Assembly: GCA_964035545.1 (NCBI GenBank) | Contig: OZ037766.1 | Coordinates: 32,044,773 to 32,108,772 of the forward strand | Direction: 5' to 3' | Length of the DNA: 64,000 nt | Source of the DNA: Bugula neritina | Lineage: Eukaryota; Animalia; Bryozoa | Shown: positions 1-64,000 of the stretch, one piece after another | Layout of the letters: every line of letters starts with the position of its first letter | Position numbering within the stretch: position 1 is the first letter of the stretch | Notes under the pieces: generated by a model | What the model was told of the DNA's origin: nothing | What the model saw: only the letters and a program-made list of their open reading frames with translations | The model's database searches: none | Position numbers and translations under genes: made by a program

Positions 1-2096
<2,096 letters not shown>

Positions 2097-2570
2097 CATG
2101 ACTGTAGCTGTACCTGTGTGCTCACAGTATGTACCTGTAGCAACACTTGTATGCACACTGTGTGTACCTGTAGCAACACTTGTGTACAAACAATATGCAT
2201 CTTCAGTAACACTTGTGTGCATACACGCAGTCTGTATATTTGTTTTCCAATTTTTCTGTATTGCTGTATCTAAAATATACAAACTTCCAAGGAAAAACAA
2301 CAGCCATTGAATGTTTTTAGAAATTTATTGGCACTATTTCTTGCAGTCTACAATATATGGTTTTGCACAATAATCATGTATTTATCACAGAAATCTCAAT
2401 TCAAATTGTCAAAAATAAATAAAATTCTCTACATTCACTAATTTATAATCAACTGCTGATATGTACAAAAATAAATGCATTTGTCATAAATAAACTTTAT
2501 AATCTAAAAATATAAAGTATTTTTGGGATACAAACTTGCGGAGAATTTAATAATACTACCAGTATCTACA

Positions 2571-5500
2571 TCACATGAATGTCACCATGTTAGATTTCCG
2601 GTCACCAAATTTGGAGGTGCCGTTATTTGAAGTTATCGGCCCAATGTAGTGGGGTGGTGGAGTAGGCGTTCTCATGCTACGCCTTCTATGGCTTTTCTTC
2701 AGTGCATTCTTTTTTATTGACACCACCTGCTCTTTGACGTGTTCCACCACAGTGCTGGTAGCTGGGGCATTCTGCTCTCGGTGTAGCACGTACTGGCAGA
2801 AGCACATTCCCTACAGGTACAGCAACACAATTTATATCTGATAAACTACATACACCAACAGAATATAACAGGTGATCAAGATGAACAAAGTTGCTTGCTG
2901 AAACATCTGTAGAAGGTTGACAACTCCAAACATTTAAGGCTTTTCAATGCATACATTCAACATTCAATCTGTTTGGGATTCAAAAATTTGTATGAAGAGA
3001 CAGCTTCTGTCTATAGTAAAGTTGTGTGTGACTTATTTTTACCCTGTCTGATTTAAAATGAGCATTTATATTTAAATCCTTTCACGTAGCGGCTACAATC
3101 TAACGTGCAAACACTATAGTATAATTAGAGAAATAATGAACATATGATGTTAGGTGGTGTCTATCAAACTAATATATTATGTATTAATATAACTGAAGCT
3201 CAGCCAATCACAGAAGGGTGGATAATAATAAATGATAGTTGAGAAATGAACTAGATATATGTATGACTTTGATCATCTATATTATAATAACATTATATAC
3301 TATATGCAATGTAATCTATTATACATTATATAACTCCCAATGTAATAGTATTATATGCTCTACTAATTATAATAATATATATTATAGGTTACACGCAATA
3401 TAACATATTATGATGTATTATACGCAATATAACATATTATGATGTATTATACGCAATATAACATATTATGATGTATTATACACCATATAATATATACACC
3501 ATATCATATTACATACCTTCTTTCTGTGTTCTTTTTGCTCAACATTTGGCAAGTTCTGGATTGTGAGAGCTTCAAAATAGTCCCATTCAAACTTTTTAGT
3601 CAGCGTGTTTACTTTTCTCTAGAATAAACAAATAATATTGTGAAGTATAATGTATAACACTGTAATCAAAACAGAATGTCTGTAAAGAAACTATTCTAGT
3701 CACCAACTTTGTAAACAAATACTTGTATTTAGTTTGTTTTGTAAATACTGCTTATACACATACATATATATATAACTGTCACATAATGCTGAAAAAACTT
3801 TTACATCAATATTTGGTAGTTTGGTATACTCTACACACAAAACTAAAACGTTTCAACTCACCATTATTTTGTCAAGTTTCACGGTTGCAATGTTTTCATT
3901 CAGAAGTTTTTCATTTTCTTCACCATAATGGCCGTTTGCGGATTTCATGCTGTCATGCACATGGCAATATAGCGTTTGCTACAACACAATAAGACCGCTT
4001 TGTGTGCTTTCTATGGTTCTTAGACTAAGGTAATATTGCTATAGCTAGCTAATAGCCATTGACTTAAACTAATAGCTATAGCTATAGCAATTGTTATAGC
4101 TTTTCTGATATTTTCACAGCTTCAGCTAGATTACTTGATATTCTTAGAGTCTAATTGGCTTTTTACAGCCATTTCAACAGTTAAATTACTATCACTGACG
4201 GACATACATACGTACAAACTACACAAGCCAACAATCTTTAAATACGCTACAAAGCATGAATCGCAATATTACACAATATATATATACAATGAAATACAGG
4301 TGTGTGAACTGCTTAAATTAGAGTAAATGTACATCAAAATAGCTTCTACGTTACGTAATTTATGTCTCAGTTTGACCTAGCTGATATACGAAATTGCAAA
4401 GAGTGTTGTACACTCTCTAAAGAGCAATCAAAGCTGTACACAAAGACTTACTTGGCATTCTTCAAAGTTGTAGTATATAAAGTAGAGCTTCAACTTCCCC
4501 GAGCAGATCCAGAAACCTTTTCTAACATGGAGGACTAAATTAGTCTCTCGGAATCTCTTGTTAAATTCTTCAATTTTAATTCTGTACTTGATATATTTCT
4601 AAAACAATATCAATTGTGCAAGAAAAGGTGACTCAGAATACAATACTGAAGGTCTTATTACTTCAATATTCAAAATCTTAACCAATCCATTATAGGTTCT
4701 TACATACTTGCTACATGTTTGTAGCTATTCACTTGACATCTATTAGTATTAGTCTATAATTGATTACCTAATTTGTTTAGAAATTGCAGACTTTCATAAC
4801 TCTCTTATGTAATATTTTTGACCCTCAGTGGCTGCCCTACACGCTTTGCAATCCTATTCGCTATAGATGCCTGTGTGGGTTTAACTGACAGGGCTGAATA
4901 AAACACTTACATAGTTTACAAGGTGAAGGACAATAGCAAGGAGAATAAGAGCTGTAGCGGCAGGAATAAAGATAATGAATATCATGAAACTCCAGAAGAG
5001 AGAGGAAGCAATGTTGTCACCATCTTCCTTGTAGTGGTGGAGACCTCCAGCCACCAGGAACCACAGGACACAGCTGATGAAACCCACTGTCTGAAATGAC
5101 CAAAAATATGTGTCTGCAATGAAGAGATCAATTGCTTAATACTTGTCCTAAAGTACCCTAAGATGAAGAGATCATGGTATGGCATGGTAGTAGCTAGCAC
5201 ATCCAGAAATAAAGTATCTTTATTTAGAAAATTGTTATAGCATTAAAAATTTACCAAATATATTTATAATTGGACATGATCTAGTAATAAATTGAAGTTG
5301 ATTGAAATTGTAGCAGCTGTTAACTGTATAAATACTTATAATGCAAACTGCTATGTTCTGATTAAGAGGTGTCTGAGAAGGCATTATAAGTAATGAGTTG
5401 CAAAAGGTCATGGGTTATTAGTAATGAGTTGTAAAAGGTCATAGGTTATTTTCCTCTCGTGTCCAACAGCTATTGTCATGTTGAAATTATTCAGCTTGCC

Positions 5501-6832
5501 TAGAGAAATATGTTTGGCTTTTATCTCTCTATCTTTTCTCTTTCCCTGTCCACGTTTAAAATCTTTTGTAAAATTACAGGAGCATTCAATATAAATATTT
5601 TTTCTCTTTGCACTACCCTTTTTTATTTTATTAAAACTTCTTTTTGAAGTTCGTTCTCATATTGATGTGGCATTCAGCAAACTGAATATAATTGATATGA
5701 AATTGGAATATACTGAAATTTTATGGAAATTAATAATATTGATTTAACTGCCTAAAGCTTTATTTGTTTATCGGAGTGTATAGCCTTAAGACAGCAAATA
5801 ACTGATTGGCTAATAATTATCTTTGCTTTTGCCTAGTTGTATCTTGAGTGCACAGAACAGATTTCCCTGAGTTATACAAATGTTGTAGTATGCTTACTGC
5901 TGCCTACATTGCTGCCGACAGCAATCAGTTCCAGCTGCTTAACACTTACAATCAATCAAACAGATGTACACGGTGTTGAATCATGAGCAAACAGCCTTAT
6001 ACTAGCTGACAAGACATTTCATATAATTGCTTCAATATTCTGGCTGCAAAGAATTCTAAAACTGCTACAGATTGTAGACAGATTGTTGAGTAGTTGAAAT
6101 ACTGACACCTATAGTCAGCTTACCAAGAAAGCTGATAGATATAGACAAGGCAGCGAGCAGTCCACTGCTTTCCTGAAGAAGGTCACATTGGCTGCTTCAG
6201 TCAGAGACCTAAGAATCTCTTGAAATTCTCCTTGTGTCACCTGAGTTGGCAGAAAAACAACCAGTTTTGTAGAAATTGAAAGAAGCTACATTCGATTCTA
6301 TAATCAGCAAAATAAAGTGTGTCATGTAATTCAGAAGGTTGATTTCATGAAATGATATTCTTGCTCTGTGGCTAAGACTACAAGAGGTAGGTACAGCAAT
6401 TGAGAAAATGAGAAAGCCTGTGTTCTAGATTAAAAATGTAGCAAAAGAAGTTATGTTCTCGGAAGAATTTCAACCAGTGCCCCAAAATAAAAATCAATAA
6501 TAAAATTAAAGATCGTAGGCTATCACAATTTATCCACTAGCTACTGCTCCTAAGTGACTTATAACTAATAATTTTATGAAGTTGTAGTTATTGGTTCATT
6601 TCAGTCTTCATACAACAGCTTCTAATCAACTGCTTACATAGTACACAGTTTCCTACCTGAAGCCCTCGTTTCATCAGACTTTCTGGAACTTTGTATATAG
6701 GCTCAATTCTTGGGCAGATTATATCAGCTTGTGGGCAGTATGTATCACACAGCCCTAATTCTACATCCTCTGTTTCGAAAGCTGAGTAGTTGCACGCTGT
6801 AACTTTCTTTATAACCGAGCCATTAGCATATA
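2571..6832 (-). other. TMEM268-like membrane domain exons
   Basis: VPESLMKRGLQVTQGEFQEIL, two hydrophobic helices (LYLSAFLTVGFISCVLWFLVAGG; LFWSFMIFIIFIPAATALILLAIVLHLV), then FNKRF..LVLHV...KLKLYFIYYNFEECQ, which resembles the TMEM268 'LxFVYFDxxxC' signature as I recall it. Confidence 0.6.
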
Positions 6833-9800
6833 CTAAACAAATAGGAAAATAAAGTACTTTTTAGTTATTGCATTTAAGTTTGAAATGGAAGATTCCGGCA
6901 AGAAGAAATGGAAGTTTTCAACCAGTTGAGTTGAAGTTGAAGTATTAACTGAATATAGAAAGGAAAAATAGTTAGGGCTAATTAACAATTTTACCTTTTA
7001 TGTACAGTATTGAAAGTTATGAACTATGAAGACATGTATATAAAAGTTGTTGTGCGGCTTTGATCTTTTTTAATAATTATTTACTAAACTCAAGTTATTT
7101 TGAACTATTCTCACTAAACTCTAGTTACAACATAAACTAAAGGCTATTATTACTAATATATGCCTTCTTTCCAAGTATACATAAAGTTTAGAGCAGATTA
7201 ACTAAAGTTATGGCATCTAAACTTAAATTTGAATAGAAGCACAATATATAATTAATCATACTAGAAAACTACACTTACTAGTTGTAACTTCTTTGGCCTC
7301 CTGGGTCTGGTTGTCATCCTTGTTGGTAACTACCGGAGATTCTGCTCCATCCAGAGCTGGTGCTGAAGGTGCTGAGTTGTACCTGTCATGAGATGTTCCA
7401 CCGTGATGTCTCCCGTGAGCTGCGGAATATACCGGAATATGCGTATTATACGGCTAGTGTAGTGTCGTGTAGCGTAGCGTAGTGTAGCGTAGCGTAGTGT
7501 AGTGTAGTGTAGTGTAGTGTAGTGTAGTGTAGTGTAGTATTGCAGTATAGCATGGGCAGTGTGGTGTATATAGTATTGTCGGTAAAGTGCTAAACAAGAG
7601 GCTCATACAATAGATGAGGTTATCTGTGTTATCTGCAAGGAACTAGTTTTCTACAATACCAATACCAATAAAACATAACCGCACACTTTAAACATGCATC
7701 AAATGGTTAGTATAATAATTGATTATATGTAGTATGTCTTTCTGTAGTTGCTGTCAACAGTGAAACTGATATGGAAGAAACATGGAAGAGAGATGGAAAT
7801 AGAGTAAAGAAAAAGAAGAAGAAACTGAAACAACTTGCAGTAGACATAACTTCCCAGAATTGCGTCTGCTGTCAAACATTGTAACAGATGTATCCAGCAT
7901 CTTCACCGTAGAAAATTATTCCAGCTAATTATTTTATTGAGTTTCCGTAACTTTATTACTTGGTTTTTGATTAGCAACTTAAAGGGTTTATTCCTTAAGT
8001 CTGCTGTAATATAATATCTTTATTCCTGCATGCACCAGCTTTTCAATTTTATATAGGATGATATTATATGTTAAGTCAATTATACTTATTGTACTGCAAC
8101 TATGGTGCTTCTCCCTGCACAGTTATAATCAATTGCTGCTCCGCATAATAATTTATTTGCTACCAACGACCATATTGTTATAAAACTACTATACTACCGC
8201 TGTGTTCTTAGGAAATTACTACCGCCATGCTGCAATACCCTGTCTCACCTCCCCCATGATGCATTGGCGCTGGTCCCAAATACCTCTTGTACGGCAGCGC
8301 AGGAGAGTGGAGGTCTGAGAGCTCATTGGCTGCGTGAGTCAGCTCCTGGTCATCTGCAGAGTTTATCTGCAGAAAAGAGACACTTCTCGCTATTCCCAGC
8401 TGTATCAAGAAGCTGTCTTGACTTGTGTCCAGATGCTCACTTTCTGCTGCTGCCGTCATGCCATGACTCATCATGTTGTTTCTCTGGTGATGTCTTCGCT
8501 GCTTTGTTCTTTTCCTCCGTGATGCATTTTTGTTTTTATTCCTTCCCATGATTCAATTTTCATAGAATTTTAAAACTTTTAAAAGCTAAAATTTCTTGGA
8601 AAGCTGAGATTACATTCGAAAGCTATAAATACCAATGCCTGTGCTAGTAGCTCGTGAGTTGCAACTCCGATGACAAAATGTGCCTGATAAATCGATAGCA
8701 CTTTGCTGAATTAAATCCACAAGAACCAGTAAAACTTAATGACTTTTCTCTAGTAGAAACTGAATAAGTTTAAGTTTTTGTCACAATGTACTGGTCTATT
8801 GGTTAGTTGCAATCATACGCAGATACAATGGAACAACTTAGGTGATGTAATGCTAAGTGTTTTTAATTATAAAAACTTTTTATTTTCAAATCATTGACAG
8901 ATTTTCATCAACTGCAAATGTGACATTGAAAGCCAACTGTCTATAGTATTTCTAGAGGTGGCCTATCATTGATTTTTGTATAAGGTGGCATGTTGTTATA
9001 GTGATTTTATGTCATAAGAGGCCCATGGATGAACAAGGATGAACAAGTTGTCTCTATGCAACTTACAAGCAATCTATGCTATTAGAAATTATTCTAGTTT
9101 TTAATTTAAAACAAAAAACAATTTGCTGACTACAAAGTTTAATTTAGTAAGTAGAGTGCTATACTAACATCTAAAACTGGTATACTTTGTGGAAGTTAGA
9201 CATAAACATAGTGTGGAGAGGCAGTGCAGTACATATAGCATATCGTCTGCTACTTGCACACGAAACTAAATGAGGCAAAGAATAATCAATATAAATAGAA
9301 TATTTAGGTGCTGCAACTGCAGGCGATAGTTTCACACCTTGCTCTGCAAGGGATAGTCACTCAGATGCAGGCTTTCTAACCAGCACCTGATTCAAGAGTG
9401 GCTGTCGGTATGTTTTTACTCTCCCTAAATAGGAGCTAGGCGAAATGCATTCCCAATTGAGTGAAATCTTAAACTATTTTCTGTAACTAGCTCTCCCTAA
9501 AGCCCTGGATGAAACCTATTTTTCACAAATGACTCGCAAATTCAACTTGACGTGCAAATTATAGATTTCGCTATAGCTGAAAGCTCAAAATGTTATATTA
9601 TTATTTTAAGAAATTAGTTTTGGAGACATAGGAAGGCTGGTTCAATCTTTCAAAGTAAACTAGAGCTAAAACTGCCTCAAATATTCCTGGCCAGCTGCAA
9701 GTATAGCATTCACAATACACAATACTTTACATAAAATATATTATAGTGCATACAGATTTAAAATATTCTAAATGCTTTTGTTTATTTGCTTTCTTAAACT

Positions 9801-12800
9801 TCAACATCCCAAGATGAATGATAATTATAAATCCACACATGCAGTGGAATGAACTGCAGAACAGAGATAGGTTTAGTGCCTTTTTGTACAGTTGGCTATA
9901 TAATATATATAGTGTATTAGACAGTTTTATACGTCAAAGATGCGAAAGAAGAAACCTTAATGACAGGAGTGGATAAACGTTTTATGTAAGTTTCGTGGTA
10001 AGTTATCAAACAGGTGTTCAGCAACTTGCTTATAGGCAACTACAATATTTATAGTCATGTGATGTGAACATTTTGCTCTAAAAAATAAACAACACACCAT
10101 TTCTGTGCACTGAAATAAAAATAATGGTTAATTTGAACTGGGTGGAATAATTTTCATTCTATTCTCAAGAGATTCAACTGCTTATTGGAATAATTTATAA
10201 AACCAACGGATCTATTAAATACAGCTAATAAATATTGATACAATTACATGTTATATAACACAAATTCCCACATTACTTGATTAAAAAGTACCAACATCAC
10301 TGTTGAATTAGAACTCTCTCTATGGGCAGAGTTTGTTTTGCATATTTATTTAATTGTTTTTTTGAGATTCAGGTTTTTTGTTAGCAGCTGAAAAACATTC
10401 AGAAAACAAGCTGAAAAGATATAATAATATAAATAAATTAACTTCTAGTATAATATCCATAGTAAATTTCATTACAGTATTAAATTAGTAAGCTGTTATA
10501 AAATTTCTTTCAGTCCCACCTTTTCCTTTAAAAATATTTCAGTTGGTCTCCATGAATGCAAAATTCTTAACAAAGTAAAATAAATATATTTCATTGTTTG
10601 GCTTGCGACTGTTAGTTTGTAATAAGTATTCCTAAACTTGTAAACAATATCTTGATGAGAACTGTAAAACATGTGTATAAACACATCACACACCAACTAT
10701 ACAGAATATGTTGACACCTATGACACATTGACACATATAGCATGTGTCACTTGTGACATATCACCACATGTGTGACATTGTGGCACATGTCACACCATGA
10801 AGTAAGGCAAAAAATAGTAGACCAGTTTCTAACTGAAACTGATTACCTGCAGATGGGACGTTACTTTCATCCCCCTCTTCCGCAACGTCAGATGAAAGAC
10901 AGGCTAAAGCACTAACCTTAGCCCCGCCATAGAACCTTTCCATATACATAGCACTGTGCTCAAAAGTATACGTACCTACCCCACCACCCAGCTTAGAGCG
11001 GTGAAGATGTTTCTGTGCGTTGTTCCGCATGATGGCAGAATATTAAAGTGTCGTCTGCTTGTTTTGCTCTTCCTTAGCAATTCTCCAGTCCGACTCTTCT
11101 TATTCCCTGATGATTAGTGTCACTCAACTCAGTATCACCAGCTATTCATAGCTGACAAAATTGCATAATAACTCTCTTGTTATTCTTTTTCCTTTAGGAG
11201 CTAAAGAAACCTGAGACGTCTTTCAACTCTTTTGCAATGCTGTAAAGACGTATGAATTAACGTGGAGGTGAATTCCAGAGAGAGGCTGGCATATGCTCTG
11301 TTTTCTTCTTTATTTATTTTTCAGCTAATGACTTTAATATTGAGATGTTCCTCAAATTCACGCTGTGTTGTAAATTCCACTCTTACGTTCTCTAAGCAGC
11401 TGCAATGTTCGATTCAACTTACATGGAGAGAGTTACTGCAGAGGTTTTCCTTCAAACAAGTCATAAAAGCATTTGATGTGCTCTATTGACACGATTGTTG
11501 TGATTTGATAAATTTTCGATATCCTATTTATCAGACGTTTATTCAACTTCCCTCGTGAAACAGAAACCAACAAGAGAAATGGCTTCGATTGCTAAACACA
11601 CGAGAGCTTTATTGATTTTTCTCAACACTAAAGGAGGGGCAAATACAGATAATTTAGTTTGCACAGTATACGGCTTACCTCACTAGACTGGAAATGTAAT
11701 TAATATTGGTGTGTTTGACAATTAATGTATTGATACAGATAAAGGGCAAATCAATTAGTAGCAATGTAAAAATAGGCGCATTGGGTGTTGATGCTATATT
11801 GTGATATATCAGCTCTGCATTATTACAGTATTTATACCTGTGTTATTGTAGTATTTACACCTGCAGACTACTATTTATCAATGAATAGAACTAATTGCAG
11901 TGAGTGCTACTGACATTTGCTTAAATTAGCTCTTTCGTCAACTTGAATATAGCCTGGGATTTCGTTATACGAGTTGAAGTTTCATTGAATGTTGCAAGTA
12001 AATTGAGCACATCTCTTGCAGCGATAGCCTCTCATAAGTGCATGTAGACATGCATATTTTTTAGTATAAGTTGTACGGTTGATGAAACACTTGCAATAAA
12101 AGTTGCATTATTATAAGTTTCCATGTATCATTCAACCCATGGAAACCGGCAAGTCGCTCTCCTTCCCCATGTATACATGCAACTCTATATGTAGGGTAGT
12201 TTTATGTCTGACATAAGAAAATAATAAAATAAAATATAGATATACATACTTCTTAGCAGTAAAAGGAGTAGCTAGTTACTGGGCATATTTTCAGTTCTAA
12301 ATGATACTGTAACTATACATAACACTCACAACAAATGAAAGCAGCTACCTGGGCTTGTTATTAAGCAACCTCTACACATCCTGCATGTGCTCTGGAGCAG
12401 ACTCTGTCACAGGAATAAATCTGTGACATTATTACTCTGAATGATAAATTGAGTATAGAGCTGAAACTATACAAGTTTCTGTAAGATCTAACAAAATATT
12501 GGTCAACTCGACTACAAGCCGATGGCTCCCAAAAACAGTCTATGACTGCTTTAAAAATTTTCTAACCCAGCTAACTCTAACCTACATGACATTATGAGCT
12601 TTGTGAAAAGATTTACTAACATTTGATCTCTTATATAAATTGTTTTGCTTTTTTTATGCATTTTGATATGAAGATATATTATTTAAAACATTGTGTTTTT
12701 ATTCTTATGTGAATCGGAAGTTTTATATATTATATTGTTTTAAATCAACTCTGAGCTGTTGAATCCATATGCAATCAGCATAGAGCTGAATAGAGTAAAT

Positions 12801-15800
12801 TATTAAAATACTTAATAAATGAGTTTAAAAGGTCAATGCTATGCAATTTTCCATATGCTAAACACATAATTTAGTAAATTCGGAAATGATGACTTAGAAA
12901 TCCAATAGTTCCCATGTGTGCTATTAATAGCTCTAGAGGATAATTCAACTTCACTATTGCATGTGCTTCTAAGAGAAAATAAGGAAACGCTATGCAATAA
13001 ATGCGGCCTCTTACTTTAACATTACAGGACGCAGTAAACTCTGTTGACAAATTATTAGCGTGTCAGCAAATGAGTGAGATATAGATTTTCTATGAAGGTA
13101 TAGATTCTAGCTTGTGATGTATGTTGTAGCAAAGAGAGAGTACTGAACGACACTATCAGCTAGCATAAATTTTATAAAAATAAAAAAAAAGTTATTATTT
13201 TATATTATGGAGCAGTAAGCAATTGACAATGTAGTGCTGGTGATGTTGGAGATGATAGCATGTAGAAATATTAGCCAGTTGTTAGACTAAGAAGTGTGTG
13301 ATGATACAGTAGTTGTTGGCTATGGAGTGTGTGGCTATACAACAGCTGTTAGACTAGGTAAAGTGTGGCAATACAGTAGCTAACCTACTTACTGTATATG
13401 TGGTGCTGAAGCTAAACTTACAGGCAAGGAGAATGTGTGTTAATCTCTCAAAGCAGTCAGCATCTGTTAGACTGAGAATCTTGTTGTATCTCTGTAGAGA
13501 TGCGGGTAGCTCAATATCCGGCCCAACTAGTAGTATAACCTTTTGCCTTCTTTCTTCCTAAATACAACAGTTGCTAGGATATAGTATAATATTTCTCTTT
13601 GTATGTAACATTTGCAATATCTGCTTTAATTCTTTCAAAACAAAACTAATGAATGAATCAGCTGTTGGGAGTTATCACCTCTGGCATGACGTGCTGTACT
13701 GCACTCTCGTAGTTGGCGTAGTCACTCTCCATGAACTCCTGTGTACAGTGTAACACCGTCCTCCTACTCAACCCCATGGCTAACATCAGATTCTGCGTGG
13801 CATTCAGATCTGTCTTGAAGTCTTTCTCAGATGTCAGAACTTTCAGGTCATTTGGACTAGACAACCATATGGTGTATATAGAATATCAAATTATATATAT
13901 AATATATTATATTATAGAATAGTATATTATATAATATATTATACTATAGAATAGTATATTATATATTATATAATATGCTATTCTATAATATAATATATTA
14001 TATAATATATTATATAATAGTATAATATATTATATAATATTACTACTACACAACGATATGGTGTATCTACAGAATATTATGTTGATAGCAAACATGCACA
14101 CAAGTATGTTGTATCAAATTCACTGTTTCATGCAATATTAGATATGATAAACATGAAACCTTTTCACACGAAAGAGTTGATCAAAGTCTTGATATATTTT
14201 AACATAAAATGTAACAAGTTACTGCTGTTGAATGGTAAGGAAACACAAACAATAGTAGAACTATGTAAGGTTAGAAGAGGTCACTTCAGTTAGTTATGGC
14301 TTGCATTCAACTCCTATATATTAGATATATTTCTCTAGCTTTCTTGAAATATTCATCAGCTTTAGTTGTAAGCTTTATCTAACTTCTTCTGTATTTGCAT
14401 AACGAAAAACCCTGCACCATAAGCTGGATTTACAAAAGTTACACTGAAAACTAGAAGTTATAAAGATAATGCATTAGTGACCTTAAGAGAACACAACTCT
14501 GAAATTGATTGTTGCAACAGATGAATGAAATCCAGCTTACTCTTCATGTAGCTAATCACCAACATAGAACTACATTTCATATTCTAATATTTGACGAAGC
14601 CGCCACATTGCCATCATGGCATGAGAATTTTGAATTTTAAACAAAAAACTTGCAATTTGATCAGGTGGTATGGCTGAATGCTATTATGGCGCAGCAGTTT
14701 TCTAAATTTATCAGCTGACTAGCTAATCATTTCCTGTCGTGAATATTTTGTCCAATCACAGCTTGTATTTTATATCAGTTAATGTTATTACCCAATCACA
14801 AGCTGTGTTCTATATCAGCTAATATGATTATCCAATCACAGACTGTATTCTTTATCAGCTAATATTGTCCAATCACAAGCTGTATTCTACATCAGCTAAT
14901 ATTATCCAATCACAGACAGTATTATATATCAGGTAATATTATTTCTCCAAGCCAAACAGCTTATCTACTAATTATTGTATTATGTAATACTTAATTAGTT
15001 GTTAAGGAAGACACAATCAAGTCTTGCAGTCAAACTAATTATAGTAATTATTGCCTGCAGGACTATTTTACTAGACCATGCCATGCAACTATTCCCAGCA
15101 TGCAGTTTAAGCTGGAGAAACCAATTTGTCCTTGGGGTATTCAATCAAACAATAGCAGTAATCAACACGTACTTATAGCCATGCAGAAGCCGAACTTTTT
15201 ATACACCCAGAGCAGAATACTGTATTACTGTGTAGAAAGTGCCATTCAAGGTGTCATTGACAAGTGGAAAACAGTTTTGCAAAAGGTTTTTTTGACATTT
15301 CGATGCATTAGAATTGTATAAAGTTTTGATGAAAGTGGACTACTGGTCCACTAGACAAAACTTACAAACTTACTTTCTATGTGATGCAATCATAATAATG
15401 CTCTATACAACCAACCCTTAGGTCAACGAAAAGCATCAGTACTTGAAATGTAATGAGCACACTAGAACTTAAATTAATTTTATCAAAGGTAAGAAAATCA
15501 TGACTGAAAGGGGTATGTTTTGGAAATCTACAAAATCATAAAGCTTGGAGGACCAAACACACTGAGCAAGATTGATGTGCCTGTCGCATAAACTTTAGAT
15601 CAAGCTAACAACTCTTGCAAGAGTTTTTTCTACGAAATATTTTACTTGTGGTGCTGCATTTTCTATTGAATAAACCAGTGTTTAGTCTTCAAACCGAATT
15701 AAAACTTCCACTGACTATACTGCAGTTCAAATGAAACTAATGGTTAAAATTATCTCTCTATGATTAACCAAGTGTGACACGTGTTGAAAGATTGACTAAA

Positions 15801-18800
15801 TTTTGAGTTTTTATGCATCACTTTAGTTTCGCTCACTGCGTTTGGTCATTTATGATCACACGAAGGGGGTAGCAAAATTATTTTGCATTTCAGCAATCAC
15901 AGAATAAAAAATAATATACAATAAACCATAAGTTGTTTACTTCTTTTCGCTTCTTTTAAATCTGTGGAGACCAAAGAGAAAGCAGAAGAGATGTATTAGT
16001 AAAAGTAACTAATAACCAAACTATATATGAATAGACTAAAGGAATGAGAACTACAGCTAAAACTACTAAAGCTATGGGACGTAAATAGCTGGAGCCTATA
16101 CTGTTGACTATAGGGCTAAAATAGCTGAGCAGATAGTGCAAGGTCTATTATGCACTAAACCAGAGGTTAATTACTGCTACTTGAGTGCAAACATTCTAGT
16201 TTATGTCTTAAAGTGCTGGTCTGCAACTTTTTGTTTTGAGCTCAAGTCAGAAAGCATTAGCTGAAGGTCAAGGTAAACATTGCTGAACACTCAGTAAAAA
16301 TAGACTGGCTACAAATATAACTTAAATAAAATTATAAAATAAAAAAGACTGTGGGAAAATGAAATATCAAATATAAGTTCTTAAAAACAAACAAATTTCA
16401 ACACAAAATATTAAAAGCAGATACTAACTTGCAGTTTCTTGCATAACAATAGTAAATATTGATTACATGAGAATTTATCTGTTCATTAACTAATTCAAGC
16501 AAAAACATTAGAGCCGAGCCAAGTGAAAATCTTTCACTCTGGATCTGCTAGCAATAATGAGTCAGTGTTTAAATTAAACTGTATTTTTCAACAGCTTGCA
16601 GGAGTTACCTGTTTTCTATGATGCTGACGTAATGCTCAATCTGATCCTGGTCCTCCGCTGCCGAAGAGTGGTAGAAGAAGACGTGGTAGTGGTCGTCTGA
16701 TTCAAGAGGAGGAGGCTCGTCAAGGATACCTTGATCCTCTGGCACCTGGGACACATTGTCTTCTGAGTCGCTACCTATAGATGAGTTATAGCAGATGTAA
16801 ACTGCAGATGTATGAGTCATAGCAGGTATAACCTGCAGAAGTCCGATCCATAGTTGCAGAAGTTGGTCAGTATCAATCAGTGAGTCAGAAAATAGATTTC
16901 ATGCATGCATGTATTAACTGTGACAGCAGATAATCTTTGCAGCAGTGTTAACTGAAAGTCACAAAATATGTACAAAAACTAAGTTAGTATCTGGCAATGA
17001 CTTGCAAAAAAGATAGACCACAAAAAGTAAGTCAATAGTTAACAATAAGTCATAGAAAGTTTTAGTAAAAAGTCATTTTTTCAATACTTTGTTTTGCTTC
17101 TGAGTATAACCAAGTGGTTGTGGGAAGCAGACATAGAACAAGTGGCTAGTTGAATGAAGTTTTCTCACCACAACCCAGATGGGCTCAAGACTCGCCAGTT
17201 TCACTATAGCTTTATCTAGTTTATACTGACTTCAGCACTACACATCTAGAGCGCATGATTTTACCTACTCTACACACTACAACTTTTATCATGTAAGTAC
17301 ATCTACACACGTGCATGAAAGTTTGGCACGACAATTTCACACTCTGTAGAAGGCAAATGTGCATACTTTACATCTACACATTTTCTAAACATTGTGGATC
17401 TGTTAGTTACCACAAAACAAATCTCTATTCTAGAACACAGCGTACAGCAAACAGTGTTGTCACCATAGCCAGACAACAAAGAGGCAACACACCAACACGT
17501 GTCTATCTTTTGATTTCATTAGAGGCTATAGTTGTTTTCTTACTGCCACGTACAGATTATACTTTCTATGACAAGCCAGAACTTCTTAAAGAGTCGGTTT
17601 AGTTAAATTTTTTCAGTGACAATTCCTTAGAGTGTAATAGGATATTAAGGTATAGGTGGGAGGGGGGGGGGGGTCTTGGTAGTGCAGGTGGTGTTAGTAA
17701 ATGAACAGTTCAAATCTGTTCATGTGTAGATGTAAATTAAATACAACATTTAAATATTAGCTTCTATCTACCACAGTGTAGGGCCGTGTTACTATAATTG
17801 GAATAATACTAAATATATAATAGAAACCTTCACTTTCGCTTTCCTCTGTTTCTTCTGTAAATGAATAATCAATATGATTTTAGATAGGGCATGCACAAAC
17901 TAGAAAGCACAGGCTAATAAACCAGACCAGACATAGAAAACTTGGTTATGCTGCTGTCAATAAGTAAATAATGCAAAAGGGTATTAACATTTCTGTTTTC
18001 TACTTGTAATTGGAGCTAACAATTTACTTGTCTCAGACTGATTGAATAGAATTAGTCCGACTACTAATCCAGTATTATAAAATTAACTTTTGCAGACAAG
18101 CACTCTAATTAATGACAGAATTGCTAATTAGAGAGGTGGAATAAGTAAATACAGGTAAAATGAGTTGAAATCACCTGATTTCTAGGACAGAAAATGTTAA
18201 TACGTTTGCATTACTTCTACCTTCATTACTTTATATTCCATGCTTTAATGAGACAAAGAGAAAACACACTCAAAACGTTGTCCCTACTATGGTAGGAAAA
18301 ATGTCACACATGGTAGGAAAAGTGTCACACGGGATTGATGTCACAGGACGTTATGCTAGTACACAATGACATATATACATATAAATTACACATAGCTGGT
18401 GTTACTGCTTCTTATTGCACTATTGTCACAGCATTGCTGCTGCTACTGCTACTGCTGCTGCTGCACCAACAAAAATTTTGCCATGCTTTGAAAGCTAAAT
18501 TTTTTATTCGCTTCTTGCTAAACGGGTTGTATGTTACTGCAATAACAAATTACAAACTTATACTTTTTACCAAGACACTTATATTGAAATAATGTAGCCT
18601 GTGAGTTGGACAGTATACTTACAACTCTGGCCATCTCCTTCATACCCCCAATCCAACTGAAAATTGTCCCACGGAGTCTGCTCAATTTGGCTCATATTTG
18701 GCATTCATTCGTAATCCTGACTATTTGAAGTATACTCTTAATGTACTACCCTAGTACACCGACTGAGATATAATACTGATAATACTACTTAATTCTGGCT

Positions 18801-21800
18801 ATAAAATACTCATTAGTGCAGTAATAAAGTATCTCAGCAGAAATCAGCTTCTTAGCAAAAGTCTGCTGTGTAAAGCTGCCGGACACATGGAATTCGTGCT
18901 GTTTTGTACCCTTTGAAAGGAACTCATTGACCTACTAATGCAATTCACTGCTTGGAATAATTTACTTGTAATTCCTTTAAATAAATCACACCGATATCAC
19001 TTGCTATTTCAGCTGAATGGGTTATTGCTCCCAACATCAGCAAAAATGAGTAATTATAGTAAATTATTATATAACAAGTTTGGAGGTTTACCTGAATTTG
19101 AAGAACACCAAAGAGAAGCCCCCTCTCCAAATATTCCACCTAATTGACCCGCTGCCGAGTTGTTAAGGTGCTGACCGTAGAACCCACCCTGCTGCTTCCC
19201 CTGACCCCCAGATGCAGCACTTGAAGGTGCAGCTTTAGCTCCCTTTGTGCCTCCCATAGTATGAGTAGCATTAGTGTTCAGCTAAGTGTCTGATGAAATC
19301 ATCTAACTAAGGTTGTGCTAAAGTAGTATGTTGAAGTCTGGAAACTAAAGTCACTGCTCCAGTCACTGCTCAAGTCACTGCTAGGCTCAATGCTAGAGTT
19401 ACATTTGAAGTTGCGTCTAAGGTCATCTACTGAGGTCGTCTAATAACTCAACTGCTAAACCCAACTGCTAAACCCAACTGCTAAAGTCAACTGCTAAACT
19501 GCACAATGCTCTCAATTGCTTGCTACGCACCTTGCTGTTAACCAAACTCTTAGAAATGCATGTTTGTATTGTGCAGTATGTTTATAATACTGCAATATAT
19601 ATACTATCTTCTAACGTAAAAGAATTTACCTGCAGCGTATATCTATACTCTGAATGAGCTACTTAGATATACTAAATGAGTGGAAGTACTAGTACAGCTT
19701 ATAAACAGCAAATGGTGCCACTTTAAAGAATGGTTCTATTAATAGTAACTAAAGAAGTATCAGGAATAGAAACGTGGTATATATTTTGAAATGTTTAGCA
19801 TTTCATTTGAAAATAATTCATAACAAGTATAGGAATACCCATAATAATAATAATAACAAGTTGCTACTAAGTGTTGTTGATTTGTTCACGATTTATTTAG
19901 ATTCTTCAGTTGTCATGAAAAGTTTTCAACTTGTTAAAAAAGGCCACAGAGCAAGATTATATTTGTATTTTAGTGTTTTCTATTATTTAGTGTGCAGATA
20001 TGGAAATCAACTGCCAGATGTAGAAAACGTGTTGCATGCAAATAGCTTCATTAAGTTACAACACAATGTATACAGATGCTTGTGGATATCTGAACAGGCA
20101 TCTATCATTGTGTGTATGATTATAATAAATAAGAATGGTGAGGGAGCCTCTACCCTTATCGCTCTACCCTGCATTACCCCTTTCTCCTACCCATACCCCT
20201 ATACATCTCCCCTCCTACACTATTACACCCCTCTCTCTGGCAGCAATAAAGGCAGCCATACACTAGATTAGGCAGAACTGCACTAACTGACTGAAGTGTA
20301 AATAATTAGAGCACTAATTCACTTGTATTCTCATCTCCTCAAGTTGCATCAAACATGGCTGATGCAAAGAATGGACGGCCAAACATTTGTGATATTTTAG
20401 CAAATAAAACACATGAAATATATTTTTTTTCAGAAAATTAAAGTATAACATAGAATTATAGCAACTAAATAAATTGCCAGAGCTCTACACTTGTATATAA
20501 AGGCTCGCCCTTGCCTCTTTTATAAGTAAGTATTATGTAAGTACGTAAGTAAGTGTGTAATAGTCACTATATAAGTATTTTAAGCATTATAAATACTTTC
20601 CACATCATAAACTGTATTATTGCAAATTACAAACTTTTTTATTAAAATTAACTTTGCCGAAACGTTGATAGAATAGAAATTTAACCACTGTGTACACACT
20701 ATTTAGCCTGTATACCAGAGATAAGGTTTACTCACTGTAATATGCCCCCATCTTTATTTTCACTGTAGTGGTACTAAGTCCATGGTTAGAATACTGTAGC
20801 TACAACAGTGCTCTTGTAAAGCCTTCCTTAGGCAGAATAACTCTTCGAAATACAAACTGCATGTTTTTGAAATTTAGGCCAGTTATTACACAGCTTCTGG
20901 AGTTTATGTAAATCCTGGCTAAACCTACACACCTGTAGAGTATAACTAGGAGTTTACCTGTAGAGTATAACCAGGAGTTTACCTGTAGACACTGAGTTTT
21001 ATAATATAGTTTATCTATAACCAGTAAGTACCCTTTACATCAATAGAAACATGTATAAACACTTGATCTAGTGATCGTGTAGAGTACAATAATATGTTAA
21101 TATTATTCATGTAATTTTATATACATTCTGATTATGAAGGGCACTGTTACGGATATTTTAAGTAGTCTTATGTGCTTGACTGTAGCAGCTTATCGACTTT
21201 TTAGTTGGGAAAGACAAAATGCCAGTAATTACTGTAACCAATAACTGCTTATTGTAACAGATGTATTATGCTTACTGTAAAAAATATATGCTTACTGTAA
21301 CAGATATATGCTTACTGTAACAGATATCTGCTTATTGTAACAAATATACGCTTACTGCAACTTACGTGTATATGCAAACTAGTCAGTAGATGGAGAAAAA
21401 GTTGATGTAAGACTTGACTAAGTACCTGTCTATTTTCACTTATAAATACTGAATTATAGTTTAATCTCTTAATTGACTATTGGGACAAAGTTTATTAATA
21501 TTTTAATATGACAAAATAAACTAGCAGCGGCAGCAGCAGTAGTGAAGGCAGCGGCAGCAACAGGCTACAGCTAGACATTATGGTAACACAATGTAACAGA
21601 TTAAAGCAAACAAAGATGTTGTTAAAAAAGGAAACGGCAACATTAATTAGGCTAGACCTTCAGAGATATAAGTTAGACCTGGGGGATATATAAGTAAGAC
21701 CTGGGGGATATATAAGTAAGACCTGGGGGATATATAAGTAAGTCCTGGGGAGATACATGTATAAGAAAGAGCAAAAGAGCACAATGACACCCAAAGGCAT

Positions 21801-24800
21801 TTATAGCTCAGCATAATGCATATTAGAGCATGAATTTTATTACATAAATAGCAAGGTAGGTTTAGAGGAAATAATACAGATTGTTAAGGAAACTTTAGCT
21901 GAACTGAAGAAAAGCGATGATACCTGCACCGTGAGCTGCAAAACAGTTCAATAACTCCATGTGTTACCCGAAACTAGCCAACTTATAATGTAAATATGCA
22001 GTATAGGCCAACAATTATCTGTATTTATCGACTTAACTATTTTTCCACAAAAGTAAGTTGCTAATTTTGGTTATATTCATTTATTTTTATAGCACAAAAA
22101 ATTCAAATAATCCCTAACTTTAAGTAATTGTTTGTGTGTGAATAATTTTGATATAGTAACTTCATTTAGCAACTAAATTCATACAGACCTTCCTCAAAAT
22201 CTTCATCGTCATAGAATTCATCTTCTATGAAAGGATTTTCCTCCATATCCTCGTCAAACTCATACATGTCAGCTCCCAGAGCACCTGCAACCACATGACA
22301 AGTTAGAGAAACATGCCATATAGTGACGCATTGCAGTGTGAAATTAGGAGTTGTGCACCTTTATGTATTTGATACAGTTTTCACTCATAAAATGTCCATA
22401 CAACTAGAAGTATGGAGTTGTGTTCTATCTATTAGTGATGGAAATTTTAGTTTTGCGTGCATTGAGGTAGGGTTGGATAGGCAGTGTCATTAGAAACACA
22501 CAGAGTTTACAGAAAAAGAGGAAACTATAAAACTGTTAGAAAATCTCAAATAATTCAGCTGTGAAACTTGAATTTAAACAAGATTCTTTTAAATATCTCA
22601 TTTCAAACATAAGAATCACAGCAAATTATAATACTATAAAAAATAAATATCTTAAAAATTGAGTTTCAACATCATAGAGCAATATAAATCTTTTTTAAAT
22701 GGTGTTTATAAGTAATTATTAATTGATTTATTTATTTATTGATCGTTGGGCAAAATAAATTAAAATTTGCCTTCATCTTTTATGAATTAGTGTTTAGCTA
22801 CGATTTGATTTTATGTGGCATGAATGTGCAGTGAATAAGGTGATGGGTTTGCAGGGCAGTAAGACTGCCCTTTCTACTGACTGAAAGATTTAGGGCTACT
22901 GTATGATGAATTATTGTTGCAGAATGTGCAAGTATCGAGTAAATTTGGGTTGGAAAATTAAATGAGACTCAAAATGATAAAAGTAGTACTTCATACCAAA
23001 TGGATCTGCAATAAATACGACAGATTCTGCGTTAGACAAAGATAAGACAAAAGCACATACAAAGCTGAAACATGATAATATTATGCAAATGACTCATTTC
23101 TTTACTAAACTTACATTAAATATTATATTTCATAAAATATTTAAGAAGGTTATGTGGGATAAAGCTACACATTTTGTTTGACAAGTCCATAATGCATGAT
23201 ATAAAAGAAAATACAAATATGTATACTCCTTTGGATTATTTTTTCTCGCTGATATACAATATTGACATATATCTATGCCAGCCAACAGTATTAAGCCTAC
23301 ATGTACCAATTTGATGTGTGTTACAAAATTGAGCATACCACTTTCATCTAAAATAAACAAAACACTGCAACATCTAGTACCTGTGAAAGTGAAACTATTA
23401 GTCTGCAACATCTAGTACCTGTGAAAGTGAAACTATTAGAGCTTTTGAAGAACTGAAGCTATCATATTGAGAACTTAGCTTAAGGTAACTTAAGTCTAGT
23501 GAACATGAATTATGTATGTTGTCTGAAAAAATAAGAGCTTTTTAGACAAAATTAACATAATAATATATTAACAATTGCTATACATAACTTAACTAAACAT
23601 AAACCTACCAAAGAAATATTCACTTTTACTTTTTGTATAGTAATGAAGCAATTAAATTGATGGAATAATCTAGAAAATAAAATGTTCACAGTACAACCCC
23701 AAATATTTGCTTATACACAAATGCTCTCTCAAACCACTTTCTACAGTTTTGTTTAGTAAGCTGGAAGGAACCCTTACAAATAGCATCACTATTCTATGAC
23801 AAAGTGCAATATAGAGTGCACACGCATGCCTTGGTATCTTCAAAGGATTTGTCTAGTCTAGCACTTTTGACCAATTTGTAACTTCATTCACAAAAACGAT
23901 TCAGAGAAAAATTGAAATTTACAAACAGGTTCAATGCTAAAAGCTTCTCAACAGTTTAAAAGCTACTGTCTTTATTAGAAATATTTTAGACTTGTGATAA
24001 TTTAATTTGTAAATTTACAAGTATCCCCATATTAAGCAAAATACTTAAATTCAATTATAAATAGGAGAGAATAGTGAGGCATGCACGGGCATTGAACTAG
24101 CACCAGAAGAGGCAGTCACTATATCGCAATACAGTAGATAACAAGCTTATCATTGCAAAGAAGTGAAAATAGAAGCACAATAATGCGATATAACAAATGA
24201 ACTGCAGCTGAAAACTTGCTTCAGGTAGATTTTGCAAATGCTAAATCAAAAGTTGGCAATTGCGAAAATCAAATCAAATTTTGTCGCAGAAATTGAAGCC
24301 ATCATAATCAACCTTACCAAAGTTCCTCTCGTCTTCCATGTAACAGGTAAACGGGTCAAAGTAGTCCCCATCTGATTTAGTTAAAGAGTATAAGAAATAT
24401 GTTACAATACAGGGGAAGGAGATCACTACACCACTGGGGGGGGGGGGGAGGGGGGACACCAGTAAAAGGGAGGATAACTCAAAAACAATAGTCAAGTTAA
24501 AGGCGGTAAGCTTCCAGGTTATTTATTACATTTGAGCAAAAGTTTGCATGCTTTTCAACTGTTTTATCAGCATTTTATCCAATTTCTTATACGAAAACAC
24601 TACAAAAATGTAAGTAAAAGTGGTCATATTAGGTGTCTTGGACTTGCCCAGACTTGCCCGCGAGCGTGCCCTCCGTGTCCTATTCTGACGTGGGGATGGC
24701 AAAATAGCCCTATTGTAGCGTGAGTTTATATCGCGTAAAGTTATTAAGAAGCGGGTTTGTCACAGATTCTCGTTAATCGTAGTTCAAATCACATGAATGT

Positions 24801-27800
24801 TACTCTTCGGGCGGCTACTAATAACTAACGTTAGCTACACAACATCAAGAAAGGTAACTAATTTGACTGTTTTCAAATGGACTATTCCATTTCGCTAGTT
24901 TGTAACTTGCTGTAAATCACAAAATAATTATTTTCCCTATTTTAATTTCAATTATCATGTCGACCACACTACCAGAAAATTACTCTTAAATATGCAGTAA
25001 ATGATGATTTTCAACCGTTTTGTGATGAATTATAGGTTAGTAGTTGTCTACGTAAAACCAAGTTTTAAAATTTGTAACTAAATCAGTGAAACTGAATCAC
25101 AGTATCAGTATGAGTATGACTATGAGTATGAGTATCACTAGTCTATGTCTATGACTCTCACTCTAAGTCTATGACTATCGCCTATTGGTGAACTATTATT
25201 AATAATATTCAATGGTTATATTTATTAATACTATTATCAGTCATAATGATAATCATATGACAGTATGAGTATGAGTATGTTAATGTTACGGAGCAGAATC
25301 AGTTTCGAAACTAATACTTATAATATTAGTTATAACTATAAGTATAAGTTATACCAATAGCTATATTTATATTAATATAAATATTTATATTCATAGTAAT
25401 ACTAATAACAAATGTAAAATTATTATGTTAATAGTTATACTTGTAAGTTATAATATAAAACAAACGACACAAGTATTAATTTGAACTGCTGGTCTTAAAA
25501 TAAAAAGTAATATAAATAATAATATAAATAATAGAATATAAATTATAATAATTTAATTATACTAATACTAATAGCAATACTTATACAGTAATATAATTAT
25601 AATAAATTTATAAAACTTAAACAACTTTAAATTTAAGGAACAACTTTAAATACAAACAAAGATAATATTAAATAATTATAATCATAATGATCATAACAAT
25701 AAATATAATTATGATTCCAATAATTATCAATATATTATATAATATTTAAATTATTTTAATTTATAATTATAATCATAAATTTTAGTTATAGTGAATAAAT
25801 TCAATTTGACATAACTATAATATTATAAAGCAGTCAGCCTATCTCTAATGCTGATTGAAATTCAGATTGTTATGACTGTATCATTATTCACTAACTCTAA
25901 GAGTAAGTGGCTACAATTATTAGTATCAATGTTGTGTTAGAGTACTATACCCATTGGAATTTTGATATATCCATTATATTTACAACTCTGCCTGTTACAG
26001 CTATTAATAAATTGAACCAAAATACCAACAGTGCCTAATCATCGCCTTATTTATAAAATAATCACAATCATAATGCTCAAGTTAATAGATTGGAAATTAT
26101 TGAAAATTATGTTGATGCCAATATAAATATGACATTGTATGCATCCAAGTAGTGATGTTGTAATATATCTTGGAAGATAATTACATTATAATAAGAGTTA
26201 AATTCCTCTAAGTAACTTTTTTGCAATTATTCCTTAGAATAACTATAACTTATACTCTTGACATTTAATAGCGCATTAGTTTTAGATTGAGCTACTAATT
26301 GTATTTATTGCATGTGAAAGTTAGTTATTCTCCGCCAGCTGCATGAATGTGACTGGTAAATTTTGTAACCTTTGGCAGTAATAACTTTGTAGCATAAATT
26401 AGACACATTTTTATGAAAATACATAATTTTAATGCTATAGCTGCTAGTAATTCTAATGGGTGTAATAATATTACTTTCACCAGCATTAATTTTTACTTTG
26501 TTCATGCTTCATAAAGCATTTTCTAAATTCTTTTTTTAATAAATATACATATAATGTGCTGAATAGATTACATATGTTGGGGTTCTTCCTATACTGCAGC
26601 TCAGCCTACACTCCCCGCCACAAATGTTCCTAAACTACTAGCTTCATCAGGATACAGATTGATGGAGCTGTATTGATAAAAACTTCTCTTTTTAGCAGTA
26701 GAGGCATCATGAAAAAAAAGGCAAGTATTTTACTCAATAAGAATTCGGTTTTTTACTTCTACAAATTTGATAGCCTACACGATTCTATTTAAATGGAAAC
26801 TGGTCTGACATAATGTGTCTGCAATTTATTAGTTATAATATAGTAAATACTATGCAGGCCTATAGATCAAATGGCTCAAAAAAAATTAAATAAAACATTA
26901 CACAATGCTGTATTTATTAGCAATGTAATACTTAGCAACTAATTTCACATTATTATTGTTTGCAAAGTTTCATACATCTACATAATTATGTTTGTTCAAT
27001 TCAGTGTTCTGAAGTAGAAGGTTCCAACAGCAGGGAAAAGCCTTGAACAAGATATTATGTTCTATTTCTCCAACTCATTTTAACTTTGCTGGTCAGTTCA
27101 TTGTGTATCTGGAGCATAGTTTTGTATTTTCAAGTAGTCCATCAGATACCTTTGTAGATAGTAAAGATTAAAATGCTTGTGCAATGATGTCCATAATGTT
27201 GAACCGATTTATTGAAACTAAAACTGTTCTTAATTATAACAAAACTTGACAATCTTTACATAGAGAATAATGTCCTATAATCTATCTTCATTGTAAACAA
27301 AATTAGAAAGTTCCACACCAGCAAATTGTTTATCATCATCTGTAGGTGGAAGACGCGTGCACTCAGTTATAAAGGCAAGCTGACAGTGGTTTTCTTTGCC
27401 TTCTATGAAGATTTGGAAAGAGCCAGAAAATTAATACTCTATAACTGCAAAACCATGTTGTAGTGTTTTGTGTTATTGATTGAATCATCTAAAAGAAAAA
27501 TTGTTGTATCATTATAATTTTACTGTTAATGAATTAGCAAATCTACTTATCTTGGTAAATATATTCAAGAACAAATACTATAGTGTAACTCAGTTTTGGT
27601 TATGTGTATGCTCCTTAAGCGAATTTACAGCAGATATCAAACTATATATTAGAGACTGATAAAGGAATTAAATTTAAGCTAACCATGATGATGTAAATAG
27701 CTGTTGTATGTGACTTCGAGAACTCTGCTGGCCATGTCAGTTCAAATACACCAGGGTGATCTGTTACGAATTTCATGTCATTATTGAAATTCAGCTTTTT

Positions 27801-30800
27801 CAAGTGCCTCTTCACAACTCTGGCAGCATTCTGACTGCTCCTTAGCTTTCTGCGCCTGAAATTTCTTCTACTTGCACCATTCTTCTATTGGTGGAATGTT
27901 AGCCTATAACAAACAGGTGTACCAAAGCTAAAAAAATATCTAATTCACTGCACTAGGATATTATTCAACTCATTTAAATTTAATATATAGCAGTAAAACA
28001 ATCACATAATTGTTTTTATTTTATCAGCTTTACTTTACAAAGCTGAACCATATAATTTAGTAACTTGTCACCATAATAAACTTTGTACAACATACAAATT
28101 GAAAACCTGATGTGATTGCTTTTTTAATAGAATATACATCAAAAACATGTTACTTTGATAAACGTGTTTATAATAAAAGTATTAAACCAGTTTGAAAAAA
28201 TTATTTTGTTATATAAGGGATCACAAAACTACATCATTTTAGACCTGTAGCTCAATGTTCCTCAAGCAACGGGCTGCTATGACTAATTAATTTTCTATCA
28301 TTGCATTTGATTGTTCTACTCATAGTGTATTGGCGAGTTAAAATTATTGGTAATTTAATGTATATTTTAGCTACCTCTGTACAATCAATGTCATAGTAAT
28401 ATCAATTAGGTTTTAAATTTCACTGAGTTTATAGTAAATTACTGCAACCGTTACATAACATTTGGCTAGTTCTCTAGTTCATTAAATAACCATACGAACT
28501 TAAATTTACAACATGACAAAACACACAAAGCAAAATTAAAATAAGCATATTATGAACCAATGTAAATGATAAGCGATAATGCTGTTATATAACATAAATT
28601 ATCAAATTGAAATAGTTATTATTACTATTAGTATTACTATCATTATAACAACTATAACTATTATTAGTATTACTATTACTATTAGCAAATTAGTAGTAAA
28701 AAATGAGTAGAGTTCAACATATACAATCTAGCTTACTATAAAAGTAGAAACAGAACTTTTAAAACTATCATCTGCATCATTATCAGAACTATGAGTAATA
28801 CTAGTAGTTGTACTAATAGTAATACTAATTATTAATACTAATAGTATCACTATGAGTATGAGACTTGGGCTGGCAGTGATTATCACTATCAGTATCAGCA
28901 TCGTCATAGTCAAAAGTTACAAGAATTAGAAGCCATATTCATATTCATAGTAATAGTCAATCACTGATTGAGTTAATGTCATAGTGATACTCATACTCAT
29001 AATTAATTTATACGATACTCATAGTCATACTCATAGTGATAGTGATACTTTACCGTGAATTTAATAATAATTTTAATTTAATATTATTATTATCATTGTT
29101 GCTAATATTATGTCTTACTCTTAGTCTAACAGCAGCTCTATGAAGAAGTTAAACATAACTGATAACAAAACAAATTTAAAAAATAATACTGCAACAATCA
29201 ATATAATGTATATCAATATGCTAGCAACCTAATTTTCAGCTCACTTCATTAACTTTCCGTGCAGTATTGTGAATGGTGATGAAATAAATTCATTAATGGT
29301 GACCTTGACATCTTCGTCCAAATGCCTTTCACGTCAAGCCCCGAACCAATTTGTAAAAATTTTGGATTTTTTACTTTTGATTATTTTTTACGAAAAGAGC
29401 TTCAAAATAAATTTAAAAAAAGTGAGCTGTTGTCCACATGAAAAGAAATATATGAGCTAATTTTCTAAATTCAGGAAGTTACCAGAGGGTCACAATATTT
29501 TTTTTAAAAAATCTTTATTTTTACGACAAGCTCTATATATTAATATAGAAAAAAAGAAGACAACTCTTTTTTCAGATTTTTTATGTGCCACGGTCACGTC
29601 AATATCAGTGCTATTAACACATATATTTTAATTCATTTTTTCTGGTATATTGAGTTGAGATTTTTTGTATATATTTTGTGAATGCAACTAAAAAAGTATG
29701 ATCTTTTAATTAACAGTAATTGATTTTATCAAAATAACCTGGATGCTTACGATGTTTAATAAACAGTAAAACACGAGTTATAATCACAAGCAGTTAATAT
29801 AACTTATAGTGCATGGGGAGACAAAAGTAGAAATTGTGAAGTGCGTAGCCATCCTATATTAGTAGTATTAGTCATCAAGTGAAACAAGGTATCACAACTC
29901 TCAATAAATGTATCACACAAGAGGTTACAAAATATTATTTTCAAATATACAATGAATAATCAAGAGATGCTAAGTTTATAAAATAAACTAAATGATGCAT
30001 CACTAATTGGCTAATTTAAATAAAAAAAATTCAAGAAGTTTAAAATGAAAACTGATGGAATCGCATGATTGGTCATTTCGAAATCTGCTGTTTCAATGGC
30101 AGCATTTGCAAATGGTAATTTCGAATAATTTCACTCAAACCATTTCTCAATATAAAACAATTGATGCAATTATAATGTAATTTCGAAAAGATTTAATTGT
30201 TGGCATCTGATTGAAACACTTGACATAGTTGAATGGTTGTTAAAGTCTGTAGTAGTTTGATTGTCAAGTAGCTATCAATTGGCACTATCAGACGTGCATG
30301 TGACATAGGTTGTTACTCAAACACTACAATACATGTACTCATATATTATAGTCACATAAAGAAACTGTATGTAGTTGAATCATTTAAGTAAAACCAAAAC
30401 GAGGTGTAGCATCAGGATATATGCTTACATTTAAGTAGCAGTCAGCATGCCTTACTTTAAAAATATATTCACCTGGCTACTTTCCTTTATATTAAAACTG
30501 ACTAAGATGTAAAATTGGTTGACATTTGTGAGTGGTAAACCAACTAGTTGGGAAAAAACTTTTTTTAACTAAAATGAGCATATGTAATTGGTTTCTAAAA
30601 TAATTTGTCTAGAAGAGAACCAAGAAGAAAGACTTGTTGAGTGAGAAGATTGCAGTAGAGCAAAGATTAGTAGCAGGGCATAAAAATGGCAGAGATGTTG
30701 AGTGTGTCGCACAAGGAAGGGATAGCTAATTCTAACTCTAAACTGTTAGTAAAACTGAAGCTAAATCTGCTATTAAAGAAAGTCACTAGAACTAGAAATA

Positions 30801-30942
30801 TATGATATACATATATAATACAGATACTATATATAGACAAGGGAATAGTACTACCTCCAGCCACTCCTGCCTGTAGGAATCGTCTTCGCATGTGGTAATG
30901 ATCCATTCGTCTCCCTGGTTTGCCCCCTGTAGCTTTTCCTCC
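2571..30942 (-). CDS. Constant exons of a TIR-domain + TMEM268-like membrane protein: 30855-30942, 22189-22284, 17828-17854, 16609-16774, 13679-13856, 13422-13557, 8249-8353, 7279-7419, 6657-6832, 6124-6240, 4911-5090, 4452-4598, 3517-3618, 2571-2810
   Basis: Every exon has an AG acceptor and a GT donor, and phases chain without stops: GGKATGGKPGRRMDHYHMRRRFLQAGVAG|GALGADMYEFDEDMEENPFIEDEFYDDEDFEE|EETEESESE|GSDSED...YHVFFYHSS...IIEN|SPNDLKVLTSEKDF...SRRTVLHCTQEFMESDYANYE...|EERRQKVILLVGPDIELP...|...|VPESLMKRGLQ|VTQGEFQEIL...TM...TM...|KYRIKIEEFNKRF...KLKLYFIYYNFEECQ|...MVTFM*. The TIR-to-8353 junction is inferred from phase only. Confidence 0.82.
7455..7540. repeat. (TAGTG)n pentanucleotide microsatellite
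   Basis: Visible tandem gtagt/gtagc units just upstream of the 7419 acceptor. Confidence 0.9.
8441..8549 (-). CDS. Internal alternative first exon V20 (phase 1, TIR-less isoform): MGRNKNKNASRRKRTKQRRHHQRNNMMSHGMTAAAE
   Basis: ATCATGG start, donor GAAA|GTGAGC, then an 87-nt stop-free intron to the acceptor at 8353. Confidence 0.68.
10847..11030 (-). CDS. Internal alternative first exon V19 (phase 1, TIR-less isoform): MRNNAQKHLHRSKLGGGVGTYTFEH...ESNVPSA
   Basis: ATCATG start, 61 codons + 1 nt, donor GCAG|GTAATC; lies downstream of all TIR exons. Confidence 0.65.
13422..16774 (-). other. TIR domain-encoding exons (16609-16774, 13679-13856, 13422-13557)
   Basis: YHVFFYHSS (box1, cf. YDVFISYS), KDF (cf. 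RDF), SRRTVL...EFMESDYANYE (cf. SRKTILVLSPNFLESEWCQYE), VILL...LPASLQRY (cf. IP..L), in the correct order and spacing. Confidence 0.82.
14751..14940. repeat. ~39-bp degenerate tandem repeat, each unit beginning CCAATCACA (5 copies)
   Basis: ccaatcaca..ctgtattxtatatcagctaat repeated. Confidence 0.8.
18623..18704 (-). CDS. Alternative first exon V18 (phase 1): MPNMSQIEQTPWDNFQLDWGYEGDGQS
   Basis: 27 codons + 1 nt, donor T|GTAAGT. Confidence 0.55.
19092..19257 (-). CDS. Alternative first exon V17 (phase 1): MGGTKGAKAAPSSAASGGQGKQQGGFYGQHLNNSAAGQLGGIFGEGASLWCSSNS
   Basis: GC-rich ORF, 55 codons + 1 nt, donor TCAG|GTAAAC. Confidence 0.68.
20736..20751 (-). CDS. Candidate alternative first exon V16 (phase 1): MGAYY
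   Basis: AAGATGG GGGCATATTACA|GTGAGT. Confidence 0.5.
21660..21752. repeat. 22-bp tandem repeat (acctgggggatatataagtaag) x ~4
   Basis: Direct inspection. Confidence 0.85.
21924..21960 (-). CDS. Candidate first exon V15 (phase 1): MELLNCFAAHGA, or a 12-nt phase 1-1 microexon at 21924-21935
   Basis: ATG...TTTTGCAG CTCACGGTGCAG|GTATCA; both readings preserve frame. Confidence 0.35.
24318..24339 (-). CDS. Alternative first exon V14 (phase 1, would join 22284): MEDERNF(G)
   Basis: ATG GAA GAC GAG AGG AAC TTT G|GTAAGG. Confidence 0.55.
24501..29755. mobile_element. Decayed Kolobok-like DNA transposon
   Basis: TTAA on both flanks (24497-24500, 29756-29759). Imperfect 24-bp terminal inverted repeats AGGCGGTAAGCTTCCAGGTTATTT / ACATCGTAAGCATCCAGGTTATTT (19/24). 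Internal remnants of a KolX/P2X7-C-terminus-like gene. Confidence 0.75.
27310..27903 (-). pseudogene. Degenerate KolX (P2X7 intracellular-domain-like) gene of the Kolobok element
   Basis: Fragments EEWCK*KKFQAQKAKEQSECCQS, KFVTDHPG and FCSYRVLIFWLFPNLHRRQRKPLSACLYN* follow the WCxCxxC...ECxCC / ITxHPGF / YRxFxxW..L....RxPLPxC motif order, with stops and frameshifts. Confidence 0.7.
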
Positions 30943-33498
30943 CTGAAATACTTGTATATGTTAGTGAACTATAATTAAATAGCTGATGTTAAAACCAGGT
31001 GCTCTTATGATTTAATACCCACCATTTTATATTCACCAATTCTACCCACTAATTTGAATTTGAAGAAATGTATAAAAACAGAAGATAATATTTAGACAAC
31101 TAGAAATACAAATACCCAAAGGAGGCTGATCATAGAGATAAGATGTAGTTACAAAGTATTACAAAATAAAACTGGAGCTGCCAATGCTGATGGGTACTGA
31201 TTTTGGAGCAGCATAATATTCAAGTCGGTGAGAGATAAAGTGCTGTCTCTATAGTACATGTTTCGAAACATCCCACCAGACAAATTAAGAAATCAGATTC
31301 CTTGATGTGTTTGAAGGCTGCATTTTGTTTGCAAGGGCACAATTTTTAGCACGCTAATTTATATATCTCTTTGGAGATTAGTGTTGCAACTTTAATTGAA
31401 ATTCTCTTTGTATTATGACGATGTTATAATATGTCATCTGTATGCCTAAATCTACCTGCAAGCTAAGAGAAAATACCAATGCTTGTTATAGTGAGACAGC
31501 AGCTGTTTGAGCAATGTTTCAAAGCTGTACTGTAGGCTATGATTAGTGTTTACTTTTTTACTTTTTGAAAAGTTAGCAGCAATTCTGATTAAACTGCTGC
31601 CAATAAACTAATATGTATCAGAGTATGGCAGCTTTGGAACTGGCAAGAATTGTACCTTACTGTCTTGTATAGTTACTGCTTGTAATACGCATAACAGAGT
31701 GTTCATTTACATGGGAATATACAATTTAAACTTTATTTACATTGATTTTTGAATTATTTTATTATGTTTCTCTATTATATTATTACATATTCTGATTTTA
31801 TAGACGTACGAGTACACATTCTAATACAGCTATTCAAGGTGACCAAAACTACCTACACACTACATTGTCAATGTAATACTAAAAATTAACAATTTAAACT
31901 ACTAAACATAAACTACAGCACATATTACTATACTGAGTTAGATAATTACATCTAATAATGCACAGAGTGTATAGATTAGTTAGAAAACACAAGTGGCTGA
32001 GGGAATTAATCTCATTTTTGCTTATAAATTATTAAACAATAAACAAAGAGAGTTATACATGTTATAAGTGGGTATATATTGAATAGTTCAAGTGAAACCA
32101 CAGCAGACATTACCGTAAATCAGTTTGAGGTTGCATAACGTCTCATAACATATGCCAGCTCTGGACTTCGAGCAATACATTTATAATACTGATCGATGTA
32201 AAAACTATTGCAATCTTGTTTAATAGCCATAGTATAGCAGTTTTATAGCAATGGATTAGCAGCTTCATAGCAATAGTTTAGTAGTTTTTTAGCAACAGTA
32301 TTTGATATAGCAAATGAAAAGCATATGGCCGACATCTTTGAAGAGAAAATGTAGCTATTGTACCGCACATAAGTTTTATTTACACTGGAAACTAAAAACT
32401 CAATAACTTTTCTATTTAGCACAATCTAGCAGTGAGTTTGTATTTGGTAACTTTATCATCTTGTATTTTGTCGGTAGCTTTGTATCATTCAACTTGAGTT
32501 TGCTAAGCAATACGAATATTTTATCAATATATAAACATTGAAATACCAATATGACCTTAGGCTACAATAAAGCAAAATTCAAAATAAAAGAAATTATCAA
32601 TTTTTCATTTGAAAATCAACAGCTAACTGCATGTTGGGGTTAAGGTGCAAAGAGAGGCCAGAAAAAAATCATCACAACCTTTAAAAGAACATTTTTATGT
32701 GAAAAATGATAAAAACTGAAACCGTAAACACTAAAAAAATTAAAAGAACAACCTATATAGTAGCAGCTGCATCTCACAAGAGAAACCTAAGCATAATTTC
32801 ACTTTAGTTTTGCACTGAAAGATTTCTCTGTGCACATATACATATATAGTGATAAATTACTCCTACGAAATGTCGTAGACAGTTATATGCAAAGTCTTAT
32901 TCAGCTTTAAGTGTTACACTTGAAAACCTTTTAAGATGGTTATGAAGCCATTACATAGTGGGTCTAAGTATATGTGTAGCCATTTTAGAGATTAATAATA
33001 TTGTAATATGACATATTGATAATAGGTTGTGTTGAAAATGAAATTAACAAGCTACTATATATACAATTTTCATCCTAAAATACAGGCACATGTAATGTTT
33101 GATGACTTTGGAGTGTGGTTATTGCAGTAAATGAATAAAATAATTCACATCTTGAATGTTGGTATAAAATTTAACGCAAAAGTATTTGTGTCTGTACATA
33201 AATATGTTCTACGTTAGAATATTTTTTACTTTGTCAGTAAAGCAAATGGCAACTATTATTTTTAATACTTGAATTTTTTTCAATCAGATGCTTTTAAAGT
33301 CTAAGAACTAACTGAACAAGACGAGGGTGGGGAGAGGGTAGTAATGTTATTTGTTGTATGACTCATTTAAAAGTACGTTAAGGAGTCACCAAAATGTACT
33401 TTAGTGTAGATTATGATTTGCTTGAGAAAAAAAATGGATAAATTTACTAAAAAATTTGTGTCTATAAACCAATTTACAAAGCAGTTTGAATTGCCTAC

Positions 33499-33645
33499 CC
33501 CTGGCTTTCGTGCATTCTTATATTTTTTCTCATTGAGCCTACGACGTTGTAGACCTCTTTTATCTGGGCGTCTCGTAGCTTTCCTTGTGTGATTTATTCT
33601 CATTAACTTTGCCCCTGACCTTCTGTTGCCCGCTATTCGCCTCAT
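33499..33645 (-). CDS. Alternative first exon V13 (phase 0): MRRIAGNRRSGAKLMRINHTRKATRRPDKRGLQRRRLNEKKYKNARKPG
   Basis: 49 codons, donor GGG|GTAGGC. Confidence 0.68.
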
Positions 33646-35310
33646 CGTCAAAGCTGGAGAGTATTTTTCTCTATCTTGTTCTTCTTCATTTAGAGTCGGC
33701 TGTTTCCTGTCTCCAGGCAGAAAGAGCGACAACTTGTCCACCAGGAGATAACCTTGATACTGAACTCCACAAGCAATATTCCAGACTGCTCAGGTCTCGT
33801 GGGAACCAGGTATTTGATTTGAAAAATGTTTATCCAATTACACCTGCAGGGCCTCTGACCCGCTGCCTCTGCTGACACGCACTTGTAAGTCAGCGAAACT
33901 CAACTCGAGAATTACCTGGATGTAAGTGCAGGGAGAATTATTATTTTAACATGTGATTTGTTTACTTATAGGAGAGTATTGAACATTGAGTGCCATATTA
34001 TACTCAGTCCGAGTAAATGAAGTGTTTGCATATTGATTCCCGGGAACATTAATATATCATTAAAGTGTGTTTTGTAGCCCTAGAATGCACTGCATACATC
34101 AAGCTCGTCTCAGACTTATAATGACAAATGAGTGTGATAGTAAGTTGAAGCCTATCAATTCTCTGTCAAGTATTATTATGATTTTTGCACAAATGTCTTT
34201 GTCACAAAATATTGTGCTAGAAATTTTTTAATTCTTTGACAGTATTTTTTTCTCAACTTAGTCATGATTTCAAAAACTTTACTTTTCGAGATGATGTGAT
34301 ATCCAGGAAATTAAATATATATTAGAGATTACTTGAGCCATGACATGCAAGCCTGTCCCATGAAGGCTGCACCCAAGGCTTGAGTAGTTTGAGGAATTGA
34401 ATTATCTTGTGATATGAATGGTTTATTAAGCAGTATTCAGTTCAGTGCCCAATAAATCTTTGTCGATAATTAATGTGGGAATCAGAGAAACATCACATAT
34501 TAAGGTTATTAGGCAGCAGGTAAATTGCATTACCTATCAGGCAAGTATGATTACGCAAAGGGAAGACAACCAACACATGACTTAAGGGAAGTCTCGTGAT
34601 CAAACAATATACTGTTCCACATAAAATGGATTTTGTATTTTTCAGATGGCAATTATATACGATGTTGCAATGTCTACCATAAACTAGAAGATGCCTGTGA
34701 ATAATCTCCATATTTATGAGTCAGGTTGGCAGCAGCTTGCGCTGCCTGCATAATATGACCTCTGTGTAGTGCACAGTTGAACTCATGCACTGGAAGACAA
34801 CTCCTCAACTGCTGTATCTGATGTAGCTCAGTACTAACTTTGTGACATTTAACAACTTCCAATTTCCTATGTTGTGACCTTTAACTTTGCTAAGTTGTTC
34901 AAAAAAGTTCAACTCTGTTCCAAAAAAACACAATATCAAAGAGTGGGAGCAGTAGGCTATCAAATAGCGGGAGCAATAGGCTATCTTTGAAAGTGATTTA
35001 CAAAAGAATCCTGATTGACACACTGATAATATTCTAAACATTTAAAATGCTTTTTATCCTCCAGATTTAAGGATGTACTTCATAGTATATACAACTGTGC
35101 ATGACAAAAGTTATGCCAACAACATTGATGCTGTTGTTGCAGCCTACGTTAAGGCCTAAGCTAATGCTAGGGTCAAATTTTAAGATGCATGACTGGTTAA
35201 TCAGCTTAGTAGAAACTAATATACTTGAGTTGATGTATAGAGAGCATGGAGGCATCAAATAGAATACAACCTACAGTCAGATCATATGATAAGAATATGA
35301 GAATTATCAC

Positions 35311-35571
35311 CTCTTGACTCTTTTCATTTTCGTTGTACTTATCAGCGTTTTTCTTGTCATTATCTCTCGAGGTCTCCGTTCCTTCTAAATTGAACGAGGC
35401 TTCTTCTGTCTTCCTCTTGTTGTTCTTCCTGCGATTCTTCCGGATTACTTTGACTTGCCGTCTGCGAACTGTGTAGCTCCGCCCTCCTTCCATGGAGAAG
35501 CGTTTCTTTTTGACGTCTGCTTTGCTATTCGGATTGGACGATGTCCGTTTCATTTCCAACTGTCTTCCCAT
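35311..35571 (-). CDS. Alternative first exon V12 (phase 0): MGRQLEMKRTSSNPNSKADVKKKRFSMEGGRSYTVRRRQVKVIRKNRRKNNKRKTEE...NEKSQE
   Basis: AAAATGG start, 87 codons, donor GAG|GTGATA. Confidence 0.72.
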
Positions 35572-37242
35572 TTTATAGACTTGTTGCACGCACCCAGAGA
35601 GTTAATTTAGAAAGTAATTATTTGTGATTTAATTAGGTGAGAATTATCACACAGGCTCGATTTACTGACACTGAAACTAAAGAGATGTGACGACTAAGTA
35701 ACACCACAACCAAATGATGGTGGCTGCTATAGGGAATTATTGTGTGATGAAATGTCACAGAGCTATGGGACTTGGGCGACTGTTTAGCTTATATCAATTT
35801 GCATTTCATGTATGCTAAGGGAAGAACCCCACTAGGCACTGACATTATAACTGTCCGTAAAATGTCATAATCTTTGTATGTCGTAAGGTAGCATTTTACA
35901 ACTCATTTATAGTCTGAGAGTGTTAGTTGGTTTAGCATCAGCAGATGAAGGGGATTGGCTAGCTAGTGGCAGACTTTGAGAATAAGAAATTAGTCCACAA
36001 TTAAACTATTCTCGTGTTATTTACTTCTTGCTACAGACACTTACACTTGTGTGTAAGTATATATTTACCAAAAGTAGTTTGAAATCATCCATTTAGAAAA
36101 CTCTTAACAGAGACAGAGAAAGGTTAGAGGTTACAGTTCACTGGCATATCCTATATACCTGCACGTGGTGCTGAAGTCATTGCAATGCCACCTCACTCTA
36201 CTTGACTATTGATTAATTATTACGAGGACAAAGTAATGATAAAAAACAACATCTTGTATGTAATCAAGCTAATAACGTACAAAGCTAATCAGCTGCTAAC
36301 TCATTATAATATTGATAAATGTTGCAAAATAAAGCTAGACTCAATACTTTTAATAAAAATAATGTTTATTTTCAGAAACATGTGTTAATGTTTGAAAATT
36401 ATTGTCAGTTATACAGGTAATAGTTTAAGATCTTGTGATTCTAATAGCTTTGGAGGAAAGGTGAACCTCTCATACAAAGAGACTGACTTTGTAGCCCTGG
36501 AAACCTGGCAATGTGCATGTGGTGATCCCATAGAGCTATGATACCAGAGTTACAACTGCCGGATTTTTAAGGGTATTTCACAGTGTTTGGTAGAACAACT
36601 ATTATTGTACATGACTGAAGTTACTTCCTGCCCATATATATGTAGAAACCTTCACGTATTTATGTTGTCATGGAGATATAATGCTTTAGGTATAACACAA
36701 TAGACTCAGGTTCTTCAAACAGGAGATAACTCTTAGAAATTTGTCTTTTATAAAGGCACATTTTCTTGCTACTGTTTTGGTTTGTGTCGTTTTTACAATA
36801 ACATTTCACATGTATAGTGGAAGGTGTTTTAACTTTCTATTCTTGAATTTCTGTATACATTTTTATGCAGTTACTAATTTTCTAATTGTTGTATAATAAA
36901 GGCCCTCCAAGGAACTCCTCCCAACTACATGCTGATGGAGATTAAAATCTAATACTAAGAACTTGGTATATAAGAAGTCACTAATTAGGAAAGTGTGACT
37001 TATTTAAAAGTTTAAATTTTGAATGAAGAGTTCCTATTAGAAGTTGTCTCATCAACTGATTTCCTTAAATCTATAACCACTACAGTGAAATTGTGGATCC
37101 CTCCCCAAAACATAACGGAATGCTTATGAACTACAGGCTATATATGAGTGTATGTTTGTAAGAGTAAAAGAAGGGTCGTCTGCTTATGCACCCTTACAAG
37201 ACTTGTCAAACAGTTGAAAGAACATATGCCATAAAAACTCAC

Positions 37243-37332
37243 CGTCTTGTGGGCTGCGCGGTTCTTCTTGTGTCCATGTTTGTGCTTAGAGTGACTTTTC
37301 TTGTGCGTAGTCTTGTGACGCCTGTGGCTCAT
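37243..37332 (-). CDS. Alternative first exon V11 (phase 0): MSHRRHKTTHKKSHSKHKHGHKKNRAAHKT
   Basis: 30 codons, donor ACG|GTGAGT. Confidence 0.78.
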
Positions 37333-38211
37333 CCCCTTCTGCAAATACACAAGAACTTGTAGAACTTAGGCTACTAAAAAATGATAGCCTCTGGTTCTAC
37401 GCTCCTGGAATACTTACAGATCAACATAGGCTCCTTTCAAACAAGAAATGTAAGTAAAAGTAGGTATCAGAGTAACAGTAAGTACTATACACTAAGCTGT
37501 TTTCCTTATTGACTATACATAAAAACCTGTAATTGAAATAATTATCTATTCCTAGACATAATTACCTGCACACCAAGTAATTATGTCTACTATGTGTGTT
37601 TGATAATAGATAATTCAGTTTGTAATGAAAGAAAGCCTTTAACAGGAATATTGATACCTTGAATATTTATTTAAAGGGTGGGCAACTACTGTAGAAACAG
37701 TAATCTTCAGTCAATTTAGCCTTCATACCATTTGAAAAAACCTATAAAGTTTGATAGCCAGCGAAACCACTCTAACCTAATGTCAAAGTGATAAAGTGTA
37801 AAGCAATATCTAGCTACTTGAACAATTTTGTATGAATTAACAAATTTTCCTGCAAGTTGAAATATGCTTGGCCCAGAGAATTTTTGACTTGAAAGAAAAA
37901 TTTTAGCTTATTGATTATAAATGCATAAATATGCATATATTCAATTGAAAGTAATGTAAAAATAATAGTATCGTATTTTGGCAAGCCACTTGTAAGATCC
38001 GATGCATTCATTAATCTAATCTTTTTTCAAAATTTAAAAAAATATGTAGTTATGTATCTTTCCCATTCCATAAAGAAGGGCAATGTTGAATGGTAGTGAA
38101 ATACAAGTAAATTAAAAACAGTTATACTTATATTGCAATATTTCCAGTTGAGTCACTTTTGGAACTACATCTGAGGTCCTTAACCACGTTCTCAGGTATA
38201 AGGTAAAGTGG

Positions 38212-38748
38212 TGTCAGCTAGTTATAGTGTAAGTGTCAGCTAGTCATAGTGTAAGTGTCAACTAGTCATAGTGTAAGTGTCAGCTAGTTATAGTGTAAGT
38301 GTCAGCTAGTCATAGTGTAAGTATTAGCTAGTCATAGTGTAAGTATCAGCTAGTCACAGTGTAAGTGTTATCTAGTCACAGTGTAAGTATCAGCTATTCA
38401 TAGTGTAAGTGTCAGCTAGTCATAGTGTAAGTATCAGCTAGTCATAGTGTAAGTATCAGCTAGTCACAGTGTAGGTATCAGATAGTCACAGTGTAGGTGT
38501 CAGCTAGTTATAGTGTAAGTATCAGCTAGTCATAGTGTAAGTATCAGATAGTCATAGCGTAAGTATCAGCTAGTCATAGTGTAAGTATCATCTAGTCATA
38601 GTGCAAGTATTAGCTAGTCATAGTGTAAGTGTCAGCTAGTCATAGTATAAGTATCAGCTAGTCACAGTGTAAGTGTCAGCTATTCATAGTATAAGTATCA
38701 GCTAGTCTTAGTGTAAGTATCAGCTATTTATAGTGTAAGTATCATCTA
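38212..38748. repeat. 22-bp minisatellite (cagctagtcatagtgtaagtRt) x ~24
   Basis: Direct inspection. Confidence 0.93.
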
Positions 38749-39210
38749 ATCAACTGGACAATAAAGAATAATGATTAGTTCTCTTTGAAGTGTTGATTAT
38801 GTCACATAAGAATAATAAAGAATAATGAAAGTTGCTGTACAAGTATAGTTGAAGTATGTTGATGTATAATAAGTACTGATCTATTGAAATTATGACTGTA
38901 GAGTAAGGGTACAACAACCAAACCCATATTACTATATTACCATGTTACGTATATTATTCATACTTGTATATACAATATATTAGCCAATCATATTTGTGTA
39001 CGTAGTATTAGCCAATGACACAACCGCTGTTACAGGTGAAGCAAGAGGAAGCTATGTATTGCTATTGTTGACTATAATCACATATTCTCTAGTATTCAGA
39101 CTAAATTCTGCTCTACCATATCCTTATCAAATAACCACTGAATCTTTTGTCAACATCCATATTCTGAGCATTTATAGCCCAAGTACCTCAAATAAATATA
39201 ACTAGCTTAC

Positions 39211-39240
39211 CCTTACGCGGAGGTGCCTTCTCCTACTCAT
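39211..39240 (-). CDS. Alternative first exon V10 (phase 0): MSRRRHLRVR
   Basis: AAAATG start, donor AGG|GTAAGC; a second in-phase donor CGC|GTAAGG lies 6 nt earlier. Confidence 0.7.
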
Positions 39241-40814
39241 TTTATAAACTATCAAATTTAGCTGGCTAAAGAAATTCGTGACTAAAGCAAAGTTTTGCTC
39301 TACTGTAACTGCATGGAGAGAAGGGCATAATGAAAGTATCAAGTAAAACTAACTAAATAAAAGCACTAAACAAATTCAAATTAAAGCAATAAAATAGCTT
39401 GTGAAAGCATAGGTTTTGATTGGGGGTGGTGGATATAGCAATCAATAATGCAGCTGAGTTTTTTACAAGTCCACAAGCTAGCCTATAAAATCAGCATTAA
39501 TTTACTGTAGACTGAGAATGCAAACAGTGCACTAAGTTTTTTATGGGTTTTTTTCTACCTGCGCTATTTACACAAATCTGATGCATTAGCTAGTTTTTGT
39601 GTTATCAAGTATTGAGTTTATTAGTTGCCTACATAACAACTTCATTCATTATTCATATCACCTGCGGCAGTTGCTACAGCAATAAATGATTCAGTTTTTA
39701 ATGCAATCTGCATACAATTGCTATCAATTACCATTTTAAATAGGCTGCTATCTATATCTATACTAGCTCATTCTAATTTTCATATTTCTAATCTTTTATA
39801 TAATTAATCTTTTAAACTATTCATCAATAATTAATATCAGGGATGAGAAGTTGCATTAGAAATGAGCAATAAATATGACATTTGGAGTCATGTCCCTTTT
39901 TGTTAAAAAATAAAGAGGAAGTTTCCAAGAAACCTGTATAATTCTTTACAAGCTATTGAATACCCATAATTATTACATATAAATTCTTTTGCAGAATAAA
40001 ACAACATATATAACTCATTGGTATTGCAGAATTTCATTCTATCCGTTAAAAATTCTCTATGCATTTTAAAAATTAATCTGAAATAAAATAAAAAAAGCTT
40101 ATTCAGATTATTTTCTCGACACTTTAACAATAATCACGAGGAATACAATTCTCCCACCTCTGCTGTCTTCAGATCAGAATGAAAAAGTGAACTACTACCC
40201 ATCACCAGAGTGTCAAGCTAAATCTTGTGTTATACACTCACATAATATGTCACTTGCTAAGAGCAAATCGATGCTGCCACAGAAGTGGGTGCTGACTGAA
40301 GTTGAGTGACCACACACACACTCCAACAGCTGTTTGCAAGTAAACACATCTCTACAGCAGCTGTTTGCAGGTAAAAACACCTCTACAGTTTTGAAAAGCC
40401 AACATTAGCATTTATTTACATTGCCTGATATAAAATATTGTAATTATATCATATTTTATTAATAATTAGTTAATTAATCTATGTCAATGTATCTACTGTT
40501 CATGCAGATTAGGGCAGTGGCTGACAGAATGTTATTGCATATATGATAATGAATCACACCAAGTCAGTTATTAAAATATCATGTCATTCAAATATAAATG
40601 TTTTCAGTAAATATTCCATATGCCTGAATATCAATTCGCTTTTCTAATAGTTTGTTAACTTCCTAATTAAAAGTCAATTGAGATTTACACTGCAAACCAG
40701 AATGACTTGGGAACATGCAGGAGTCAAAACATCAGCAAGTTTTTATACTTTCTGAAACCAACTAAATCCGCTCAATTATTTAGCAGCCGGTTGAAAATTA
40801 AATAAAACTCAATC

Positions 40815-40817
<3 letters not shown>

Positions 40818-40896
<79 letters not shown>

Positions 40897-41046
40897 TATG
40901 TGTGTATGTGTGTATGTGTGTGTGTGTGTGTGTGTATGTGTGTATGTGTGTATGTGTGTATGTGTGTATGTGTGTATGTGTGTATGTGTGTATGTGTGTG
41001 TGTGGTGTGTATGTGTGTATGTGTGTATGTGTGTATGTGTGTATGT

Positions 41047-41126
<80 letters not shown>

Positions 41127-41152
41127 TGTGTGTGGTGTGTACGTGTGTGTGT
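40818..41152. repeat. (GT)n / (GTGTGTAT)n compound microsatellite
   Basis: Direct inspection; source of the spurious VC/HT ORFs. Confidence 0.97.
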
Positions 41153-41164
41153 TATAGCCGCTAC

Positions 41165-41233
41165 CTTTTTGTGTCCCGTCTTATGCTTCGTATGCCGCTT
41201 AGACATACGCATTCTCCTGGCGTGACTCGGCAT
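41165..41233 (-). CDS. Alternative first exon V9 (phase 0): MPSHARRMRMSKRHTKHKTGHKK
   Basis: ACCATG start, 23 codons, donor AAG|GTAGCG. Confidence 0.7.
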
Positions 41234-42494
41234 GGTGAACCAGTTTTAGTTGCTCGGCAAAAAGTACTTTTGATTTTCAGCAAATTCGACTGCCTAATGA
41301 AGGCAATTAGGTTTGGAGCTGTCGTTCAACAGCTTTGCTGCCTTAAGGTTGGAATCACTGAAGTGGTGGAGAATAGAATCCTGCTCTATGAAACTTTTTG
41401 TGAATATTAATTGAACGCATTATTTAATATTTAGTTAAGTAAAACGTCTATTATTGAAGGCATCAATAGCGAATTCAAAAGACTTCCAAGTACCAATTGA
41501 AAAACAGTTAATAATAATACAAGTGGCCTGTTTATGATACAAACAAAAGGAGCTATCCAATTGGCCAACTGATATCATCAAATTTGTTCAGTAAATAGAA
41601 ATGGAGTTTCAATTATTTGATCTCAGTATTTAATTCATGGAATAGCCATGATGGGGATTGTTGTTGTAGAAAGTTGTGTAATCAATGGTTAATTTGCCCT
41701 TCCTTGCTTCACATGACAAATTTTATAGCCTGAAAATTTAGCACATAATTTGTATTAACTTGTGTAAGGCGAGTCTTTACGCTATGAAATATTTTTATAA
41801 TGAAGTGAAACTTCGAAGGAGCACTGAGTCGTGGAATGGTAACTACTAAGTGGTGAATATTATGCTAGGACAACCCATGCATCATGTTTTTTTTCAGTGC
41901 CAGCCTAACCAACTTCAAAACTCAAATGACTAAATTATGTAACAAATCTGATGGAAATTAATCACAGCATAAGTTTAAGTAAAAACCCTTTGCCCAAATA
42001 AGACAGAGACACCAGTGAATGCTACTTGAACAAAGTTTCAAACATCTTATAGGTAGAAACACATAGTTTCCAGAAAAATCTCTCTTACATTCAAATCAAG
42101 TCTTACCCTCTAAAGCAAAAAATGATTCAAAACTCAAAAGCACAGCTTTAAAAGATGTTAGTACTCTTGTACTTGGAAATTATTGTAATGTCTAGCTAAT
42201 TATACACACCAAAAGTTACACATGTACACTTTATTGTCAGCTACAGGACTGTAAGGTATATAACTACGACTGCTACAACTCAAATAACTGCATTTTCTGG
42301 AACAAAATTGTTTTTTAACAAGTGTAAATGGACTTCATGAATAAAATCAAAACTTTTTTAATATTTATACAACATGTGTATATAAAAGCTGTGGTAGATG
42401 GCTCTATTATATGGAAAAAAGTAAAGTTATTCGTGAAATGCCAGACTTAAATTTGGCAGCTCTGAATAAGTCATCAAGCAGACGGACTACTTAC

Positions 42495-42560
42495 AGGTCC
42501 TAGGTCTAGAGTCTTAGAACCTATGGCTATGTGAGGGCTATGCTGAACACCTGTACGCAT
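42495..42560 (-). CDS. Candidate alternative first exon V8 (phase 0): MRTGVQHSPHIAIGSKTLDLGP
   Basis: 22 codons without stop, donor CCT|GTAAGT; less basic than its neighbours. Confidence 0.45.
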
Positions 42561-44739
42561 ATAGGGAGTAGGTATAAGTCAACGCTAGTAAATTTTTTCA
42601 CATGAGAAAAATTAAAAACAACACCAGGAATTGTATCAAATCTTATCATCAATAAAATGTATTCACAATGAAGCAAAGTGGCTGAATATTTATTTTTACG
42701 CACAAATGAGCTGCCAGTGTTTGATGCTTGTTACATAAACTAGACTGTATCAACTTTCCTGTATTATATTTACATCAACCGTAAAAAGCAAGTGGAACAA
42801 CATTAATAATTCTTGTGAATATATAGCATTGGTTGTGCAATAATAAAGTTCAATTATTGTACTTAGACAATGAATTGAATAGGAAATAGCACTAAATTCA
42901 ATGTCTATTCTTATTCCAACTGTGGGGACAGAATACTAAAAATTGTGTAAAGACTAACAATATTATGGTACTTATGATAAATTATTCTTCTTATAAGCAA
43001 TACAATATATTACATATTTTATAATATAACTTAATATATGCAATAAAGTAAAATACGTATAGCAATTTTATAGTACGGCATGTGGCTGAGTCTAGTATAT
43101 TATAATATAATATAATATAATATAACATAATATGATATAGTATAATATAACAGTATAATATAACACAAGGTAATAGACCATAAAATAATTTGTAATGTAC
43201 TGTAATACAACATAATTATATAATACAATAACGAAAGTAGTTATAAACAATAAACAGCCTTAAAACAGTTCGACAGTGAAAGTAGAAAGTTTATGTAATT
43301 AAAAACTAAAAAATTGTCACATTAAAACTAAGAGTTCTAGAAAAAACTGATAACTAGCTATATTAAATGCTGCACTGTTTAAACTGTTTAGAACCAATAA
43401 GAGTTCTTTTATTAGAGATAAACTAAAGTTAAGTTGATCATATAACAACCATATGTAATAAATTGTTATAGGGCTCTTTCATAATACTTCTATTTCAACA
43501 GCCTTCAGTAAACTATACATTACATGGTGCATTAGGAGGGGGGGGGGTACAACCCCCAGCATCATACAACAAACAAGAATTTTTACAATATTAGAAAGTC
43601 TAATCTTGTCAATGAAACAGTAAACGTGTTTTAAGTATGTTTGACTTAAAACATGATTGAAATCTGGCCTCTTAATTTCATTTGTTTTAACTTGTACTAC
43701 CAACTTACAACTTGTTTTAGTAAAAAGATATTTACTAACATACTCTCTACCATAAGGAAGTTCAAGTCCATTGTTTTCTACAAACTTATTATAAAAAGCA
43801 CGAGTGTATAACTCCCACTCAGCAACAACAATTAGAAAAGTAAGGTAATTGCTTAATGAATGCTAAAGTTGCCTGTTTTATGCAGAAAAGAAAATAGTTA
43901 TTATTTTACTCGTTCATAAAGTAAAACAAAGGAAATATTATCGCAGCCTTGCAATAATATTTCTTTTTTTATTTTTTATTTGTTTTTCACTTTTTTATCT
44001 TATTTTTAAATAATGTACACTATAGCAGTGATAGTGAACCTATCAGTTAAAACATCTGATTATGCCAAAGTAATATTATTTAAATAACACTAGTTATTAT
44101 TGTAATGCAAATGTAAGCTAGGATGTTTTTCTCACCTACATAAATTATATATAGTACACTAACATTAGAAATTATCATTCGAAAATATCATATAGTATTA
44201 TCGAGTTGCGTTATAACATGTACAGTATACTATATATAGTAGGCTTATTATTGTATAATACTGTATAATATACTATATACGTATATACTATGTTATATAC
44301 TATATAATATATAGTAAGTTCATATTATATATTACTAGACAGTAGTAAAGTTATACTTATATACAAAGCTTATGTCTGCTGTTGTACCTCTCCACTACTC
44401 AGCAACTACCATAAATATAGCCTTAGATTGTAGCTGCACTAAAAGCAGGCTATGTCAAGGGTATATATCTATAACTCAGTGTCATGTAAGAAATAGGCTA
44501 AATATTCAACTCTAACCGTTATCAGCCAAACTCTCAAAAATCACAATATTCTGTTTTATTCACCCTTGATAATATCTTAGTATCAAAAAATACATCTTAT
44601 GTATGCAACTTCAGTATGACAGACTGTATATTTGGTGTAACTACTAGCCACACATGTTTTAGATAATCATTTGTATTGCACGACCCCCTGTCTGTCTGTC
44701 TATCTAAATTCTAAACTGATGCTTGTGAATATAGCTCAC

Positions 44740-44748
44740 TCCTGGCAT
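44740..44748 (-). CDS. Candidate alternative first exon V7 (phase 0): MPG
   Basis: ATG CCA GGA|GTGAGC; very short, could occur by chance. Confidence 0.35.
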
Positions 44749-44868
44749 GAGAAAAATAAGAATTATTTACAACCATAATGCTGTAACACACGCAGCACAC
44801 ATAACACACATAGCACAAGGTAACACAACACACACAAAACACATACAACACACAACAAACATACGACA

Positions 44869-45152
44869 CAGCTACTATACATACTGTATATAAGATGTCA
44901 CATCAGCTACTATACATACTGTATATAAGATGTCACATCAGCTACTATACATACTGTATATAAGATGTCACATCAGCTACTATACATACTGTACATAAGA
45001 TGTCACATCAGCTACTATACTTACTGTACATAAGATGTCACATCAGCTACTATACATACTGTACATAAGATGTCACATCAGCTACTATACTTACTGTACA
45101 TAAGATGTCACATCAGCTACTATACATACTGTATATAAGATGTCACATCAGC
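44869..45152. repeat. 35-bp minisatellite (cagctactatacatactgtatataagatgtcacat) x ~8
   Basis: Direct inspection. Confidence 0.93.
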
Positions 45153-45467
45153 AGACTATTTGGTGGAGACACATTAGCCAATGGCAATACATTATCAGAA
45201 GCTGCAAGTAATTAGCTTAATGTTCTAACTGAACTGTTGTGACACATGAATTCTTTTAGTCTTATTTTGCCTTTATAATTGAGATAATGTTTCTAAGTCA
45301 TTTCTAATAATATAATAAAACCATATTATTAGAAGTATAATAATGAAACATAATATTATACTATTCAGCCTACAGTTTATACACAAAGCCTGCTTGAACG
45401 ATATTCTTAACCAACAACTTTAAGCTGTCAAACTCAAACGAATGGAAAGTGATGCCAGCATTCAAAC

Positions 45468-45518
45468 CTTTCTATGCCTCTTCTGGTGAAGATGGTGTCT
45501 AAGGCCCCTCGAAGGCAT
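45468..45518 (-). CDS. Alternative first exon V6 (phase 0): MPSRGLRHHLHQKRHRK
   Basis: 17 codons, Arg/His-rich, donor AAG|GTTTGA (weaker). Confidence 0.62.
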
Positions 45519-46484
45519 ACCGAGTGAATCTAAGACTAAACCTTGTAGGACACCGACTATGTAGTGTAGAACTACCAGCGACCTCTACTTATAGCAGATT
45601 ATATCTCCAGAGGTCAGTGATTGTCTGAGAAGCAATCGGCAATTCACAGATTTGAAAATCACAATAACAGTTGAAGAAACTGTATTTGTTTTGTTTATTG
45701 GAAATTGTAAGGAACAATACTCACTCAATAAGTGTATCAAGTGTTAAAGCACTTGCTCAATCAATTGTCAGGAACAACTTGTCAATTTACTTCATATTAG
45801 AATATTGCTTTCAAATATGTTAAATATTTGCTGGTAGCATTGAAGTCAGCCCTTAAGTAAAGTTTATGCAGTGAGTACTGCACTGCGGGCACACACACAC
45901 CCCCCATTCCTGAGTTGTACAAGCCTCAGGGCTGGTCAAATTCTAGAAACACTTTTGTGGGTTAGTGATGAGATGTACTTTTAGTTTTCTTAGTCCTTTA
46001 AAAAACCTATAGTTATTGTAAAGGTTTTCAGCCCTCTTTTTAGTTTCTGTTTAAACTTTCTCAATTATTTAAACTTTACTAATTGTTATAAAGCTTCTTC
46101 ATTTTAAAAGTTTATGAAACGGTATAATTACCCATTCCTATATACAAGCAATTGACACAGTAACTGATTTTAAAGAAATGAAATAAAGTAAATAATTCAG
46201 CCAACTTACAGCAGGCATCTTTATCTGAGTAGATGTGTTGATATGTAGTCAGCACATTTGTATAATGGTATAAAGTCAGCAGTATGCAGTATAAAGTCAG
46301 CATCAACAGAAGACTTAAGAGTCACAGTTGAGGATTATCTCTCCTTAGCTAATGGAGCCCTCAGGCTACACAGACATGGTCTATACTCTAGAGCTGGACA
46401 TATTATAGTCGGTCACACTAATTGATAACTTATATTTCCCATCATACAACTTATCTCTCCAATTGGACTTATATAATATAATTT

Positions 46485-46842
<358 letters not shown>

Positions 46843-47034
46843 TTTCACATATGCTTGATTAACTACAAAAACAAACCATGCAGTATTCAAGTACAGTATA
46901 CTCTATTCATAGAGTTGAGAATACCATGTTTCAGCTGCAGAAAAAGTTTTAAAGTCAAATTTTTTATGCACACTAAAATTGTGATTTTTCAAAATTGTAT
47001 AATCAGCATTGAAGACAAGCAAAATTAATCTTAC

Positions 47035-47049
47035 CTGGCCACGCCTCAT
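47035..47049 (-). CDS. Alternative first exon V5 (phase 0): MRRGQ
   Basis: ATG AGG CGT GGC CAG|GTAAGA, a near-consensus donor. Confidence 0.62.
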
Positions 47050-48894
47050 TCTTCTATAACTTAATTTATGCAATTACAAGTAAAAAAAATCGCATGTCAA
47101 TCAGAGGTTGAAATGCTGCTACTGCTGCTGCCGCGACTAAACTTCCTTATTACGGGGTATACAGGTATAGTGTGAGCCTAGCAGAGCGCAGGTAAAGTGT
47201 TGTCTGTACTATAAACATTTCACTACTTAGGTGTTTCAGCAAGGAGTGGATGCAGATTTGTTGCTTTTTCCAGGGGTTGTGCGCAGTATATTAGTAAATG
47301 AAGGACAGCATTTAAGAAGCTAATAGAAGCTGATGAAAAAGAATTCTTTTTTCAACAGTTAAATTATATGTATGTACATTAGTTACTTTGATTAGATTTG
47401 ATAACAAATAGTGGCAGCAACAATAATAAAACTAGCTGAAGCTAAGATGTATAATACAGTAGTACTCTGTAATGTTTAGGAAGCATTTTAGTTTATAGAA
47501 TCATGATTAGTATTTTAAACTCAAGTTCTAACTTGCTTGAATACTTTTTAATACCCATGGTCTCTCACTGAAATATAACTGCAAAACTTTGATAGTTTTA
47601 TTAAAAGCTTTTGAAAATAGTAAATAATACAATATTGAGAGCAAGCATCGATTATAGAACCCCTTACACCACTTGATGGGTCTAATTACTCGGTATTAAG
47701 AGAGGCTCACATAAAACCTTGTTCTGTTTTCATATATAGCTGTTAAAGTGTAGTTATCAATACATAACATGCATAATTATACATATTTACTCTGGGCTGT
47801 TGGATTACATTATCTAATAAACAATACGAAGTATAGAAATATGACATTTAGTAGCAAAAAGAGAACTGTACTATTTGCTGTGAATATTGCCTTAGAGCTT
47901 ATAATAAAAGCTTTTAATAGAGTGCAAACTTATAAATAATATTCTAGCTAATGATAAAAATACTTCCTAGTATTATTATTATATAAACAAGTGCATAGGT
48001 GAATGCACTTTTAAGCCTGACCCACTTAAATATATATGAGTAAATTTTGCATAACTTTAATGGTAAATAATATTACATTTACTATTTTGATAAAAGAGAT
48101 ATAACTTGCATTGCAAAAATGTAAATTTGATATTAAGAAGCAACGAATTTATTACTTTTTTTCATAAATAAAATCACAGACTGTTACAATACATACACAC
48201 AGTAGTCATGAGTAAAGTGAGTTGAACAGGGATAGTAGGTAATTAAAGAAGTTGTCCTCCCATAAAAGGAGCTTTTATTACCAATATTATTTATTGATTT
48301 GAGTTTCCAGATTTTACTTTGGTTTTTATTATATTGATAAAATTATCTTAAAATTGCTCAAGCACTATATTACATAATACATATAGCTTATGATACACAA
48401 AGGTACATATTATATAAAATAACTATTATTGTTATACCGATGACAAGTTCACAAGTCTTGGTGTGATCAAATGATCACAATATTTAATGCTCGCCATAAA
48501 TAATTTTATCCTGGCTACTAACAATGCACAACTCAAAAACCCTAGAGCCTATACACATATTTTACATATAAAGTAATAATACAATATAATAAATATGATA
48601 TAATAAAGTAATTTGGTAAAGTAATAGTAAAGTATAATTAATAACACATAATATCATAAACTGATGATCCCTTATGTATTTAGAACATAATAATTGTCTA
48701 ATGAGATAAAAAGCAAGGTGCATCTCATATTGAAAACTAATATTGTAATAACAAAGAGCTATAAATAGAAACTGTGACTCATACTCAATAATTAATACAA
48801 ACCCTAGTCATAGTCAAACAACTCCCAACTTGAATGTTATCGGAATAACTCAAAGGCGTGAATTGAGATGGTGACAAACAGGTAAGAAGCATAC

Positions 48895-48948
48895 CTGGTG
48901 ATTGCGAGACCGAGCCATCACCTTGTTCCTACCGCCTCTACTAGCCAT
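48895..48948 (-). CDS. Alternative first exon V4 (phase 0): MASRGGRNKVMARSRNHQ
   Basis: GCCATGG start, 18 codons, donor CAG|GTATGC. Confidence 0.72.
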
Positions 48949-49826
48949 GGCATGAAACCCTAACTTACTACCTTCTGTCTCAAAGAGCTGTCTCAAATTA
49001 ACTTAACACCTTAAGATATAGAATCACAGCTAGTCTCCTATTAAACACTGTTTACTGAGTAGAAGCAACATTCAGCCTAGCCTGCAAATCTCTCATTTAT
49101 TTCATGCACCTGGGTTCAGTGAAAGGTTACTAATAGTATGTTATTCATTCATAGATTCATCTATCTACACTAGTAGTGACTTTAATATCTCACTCTTTGG
49201 TTTATGGTTTCAAAAACTTAAGAAGTTATCGTAGAATATAATTGCAATGAAAGCTAAACTATATAGTTGCAAACTTATATGGACCTCAGGCTAATATAAA
49301 CAGAGAGGAGATGATTATTCAAAGTGAAAGCATAAAGTAACAGCCTTTATGATAATTAATATCAAAGTTTGATATTAATATAAACAAGAAAATAGTTAAT
49401 TGTTTGCAGTGATAAAACACTGGAGGGCTAATTGTATCATCCGTTTACATCTTTCTCTGCACACTCAATCACTATCAGGTGAAGAAAATACGTTGATTGG
49501 TGCGGCATGTGTGATGTAATAAGGGGCAGGCTTAGTCTGTCTAAACTTAAAGACCTGCCTACTCTTTATACTCGTATAGAGTGGCATTCGAAACTCTTTT
49601 TACAAAGAAAATATACGATAACTTTTATACGACATACAATTTTAAACGTACGAATTTGCGTGTTATGCTAAAAATAGAATATAATTATTTCCAAGGCCTT
49701 TTTTTTATCAGAAAATTACCACTACAATTAAAATCTTTTAGTAACTTTTAAAAATATTATTCTGAAGCACAATTACCTCATTCATACAGCCATACAATCG
49801 CAAATTGTCTCAACGTATAAACTTAC

Positions 49827-50024
49827 ATCAGCTGTTGAGCCGAAACGTCCAGCCCCCCTATGTGCAGCATGTCGCCCCGCCCTCCCGGCGCCATGACGAG
49901 CACCCGACCTACCACCCGAACCTCGGCCCCGCTGTTTCCTATTACATTGCCCTCTTCTGTCTCGTAGACTTCTAGATCTTGAGCTAGAAGTTCCAGTTCG
50001 ACCTCGCCTACCCCCACCAACCAT
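49827..50024 (-). CDS. Alternative first exon V3 (phase 0): MVGGGRRGRTGTSSSRSRSLRDRRGQCNRKQRGRGSGGRSGARHGAGRAGRHAAHRGAGRFGSTAD
   Basis: AAAATGG start, GC-rich island in AT-rich DNA, 66 codons, donor GAT|GTAAGT. Confidence 0.78.
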
Positions 50025-51206
50025 TTTTATTTACAGTTGTGCAACTACCACAACTTTCAACCTCCCAATAATACTGCCCATTAAATAGTTTCATCTGACT
50101 TCCCCTGAGATTTGGAGCAGTAAATGCTTAGCAAATAAATGTTCAGCTCCAATAATATATGTCAAGTTTTATTATGTCTTTCTCAACCATGCATATTACA
50201 TCTTCATTGTAACATGTATATTGCATCTTCATTATAACATAAATGTTATATCTCTATCATACCAAAGGAACTAGGAACTGAGTCATATATTATGTATTAT
50301 AAAGGCAGGTTTTAGTCATACGGAGGCTGACAACTACTGAAATGTCCACTTCCTTACTTATTATTAGTACATGCTACATATGGTGCTCACTAATTTGATT
50401 ATACATATGTCATATATAGGCCTAATGTAAATATGCTTTTATAGCCAAAGTTCTTGTTAACAATGAAACATATAGGAATATTGTGTAACATAGTAAAAGT
50501 AAAAGTGCAATGCAGTACATTTATAATATAATATATTATAATATAATATGATATAATATAGCATAGTATAATATAATATAATACAGTATAATATAATATA
50601 ATTGTATAGGAAGTAGATGAATGAGAGCCACTCATTATTACTGATGTTTCAAACACCAGTGTGTTGGAAACATCAGTTTGCTTTGTTTTTATATACATAG
50701 ATTAATGACAAAAGGCTCCCCCACCCCCCTCCTTATATTTGTTTCTAAATACTTTTAAGCTCATAAATATATTCAAATTATGTAGAAGTTTAATTTTCCA
50801 CAGTAAACTACAATAATATAAAATAACACATATATTATATATGTATTATTTTATATAAAAACATGGTGCAAGGTGAAATAATGCATTATATAATTCCTCA
50901 TAATAATTATAATACATTATATTACAAGTGAAATAATATAGCACAATATAATGTAATATAAAATGATATTATAACTCGCCTAGTCTGATATTCAAATTGT
51001 ATTCATGCGATCCATGGGTACGATATACTATGTAGGCTACACATGTTTATAGTGCGCTAAAACTAACTTATTATAGCCTAAAATGAAAGTAGGTAAAATA
51101 CGAGACCAAATTATATTATTTTGCTGTAAAGTTTACTTAAGAATCTGCTTTGGCTATTATTAACAATAATTATGAAATTAAATTCTCAAGATGGAGATAT
51201 TCTTAC

Positions 51207-51254
51207 ATGGCGTCTGCCAAGGGAGTGGCCGTGTCGGTGATGGTGGTGCCTCAT
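51207..51254 (-). CDS. Alternative first exon V2 (phase 0): MRHHHHRHGHSLGRRH
   Basis: Kozak-like GCCATG, 16 codons, donor CAT|GTAAGA. Confidence 0.75.
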
Positions 51255-52315
51255 GGCTGTGAACCGCCGGTTGTGGTGTGAAATCAATGCAGACGATCTC
51301 GAAAGTGATAACAAATATTACGATTTACTAACCAAAGCCTTTGAGTTCAAAATCATTACTACTGATATTTACCTCTCCCAAACTGTCTGAATATTATTAT
51401 GCAATACTGGAGTTATGGAAGAAGATTATAACTCTTTTAGACAGGTATACTAGGAATTAGGTAAATTAGTTATTAGGGGGAGATAACTTACTGATTCTAG
51501 TTAATATATAATTACTTTAACATGTTCTGATGGAACTGAGTTTTAATAATTTAGTAAAAGCTATTGAGTTGAAATGTTAGCGAGTAAATTAATCATTAGA
51601 TGCAATCTAGAATAATCTAGAATACTTCTCTCTTCACTATTAACTTATAACAAAACTGCATGCAGCAATTATTGAAGATTGGCTAGCGAAATCATATATC
51701 CATCATCTCTTACGAATTAGAACTCTCGGTTCACATCTTTGTAATATATGCAAACCACCAATATTAAAAATAATTTCATCATTTATTAAACCTACAGATA
51801 GATTAAGCTACTCCCATGGAAAGTGAAAAACAGAAAAAACATCTGTTACTATTATATAAGACCTAAGCTATACATAACCTTTGTATCACAAGGCATGATG
51901 GTGGTTAGTGAGTGTAGACAAACCAAACATTTCTGAGGGGAGAAACACAAACTTAGAGTCAGCTGGCTTAGTCATCGCACACTAAGTATAGTATGATGTG
52001 TTGATTGAGTGCTCATAAAATACTATAATATTATGTTGAATAGTCTGAGCTGTCTTTAGCATAGTCTGAGTTCTACTGAATTATTATGGCATAGTTGAGA
52101 AGCTGTTTGCTCATAATTCTCCACCTTCAATTTTAAATCATTGTTAGGAACAAAGGCTAAATTTAAGAACATTTGTTTCTTGATGCAAAATTTATATTTA
52201 AAGGTAATTCCCACTGTATTTTTGAGGGTGGGGGGGGGGTCGAGTCATTCATAAATAAAAAATACTCAAATGTATTTTACAGTACACTATACAAGATGAT
52301 GCAATGTATACATAC

Positions 52316-52423
52316 CATTACTCTGCGTTTTGTAAGTCGTGCCCTTCGACCTTTGCCCCCACCATTTTTGGAGCCAACTTTCTTGCCGCGACCACTAGAT
52401 TTGCTCTTAGTTTTACCCGCCAT
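52316..52423 (-). CDS. Alternative first exon V1 (phase 0): MAGKTKSKSSGRGKKVGSKNGGGKGRRARLTKRRVM
   Basis: ATG at 52423, 36 codons, donor ATG|GTATGT. Confidence 0.75.
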
Positions 52424-52706
52424 AAAGTCACTAAACCGGGTAAATCTCTTAGCAGCCACCAAATAGAGAAGTTTGATATATTGTCACGCTGAACAACTTC
52501 TGCAGTTAGTCCCTTGCTCGAGTTGTGATGTCACAGAGCAGCACGTCACAAACTAAGAAGTGGGTGACTCAAAGACAAGTTCCACCAGCAATCAGCTTGT
52601 ATCACTCTTAACTTAAATTGAGACTTTTAAGTTATACTGAATGCAGAAGTTATGAAGAAATCGAGTAACGCAGCTACATTACAAGATCTGAATAAAGTGC
52701 CATGTG

Positions 52707-52916
52707 AGTGACACTAAGAGAGTAGTGAGTTATAGAGTAGTTAGTGACACTAAGAGAGCAGTGAGTTAGAGAGTAGTTAGTGACACTAGAAAGGCAGTGA
52801 GTTAGAGAGTAGTTAGTGACACTAGGAGAGCAGTGAGTTAGAGAGTAGTTAGTGACACTAGGAGAGCAGTGAGTTATAGAGTAGTTAGTGACACTAGAAA
52901 GGCAGTGAGTTATAGA
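52707..52916. repeat. 36-bp tandem repeat (agtgacactaagagagcagtgagttagagagtagtt) x ~6
   Basis: Direct inspection. Confidence 0.9.
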
Positions 52917-53671
52917 ATGGAGTAGTAAAAGATGCCAAGAAAATTAAAGGGTGTTTTAATCAATCTAAAGTAGCATCTGATATATCAACCATCATGATAA
53001 TTAGTAGAATCAATGTAACATGAGATATTTATAAGTGTTGGACATTTATTGATATGGTGAGACAAAGCTGCAAGTGCTTGCAAGTGCTGGCAAGTGCTTG
53101 CATCTAGCATCTCAAAGCCATTTAGATAACCAAACTATGGTGACAATTGATACAAAGAGCCAAGTATTATGAAAAACCCATTTATTTGACCCAATAAAAG
53201 TACAGAAATGACATCAGACTTGCACTGCTATTACATAACCAGCACCAGTTCATCAGAATGCCAGAATTACATAATATACAAAAGTACTTCAAATAAAACT
53301 AAATGCATTATAAAACAGTTACATAGTTGAAATAACTAGCTTCAATGTCTTACGAACTTAACATTCAGTTTGAGAAACTGTGTAAACTCGGCCAGTAAAA
53401 ACTCTTTGAAAATAATAAATGATGATGTTTTGGATGATATTGAAAAGTAGCTTCTATTTTTACGAGTCAAATTAACTCATATTCAAAAATAATCTACAAT
53501 ATCACGGAAGAAAAAGATAATTTGTAGATTTACAATACTTTTGCCTTTAACAAACAATTTGACTAAAAAAATGAAAACATATAAATGCTTAAAAGTGAAT
53601 TGTAATACAAAAACTGAGAAATATACAAGTAAATTTGCAGTAGTGGTAGAGCCCTAGTCAACTGGAGCTGG

Positions 53672-55817
53672 TTAGCTCTTCTCCTTTACCGCCTTCACAA
53701 ACAGACCCCACTGCTCATTTTTCATCTCACTGACGGACAAACCTTCGTTCTCTAAAAGAGTTTTGATGTGAGACTGGAAGATCCTCAACTGATCCTCGCC
53801 ACAGCCCTGTAACACCAGCACTGATAGTGACACACCTTGAAGGGTGACAAGCCAACCATTGTTCTTGTGGAAAAGAGGATAACTCCTACTATGTGGGATA
53901 ATTTGAAGTAGGCCTTGTGGAATAGAATGCATGCATGAAGAGATAACTCTCAATGAATTTTCTAAAAACTTCAACTATATACAAATTTGGACATTTAAAT
54001 CCCATTTCTCTAAGCAAAGAAATGCTAAGTCTAACCACACCCCCAGCAGTAGTATAACCACACCCCCAGCAGTAAAGTATAACCACACCCCCAGCAATAA
54101 AGTATAACCACACCCCCAGCAATAAAGTATAACCACACCCCCAGCAGTAAAGTCTAACCACACCCCCAGCAATAAAGTATAACCACACCCCCAGCAGTAA
54201 AGTCTAACCACACCCCCAGCAGTAAAGTCTAACCACACCCCCAGCAGTAAAGTATAACCACACCCACAGCATGAGTATAACCACACCCCCAGTGAGTAAA
54301 AAGGAGACTATCTGCAGTACACTTGCATCAGTGGACAATATACATGTGATGGATTCTGACAGAGTGGAGACAAACCTTAGGTTTAACTTGAACATTTACT
54401 CTATCAACCTGCCGGGCCTTGTTCTTTATACCAGTAACCTTGACCTTCAAGTAATACAAGACTCCAACTTATACAGGAAATAGAATATCATATAACAATA
54501 TGGCATATTCAATTACAGAATATAATCAACAGAAAAAGCAATCTTACACATCTTCTGACTGCATAATAATAACTTTACAGTATAATAACACACAACACAG
54601 CAGAGTTTTGAAACATTGCTTTGAATCACAGAAAAGCAACTTATAAAAATTAGAAAAAGTTTACAAGTAAGGAATGTAAAAATAGACTAATTGCTTCCCC
54701 AAAACTAACGATGTCCATGATGTAGTAAATTATTGCATATGAAACAGACACACATAAAACAGACGTATAAAAGGCTAGTGTGCGCTAACCTGGAGATCTG
54801 CTTGGCCAATCTTTGGTGACAGAGTAAACGTGCTTTCTTTCATCTTCTTTTGAAGAACTTTCACGATTTGTTCACCACTACCATTAGTCTCATCAGTCTG
54901 TACTATTTCTCTATAATTTAAACTCAGGATGTGAACTATTCGGTATGATATCTTCCATAAGAAAGAAATTAATGCAATAATTGACACCATAAAACAATTT
55001 TGCAGAAAATGTTAAACTACTAAATGTGTTTGGAAATTGTCTCTACTTGATAACAGCTTATTATTGTACAATAGCTTCTAGTTATTAATGAGAATTGCAT
55101 TGTTTTGAAAGACTGTTGAAATACAAGTAAAAATAGCCCTTGATTTTGTCCTTCAACAGGTTTCAGGCTATAACCTTCTGACCTCTGTACTCACTTATTT
55201 GGGAATTCTTTGGCTATATAATGTTCCATGTCTTTAAAAGGTAAACTGATGAGGTGTCTGTTAAGATGGTCATGTACAGCTATGATATTATTTGCATCGA
55301 GCATGCTATACGCTGCCGCCTCAAGATCAGCATCACTATTGGCAGCATTTTTAGACTTCCCAAATTTACTTTTTCTAAAATGAAACAATGAATGAATTTA
55401 GAGAACATCAACTGTGAAGTAAAAGCTGTAGCCAAGAGATACAAGGTTTTGACCGAATTGCTTAAAGCCTTAAACCATGCATGCTCAAAATATAATCCAA
55501 AATTCTAAAAGAGTAGCTAGAAAAAATTACTTTTCCTAAACACCATATAGAACAGAAAAGCTTTTCAAAGCTATGTAAAGAGAAACTATTGAAAATTAGG
55601 TAAAGAGAATGGGGAATCCCTTTCGTCAGATGCAACAAGTCATATAAAAAGCTGATTGGACCAGAAATAAAGTCACTTACTTTTTAATTTTAGGAGGTTT
55701 ATAAGGTTGCTTTGAGTAAAGAACACTCAGCTGCAGCTGTGGGCTTGCCATCGCTGGTGAACTTTGGAGTCGTGTGTGCCTCAACAATTGAGCGGCACAA
55801 CGCAAACAGCGATCCAT
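53672..55817 (-). CDS. MTIF3: Mitochondrial translation initiation factor IF-3-like; exons 55681-55817, 55195-55374, 54790-54910, 54376-54444, 53672-53806
   Basis: Presequence-like N-terminus MDRCLRCAAQLLRHTRLQSS. IF3 C-domain pattern KKMKESTFTLSPKIGQADLQ|VKVTGIKNKARQVDRVNVQVKPK|GCGEDQLRIFQSHIKTLL. Phases 2,2,0,0 are consistent. Confidence 0.7.
54027..54292. repeat. 25-bp minisatellite (aaagtataaccacacccccagcagt) x ~11 in an MTIF3 intron
   Basis: Direct inspection. Confidence 0.92.
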
Positions 55818-58301
55818 TGGGCTGCCACACAGCTGATTTGAGACTAAAATTGAAGGAAATATTACTTCAAGAAAAAATAACTGGGAAATGCTAAGATATT
55901 AGCAACAGAATTTTTTTGCATGTATTATAAGCTTATAATGAAGAAACCAAATCAATTATTTGGTTTTGAAAAACCAAGCATGGTAAAAATATTTAAATTA
56001 TGTAATATTTGAATGGTACTAACTAACAACCTAGTATTTAACTTATAAATAGAAGAGTTAAAAAAAGTGTTTGTTTGTTCAATGCTGTGGTAATGCTATA
56101 AAATTATCTAAACATTTTCACCCTTTACTGCTATGAATGTAAAATTATTTTGGGAGGCCTTTAAAAAAACAGGATAGTGAATATGACAAACTTTCACTTT
56201 GATCAGATAAAATAGATTTGTGACTTTAGCAGCTTCATAATGTGCTCTGTGCTAACACTGCAACATCCAGTGCTGTTTTTGAAATTGGCATTACTGATAA
56301 TTGATTGAGTTTGATTGATAATCATCATAAATATTGAACTTCTTATCAATACCATATTTGATATTGTTAATAACTACTTTAATTGTAATTATCAATTCAA
56401 ATTGAAGTTAATAGTTATATCCTGATATTTAACAATAAAATTAAATATAAAATAATCATAATGTCAATGATAATGAATGTTTAATTTTAAAAATAGATTG
56501 CAGTTGTAATACTTAAGTAATAGACATAGTCAATGTCATATTCCTAGTAATAGCTAGAGCCAGTCTTGCAGTTGCTGACTATTACTGTACTAGTGCACTG
56601 TGTAGTAGATCAAACTAGAGTAAAACTGAAACTTAAAAGTGAAAGTAAAACTAAAACTAAAAGTAAAAGTAAAAGTAAATTAATAGAACAAAAAAGTAAA
56701 TCAAAATGTGTTGAGCTAATACTTTACTAATAGTAACACTTAGAGTAATAGTAGTAATACTAATAGTAGTGTAGCTAACTTAAACTAGGTATTGCAACTA
56801 AAATCGCTTTAAAATATATAAGAAAGTGACCAATACTTTAATAATAAGCAAGATTATAATGATTATCTTAATGATAATAATAATCAGAACACAAATTTCA
56901 TGTTGACAGAAACAGGTGATAAATGGAAACAGAAATGTATGTTATAATAGCTTCAAATTGATATTTCAGGTTTCAGGACATTCTTAAACACCCCGCACTG
57001 CCTTTTGCTTTGCGTGCAGCCAAAGACTTTCTGTCGCGAGACCAAGGTCAAAAGTCACTACTTACAAACCGATTTTTTCTACTTTGTGGAGTTGTCCCAT
57101 CTCTCTCTTTCTTATGAAGCACATGGCTTCAATATGAATTAGGTTTTAGAATACTGTCGTTATTGTGATCATTACAGTAGTTGCACTCATTATTATGTGT
57201 GTTATGTGATACTCTGTACTGGTTCTGAGAACTCAACTCTCCTGTCTTGATCTCTTTGTAGCTCCTTTGTGAACTTGATAAAATACGTAGTCATTAGTTC
57301 TTCATACCGATCATATATGCATATTATAATAAATAATGAGTATAGCCTGTCAAAACAGCTTGGTAACTTACGTTGCTCTACCTAGCCTTTAGAAAAGCAT
57401 TATTAAGAGCTCAACCTTTTTAGTTCAAACTGATATAATGTCTATTTGCTGCTTGCTTTATTTTCAAATTGTATTATTTTGTTTGTTTAAAACTATAATC
57501 CGCTGATGATATTTAATAAAATTAGCTTTTATTTTAATGTCCATGGCCTAAGCAATATCTTTGATTAGTGTTGTACCTATGTCCCTAGGATATCGAAGGT
57601 TGGGAGGTGAAAGAGTATCACCGTATGTCATTCACTCCCTGACACCGTTCTCAAGCTAAAGACCACTGCACTGCACTGCAACTGCAACAGCAACTGCACT
57701 GCAAAAGAATGCCAAAATCTGTGCAGACTAGGCCTATGCATTACGCTTTCTGCTGTTTTACTAGTCCATCATTCATTATGCTAGGCTTAGTGTAGACCTG
57801 TACTTGTTATGAACTGAAGTTTTTGGCTTTACTAAATTGATATACACTAACTAGGCATTTACAAAATAAAAAGCTTTCAATCAACAGATATCTTGCATTC
57901 TTTCAAATAGAAGTTTCCCTTTGGAATAAAGTTGAATATTCAAATCAAGCCTGACATCTTTAGATAATTATTATATTAACAATGTCTATTTTTAGTGCAT
58001 TAGAATAATAGGCACCAAGAGAGCTAACAGTGAGAACGCAACTTCTTACTATGTAACTTTATTTTTAATAGTAAAATTCATGAAACTTGGAAGCCAGATG
58101 AATTTATGTCTCTATTTATACTATTTGGTTAATATGAAAAAATAATGTAATACACATTATATGTTATGACAATCTTCAAACGGTAGCGATATTAGCATAT
58201 GATGTATATATATAAATATAACTAAAAAAATTCATTTATCTACTATTTAGCCCTATAAATATATAACATACTTTAATGAAAGATTCATGGTATAAAAAGA
58301 A

Positions 58302-59745
58302 TTAAAAGGAAAGCATAGTGATTTTAGCGTTAGATTGCGTATAAGCAACATTGTCCTCCCCTTCCAGATCTTTCCTTACAGCGTGATTGGTTATTGCTGG
58401 AGACTTCTCTCCATATCTCTCTTGTGAAGACATCCACTTTTCACTGGGTTGAGTTAGCCGTCCTATCCTCTGAAATAAAAGATGTTCAACACTCTTATTA
58501 GCTTCAAGATTTCTGCCAGCTGCATTATTTATGTCACGCCCCTGATCAATATAGCACAAGTTAAGGGCCAAATATGTAGGCTTTCAGATAGTCTATTTAT
58601 AAATCTAGTTTTGTACTCTAGTTTTTTCTCTTGAGAACTTTAGACTTTGGGGCTAAAAACCCCATCAAGCAATTGTGGTTTGAGAAATAATAAAGTGATC
58701 AGCCCAACTAATATATAAACTAGAAAATTCATCTTAGCAATAAGCAAACATATCTTTATTATGGGCTTATTATAGTACGTATTATAATTTAAGTTACTGA
58801 AATACTTCATACAACACCAAAAAAATGTCTGGTTAATTTTATATAAATAACAAATTTTGAAATGTTTTTATAGGCCCAAAGACTAAATCTATTACATTCA
58901 ACTTATAGTTGTATGTAAACTTTCCATTTCTCATTTGAGAGCTATAAGGCTTTCAATAAGATTCTTTGGTATTTATACAATAGAAGCTTCAGTGATAAAG
59001 CCAGAAGCACTCACCCGAAATAAGCTTTCTCCAGTGTTGGGGTAGCACATCTTATCATATATAATCACCAACACAGAGTACACTGGGATTAAGATTATAG
59101 GAATTAGGGCTACAATCCAGCCAATCGCCTGAGCCCATTTAGGAAGTACATAACTCCCATAACTCAAATCACTCGTGTCAATGAAATTGAATATGACTAT
59201 GGCCTAGAAAAATAAATTACAATAAATATAATATTCAAATGAATATATACAATATACAAATCACATATTGTATTGTACATTTTTGTTATAATAGATATCA
59301 GTATATGATATATACTATATGTGGCAGTATATAAAATAAATAATAATATATAATTATTTATAGAGTATCTAATACATGCAGCAATAGTATTATATTATTG
59401 ATCTATAAGCAACATGACATTTTGGAATAATGTCAACAGCTACTAACATACAAACATTTTTCTTATTTGGTATTTTGAAGCCTACATGTCTCTATATATA
59501 AAGTTCCATAATAAACACAGTCAATTAATTAGCAAACTATAAATAGTAGAAAAAGAGACCAGCTGTCCTTTATAGCTGAGGCTTTCATGAAAACTCAAAG
59601 TATTTAATTGAACTCACTAGCAGTAGAAGAGGTGTAATGACTTTCCACAGAATTCTGAAATACCACCAACCAAACTTATTAAACTTCCAGCCCAACATCT
59701 CCTCCACATTATCCAATATTCTTTCAGCACCTGGTAATTAGTATA

Positions 59746-59825
<80 letters not shown>

Positions 59826-62800
59826 TCGTATATATTTATTTACTTAGGTAAAATGGGTAAAATAAGTCAGTGGTCATAGACAGAGTCAATATACGTAATG
59901 ACATTAGCCAATGATTCTGACTGTATAAATCAGCCAATGAAACTGCATGTATAACTTAGCCAATAAGGAGTATTGTCTCACCATATGCCCAGCCGTACAC
60001 CAGAACCTCAGCAAAGCCAATCAGAACCAACGACCATCCTGAATAGTAGTTTATAAGCTCCTCCCAATATATTCCTGCCTGTGACATTGCAGTGCAGGTG
60101 GTTAGACAGTGAGAAATATTATACAGTGACACATCACATGCAGGTGGTCTGGGAATATATATATAAATTGATTTTTCACAACATTGAAATTGTTATTACA
60201 CAATATGTTGAAACTAAATGTCCTATTTACACGAATGTTGTGTAGCGATTGTTGTTGTGCACTAACATCACACATCGTACTAGGAGTTGTGTACTCACAT
60301 CACACGTCATATTGAGAGTTATGATGAACATGACAAGGCAGATAACTCCACTGATGACTGGTTTATAGTTTCCCAACTTCGGTTTGCTGTCCACGACGGT
60401 TGTGATCATCACCTCTATCCCAGCAAACTATAAAACATCATTTGCACACTAGCTGTATCATCTACACTAATTACTCTATATAAATATGACACTTATTTGT
60501 TAGACCTCATTGCACTGATCACACTATATTCATCTAGCTTCATTATAACAGTAATAAAATGCGTAATAGCTGGACGCCCATCTAGTATCACATGATAGCA
60601 GCTACCCTAATAGTCATATGCAATGAAAAGACAACTCTAGAATCTTCCAGGAAAACATCATCCTGCCACAGTTAGTAGTTAGTCTATATTGTATAATCTC
60701 TTTAGGATCACATGATGTGGACTCCATGCACTGGCCTCGTGCGGGAAATCTGTCCAGGTTGAAATGTTGTTTTTTCAACAGTGCACTTAGTATGCTATAT
60801 ATTATATTATATTAGTATATATTATTTATTCTAAACAGATTGAGCAAATCTTCTACAGGCAATATCAGTGAAAGTGAGTTGAACATAAAATATATTTAGA
60901 ATGCTTTATCTAGTGCTTGAGATCTTCGAATCTTCAATATATAACATCAATAAACTATGAGATATAATAGCTATATAATAGATTATATAATGTGTCATAG
61001 ACAACAACTATATATAAAATATAATTTTATATGTAGTAGATAGTAATTACATAATATACCATTTAATATGTGATAGATAATAACTATATAATAGACAGTT
61101 TTTATTTAATATAATATAGTAGTTATATATTAGAGAGGAATTATATATTAGAAAATAGTTATTAATATATTGCTATAGTTATTAATAGATTGTTAGAGTT
61201 ATTAATATATTGTTATAGTTATTAATAGATTGTTAGAGTTATTAATAGATTGTTATAGTTATTAATATATTGTTATAGTTATTAATAGACTGTTAGAGTT
61301 ATTAATAGATTATTATAGTTATTAATATATTGCTATAGTTATTAATAGTAACCTTACCTGACTATCCAGTCCCAAAGTGAGGATCATGAAGAAGAATATG
61401 ATGGACCAGAAAGGCGGGGCGGGCATTTTAGACACCACCTCAGGGTAAGCTATGAAAGCTAAAGCTGATCCTGTAACAAGAGAAGATAACTTATAATCAG
61501 TTATATCTTCCCATATACTCTTTCTATTAATGTGAAAATCTGGTGAAGCTAAACTCAGAAAAAGAGTTTAAAAGATGTCAGTTTTTGTTATTACTTGTAA
61601 ATTGTGTGGATTATAACTTCACTCACCAGAAGTTACTACATCTGGCACCTCCTTTCCAATTTGCTTAGCCATGAATCCAAGGATTGCAAAAATAGGAAAA
61701 CCAGCTAAAATACTGGTGAAGCAATTCCCGAGAGAAACTATCAGAGTATCCCTGCAAGCAATAGAAACAGTTCAAAGCTATCATTATGATACGATGCTTA
61801 CTGTTCAGCAATAGACTGTAGACAGGGGGTTAAATGAGTGAGGACTGTAAGCAGGGGGTTGAAGGAATGTAGTAATTTTGGGACATTTAAAACTTGGTTA
61901 TTGTAACAATATTTTCAATGCTATTTCTGCAAGCTATCAAGTGATAAAAATACATACATACAGCCTCAAAAATTTTGATGATTGCTTTGTGTTTAATAAT
62001 GATTTTATATCTTAAACAATATTTCTAGAATTAACTAGATAAAAAGAATGGAAGATTTCAATCCTCCCACTTTCCCCAGATGTCTTCTGGTTACAGAACA
62101 ATCTTCCTCACCTGAGTATGTTGTTATTAAACTGATTGTAACTTGCATACGTCATCAGACCACCCATACCTACTGACAGCGAGAAAAAGATTTGACCGGC
62201 AGCGTCTACCCAGATCTACAAAAGGAGTCAAGAGATAATGCTGCCGGCACAGCAGTGCATGTATTATGGTAATAATGCTGTTAACACAGTGGTGTATGTA
62301 TTATGGCAATAGAGCTTGTGACCCAGTGGTGTATGTATTATGGTAATGAGGCTGCTAACACAGTTTTCTGCTCAAAAATAAAGTCTTGTATCTATTCAAT
62401 ACAAGTCATATATCCCTAGTGATTCAAGAGCTTAGTCTACTATTACAACCAACCTTCTTTTACATGGCATGTATTTAGAAGGTGATAGCACTAAAAAGGT
62501 TGCTAGAGATACTATAAATACATATTCTGGTTTAAGATAAACTGCATTTCGGGTGGGTTGACACCCGTCCCTTACCTCTGGAGTTCCCAACTTAGTGAAG
62601 TTTGGTGTAAGATAGAACTTCACGCCTTCTTTTGCTCCATCTAATGTGGCTCCATATATTAGAAGGATTATTATAATAACGTATGGGAAAGTTGCAGTGA
62701 AATACACAACCTTTCCAGATGTTTTGATTCCTGGCAGAGAAAATAATCCCGAGATTAAAAATTCAATATAAGCAATGAAAAATACTAAATGCAATACAGA

Positions 62801-63900
62801 AAAAAAATTTAATAAAATTTTGCTTGAATATTTTAAAGAAAAAACATATTAGGACTTTTATGACGCTGTTGAAAATCTAGAAATTTGCAAATTTAAAAAG
62901 TTAAAATGCAAAGTAATTTAACTGCAACAAAAAACATTATTCTAATTAGCTCTAAATGATTATAAACTTATATGATGGGGAAACTAGCTTACTAAATATC
63001 TTGATATATATTAACAGCATCAGTTTTACCTTTAAGCATGCACAAGTAGACAACAATCCAGGAAAAGAGTAGAGTGAGAGTTATGTCCCATTTGGGGGCA
63101 CCAACATCCTCCATGGGTCTCATTACACCAGTGTTGTACCCGTCTTCATCCACATAGTTCTGTTTGTACATCTTCTGGCTATAGCAGATGGAGTATAGCA
63201 GTGTACTTGCTGAAGGAAGCTTTTACAATGATGTAACAAGCAAGTATATTTAATTCCTATATATATTGATATATTATTAATATAATATTAAATCATGCAT
63301 ATGATATAATACATGACATTATAATATAATATTTTATAACAATATTATATATTACTATAATATAATATTGTATACATGGTATATAATATAATGTATAATA
63401 TTATATTATATCAATATAATATAACATTATGTATATAATATTATATATAAACATGATATAATATTATATATAATATGGTATATAATATAATAAAATATTT
63501 AATACAATATAGTGTATATAATATAATATTATATTATATTCATACAATATTATAATGATGTATGGTTATACATGATCTATGTAAACACTTTAGCTTAACA
63601 TACAGAATATAAAATAAGATACGTCATGCCTTTTCTCTGTTTCTAAGACTATTAGACTGAGAATCTACCGGTTTATCTAGGCTAAAAGAAACGGAGGGTA
63701 AATATAATGCCCTTACTTGAAGAACTCTTCTGCAGCCGGAATTTTACTCTCATCTGGTAGAGTGCGTTTTTTGCCAGCTATTGTGTCGTTGAATTCCTCG
63801 ATGAATTTACCCAGAGCTACTACGCTGGCATTGTAACACTCTCTGAATAGATAAACAGCCCCAGTGGACGTCCCATTAGAATACTGCTCACACTCTATCT
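58302..63900 (-). CDS. SLC6 sodium/chloride-dependent amino-acid transporter (proline/glycine-transporter-like), 3' part; exons 63717-63900, 63030-63178, 62576-62730, 62112-62215, 61627-61751, 61358-61470, 60299-60427, 59982-60078, 59618-59730, 59015-59203, 58302-58469
   Basis: [83 protein letters not shown]...[18 protein letters not shown] and [15 protein letters not shown] are SNF/SLC6 motifs. The subfamily is not resolved. Confidence 0.93.
59748..59824. repeat. (TA)n microsatellite
   Basis: Direct inspection. Confidence 0.97.
61157..61348. repeat. 20-bp tandem repeat (agttattaatagattgttat) x ~9
   Basis: Direct inspection; abuts the SLC6 donor at 61357. Confidence 0.88.
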
Positions 63901-64000
63901 CTGCAGTGTTGTCAAAACATACTACAAAGATAAATCATATAAATAAAAATGAAAAAACGATAAATAGATATTAAGACAAACTAAAAAGATGCAAATATTA

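Follow-up and report, generated by a model that had tools for sequence, protein, structure and literature searches.

The 64,000-nt window of Bugula neritina DNA analysed here contains a minus-strand gene that, with moderate confidence in the explanation taken as a whole, we read as the B. neritina orthologue of a bryozoan gene encoding a DUF4481/TMEM268-like two-pass membrane protein that carries a cytosolic TIR domain at its N-terminus. Two candidate start exons within the long intron that separates the final TIR exon from the linker exon would allow the gene to produce proteins without the TIR domain as well. These TIR-less "tag + membrane" isoforms are well supported by sequence comparison because both start exons, at 11030 and 8549, are conserved from their ATG in Watersipora subatra.

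To place the gene, the window was compared with the W. subatra orthologue, a paralogue on another chromosome (chromosome 7) and a second B. neritina assembly. The canonical chain of tag, shared basic exon, acidic part, TIR and membrane part agrees with the models that databases hold for orthologue and paralogue, and the isoform class "tag + basic linker + acidic + TIR + TM" proposed by the earlier note is borne out to that extent. NCBI assigns a nearly identical protein to B. neritina. DUF4481 (PF14800) scored above the gathering cut-off of 25 in the protein models P0019 (29.1 bits), P0011 (28.1 bits) and P0018, the paralogue (26.4 bits), so that the domain was found in orthologue and paralogue alike, and the C-terminal half carries two hydrophobic segments. 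On its own, window exon 4598-4431 gave a weak DUF4481 match (18.7 bits). Exon by exon, Pfam was otherwise silent apart from a weak DctQ (PF04290) match on the transmembrane exon segment 5135-4884, and the Pfam TIR profile had zero matches among window exons scanned singly.

For the TIR part, Pfam TIR_2 (PF13676/PF01582) reached 26.7 bits in the paralogue P0018, against a cut-off of 28, and 19.6 bits in P0007. A profile of the TIR part of five family members matched the solved TIR chains of TLR2, TLR15, TLR6 and TLR1 over ~105-115 residues, a whole-domain similarity for which the best match was the TLR2 TIR (E 4.7e-5), and a phmmer search of 1.8 billion proteins with TIR exon 2 led to TLR-like TIR domains at ~1e-4. 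Judged by eye in the alignment, a Glu (NYES / NFES) stands at the place expected for NADase-type TIR domains, as a predicted catalytic residue only. In P0007, from a 2.2-kb JGI contig, the TIR, linker and membrane half lie in a single frame collinear with the exon chain minus its introns. P0011 (Logan) likewise holds all three in one open frame; this frame has no boundary before the contig's 5´ edge and therefore cannot reveal a short non-basic start. The contigs of closer bryozoan relatives (1.2-3.8 kb) are too short to reach the candidate exons. In the databases searched, no transcript-derived B. neritina protein was found, and word searches with single exons, aimed at transcript fragments that cross the 16774 junction or contain exon 19257, returned only genomic ORFs reading into introns. 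Rfam gave no match over 6000-31500.

Table 1. Exons, candidate exons and other features of the TIR/TMEM268-like locus, by window position.
Feature	Positions	Strand	Length	Phase and remarks
Shared basic exon GGKATGGKPGRRMDHYHMRRRFLQAGVAG	30855..30942	-	88 nt	acceptor phase 0, donor phase 1; AG/GT present
Cassette exon GDYFDPFTCYMEDERNF	24318..24371	-	54 nt	phase 1-1; holds the "MEDERNF" ATG at 24339
Main acidic exon	22189..22284	-	96 nt	phase 1-1; in models P0019 and P0020
Micro-exon (A-HGA)	21924..21935	-	12 nt	phase 1-1; "first exon ending at 21924" of the earlier note
Candidate first exon MGAYY	20736..20751	-		unsupported
Candidate first exon, Gly/Ala/Ser-rich	19092..19257	-	55 codons + 1 nt	
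Candidate first exon	18623..18704	-		not supported
Acidic mini-exon ETEESESE	17828..17854	-	27 nt	phase 1-1; in GenBank model P0020
Acidic stretch and TIR exon 1	16609..16774	-		acceptor phase 1, donor phase 2
TIR exon 2	13679..13856	-		phase 2 to 0
TIR exon 3	13422..13557	-		phase 0 to 1; W. subatra donor likewise phase 1
Conserved non-coding element, two TAATTG motifs	11713..11758	-		~0.7 kb upstream of internal start exon
Conserved internal first exon MRNNAQKHL...	10847..11030	-	61 codons + 1 nt	phase-1 donor
Conserved basic internal first exon MGRNKNKNASRRKRTKQRR...	8441..8549	-		phase-1 donor at 8441
GT...AG interval	8354..8440	-	87 nt	in frame, stop-free, coding-like
Segment with phase-1 donor end	8249..8353	-	105 nt	tail of 8549 start exon or separate exon
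Linker exon	7279..7419	-	141 nt	phase 1-1; common acceptor for TIR exon 3 and internal start exons
First exon of conserved DUF4481/TMEM268-like half	6657..6832	-		phase 1 to 0; gene runs on to ~2574

The shared basic exon (Table 1), which turns phase 0 into phase 1 in the way the earlier note described, is 88 nt in W. subatra too. In the chromosome-7 paralogue it persists as a fusion with the acidic exon. The main acidic exon is conserved in W. subatra (E 6e-9; 1.7e-8 in a restricted search), and exon 16774-16609 is conserved from its acceptor onward in both the paralogue and W. subatra. The linker exon is conserved in W. subatra, is used in the model of that species and has the same acceptor in both (CAG/CTCAYG, with the slash at the splice site). 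For the mini-exon 17854-17828, one synonymous change separates the B. neritina lineages, and no separate counterpart was found in W. subatra.

The internal start exon 11030-10847 aligned to syntenic W. subatra sequence with 31/55 identities (E 1e-13, 1.6e-18 and 4e-18 in separate searches), the alignment opening at the Met of both species, and a phase-1 AAG/GT donor is available in the W. subatra counterpart. Between the B. neritina lineages, we counted 4 substitutions in 182 nt (2.2%) and a net in-frame indel. Because the exon is conserved from its ATG, we judge it to be a real start exon on comparative grounds. Furthermore, an in-frame stop lies four codons upstream of this ATG in the window, and the exon therefore cannot be entered in frame from far upstream. 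Outside the exons, the conserved element listed in Table 1 is all that matched the W. subatra locus at the nucleotide level (80% over 46 nt). Its relative position is shared, since in W. subatra it lies ~0.6 kb upstream of the ATG, and it falls within a block showing 96% identity between the two B. neritina lineages. An ESM Atlas look-up of exon 11030 returned nothing usable.

For the basic exon at 8549, the W. subatra match also opens at the Met of both species and scored 27.7 bits, which was reached by 0/300 composition-matched shuffles, with a narrow margin over the best of them (27.3 bits). The donor GT occupies a homologous codon position in W. subatra. That this exon is a real extra start seems fairly likely, a judgement made jointly with the rest of the preferred explanation. 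The interval that follows, 8440-8354, is also 87 nt in W. subatra, with the same GT and AG codon positions, and protein-level similarity to W. subatra extends across it (E 0.002). It could be an optional intron or plain coding sequence with a coincidental GT and AG. Segment 8353-8249 is absent from the W. subatra full-length model, in which TIR exon 3 joins the linker exon directly. The "tag + TM only" class of the earlier note is thus supported by two starts conserved from Met at syntenic places in W. subatra. Among the seven first exons that the note had listed, 11030 and 8549 are conserved as starts, 21960 and 18704 are not, and 24339 reads as part of a cassette.

Two readings that dispense with internal starts in a single gene were weighed. 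In the first, the 11030 and 8549 frames are internal cassette exons or unrelated sequence and the upstream array alone starts the protein, as might be thought from the W. subatra and GenBank models, which are without both exons. However, the exact opening of both alignments at Met in both species, the stop that blocks in-frame entry to 11030 from far upstream and the conserved non-coding element ~0.6-0.7 kb upstream in both species make this unlikely. In the second, which we consider quite improbable, there are two genes, one for the TIR protein and, downstream of it, a TMEM268-like one with 11030 and 8549 as its true first exons, and the fusion is a product of read-through or an annotation artefact. 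DUF4481 proteins without a TIR domain do exist, such as human TMEM268 (PMC6748091), and the internal start exons together with the upstream conserved element resemble a promoter region of their own. Nevertheless, the single open frames of P0007 and P0011 span both parts, the donor of TIR exon 3 fits the 7419 acceptor in phase in W. subatra as well as in B. neritina, and the paralogue has just 1.3 kb between TIR exon 3 and the linker, with no internal start.

The candidate first exons farther upstream were sorted by the same comparisons. Identity islands of at least 94% between the two B. neritina assemblies were too common (154) to discriminate, and substitution rates and empirical windows were used in their place. 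For cassette 24371-24318, the syntenic W. subatra match FDPFKCYMDDPSNF scored 28.9 bits, whereas the best of 300 shuffles gave 20.8. An AG acceptor is present in both species, the donor TTTG/GTAAGG is identical, and synonymous third-base changes relative to W. subatra lie upstream of the 24339 ATG; a single synonymous change in 54 nt separates the B. neritina lineages. The coding-type conservation running upstream of the ATG to the conserved AG argues against "MEDERNF" as a start, and the class "MEDERNF + acidic + TIR + TM" is not supported. The segment reads as a phase 1-1 cassette, on the basis of ~10 codons of conservation, though it may instead contain a start at 24339 preceded by a conserved leader. 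The micro-exon 21935-21924 is an internal exon in the GenBank model EB796_007747 (P0020), which was produced by AUGUSTUS with transcriptome hints (PMC7576161). Its AG, 12 nt and GT are kept in the other B. neritina lineage with one synonymous change; a strict pattern search for it found nothing in W. subatra or the paralogue. As a first exon opening at ATG 21960 it is not supported, since the other lineage is without the ATG and a 10-nt indel breaks the frame. The candidate at 18704 is not supported either: its first ATG is CTG in the other lineage, and 8 substitutions in 82 nt correspond to the intron rate. The class "tag + TIR + TM" without the main acidic exon is not supported. At 20751-20736 both B. 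neritina lineages retain the ATG and the GT, but a stretch of 16 nt lacks power, and an orthologue match was not found. Both 20751 and 18704 are probably chance frames.

The Gly/Ala/Ser-rich candidate 19257-19092 is unusually conserved, though between the two B. neritina lineages only. Only 4 substitutions in 166 nt (2.4%), and no gaps, separate the B. neritina lineages, against an intron rate of 9.8% (P 0.0002), and conservation this strong occurs in only 1% of 166-nt intron windows. The low-substitution block opens at the ATG, and the locus is single copy. Nothing above shuffle noise was detected in W. subatra or the paralogue, and its sole relative in the databases is a B. neritina genomic ORF. 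This candidate may be a young, lineage-restricted start exon.

The elements of the phase pattern that the earlier note had described are all present. GT follows the donors at 30855, 24318, 21924, 20736, 19092, 18623, 10847 and 8441 (8/8), AG precedes each of the acceptors 22284, 17854, 16774, 8353, 7419 and 6832 on the minus strand, and each claimed first exon has an ATG-opened frame ending one base into a codon. The note took the switch of phase as the strongest internal evidence for an array of first exons; we can give it no weight. On the minus strand of 8249-30854 (22.6 kb), frames opened by an ATG, 5 codons or longer and closed by a GT, were rated with a generic donor score. At scores of at least 4 there were 36 phase-1, 35 phase-0 and 17 phase-2 candidates; the numbers were 17, 16 and 8 at scores of at least 6, and 7, 8 and 1 at scores of at least 8. 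Several ATG-bearing exons with donors phase-matched to a common acceptor are thus present, but the feature does not discriminate. The uniform phase-1 ending of the candidates reflects selection, as the phase-1 ones had been picked, and a position-dependent switch obtained in this way is not independent evidence. In addition, the introns between the shared exon and exon 6832, outside the TIR block, are phase 1 wherever the exon ends could be fixed, so that an extra start in that region can stay in frame only by ending in phase 1. The "phase switch" is ordinary reading-frame necessity. When ATG...GT frames are picked by hand, their agreement in phase carries no evidential weight, and it was synteny with the orthologue that separated real exons from chance ones. 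The full scheme of seven tiered phase-1 alternative first exons and four isoform classes is very improbable: all its sites and phases exist, two of seven first exons are conserved as starts and another (19257) is unusually conserved within the species complex, yet phase-0 candidates are as frequent, the 21960 and 18704 ATGs are missing in the other lineage, 21935-21924 is internal in the GenBank model and the MEDERNF conservation extends past its ATG.

In the model we prefer, the gene would be transcribed from several promoters, and we infer both promoter use and the junctions themselves. The shared exon ends in phase 1, and phase 1 also holds for the splice sites from there to exon 6832 outside the TIR block. 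Exons 24371-24318 and 21935-21924 ("MEDERNF" and "21924"), both taken as internal cassettes, together with 22284-22189, 17854-17828 and 7419-7279, are small and disordered, and because they are bounded by phase-1 sites, they could be included or skipped with the frame intact. The 8549 exon would end at 8441, or at 8249 with the 87-nt interval retained. Splicing of either internal start exon to 7419 would give a TIR-less protein consisting of a short N-terminal tag and the membrane half, which might, for example, correspond to an ancestral TMEM268-like product or act on the TIR-bearing form as a regulator. The chromosome-7 paralogue, which is without any of these extra exons, speaks against this model. 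A broader and rather doubtful extension is a cheilostome-wide two-tier locus, in which upstream promoters would vary the basic tags of a TIR-TMEM268-like membrane protein and two conserved internal promoters, retained from a TMEM268-like gene that captured a TIR module, would make TIR-less forms that pair with the full-length protein via the membrane half and tune or block its TIR signalling.

Genes in which alternative promoters and first exons feed into common exons find their extreme form in the protocadherin alpha/gamma and UGT1A clusters. The bryozoan locus resembles them in having several ATG-bearing first exons with their own donors, a common acceptor and compatible phase, some of them conserved between species. 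It differs in that short tags of 5-100 codons, unrelated to each other, take the place of paralogous domain exons, part of the array appears to be cassettes or chance frames, and promoter choice and mutually exclusive use are only putative. N-terminally truncated isoforms from internal promoters, such as deltaN-p63/p73 and delta133-p53, often modulate the full-length protein, and MyD88s is a shortened regulator of the TIR pathway produced by splicing. As in deltaN-p63/p73 and delta133-p53, the internal start here would drop an N-terminal signalling domain, the TIR, and keep the rest; compared with deltaN-p63/p73 and MyD88s, the regulatory role of the bryozoan TIR-less form is putative, by analogy. 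Two bryozoans whose introns no longer align share this predicted switch from forms with a TIR domain to forms without one, which offers a concrete, testable route into the control of a membrane-bound TIR protein in an invertebrate. The TIR + DUF4481/TMEM268-like family is unstudied; mammalian TMEM268, linked to integrin-dependent immune responses, has been studied for its stabilisation of integrin beta4 and CD11b (PMC6748091, PMC11169502). In the bryozoan proteins, a basic tag at the N-terminus, an acidic stretch and a TIR domain are added, parts with which mammalian TMEM268 is not described.

The window corresponds to G000:C2:32044773-32108772 in a genome of 216,009,554 bases (216.00 Mb for the published Bugula neritina assembly; PMC11480708), with the gene on the minus strand and extending to about 2574, well past the final exon previously listed. 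When exons were searched singly against Pfam, weak matches were obtained for DUF4481 on 4598-4431 and for DctQ on the transmembrane exon segment, with no match for the remaining exons. Queried with TIR exon 2, phmmer recovered the spliced relatives P0007 (JGI contig) and P0011 (Logan), as well as weak matches to TLR-like TIR domains; a word search seeded with P0007 added P0020 (B. neritina EB796_007747, the counterpart of this gene in the 2020 assembly), P0018 (B. neritina EB796_016842, a paralogue on contig C7) and P0019 (a Watersipora subatra protein). P0019, P0018 and P0011 all scored above the Pfam cut-off for DUF4481, TIR_2 scored slightly under its cut-off, and a profile of the TIR part matched solved TLR2 TIR domains (E 4.7e-5). 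Given these matches, the product is predicted to carry a basic tag and an acidic stretch ahead of a TIR domain, followed by a disordered linker and then a TMEM268-like part containing two hydrophobic segments. The possibility that two separate genes are present rather than one is weakened by P0007 and P0011, which carry both halves within one frame, and by the matching phases of donor 13422 and acceptor 7419 in both B. neritina and W. subatra.

All of the donors in the earlier note are followed by GT and all of the acceptors preceded by AG, and each first exon that it proposed contains an ATG-opened frame (ATGs at 24339, 21960, 20751, 19257, 18704, 11030 and 8549) stopping one base into a codon. 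The change in donor phase from 0 to 1 across the shared exon, which had been put forward as the strongest internal evidence for an array of alternative starts, does not exceed chance. Scanning the minus-strand stretch 8249-30854 for ATG frames of at least five codons closing at a GT rated by a generic donor score, we found phase-0 candidates to be as frequent as phase-1 candidates (phases 1, 0 and 2, respectively: 36, 35 and 17 at a score of at least 4; 17, 16 and 8 at a score of at least 6; 7, 8 and 1 at a score of at least 8). That all candidates end in phase 1 is a product of how they were selected and not a property of the sequence. Introns outside the TIR block are in phase 1 in this stretch, which obliges an in-frame start to close in phase 1 as well; the "switch" follows of necessity and carries no evidential weight.

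Exons of the gene and conserved upstream start exons
Feature	Positions	Strand	Phase	Ends fixed from sequence	Remarks
Upstream start exon MPSHARRMRMSKRH...	41233-41165	minus			second exon ends 37243
Upstream start frame containing ...MEGGRSYTVRRRQVKVIRKNRRKNNKRKTEEAS	about 35493 onward	minus			syntenic in W. subatra
Upstream start exon ...AKLMRINHTRKATRRPDKRGLQRRRLNEKKYKNARK	ends near 33505	minus			syntenic in W. subatra, also matches C7 paralogue
Shared exon	30942-30855	minus	0 to 1		88 nt
Main acidic exon	22284-22189	minus	1-1	yes
Exon 17854	17854-17828	minus	1-1	yes
TIR exon 1	16774-16609	minus	1 to 2	yes
TIR exon 2	13856-13679	minus	2 to 0	yes
TIR exon 3	13557-13422	minus	0 to 1	yes
Exon 8353	8353-8249	minus	1-1	yes
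Linker exon	7419-7279	minus	1-1	yes
Exon opening the membrane half	6832-6657	minus	1 to 0	yes

As comparison material we used the C7 paralogue locus, the W. subatra locus L012, where the gene spans 81 kb, and, from the 2020 B. neritina assembly, contig L013. L012 is the orthologue, because each of its exons resembles the window more closely than the paralogue does; its introns could not be aligned to the window, so that the alignment covers exons and a single short element. The divergence of L013 from the window is strong (73-89% identity in heavily gapped BLAST segments, and a substitution rate of 9.8% in ungapped intron columns); L013 therefore behaves like a separate lineage, lending the comparison some power.

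Two of the proposed first exons find support in W. subatra. For 11030-10847, the W. subatra interval from TIR exon 3 to the linker exon holds a syntenic frame, with 31/55 identities from both Mets (E 1e-13 for the whole locus, 1.6e-18 for the syntenic interval and 4e-18 pairwise) and a phase-1 AAG|GT donor available. The two B. neritina lineages differ in this exon by 4 substitutions over 182 nt plus an indel that on balance keeps the frame. Located ~0.7 kb upstream, and in an equivalent relative position in W. subatra, a 46-nt element bearing two TAATTG motifs is the only conserved non-coding match across the whole locus. We take 11030-10847 to be a genuine internal first exon with a putative control region of its own. 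The exon starting at 8549, matched by a W. subatra frame farther down the same intron (MAKNKKKNAHKRRAKQRRK vs MGRNKNKNASRRKRTKQRR, beginning at both Mets), is probably also a real first exon; its head scored 27.7 bits, which none of 300 composition-matched shuffles reached, by a narrow margin (best 27.3). The interval 8440-8354, previously taken as an intron, is 87 nt long, in frame and stop-free, and in W. subatra the GT and AG are at exactly homologous codon positions, likewise 87 nt apart, with protein-level similarity across the interval (E 0.002 with composition adjustment). It is either an optional intron, coding if retained, or plain coding sequence, and the start exon would close in phase 1 either way, at 8441 or 8249. 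Acceptor 8353 is unsupported in the TIR-bearing form, since the full-length W. subatra model joins TIR exon 3 straight to the linker exon.

The "MEDERNF" exon ending at 24318 is likewise conserved, and the comparison points to an internal exon rather than the start that had been proposed. A syntenic W. subatra match (FDPFKCYMDDPSNF) reached 28.9 bits compared to at most 20.8 in shuffles, with both species sharing the donor TTTG|GTAAGG. Upstream of the 24339 ATG, conservation with third-base changes (GAC/GAT, CCG/CCA) extends as far as an AG that follows a pyrimidine-rich tract in both species; the 24371-24318 frame contains no other ATG, and the sole site at which the B. neritina lineages differ within the exon is a synonymous change when read in this frame. 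We read 24371-24318 as a probable cassette exon of phase 1-1, 54 nt long (63 nt in W. subatra), that lies between the shared exon and the acidic one. The start ending at 21924 was also rejected: L013 lacks its ATG and carries a frame-disrupting 10-nt indel, but retains the final 12 nt (21935-21924), the AG and the GT, with one synonymous change. Exactly those 12 nt (AHGA), as well as the 27-nt exon 17854-17828, are internal exons in P0020, an AUGUSTUS model with transcriptome hints (PMC7576161), and the candidate is read as an internal micro-exon. The micro-exon (21924-21935) and the linker exon (at 7408-7419) open with the same seven bases after the AG, CTCACGG, which may be chance.

Of the other candidates, 18704-18623 lacks support, its first ATG being CTG in L013 and its substitution rate equal to that of introns, and 20751-20736 is too short for conservation to discriminate, so that there is no evidence either way. 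A further candidate, 19257-19092, may be a first exon and is very conserved, within B. neritina only. Its 166 nt align between the lineages without gaps and with 4 substitutions (P 0.0002 given the intron rate), the low-substitution block starting at the ATG; equally conserved 166-nt intron windows make up 1% and are located at three other loci. An ATG opens a frame of 20 codons or more at ~11 intronic loci; most of these frames are disrupted in L013, but this one is intact. The sequence is single copy, matched no Rfam family and has nothing comparable in W. subatra or the paralogue; the sole related database entry is a genomic ORF from B. neritina. Elsewhere in the introns, three blocks (16113-16327 and 14934-15123, within the TIR exon 1-2 intron, and 11439-11661, upstream of start exon 11030) show an exon-like level of at most 4 differences per 166 nt between lineages, with no Rfam match.

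These results bear unevenly on the four isoform classes envisaged earlier. The canonical class agrees with the orthologue and paralogue gene models, and the "tag + TM only" class is backed by the two conserved starts, 11030 and 8549. For the "MEDERNF + acidic" class, inclusion of the 24371-24318 cassette is the better reading, and the "tag + TIR" class without the main acidic exon would depend solely on the candidate exon 19257. Sequence features and their conservation were observed directly; from them we infer alternative promoters, splice junctions and a role for TIR-less forms, which could be the ancestral TMEM268-like product or could modulate the TIR-bearing form via the common membrane half.

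Upstream of the shared exon, at least three phase-0 start exons on the minus strand (33370-41245) are conserved at syntenic W. subatra places and belong to the upstream array. Within the intron following the shared exon, ~5.2 kb of very AT-rich sequence (24500-29756, GC 0.27-0.31) is missing from the 2020 contig, reflecting an indel that distinguishes the two B. neritina lineages. The C after a G-run at 30922 in the shared exon is also missing in L013, through assembly error or true variation, shifting the frame at the exon start. EB796_007747 copes with this via another frame and strings several alternative first exons into one N-terminus; the model is probably wrong. In the C7 paralogue (EB796_016842, G000:C7:14430204-14449100, L008-L009), the shared exon runs straight into the acidic exon without an intervening intron, TIR exon 3 and the homologue of exon 6832 are only 1.3 kb apart, and the internal start exons and cassettes are all absent. 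Finally, the W. subatra model (L012 57007-59427) has eight additional residues (VKKLTRGK) between TIR exons 1 and 2, absent in B. neritina, which could reflect a micro-exon or an extended donor.

Follow-up and report, generated by a model that had tools for sequence, protein, structure and literature searches.

The window analyzed here, a 64,000-nucleotide stretch of Bugula neritina DNA, carries on its minus strand a gene whose product combines a TIR domain with a TMEM268-like two-helix membrane domain. Judged from sequence, it is a candidate many-start TIR gene: a bryozoan membrane gene of immune type, with ten or more alternative, conserved start exons upstream and four putative internal starts. 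The shared body begins with C1 (30855..30942, phase 0 to 1), whose frame, as read in the preliminary description, is confirmed by the RMDHYHMRRR motif conserved in all homologs. It continues on the same strand with C2, which encodes an acidic tract (22189..22284; 16 D/E in 31 aa), the acidic C3 (17828..17854), C4 with an acidic linker and the start of the TIR (16609..16774), C5 with the TIR core (13679..13856), C6 with the TIR end and a phase-1 donor (13422..13557), C7, a linker with a phase-1 acceptor (7279..7419), C8 with a Cys-containing juxtamembrane region (6657..6832), C9 with the start of the TMEM268/DUF4481-like domain and TM1 (6124..6240), C10 spanning TM1, loop and TM2 (4911..5090), C11 (4452..4598), C11b (3862..3978), which matches Watersipora, C12 (3517..3618), and C13, the last coding exon, with an MCFCQ motif and the stop (2571..2810). 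To these are added an acidic/aromatic cassette exon on the minus strand (24318..24371, phase 1-1), whose peptide is identical in the sister Bugula genome, 71% in Watersipora, and absent from every database model examined, as well as a 12-nt minus-strand microexon (21924..21935, phase 1-1) that also occurs in database model P0019.

Searches were run exon by exon, and full-length comparisons used the database proteins P0012, P0016, P0017, P0021 and P0037. The TIR exons of the window match those of the homologs P0021 and P0012, on which the fold searches were done: Foldseek found the MyD88 TIR (E 2e-5), a profile search found TLR2 (E 0.0016), and Pfam TIR_2 stayed below its cut-off. The fold resembles the TIRs of MyD88, TLR, TRAM and MAL, and the TLR-type BB-loop Pro-Gly is absent, the sequence reading DF-K-(S/T)-D where TLR has DF-I-P-G. 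The Bugula and Watersipora copies retain the Glu at the position equivalent to TLR2 'YEL', which we take to be the TIR NADase glutamate; in P0018, a distant homolog, the residue is Cys. The membrane domain matches PF14800 (TMEM268/DUF4481) with E 9.5e-5 and 22.3 bits, under the 25-bit gathering cut-off, and its top Atlas structure match reached TM 0.41, from a model of pLDDT 57. An ERF4/GOLGA7-like fold was not supported for this domain, PDB comparison having returned generic helical hairpins only (Z up to 8.8). There are two TM segments only, with no hydrophobic segment before residue ~400 and none ahead of the TIR; no signal peptide was found ahead of the TIR, and the N-terminal 150 aa are unstructured in the model. 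The N-terminal tags are thus modeled as cytosolic, on the same side as the TIR. The acidic tract carries a net charge of about -31, and the basic block one of +19 to +34. There is a TIR_2 cluster, mostly from molluscs, in which 13% carry DUF4481; the named close relatives returned by our homolog searches were all bryozoan, and named molluscan relatives were not reached.

Upstream of C1, the preliminary description had listed 13 ATG..GT segments on the minus strand, all in phase 0, and every one of them is present; as variable first exons, ten of the 13 hold as coding candidates. Eight of these, on the minus strand and in phase 0, form what we call Tier A: V1 (52316..52423; 36 aa, 14 K+R), in which a phase-1 GT at 52363 scores slightly above the phase-0 donor; V2 (51207..51254; 16 aa, His/Arg); V3 (49827..50024; 66 aa, Gly/Arg), with 16 synonymous and five non-synonymous codons against the sister Bugula, in a frame-specific manner; V4 (48895..48948; 18 aa), with an identical peptide, two synonymous changes and a retained donor there; V5 (47035..47049; MRRGQ), where 15/15 nt and a strong donor are retained next to 18 mismatches in the 100 nt upstream; V6 (45468..45518; 17 aa, His/Arg), with a weak donor (GTTTGA), retained, and three synonymous and one non-synonymous changes; V7 (41165..41233; 23 aa), 78% identical to its Watersipora counterpart; and V8 (39211..39240; 10 aa), with ATG and donor retained in the sister genome and a positional counterpart at Watersipora L015:13308. 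Tier B lies closer to C1, likewise on the minus strand and in phase 0: V9 (35311..35571; 87 aa), downstream of the hub exon H, with 11 synonymous versus two non-synonymous changes against the sister Bugula and orthologs in Watersipora and L026, and V10 (33499..33645; 49 aa, 20 K+R), with orthologs in Watersipora and L026 and, across three species, in paralog 2. Two of the 13 segments failed as coding exons. At 44740 (MPG) there is no conservation: the sister genome lacks the donor and differs by two changes, both of them non-synonymous. At 42495 the ATG has become TTG and the donor is lost there despite 65/66 nt identity.

The remaining segment, H (37243..37338, minus strand; 32 aa, 12 K+R, 8 His), is an internal phase 0-0 exon and not a first exon: its acceptor, AG followed by AA(G/A)GG(G/C), is present in five genomic copies, its own ATG, 6 nt past the acceptor (37338), is CTG in Watersipora paralog 2, and two different 5′ partners are spliced to it in paralog transcripts. 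These transcripts, L017 and L018, are two contigs from paralog 2 of a related species rather than from this Bugula locus; the point where they part is precisely the H acceptor, and what lies 5′ of it (18 and 64 nt) found no placement on the C7 paralog copy or the Watersipora loci. They also contain the H–C1 junction, which genomic L028 reveals as a splice, so the proposal that all 13 segments join directly to 30942 has to be modified: two of them fail and H acts as an internal hub. RefSeq model XP_067945395.1 has V7 as first exon, joined to H. One Bugula sequencing run, DNA-like, revealed no joints over 30800-36700, the differences there being allelic variants only.

Can these short exons be explained by ATG..GT pairs that arose by chance in AT-rich intergenic sequence, a caveat raised for the shortest ones at their initial detection? 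This is true of 44740 and, as a coding exon, of 42495. On the gene strand there are 11 distinct basic ATG-ORFs with a donor, the best donor being in phase 0 in nine, whereas the opposite strand has two, neither in phase 0. Across 400 block-wise dinucleotide shuffles, the check proposed at the outset, phase-0 matches averaged 0.3-0.4 with a maximum of 3; the thresholds were chosen after the candidates were known, and a second enrichment run agrees. The comparison with the sister genome and with orthologs covers nine exons, V3 to V10 and H. Against the sister Bugula these nine have a dN/dS of 0.089 (p=2e-21), retain the reading frame, the phase-0 donor (9/9) and either the ATG or the acceptor, and show a synonymous excess confined to the proposed frame. 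Orthologous exons are collinear in Watersipora paralogs 1 and 2, L026, L023 and the C7 paralog, a set that takes in a third bryozoan, and between genera conservation begins at the ATG. Chance is thereby refuted for the nine exons, including the five-residue V5, and as a general explanation it has a negligible probability. At the level of sequence comparison, V3 to V10 and H are demonstrably translated and under purifying selection, in an order conserved across bryozoans. The tags are mostly not paralogous to each other (3/105 pairs at p<0.02; lengths 5-87 aa), in line with their first having been noticed as mutually dissimilar. Among the top candidates scored, array repeats are micro- and minisatellites outside the exons, which lends no support to the idea that the exons arose from repeats. 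An ORF at 27884-27645 that looked basic was set aside as part of a repeat with >100 copies, and there were no Rfam matches in 28000-54000.

Further candidate starts lie within the gene itself, and the phase of each candidate exon is that of the next shared acceptor: 0 ahead of C1, and 1 for the four intragenic starts. On the minus strand, Tier C comprises a putative first exon at 19092..19257 (55 aa, MG start, Gly/Ala-rich, phase 1), conserved in the sister genome and with MG-start exons at a similar position in paralog 2 of three species, and a candidate at 18623..18695 (24 aa, acidic, phase 1), for which the sister genome keeps ATG, frame and donor with three synonymous versus four non-synonymous codons, making it the weaker case. 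Tier D comprises two minus-strand, phase-1 exons that may give TIR-less isoforms, one at 10847..11030 (61 aa; 57% identity over 55 aa with Watersipora) and one at 8249..8549 (100 aa, basic start; 40% identity over 79 aa with Watersipora). The starts at 19257, 18695, 11030 and 8549, like the small exons 24371-24318 and 21935-21924, were not part of the preliminary description.

We consider it likely that this is a nested alternative-first-exon, and thus alternative-promoter, locus for a bryozoan TIR plus TMEM268-like two-pass membrane protein, with each V exon presumably the first exon of its own transcript. The initial proposal of one TIR-membrane gene served by many alternative coding exons at its N-terminus is upheld by purifying selection, collinearity and the alternative 5′ exons of the paralog. 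Tier A exons would splice to H and on to C1, the ATG of H serving non-coding leaders; Tier B exons would splice directly to C1; Tier C would enter at C3, leaving out the basic block and the greater part of the acidic tract; and Tier D would enter at C7, dropping the TIR. It could also be that one upstream promoter supplies a shared non-coding or trans-spliced leader to mutually exclusive ATG exons, in which case the proteins would be unchanged and the choice would be made by splicing. In L017 a non-coding piece is indeed joined to H, neither a TATA nor any other promoter signature was found upstream of the exons, where CpG o/e is 0.45, barely above the regional 0.39, and the acceptor model is weak, four exons having an AG that scores 2.8-4.1 at 80-133 nt upstream. 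However, such scores are within background (75th-90th percentile 3.2-4.1), the distances are not conserved between species, unlike for H, and, H excepted, none of the exons is preceded by an above-background acceptor, be it within 60 nt or at a conserved distance. Since the 5′ ends of L017 and L018 also differ, and starts within introns C2-C3 and C6-C7 would not be easily explained, we regard a shared leader as improbable. A chain of internal phase 0-0 cassette exons, combined as in the automatic Bugula model EB796_007747, does hold for H, P0019 links three of the segments, and the N-terminus of paralog 2 is long, is spread over multiple exons and joins at H. For the V segments it is nevertheless very unlikely, given that cross-genus conservation starts at the ATG, that in-frame stops lie 2, 4, 8 and 10 codons upstream of the ATG of V3, V7, V5 and V9, respectively, that transcripts and RefSeq models go from H directly to C1, and that one base missing from a homopolymer, in C1 of the assembly behind it, distorts P0019.

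As regards function, each start exon would place a different short, positively charged cytoplasmic tail on the same TIR membrane protein, and promoter choice would most likely set the localization and charge regulation of a TIR adaptor. That the disordered polybasic tails are sorting or regulatory tags, by analogy with known adaptors, is a tentative reading to which we give a little under even chances. The tails would bind acidic lipids or partners, and probably also the protein's own acidic tract, promoter choice would set the position of the TIR and the ease of its release, and TIR-less forms would act as scaffolds or decoys; against the analogy, the protein is already membrane-anchored, unlike TIRAP and TRAM, and its TIR has no TLR-type BB-loop Pro-Gly. 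With the same architecture, the Arg/Lys/His tails might instead be cytosolic sensors of polyanions (nucleic acid, LPS, polyphosphate) or of metal or pH, restrained by the acidic tract until a ligand frees the TIR to oligomerize. The uniformly polycationic, His-rich tails beside an acidic tract of matching size and the Glu at the 'YEL' position would fit, but many non-enzymatic TIRs retain that Glu, P0018 lacks it and Tier C tags are not basic; we think a sensor role unlikely. The initial interpretation as a protocadherin/UGT1-style barcode is not sustained, and stochastic, protocadherin-like promoter choice that gives each cell or zooid a recognition label is very improbable. The tandem array of at least ten same-phase variable exons before shared exons, each tag conserved in sequence, does recall such a system, but the tags are cytosolic and short, and no 5-7-mer in the 300 nt upstream of the exons survives multiple testing; the exons are moreover old and fixed in order, without the birth-and-death expansion of UGT1/Pcdh (PMC1885805). 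Returning to localization tags, a more far-reaching version seems rather doubtful to us: that at least 14 promoters, predating both the paralog duplication and the Bugula-Watersipora split, yield a whole range of TIR sorting adaptors, with TIRAP-like polybasic forms of graded charge, TRAM-like MG-start forms (possibly myristoylated) and decoys that lack the TIR, and that every such form serves its own cell type, life stage or zooid caste.

Public gene models have missed or mis-chained the locus, each giving one isoform, and the RefSeq models may be partly ab initio. Our literature searches found no paper describing this Bugula locus and no description of a many-start design on a TIR protein. 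Arrays of many variable first exons have been described mainly from vertebrates and chelicerate sDscam, and here one occurs in a lophotrochozoan, on an uncharacterized TIR membrane protein. Conservation of individual tags extends down to five residues, and two paralogs share the layout; selection has therefore long acted on isoform identity. The locus offers a direct test of whether invertebrate TIR signaling was diversified by swapping localization tags on one gene or by multiplying genes, and, for colonial animals, its first exons could provide markers to tell cell types or zooid castes apart.

Among known systems, the locus shares with clustered protocadherins, UGT1A, GCNT2 and chelicerate sDscam a tandem 5′ variable region in one phase and a shared 3′ constant region. 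In Pcdh/UGT1-type clusters, however, the variable exons are paralogs of one another, large and alike in length, which encode folded extracellular or lumenal specificity domains and have a shared promoter motif (PMC1885805, PMC9258826), whereas those of Bugula are small, mostly unrelated and apparently cytosolic and disordered, with no shared motif found among upstream 5-7-mers. For these reasons the locus is plectin-like rather than a protocadherin-type barcode. In plectin, first exons encoding 5-180 aa direct the targeting of isoforms (PMC3695321), and as in plectin (PLEC), NOS1 and the glucocorticoid receptor (PMC3695321, PMC1885805), many short, dissimilar coding 5′ exons of one phase precede common exons here, with additional starts that would delete an N-terminal domain. 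The likeness is one of architecture, homology to plectin not being claimed, and unlike in plectin the upstream tags are, with few exceptions, polybasic or His-rich, a hub exon with its own ATG is nested within the array, and the body is a TIR membrane protein. The weak, sub-cut-off PF14800 match tentatively relates that body to TMEM268/DUF4481 and invertebrate TIR_2+DUF4481 proteins, vertebrate TMEM268 being described as an integrin-binding membrane protein (PMC11169502); as PMC6321704 cites Gerdol et al., ecTIR-DC denotes numbered TIR families. N-termini that are basic or myristoyl-plus-basic give TIRAP and TRAM their position (PMC6901815). As in the TIR sorting adaptors TIRAP/MAL, TRAM and Drosophila MyD88, where a basic disordered tail or a myristoyl-plus-basic motif does so (PMC6901815), the tags here would position the TIR, perhaps by lipid binding. 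Those adaptors are soluble proteins with one tag each, whereas the Bugula protein has two TM helices and at least 14 alternative candidate starts.

The array of short exons on the minus strand is real and conserved. All 13 ATG..GT segments that the preliminary description had proposed as alternative first exons of a single TIR gene were found at their donors, each ending in phase 0. A blind scan of the gene strand recovered 11 distinct basic ATG-initiated ORFs with a donor, the best donor being in phase 0 in 9 of 11, and the comparison with shuffled sequence proposed in that description bore this out (a phase-0 count of 9, where 400 block-wise shuffles averaged 0.3-0.4 and never exceeded 3). 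Since the scan thresholds were set after the candidates were already known, more weight is placed here on the comparative tests than on the shuffle count, which is the one line of support for the candidate exons 52316 and 51207 (exons are named by their donors). A literature search, with most subscription journals outside its scope, found no paper describing the present locus.

The Bugula neritina assembly GCA_010799875.2, used here as a sister genome, is collinear with the window at ~85% identity. Start, frame and donor are kept there in nine exons (49827, 48895, 47035, 45468, 41165, 39211, 37243, 35311 and 33499), for which pS is 0.250, pN 0.027 and dN/dS 0.089 (Fisher p 2e-21); five shared exons gave a dN/dS of 0.047, and the synonymous excess is confined to the proposed reading frame. 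The idea of 13 first exons joining the acceptor at 30942 thus holds only in part: nine of the exons are conserved, but one of these, 37243, is internal, its acceptor being conserved, and two more of the 13 drop out. Exon 44740 shows two changes, both non-synonymous, and lacks its donor in the sister genome, and in 42495 TTG replaces ATG and the donor is missing. Despite these losses 65 of 66 nt are the same at 42495-42560, a stretch without an Rfam match that may be a regulatory element or a non-coding leader exon. Two non-basic ATG..GT phase-0 segments, 47711-47770 (identical over 20 codons) and 40158-40202, likewise persist in the sister genome, perhaps as additional exons, perhaps by chance. 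In the public Bugula assembly one homopolymer base has been lost from C1, the first shared exon (30942-30855; loss in the region of 30925, locus L019), and because of this the automatic gene model EB796_007747 is mis-chained.

Exon 37243 (37338-37243) is termed here the hub. Its acceptor at 37338 lies 6 bases ahead of its ATG and was found in all five genomic copies examined, as were the Lys-Gly codons behind it; in Watersipora paralog 2, CTG stands in place of the ATG. A related bryozoan provides two metatranscriptome contigs of paralog 2 that have hub and C1 in common and diverge upstream exactly at the acceptor. They represent spliced RNAs, since in a genomic contig with identical C1 the hub and C1 are separated by an intron. 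In one transcript the 5′ piece is a coding exon that is in frame and has an ATG itself; in the other it holds an in-frame stop, so that the hub ATG would serve. Predicted RefSeq models of both Watersipora paralogs likewise have the hub internal and C1 as the next exon. None of the exons other than the hub has, within 60 nt or at a distance that is conserved, an acceptor scoring above background.

The orthologous-locus comparison that had been suggested likewise gave exons in the same order. Watersipora subatra (L015) has orthologs of 41165, 37243, 35311 and 33499 at 52-78% identity, together with 2 extra basic exons, and a metagenome contig (L026) has orthologs of 37243, 35311 and 33499 plus one more exon. 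The gene has one paralog in the same genome (216 Mb, 321 contigs), on contig C7 (L005-L011, G000:C7:14402000-14449000), with at least 7 basic first exons, a hub exon and an MG-start internal exon. The order of its own phase-0 array is preserved in the sister genome and Watersipora paralog 2, and in part in L023; further upstream the paralog probably has a long Ser-rich multi-exon N-terminus, as in the Watersipora model P0037. The array layout is older than the duplication, because exons 33499 (z 7.7) and 37243 are matched in both paralogs. The paralog is followed immediately downstream by an apolipoprotein-like helical gene in at least 3 tandem copies that hardly differ from each other (L011-L012, G000:C7:14451800-14465000), and similar genes occur at the same place in Watersipora (L032).

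Exon-by-exon reading gave 14 shared coding exons on the minus strand, from 30942 to 2571. The TIR of homologs matched Pfam TIR_2 below the cut-off (E 0.0013), TLR2 in a profile search (E 0.0016) and, as a fold, the MyD88 TIR in Foldseek (E 2e-5). By profile comparison it is without the Pro-Gly of the TLR BB-loop, and therefore its partner may be other than MyD88. A TMEM268/DUF4481-like region in homologs was also below the Pfam cut-off (E 9.5e-5), with a TM of 0.41 against an Atlas structure. The two hydrophobic segments lie near residues 400-500 with none earlier in the protein, which puts the N-terminus, like the TIR, on the cytosolic side. A GC-rich transcript (L016, SRR17902662) encodes a distant homolog (38% identity) in which the acidic tract is preceded, as in the window gene, by a stretch of basic residues and by a related His/Arg motif.

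Within the gene itself there are four further minus-strand ATG exons, two ahead of C3 (19257 and 18695) and two ahead of C7 (11030 and 8549); they end in phase 1, the phase of the next acceptors, whereas the upstream exons are all phase 0. Watersipora has conserved counterparts of 11030 and 8549, and the sister genome has one of 19257, with MG-start exons of paralog 2 at a like position in 3 species; 18695 is the least supported. Variation is added by a cassette exon of phase 1-1 (24371-24318) and a microexon of 12 nt (21935-21924), both on the minus strand.

About 5.2 kb of the C1-C2 intron (24500-29756) is missing from the sister assembly and looks like a young mobile element, since an 80-codon stretch within it (27884-27645) recurs >100 times in the genome, mostly at 93-99% identity. 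Minisatellites with ~20-40 bp units occupy 38225-38742, 44790-45140, 52720-52900 and 53990-54290, and long AC microsatellites 40818-41152, beginning 12 nt past the 41165 donor, and 46484-46843.

Isoform selection through promoter choice is the best reading of the array; CpG and TATA signals at the candidate first exons were uninformative on promoters. Reads of one sequencing run of this DNA, genomic in character, gave no splice joints over 30800-36700. The eight tier A exons (52316 to 39211) would be spliced to the hub and thence to C1, although the frame would be equally kept without the hub, and the tier B exons (35311 and 33499) would join C1 directly. Starts at 19257 and 18695 would leave out the basic block along with the greater part of the acidic tract, and those at 11030 and 8549 the TIR. 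As exon sums, the basic block carries +20 to +34 in tier A plus hub and +19 and +24 in tier B, and the acidic tract about -31, which suggests that short tags gain charge from the hub and that the tags interact with the acidic tract. A short post-hub exon in paralog 2 (n=1) is at odds with this role of the hub. TIRAP and TRAM are placed by basic or myristoyl-plus-basic N-termini (PMC6901815), and plectin first exons, one just five residues long, send isoforms to different sites (PMC3695321). For these reasons we tentatively favor, by analogy, the view that the tags would help to sort a membrane TIR adaptor and to regulate it by charge. Sensing of polyanions or metals by the tags ranks below this and appears rather unlikely.

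The protocadherin/UGT1-style reading of the preliminary description is not supported, as three defining features of such clusters (PMC1885805) fail at this locus. Variable exons of Pcdh/UGT1 are paralogous duplicates, whereas those of the window mostly are not (3 of 105 pairs at p<0.02); they share an upstream motif, whereas none of the 5-7-mers in the 300 nt upstream is significantly shared here after correction for multiple testing; and they encode folded extracellular domains, which the tags are not. Rather, the locus probably works like the plectin gene.
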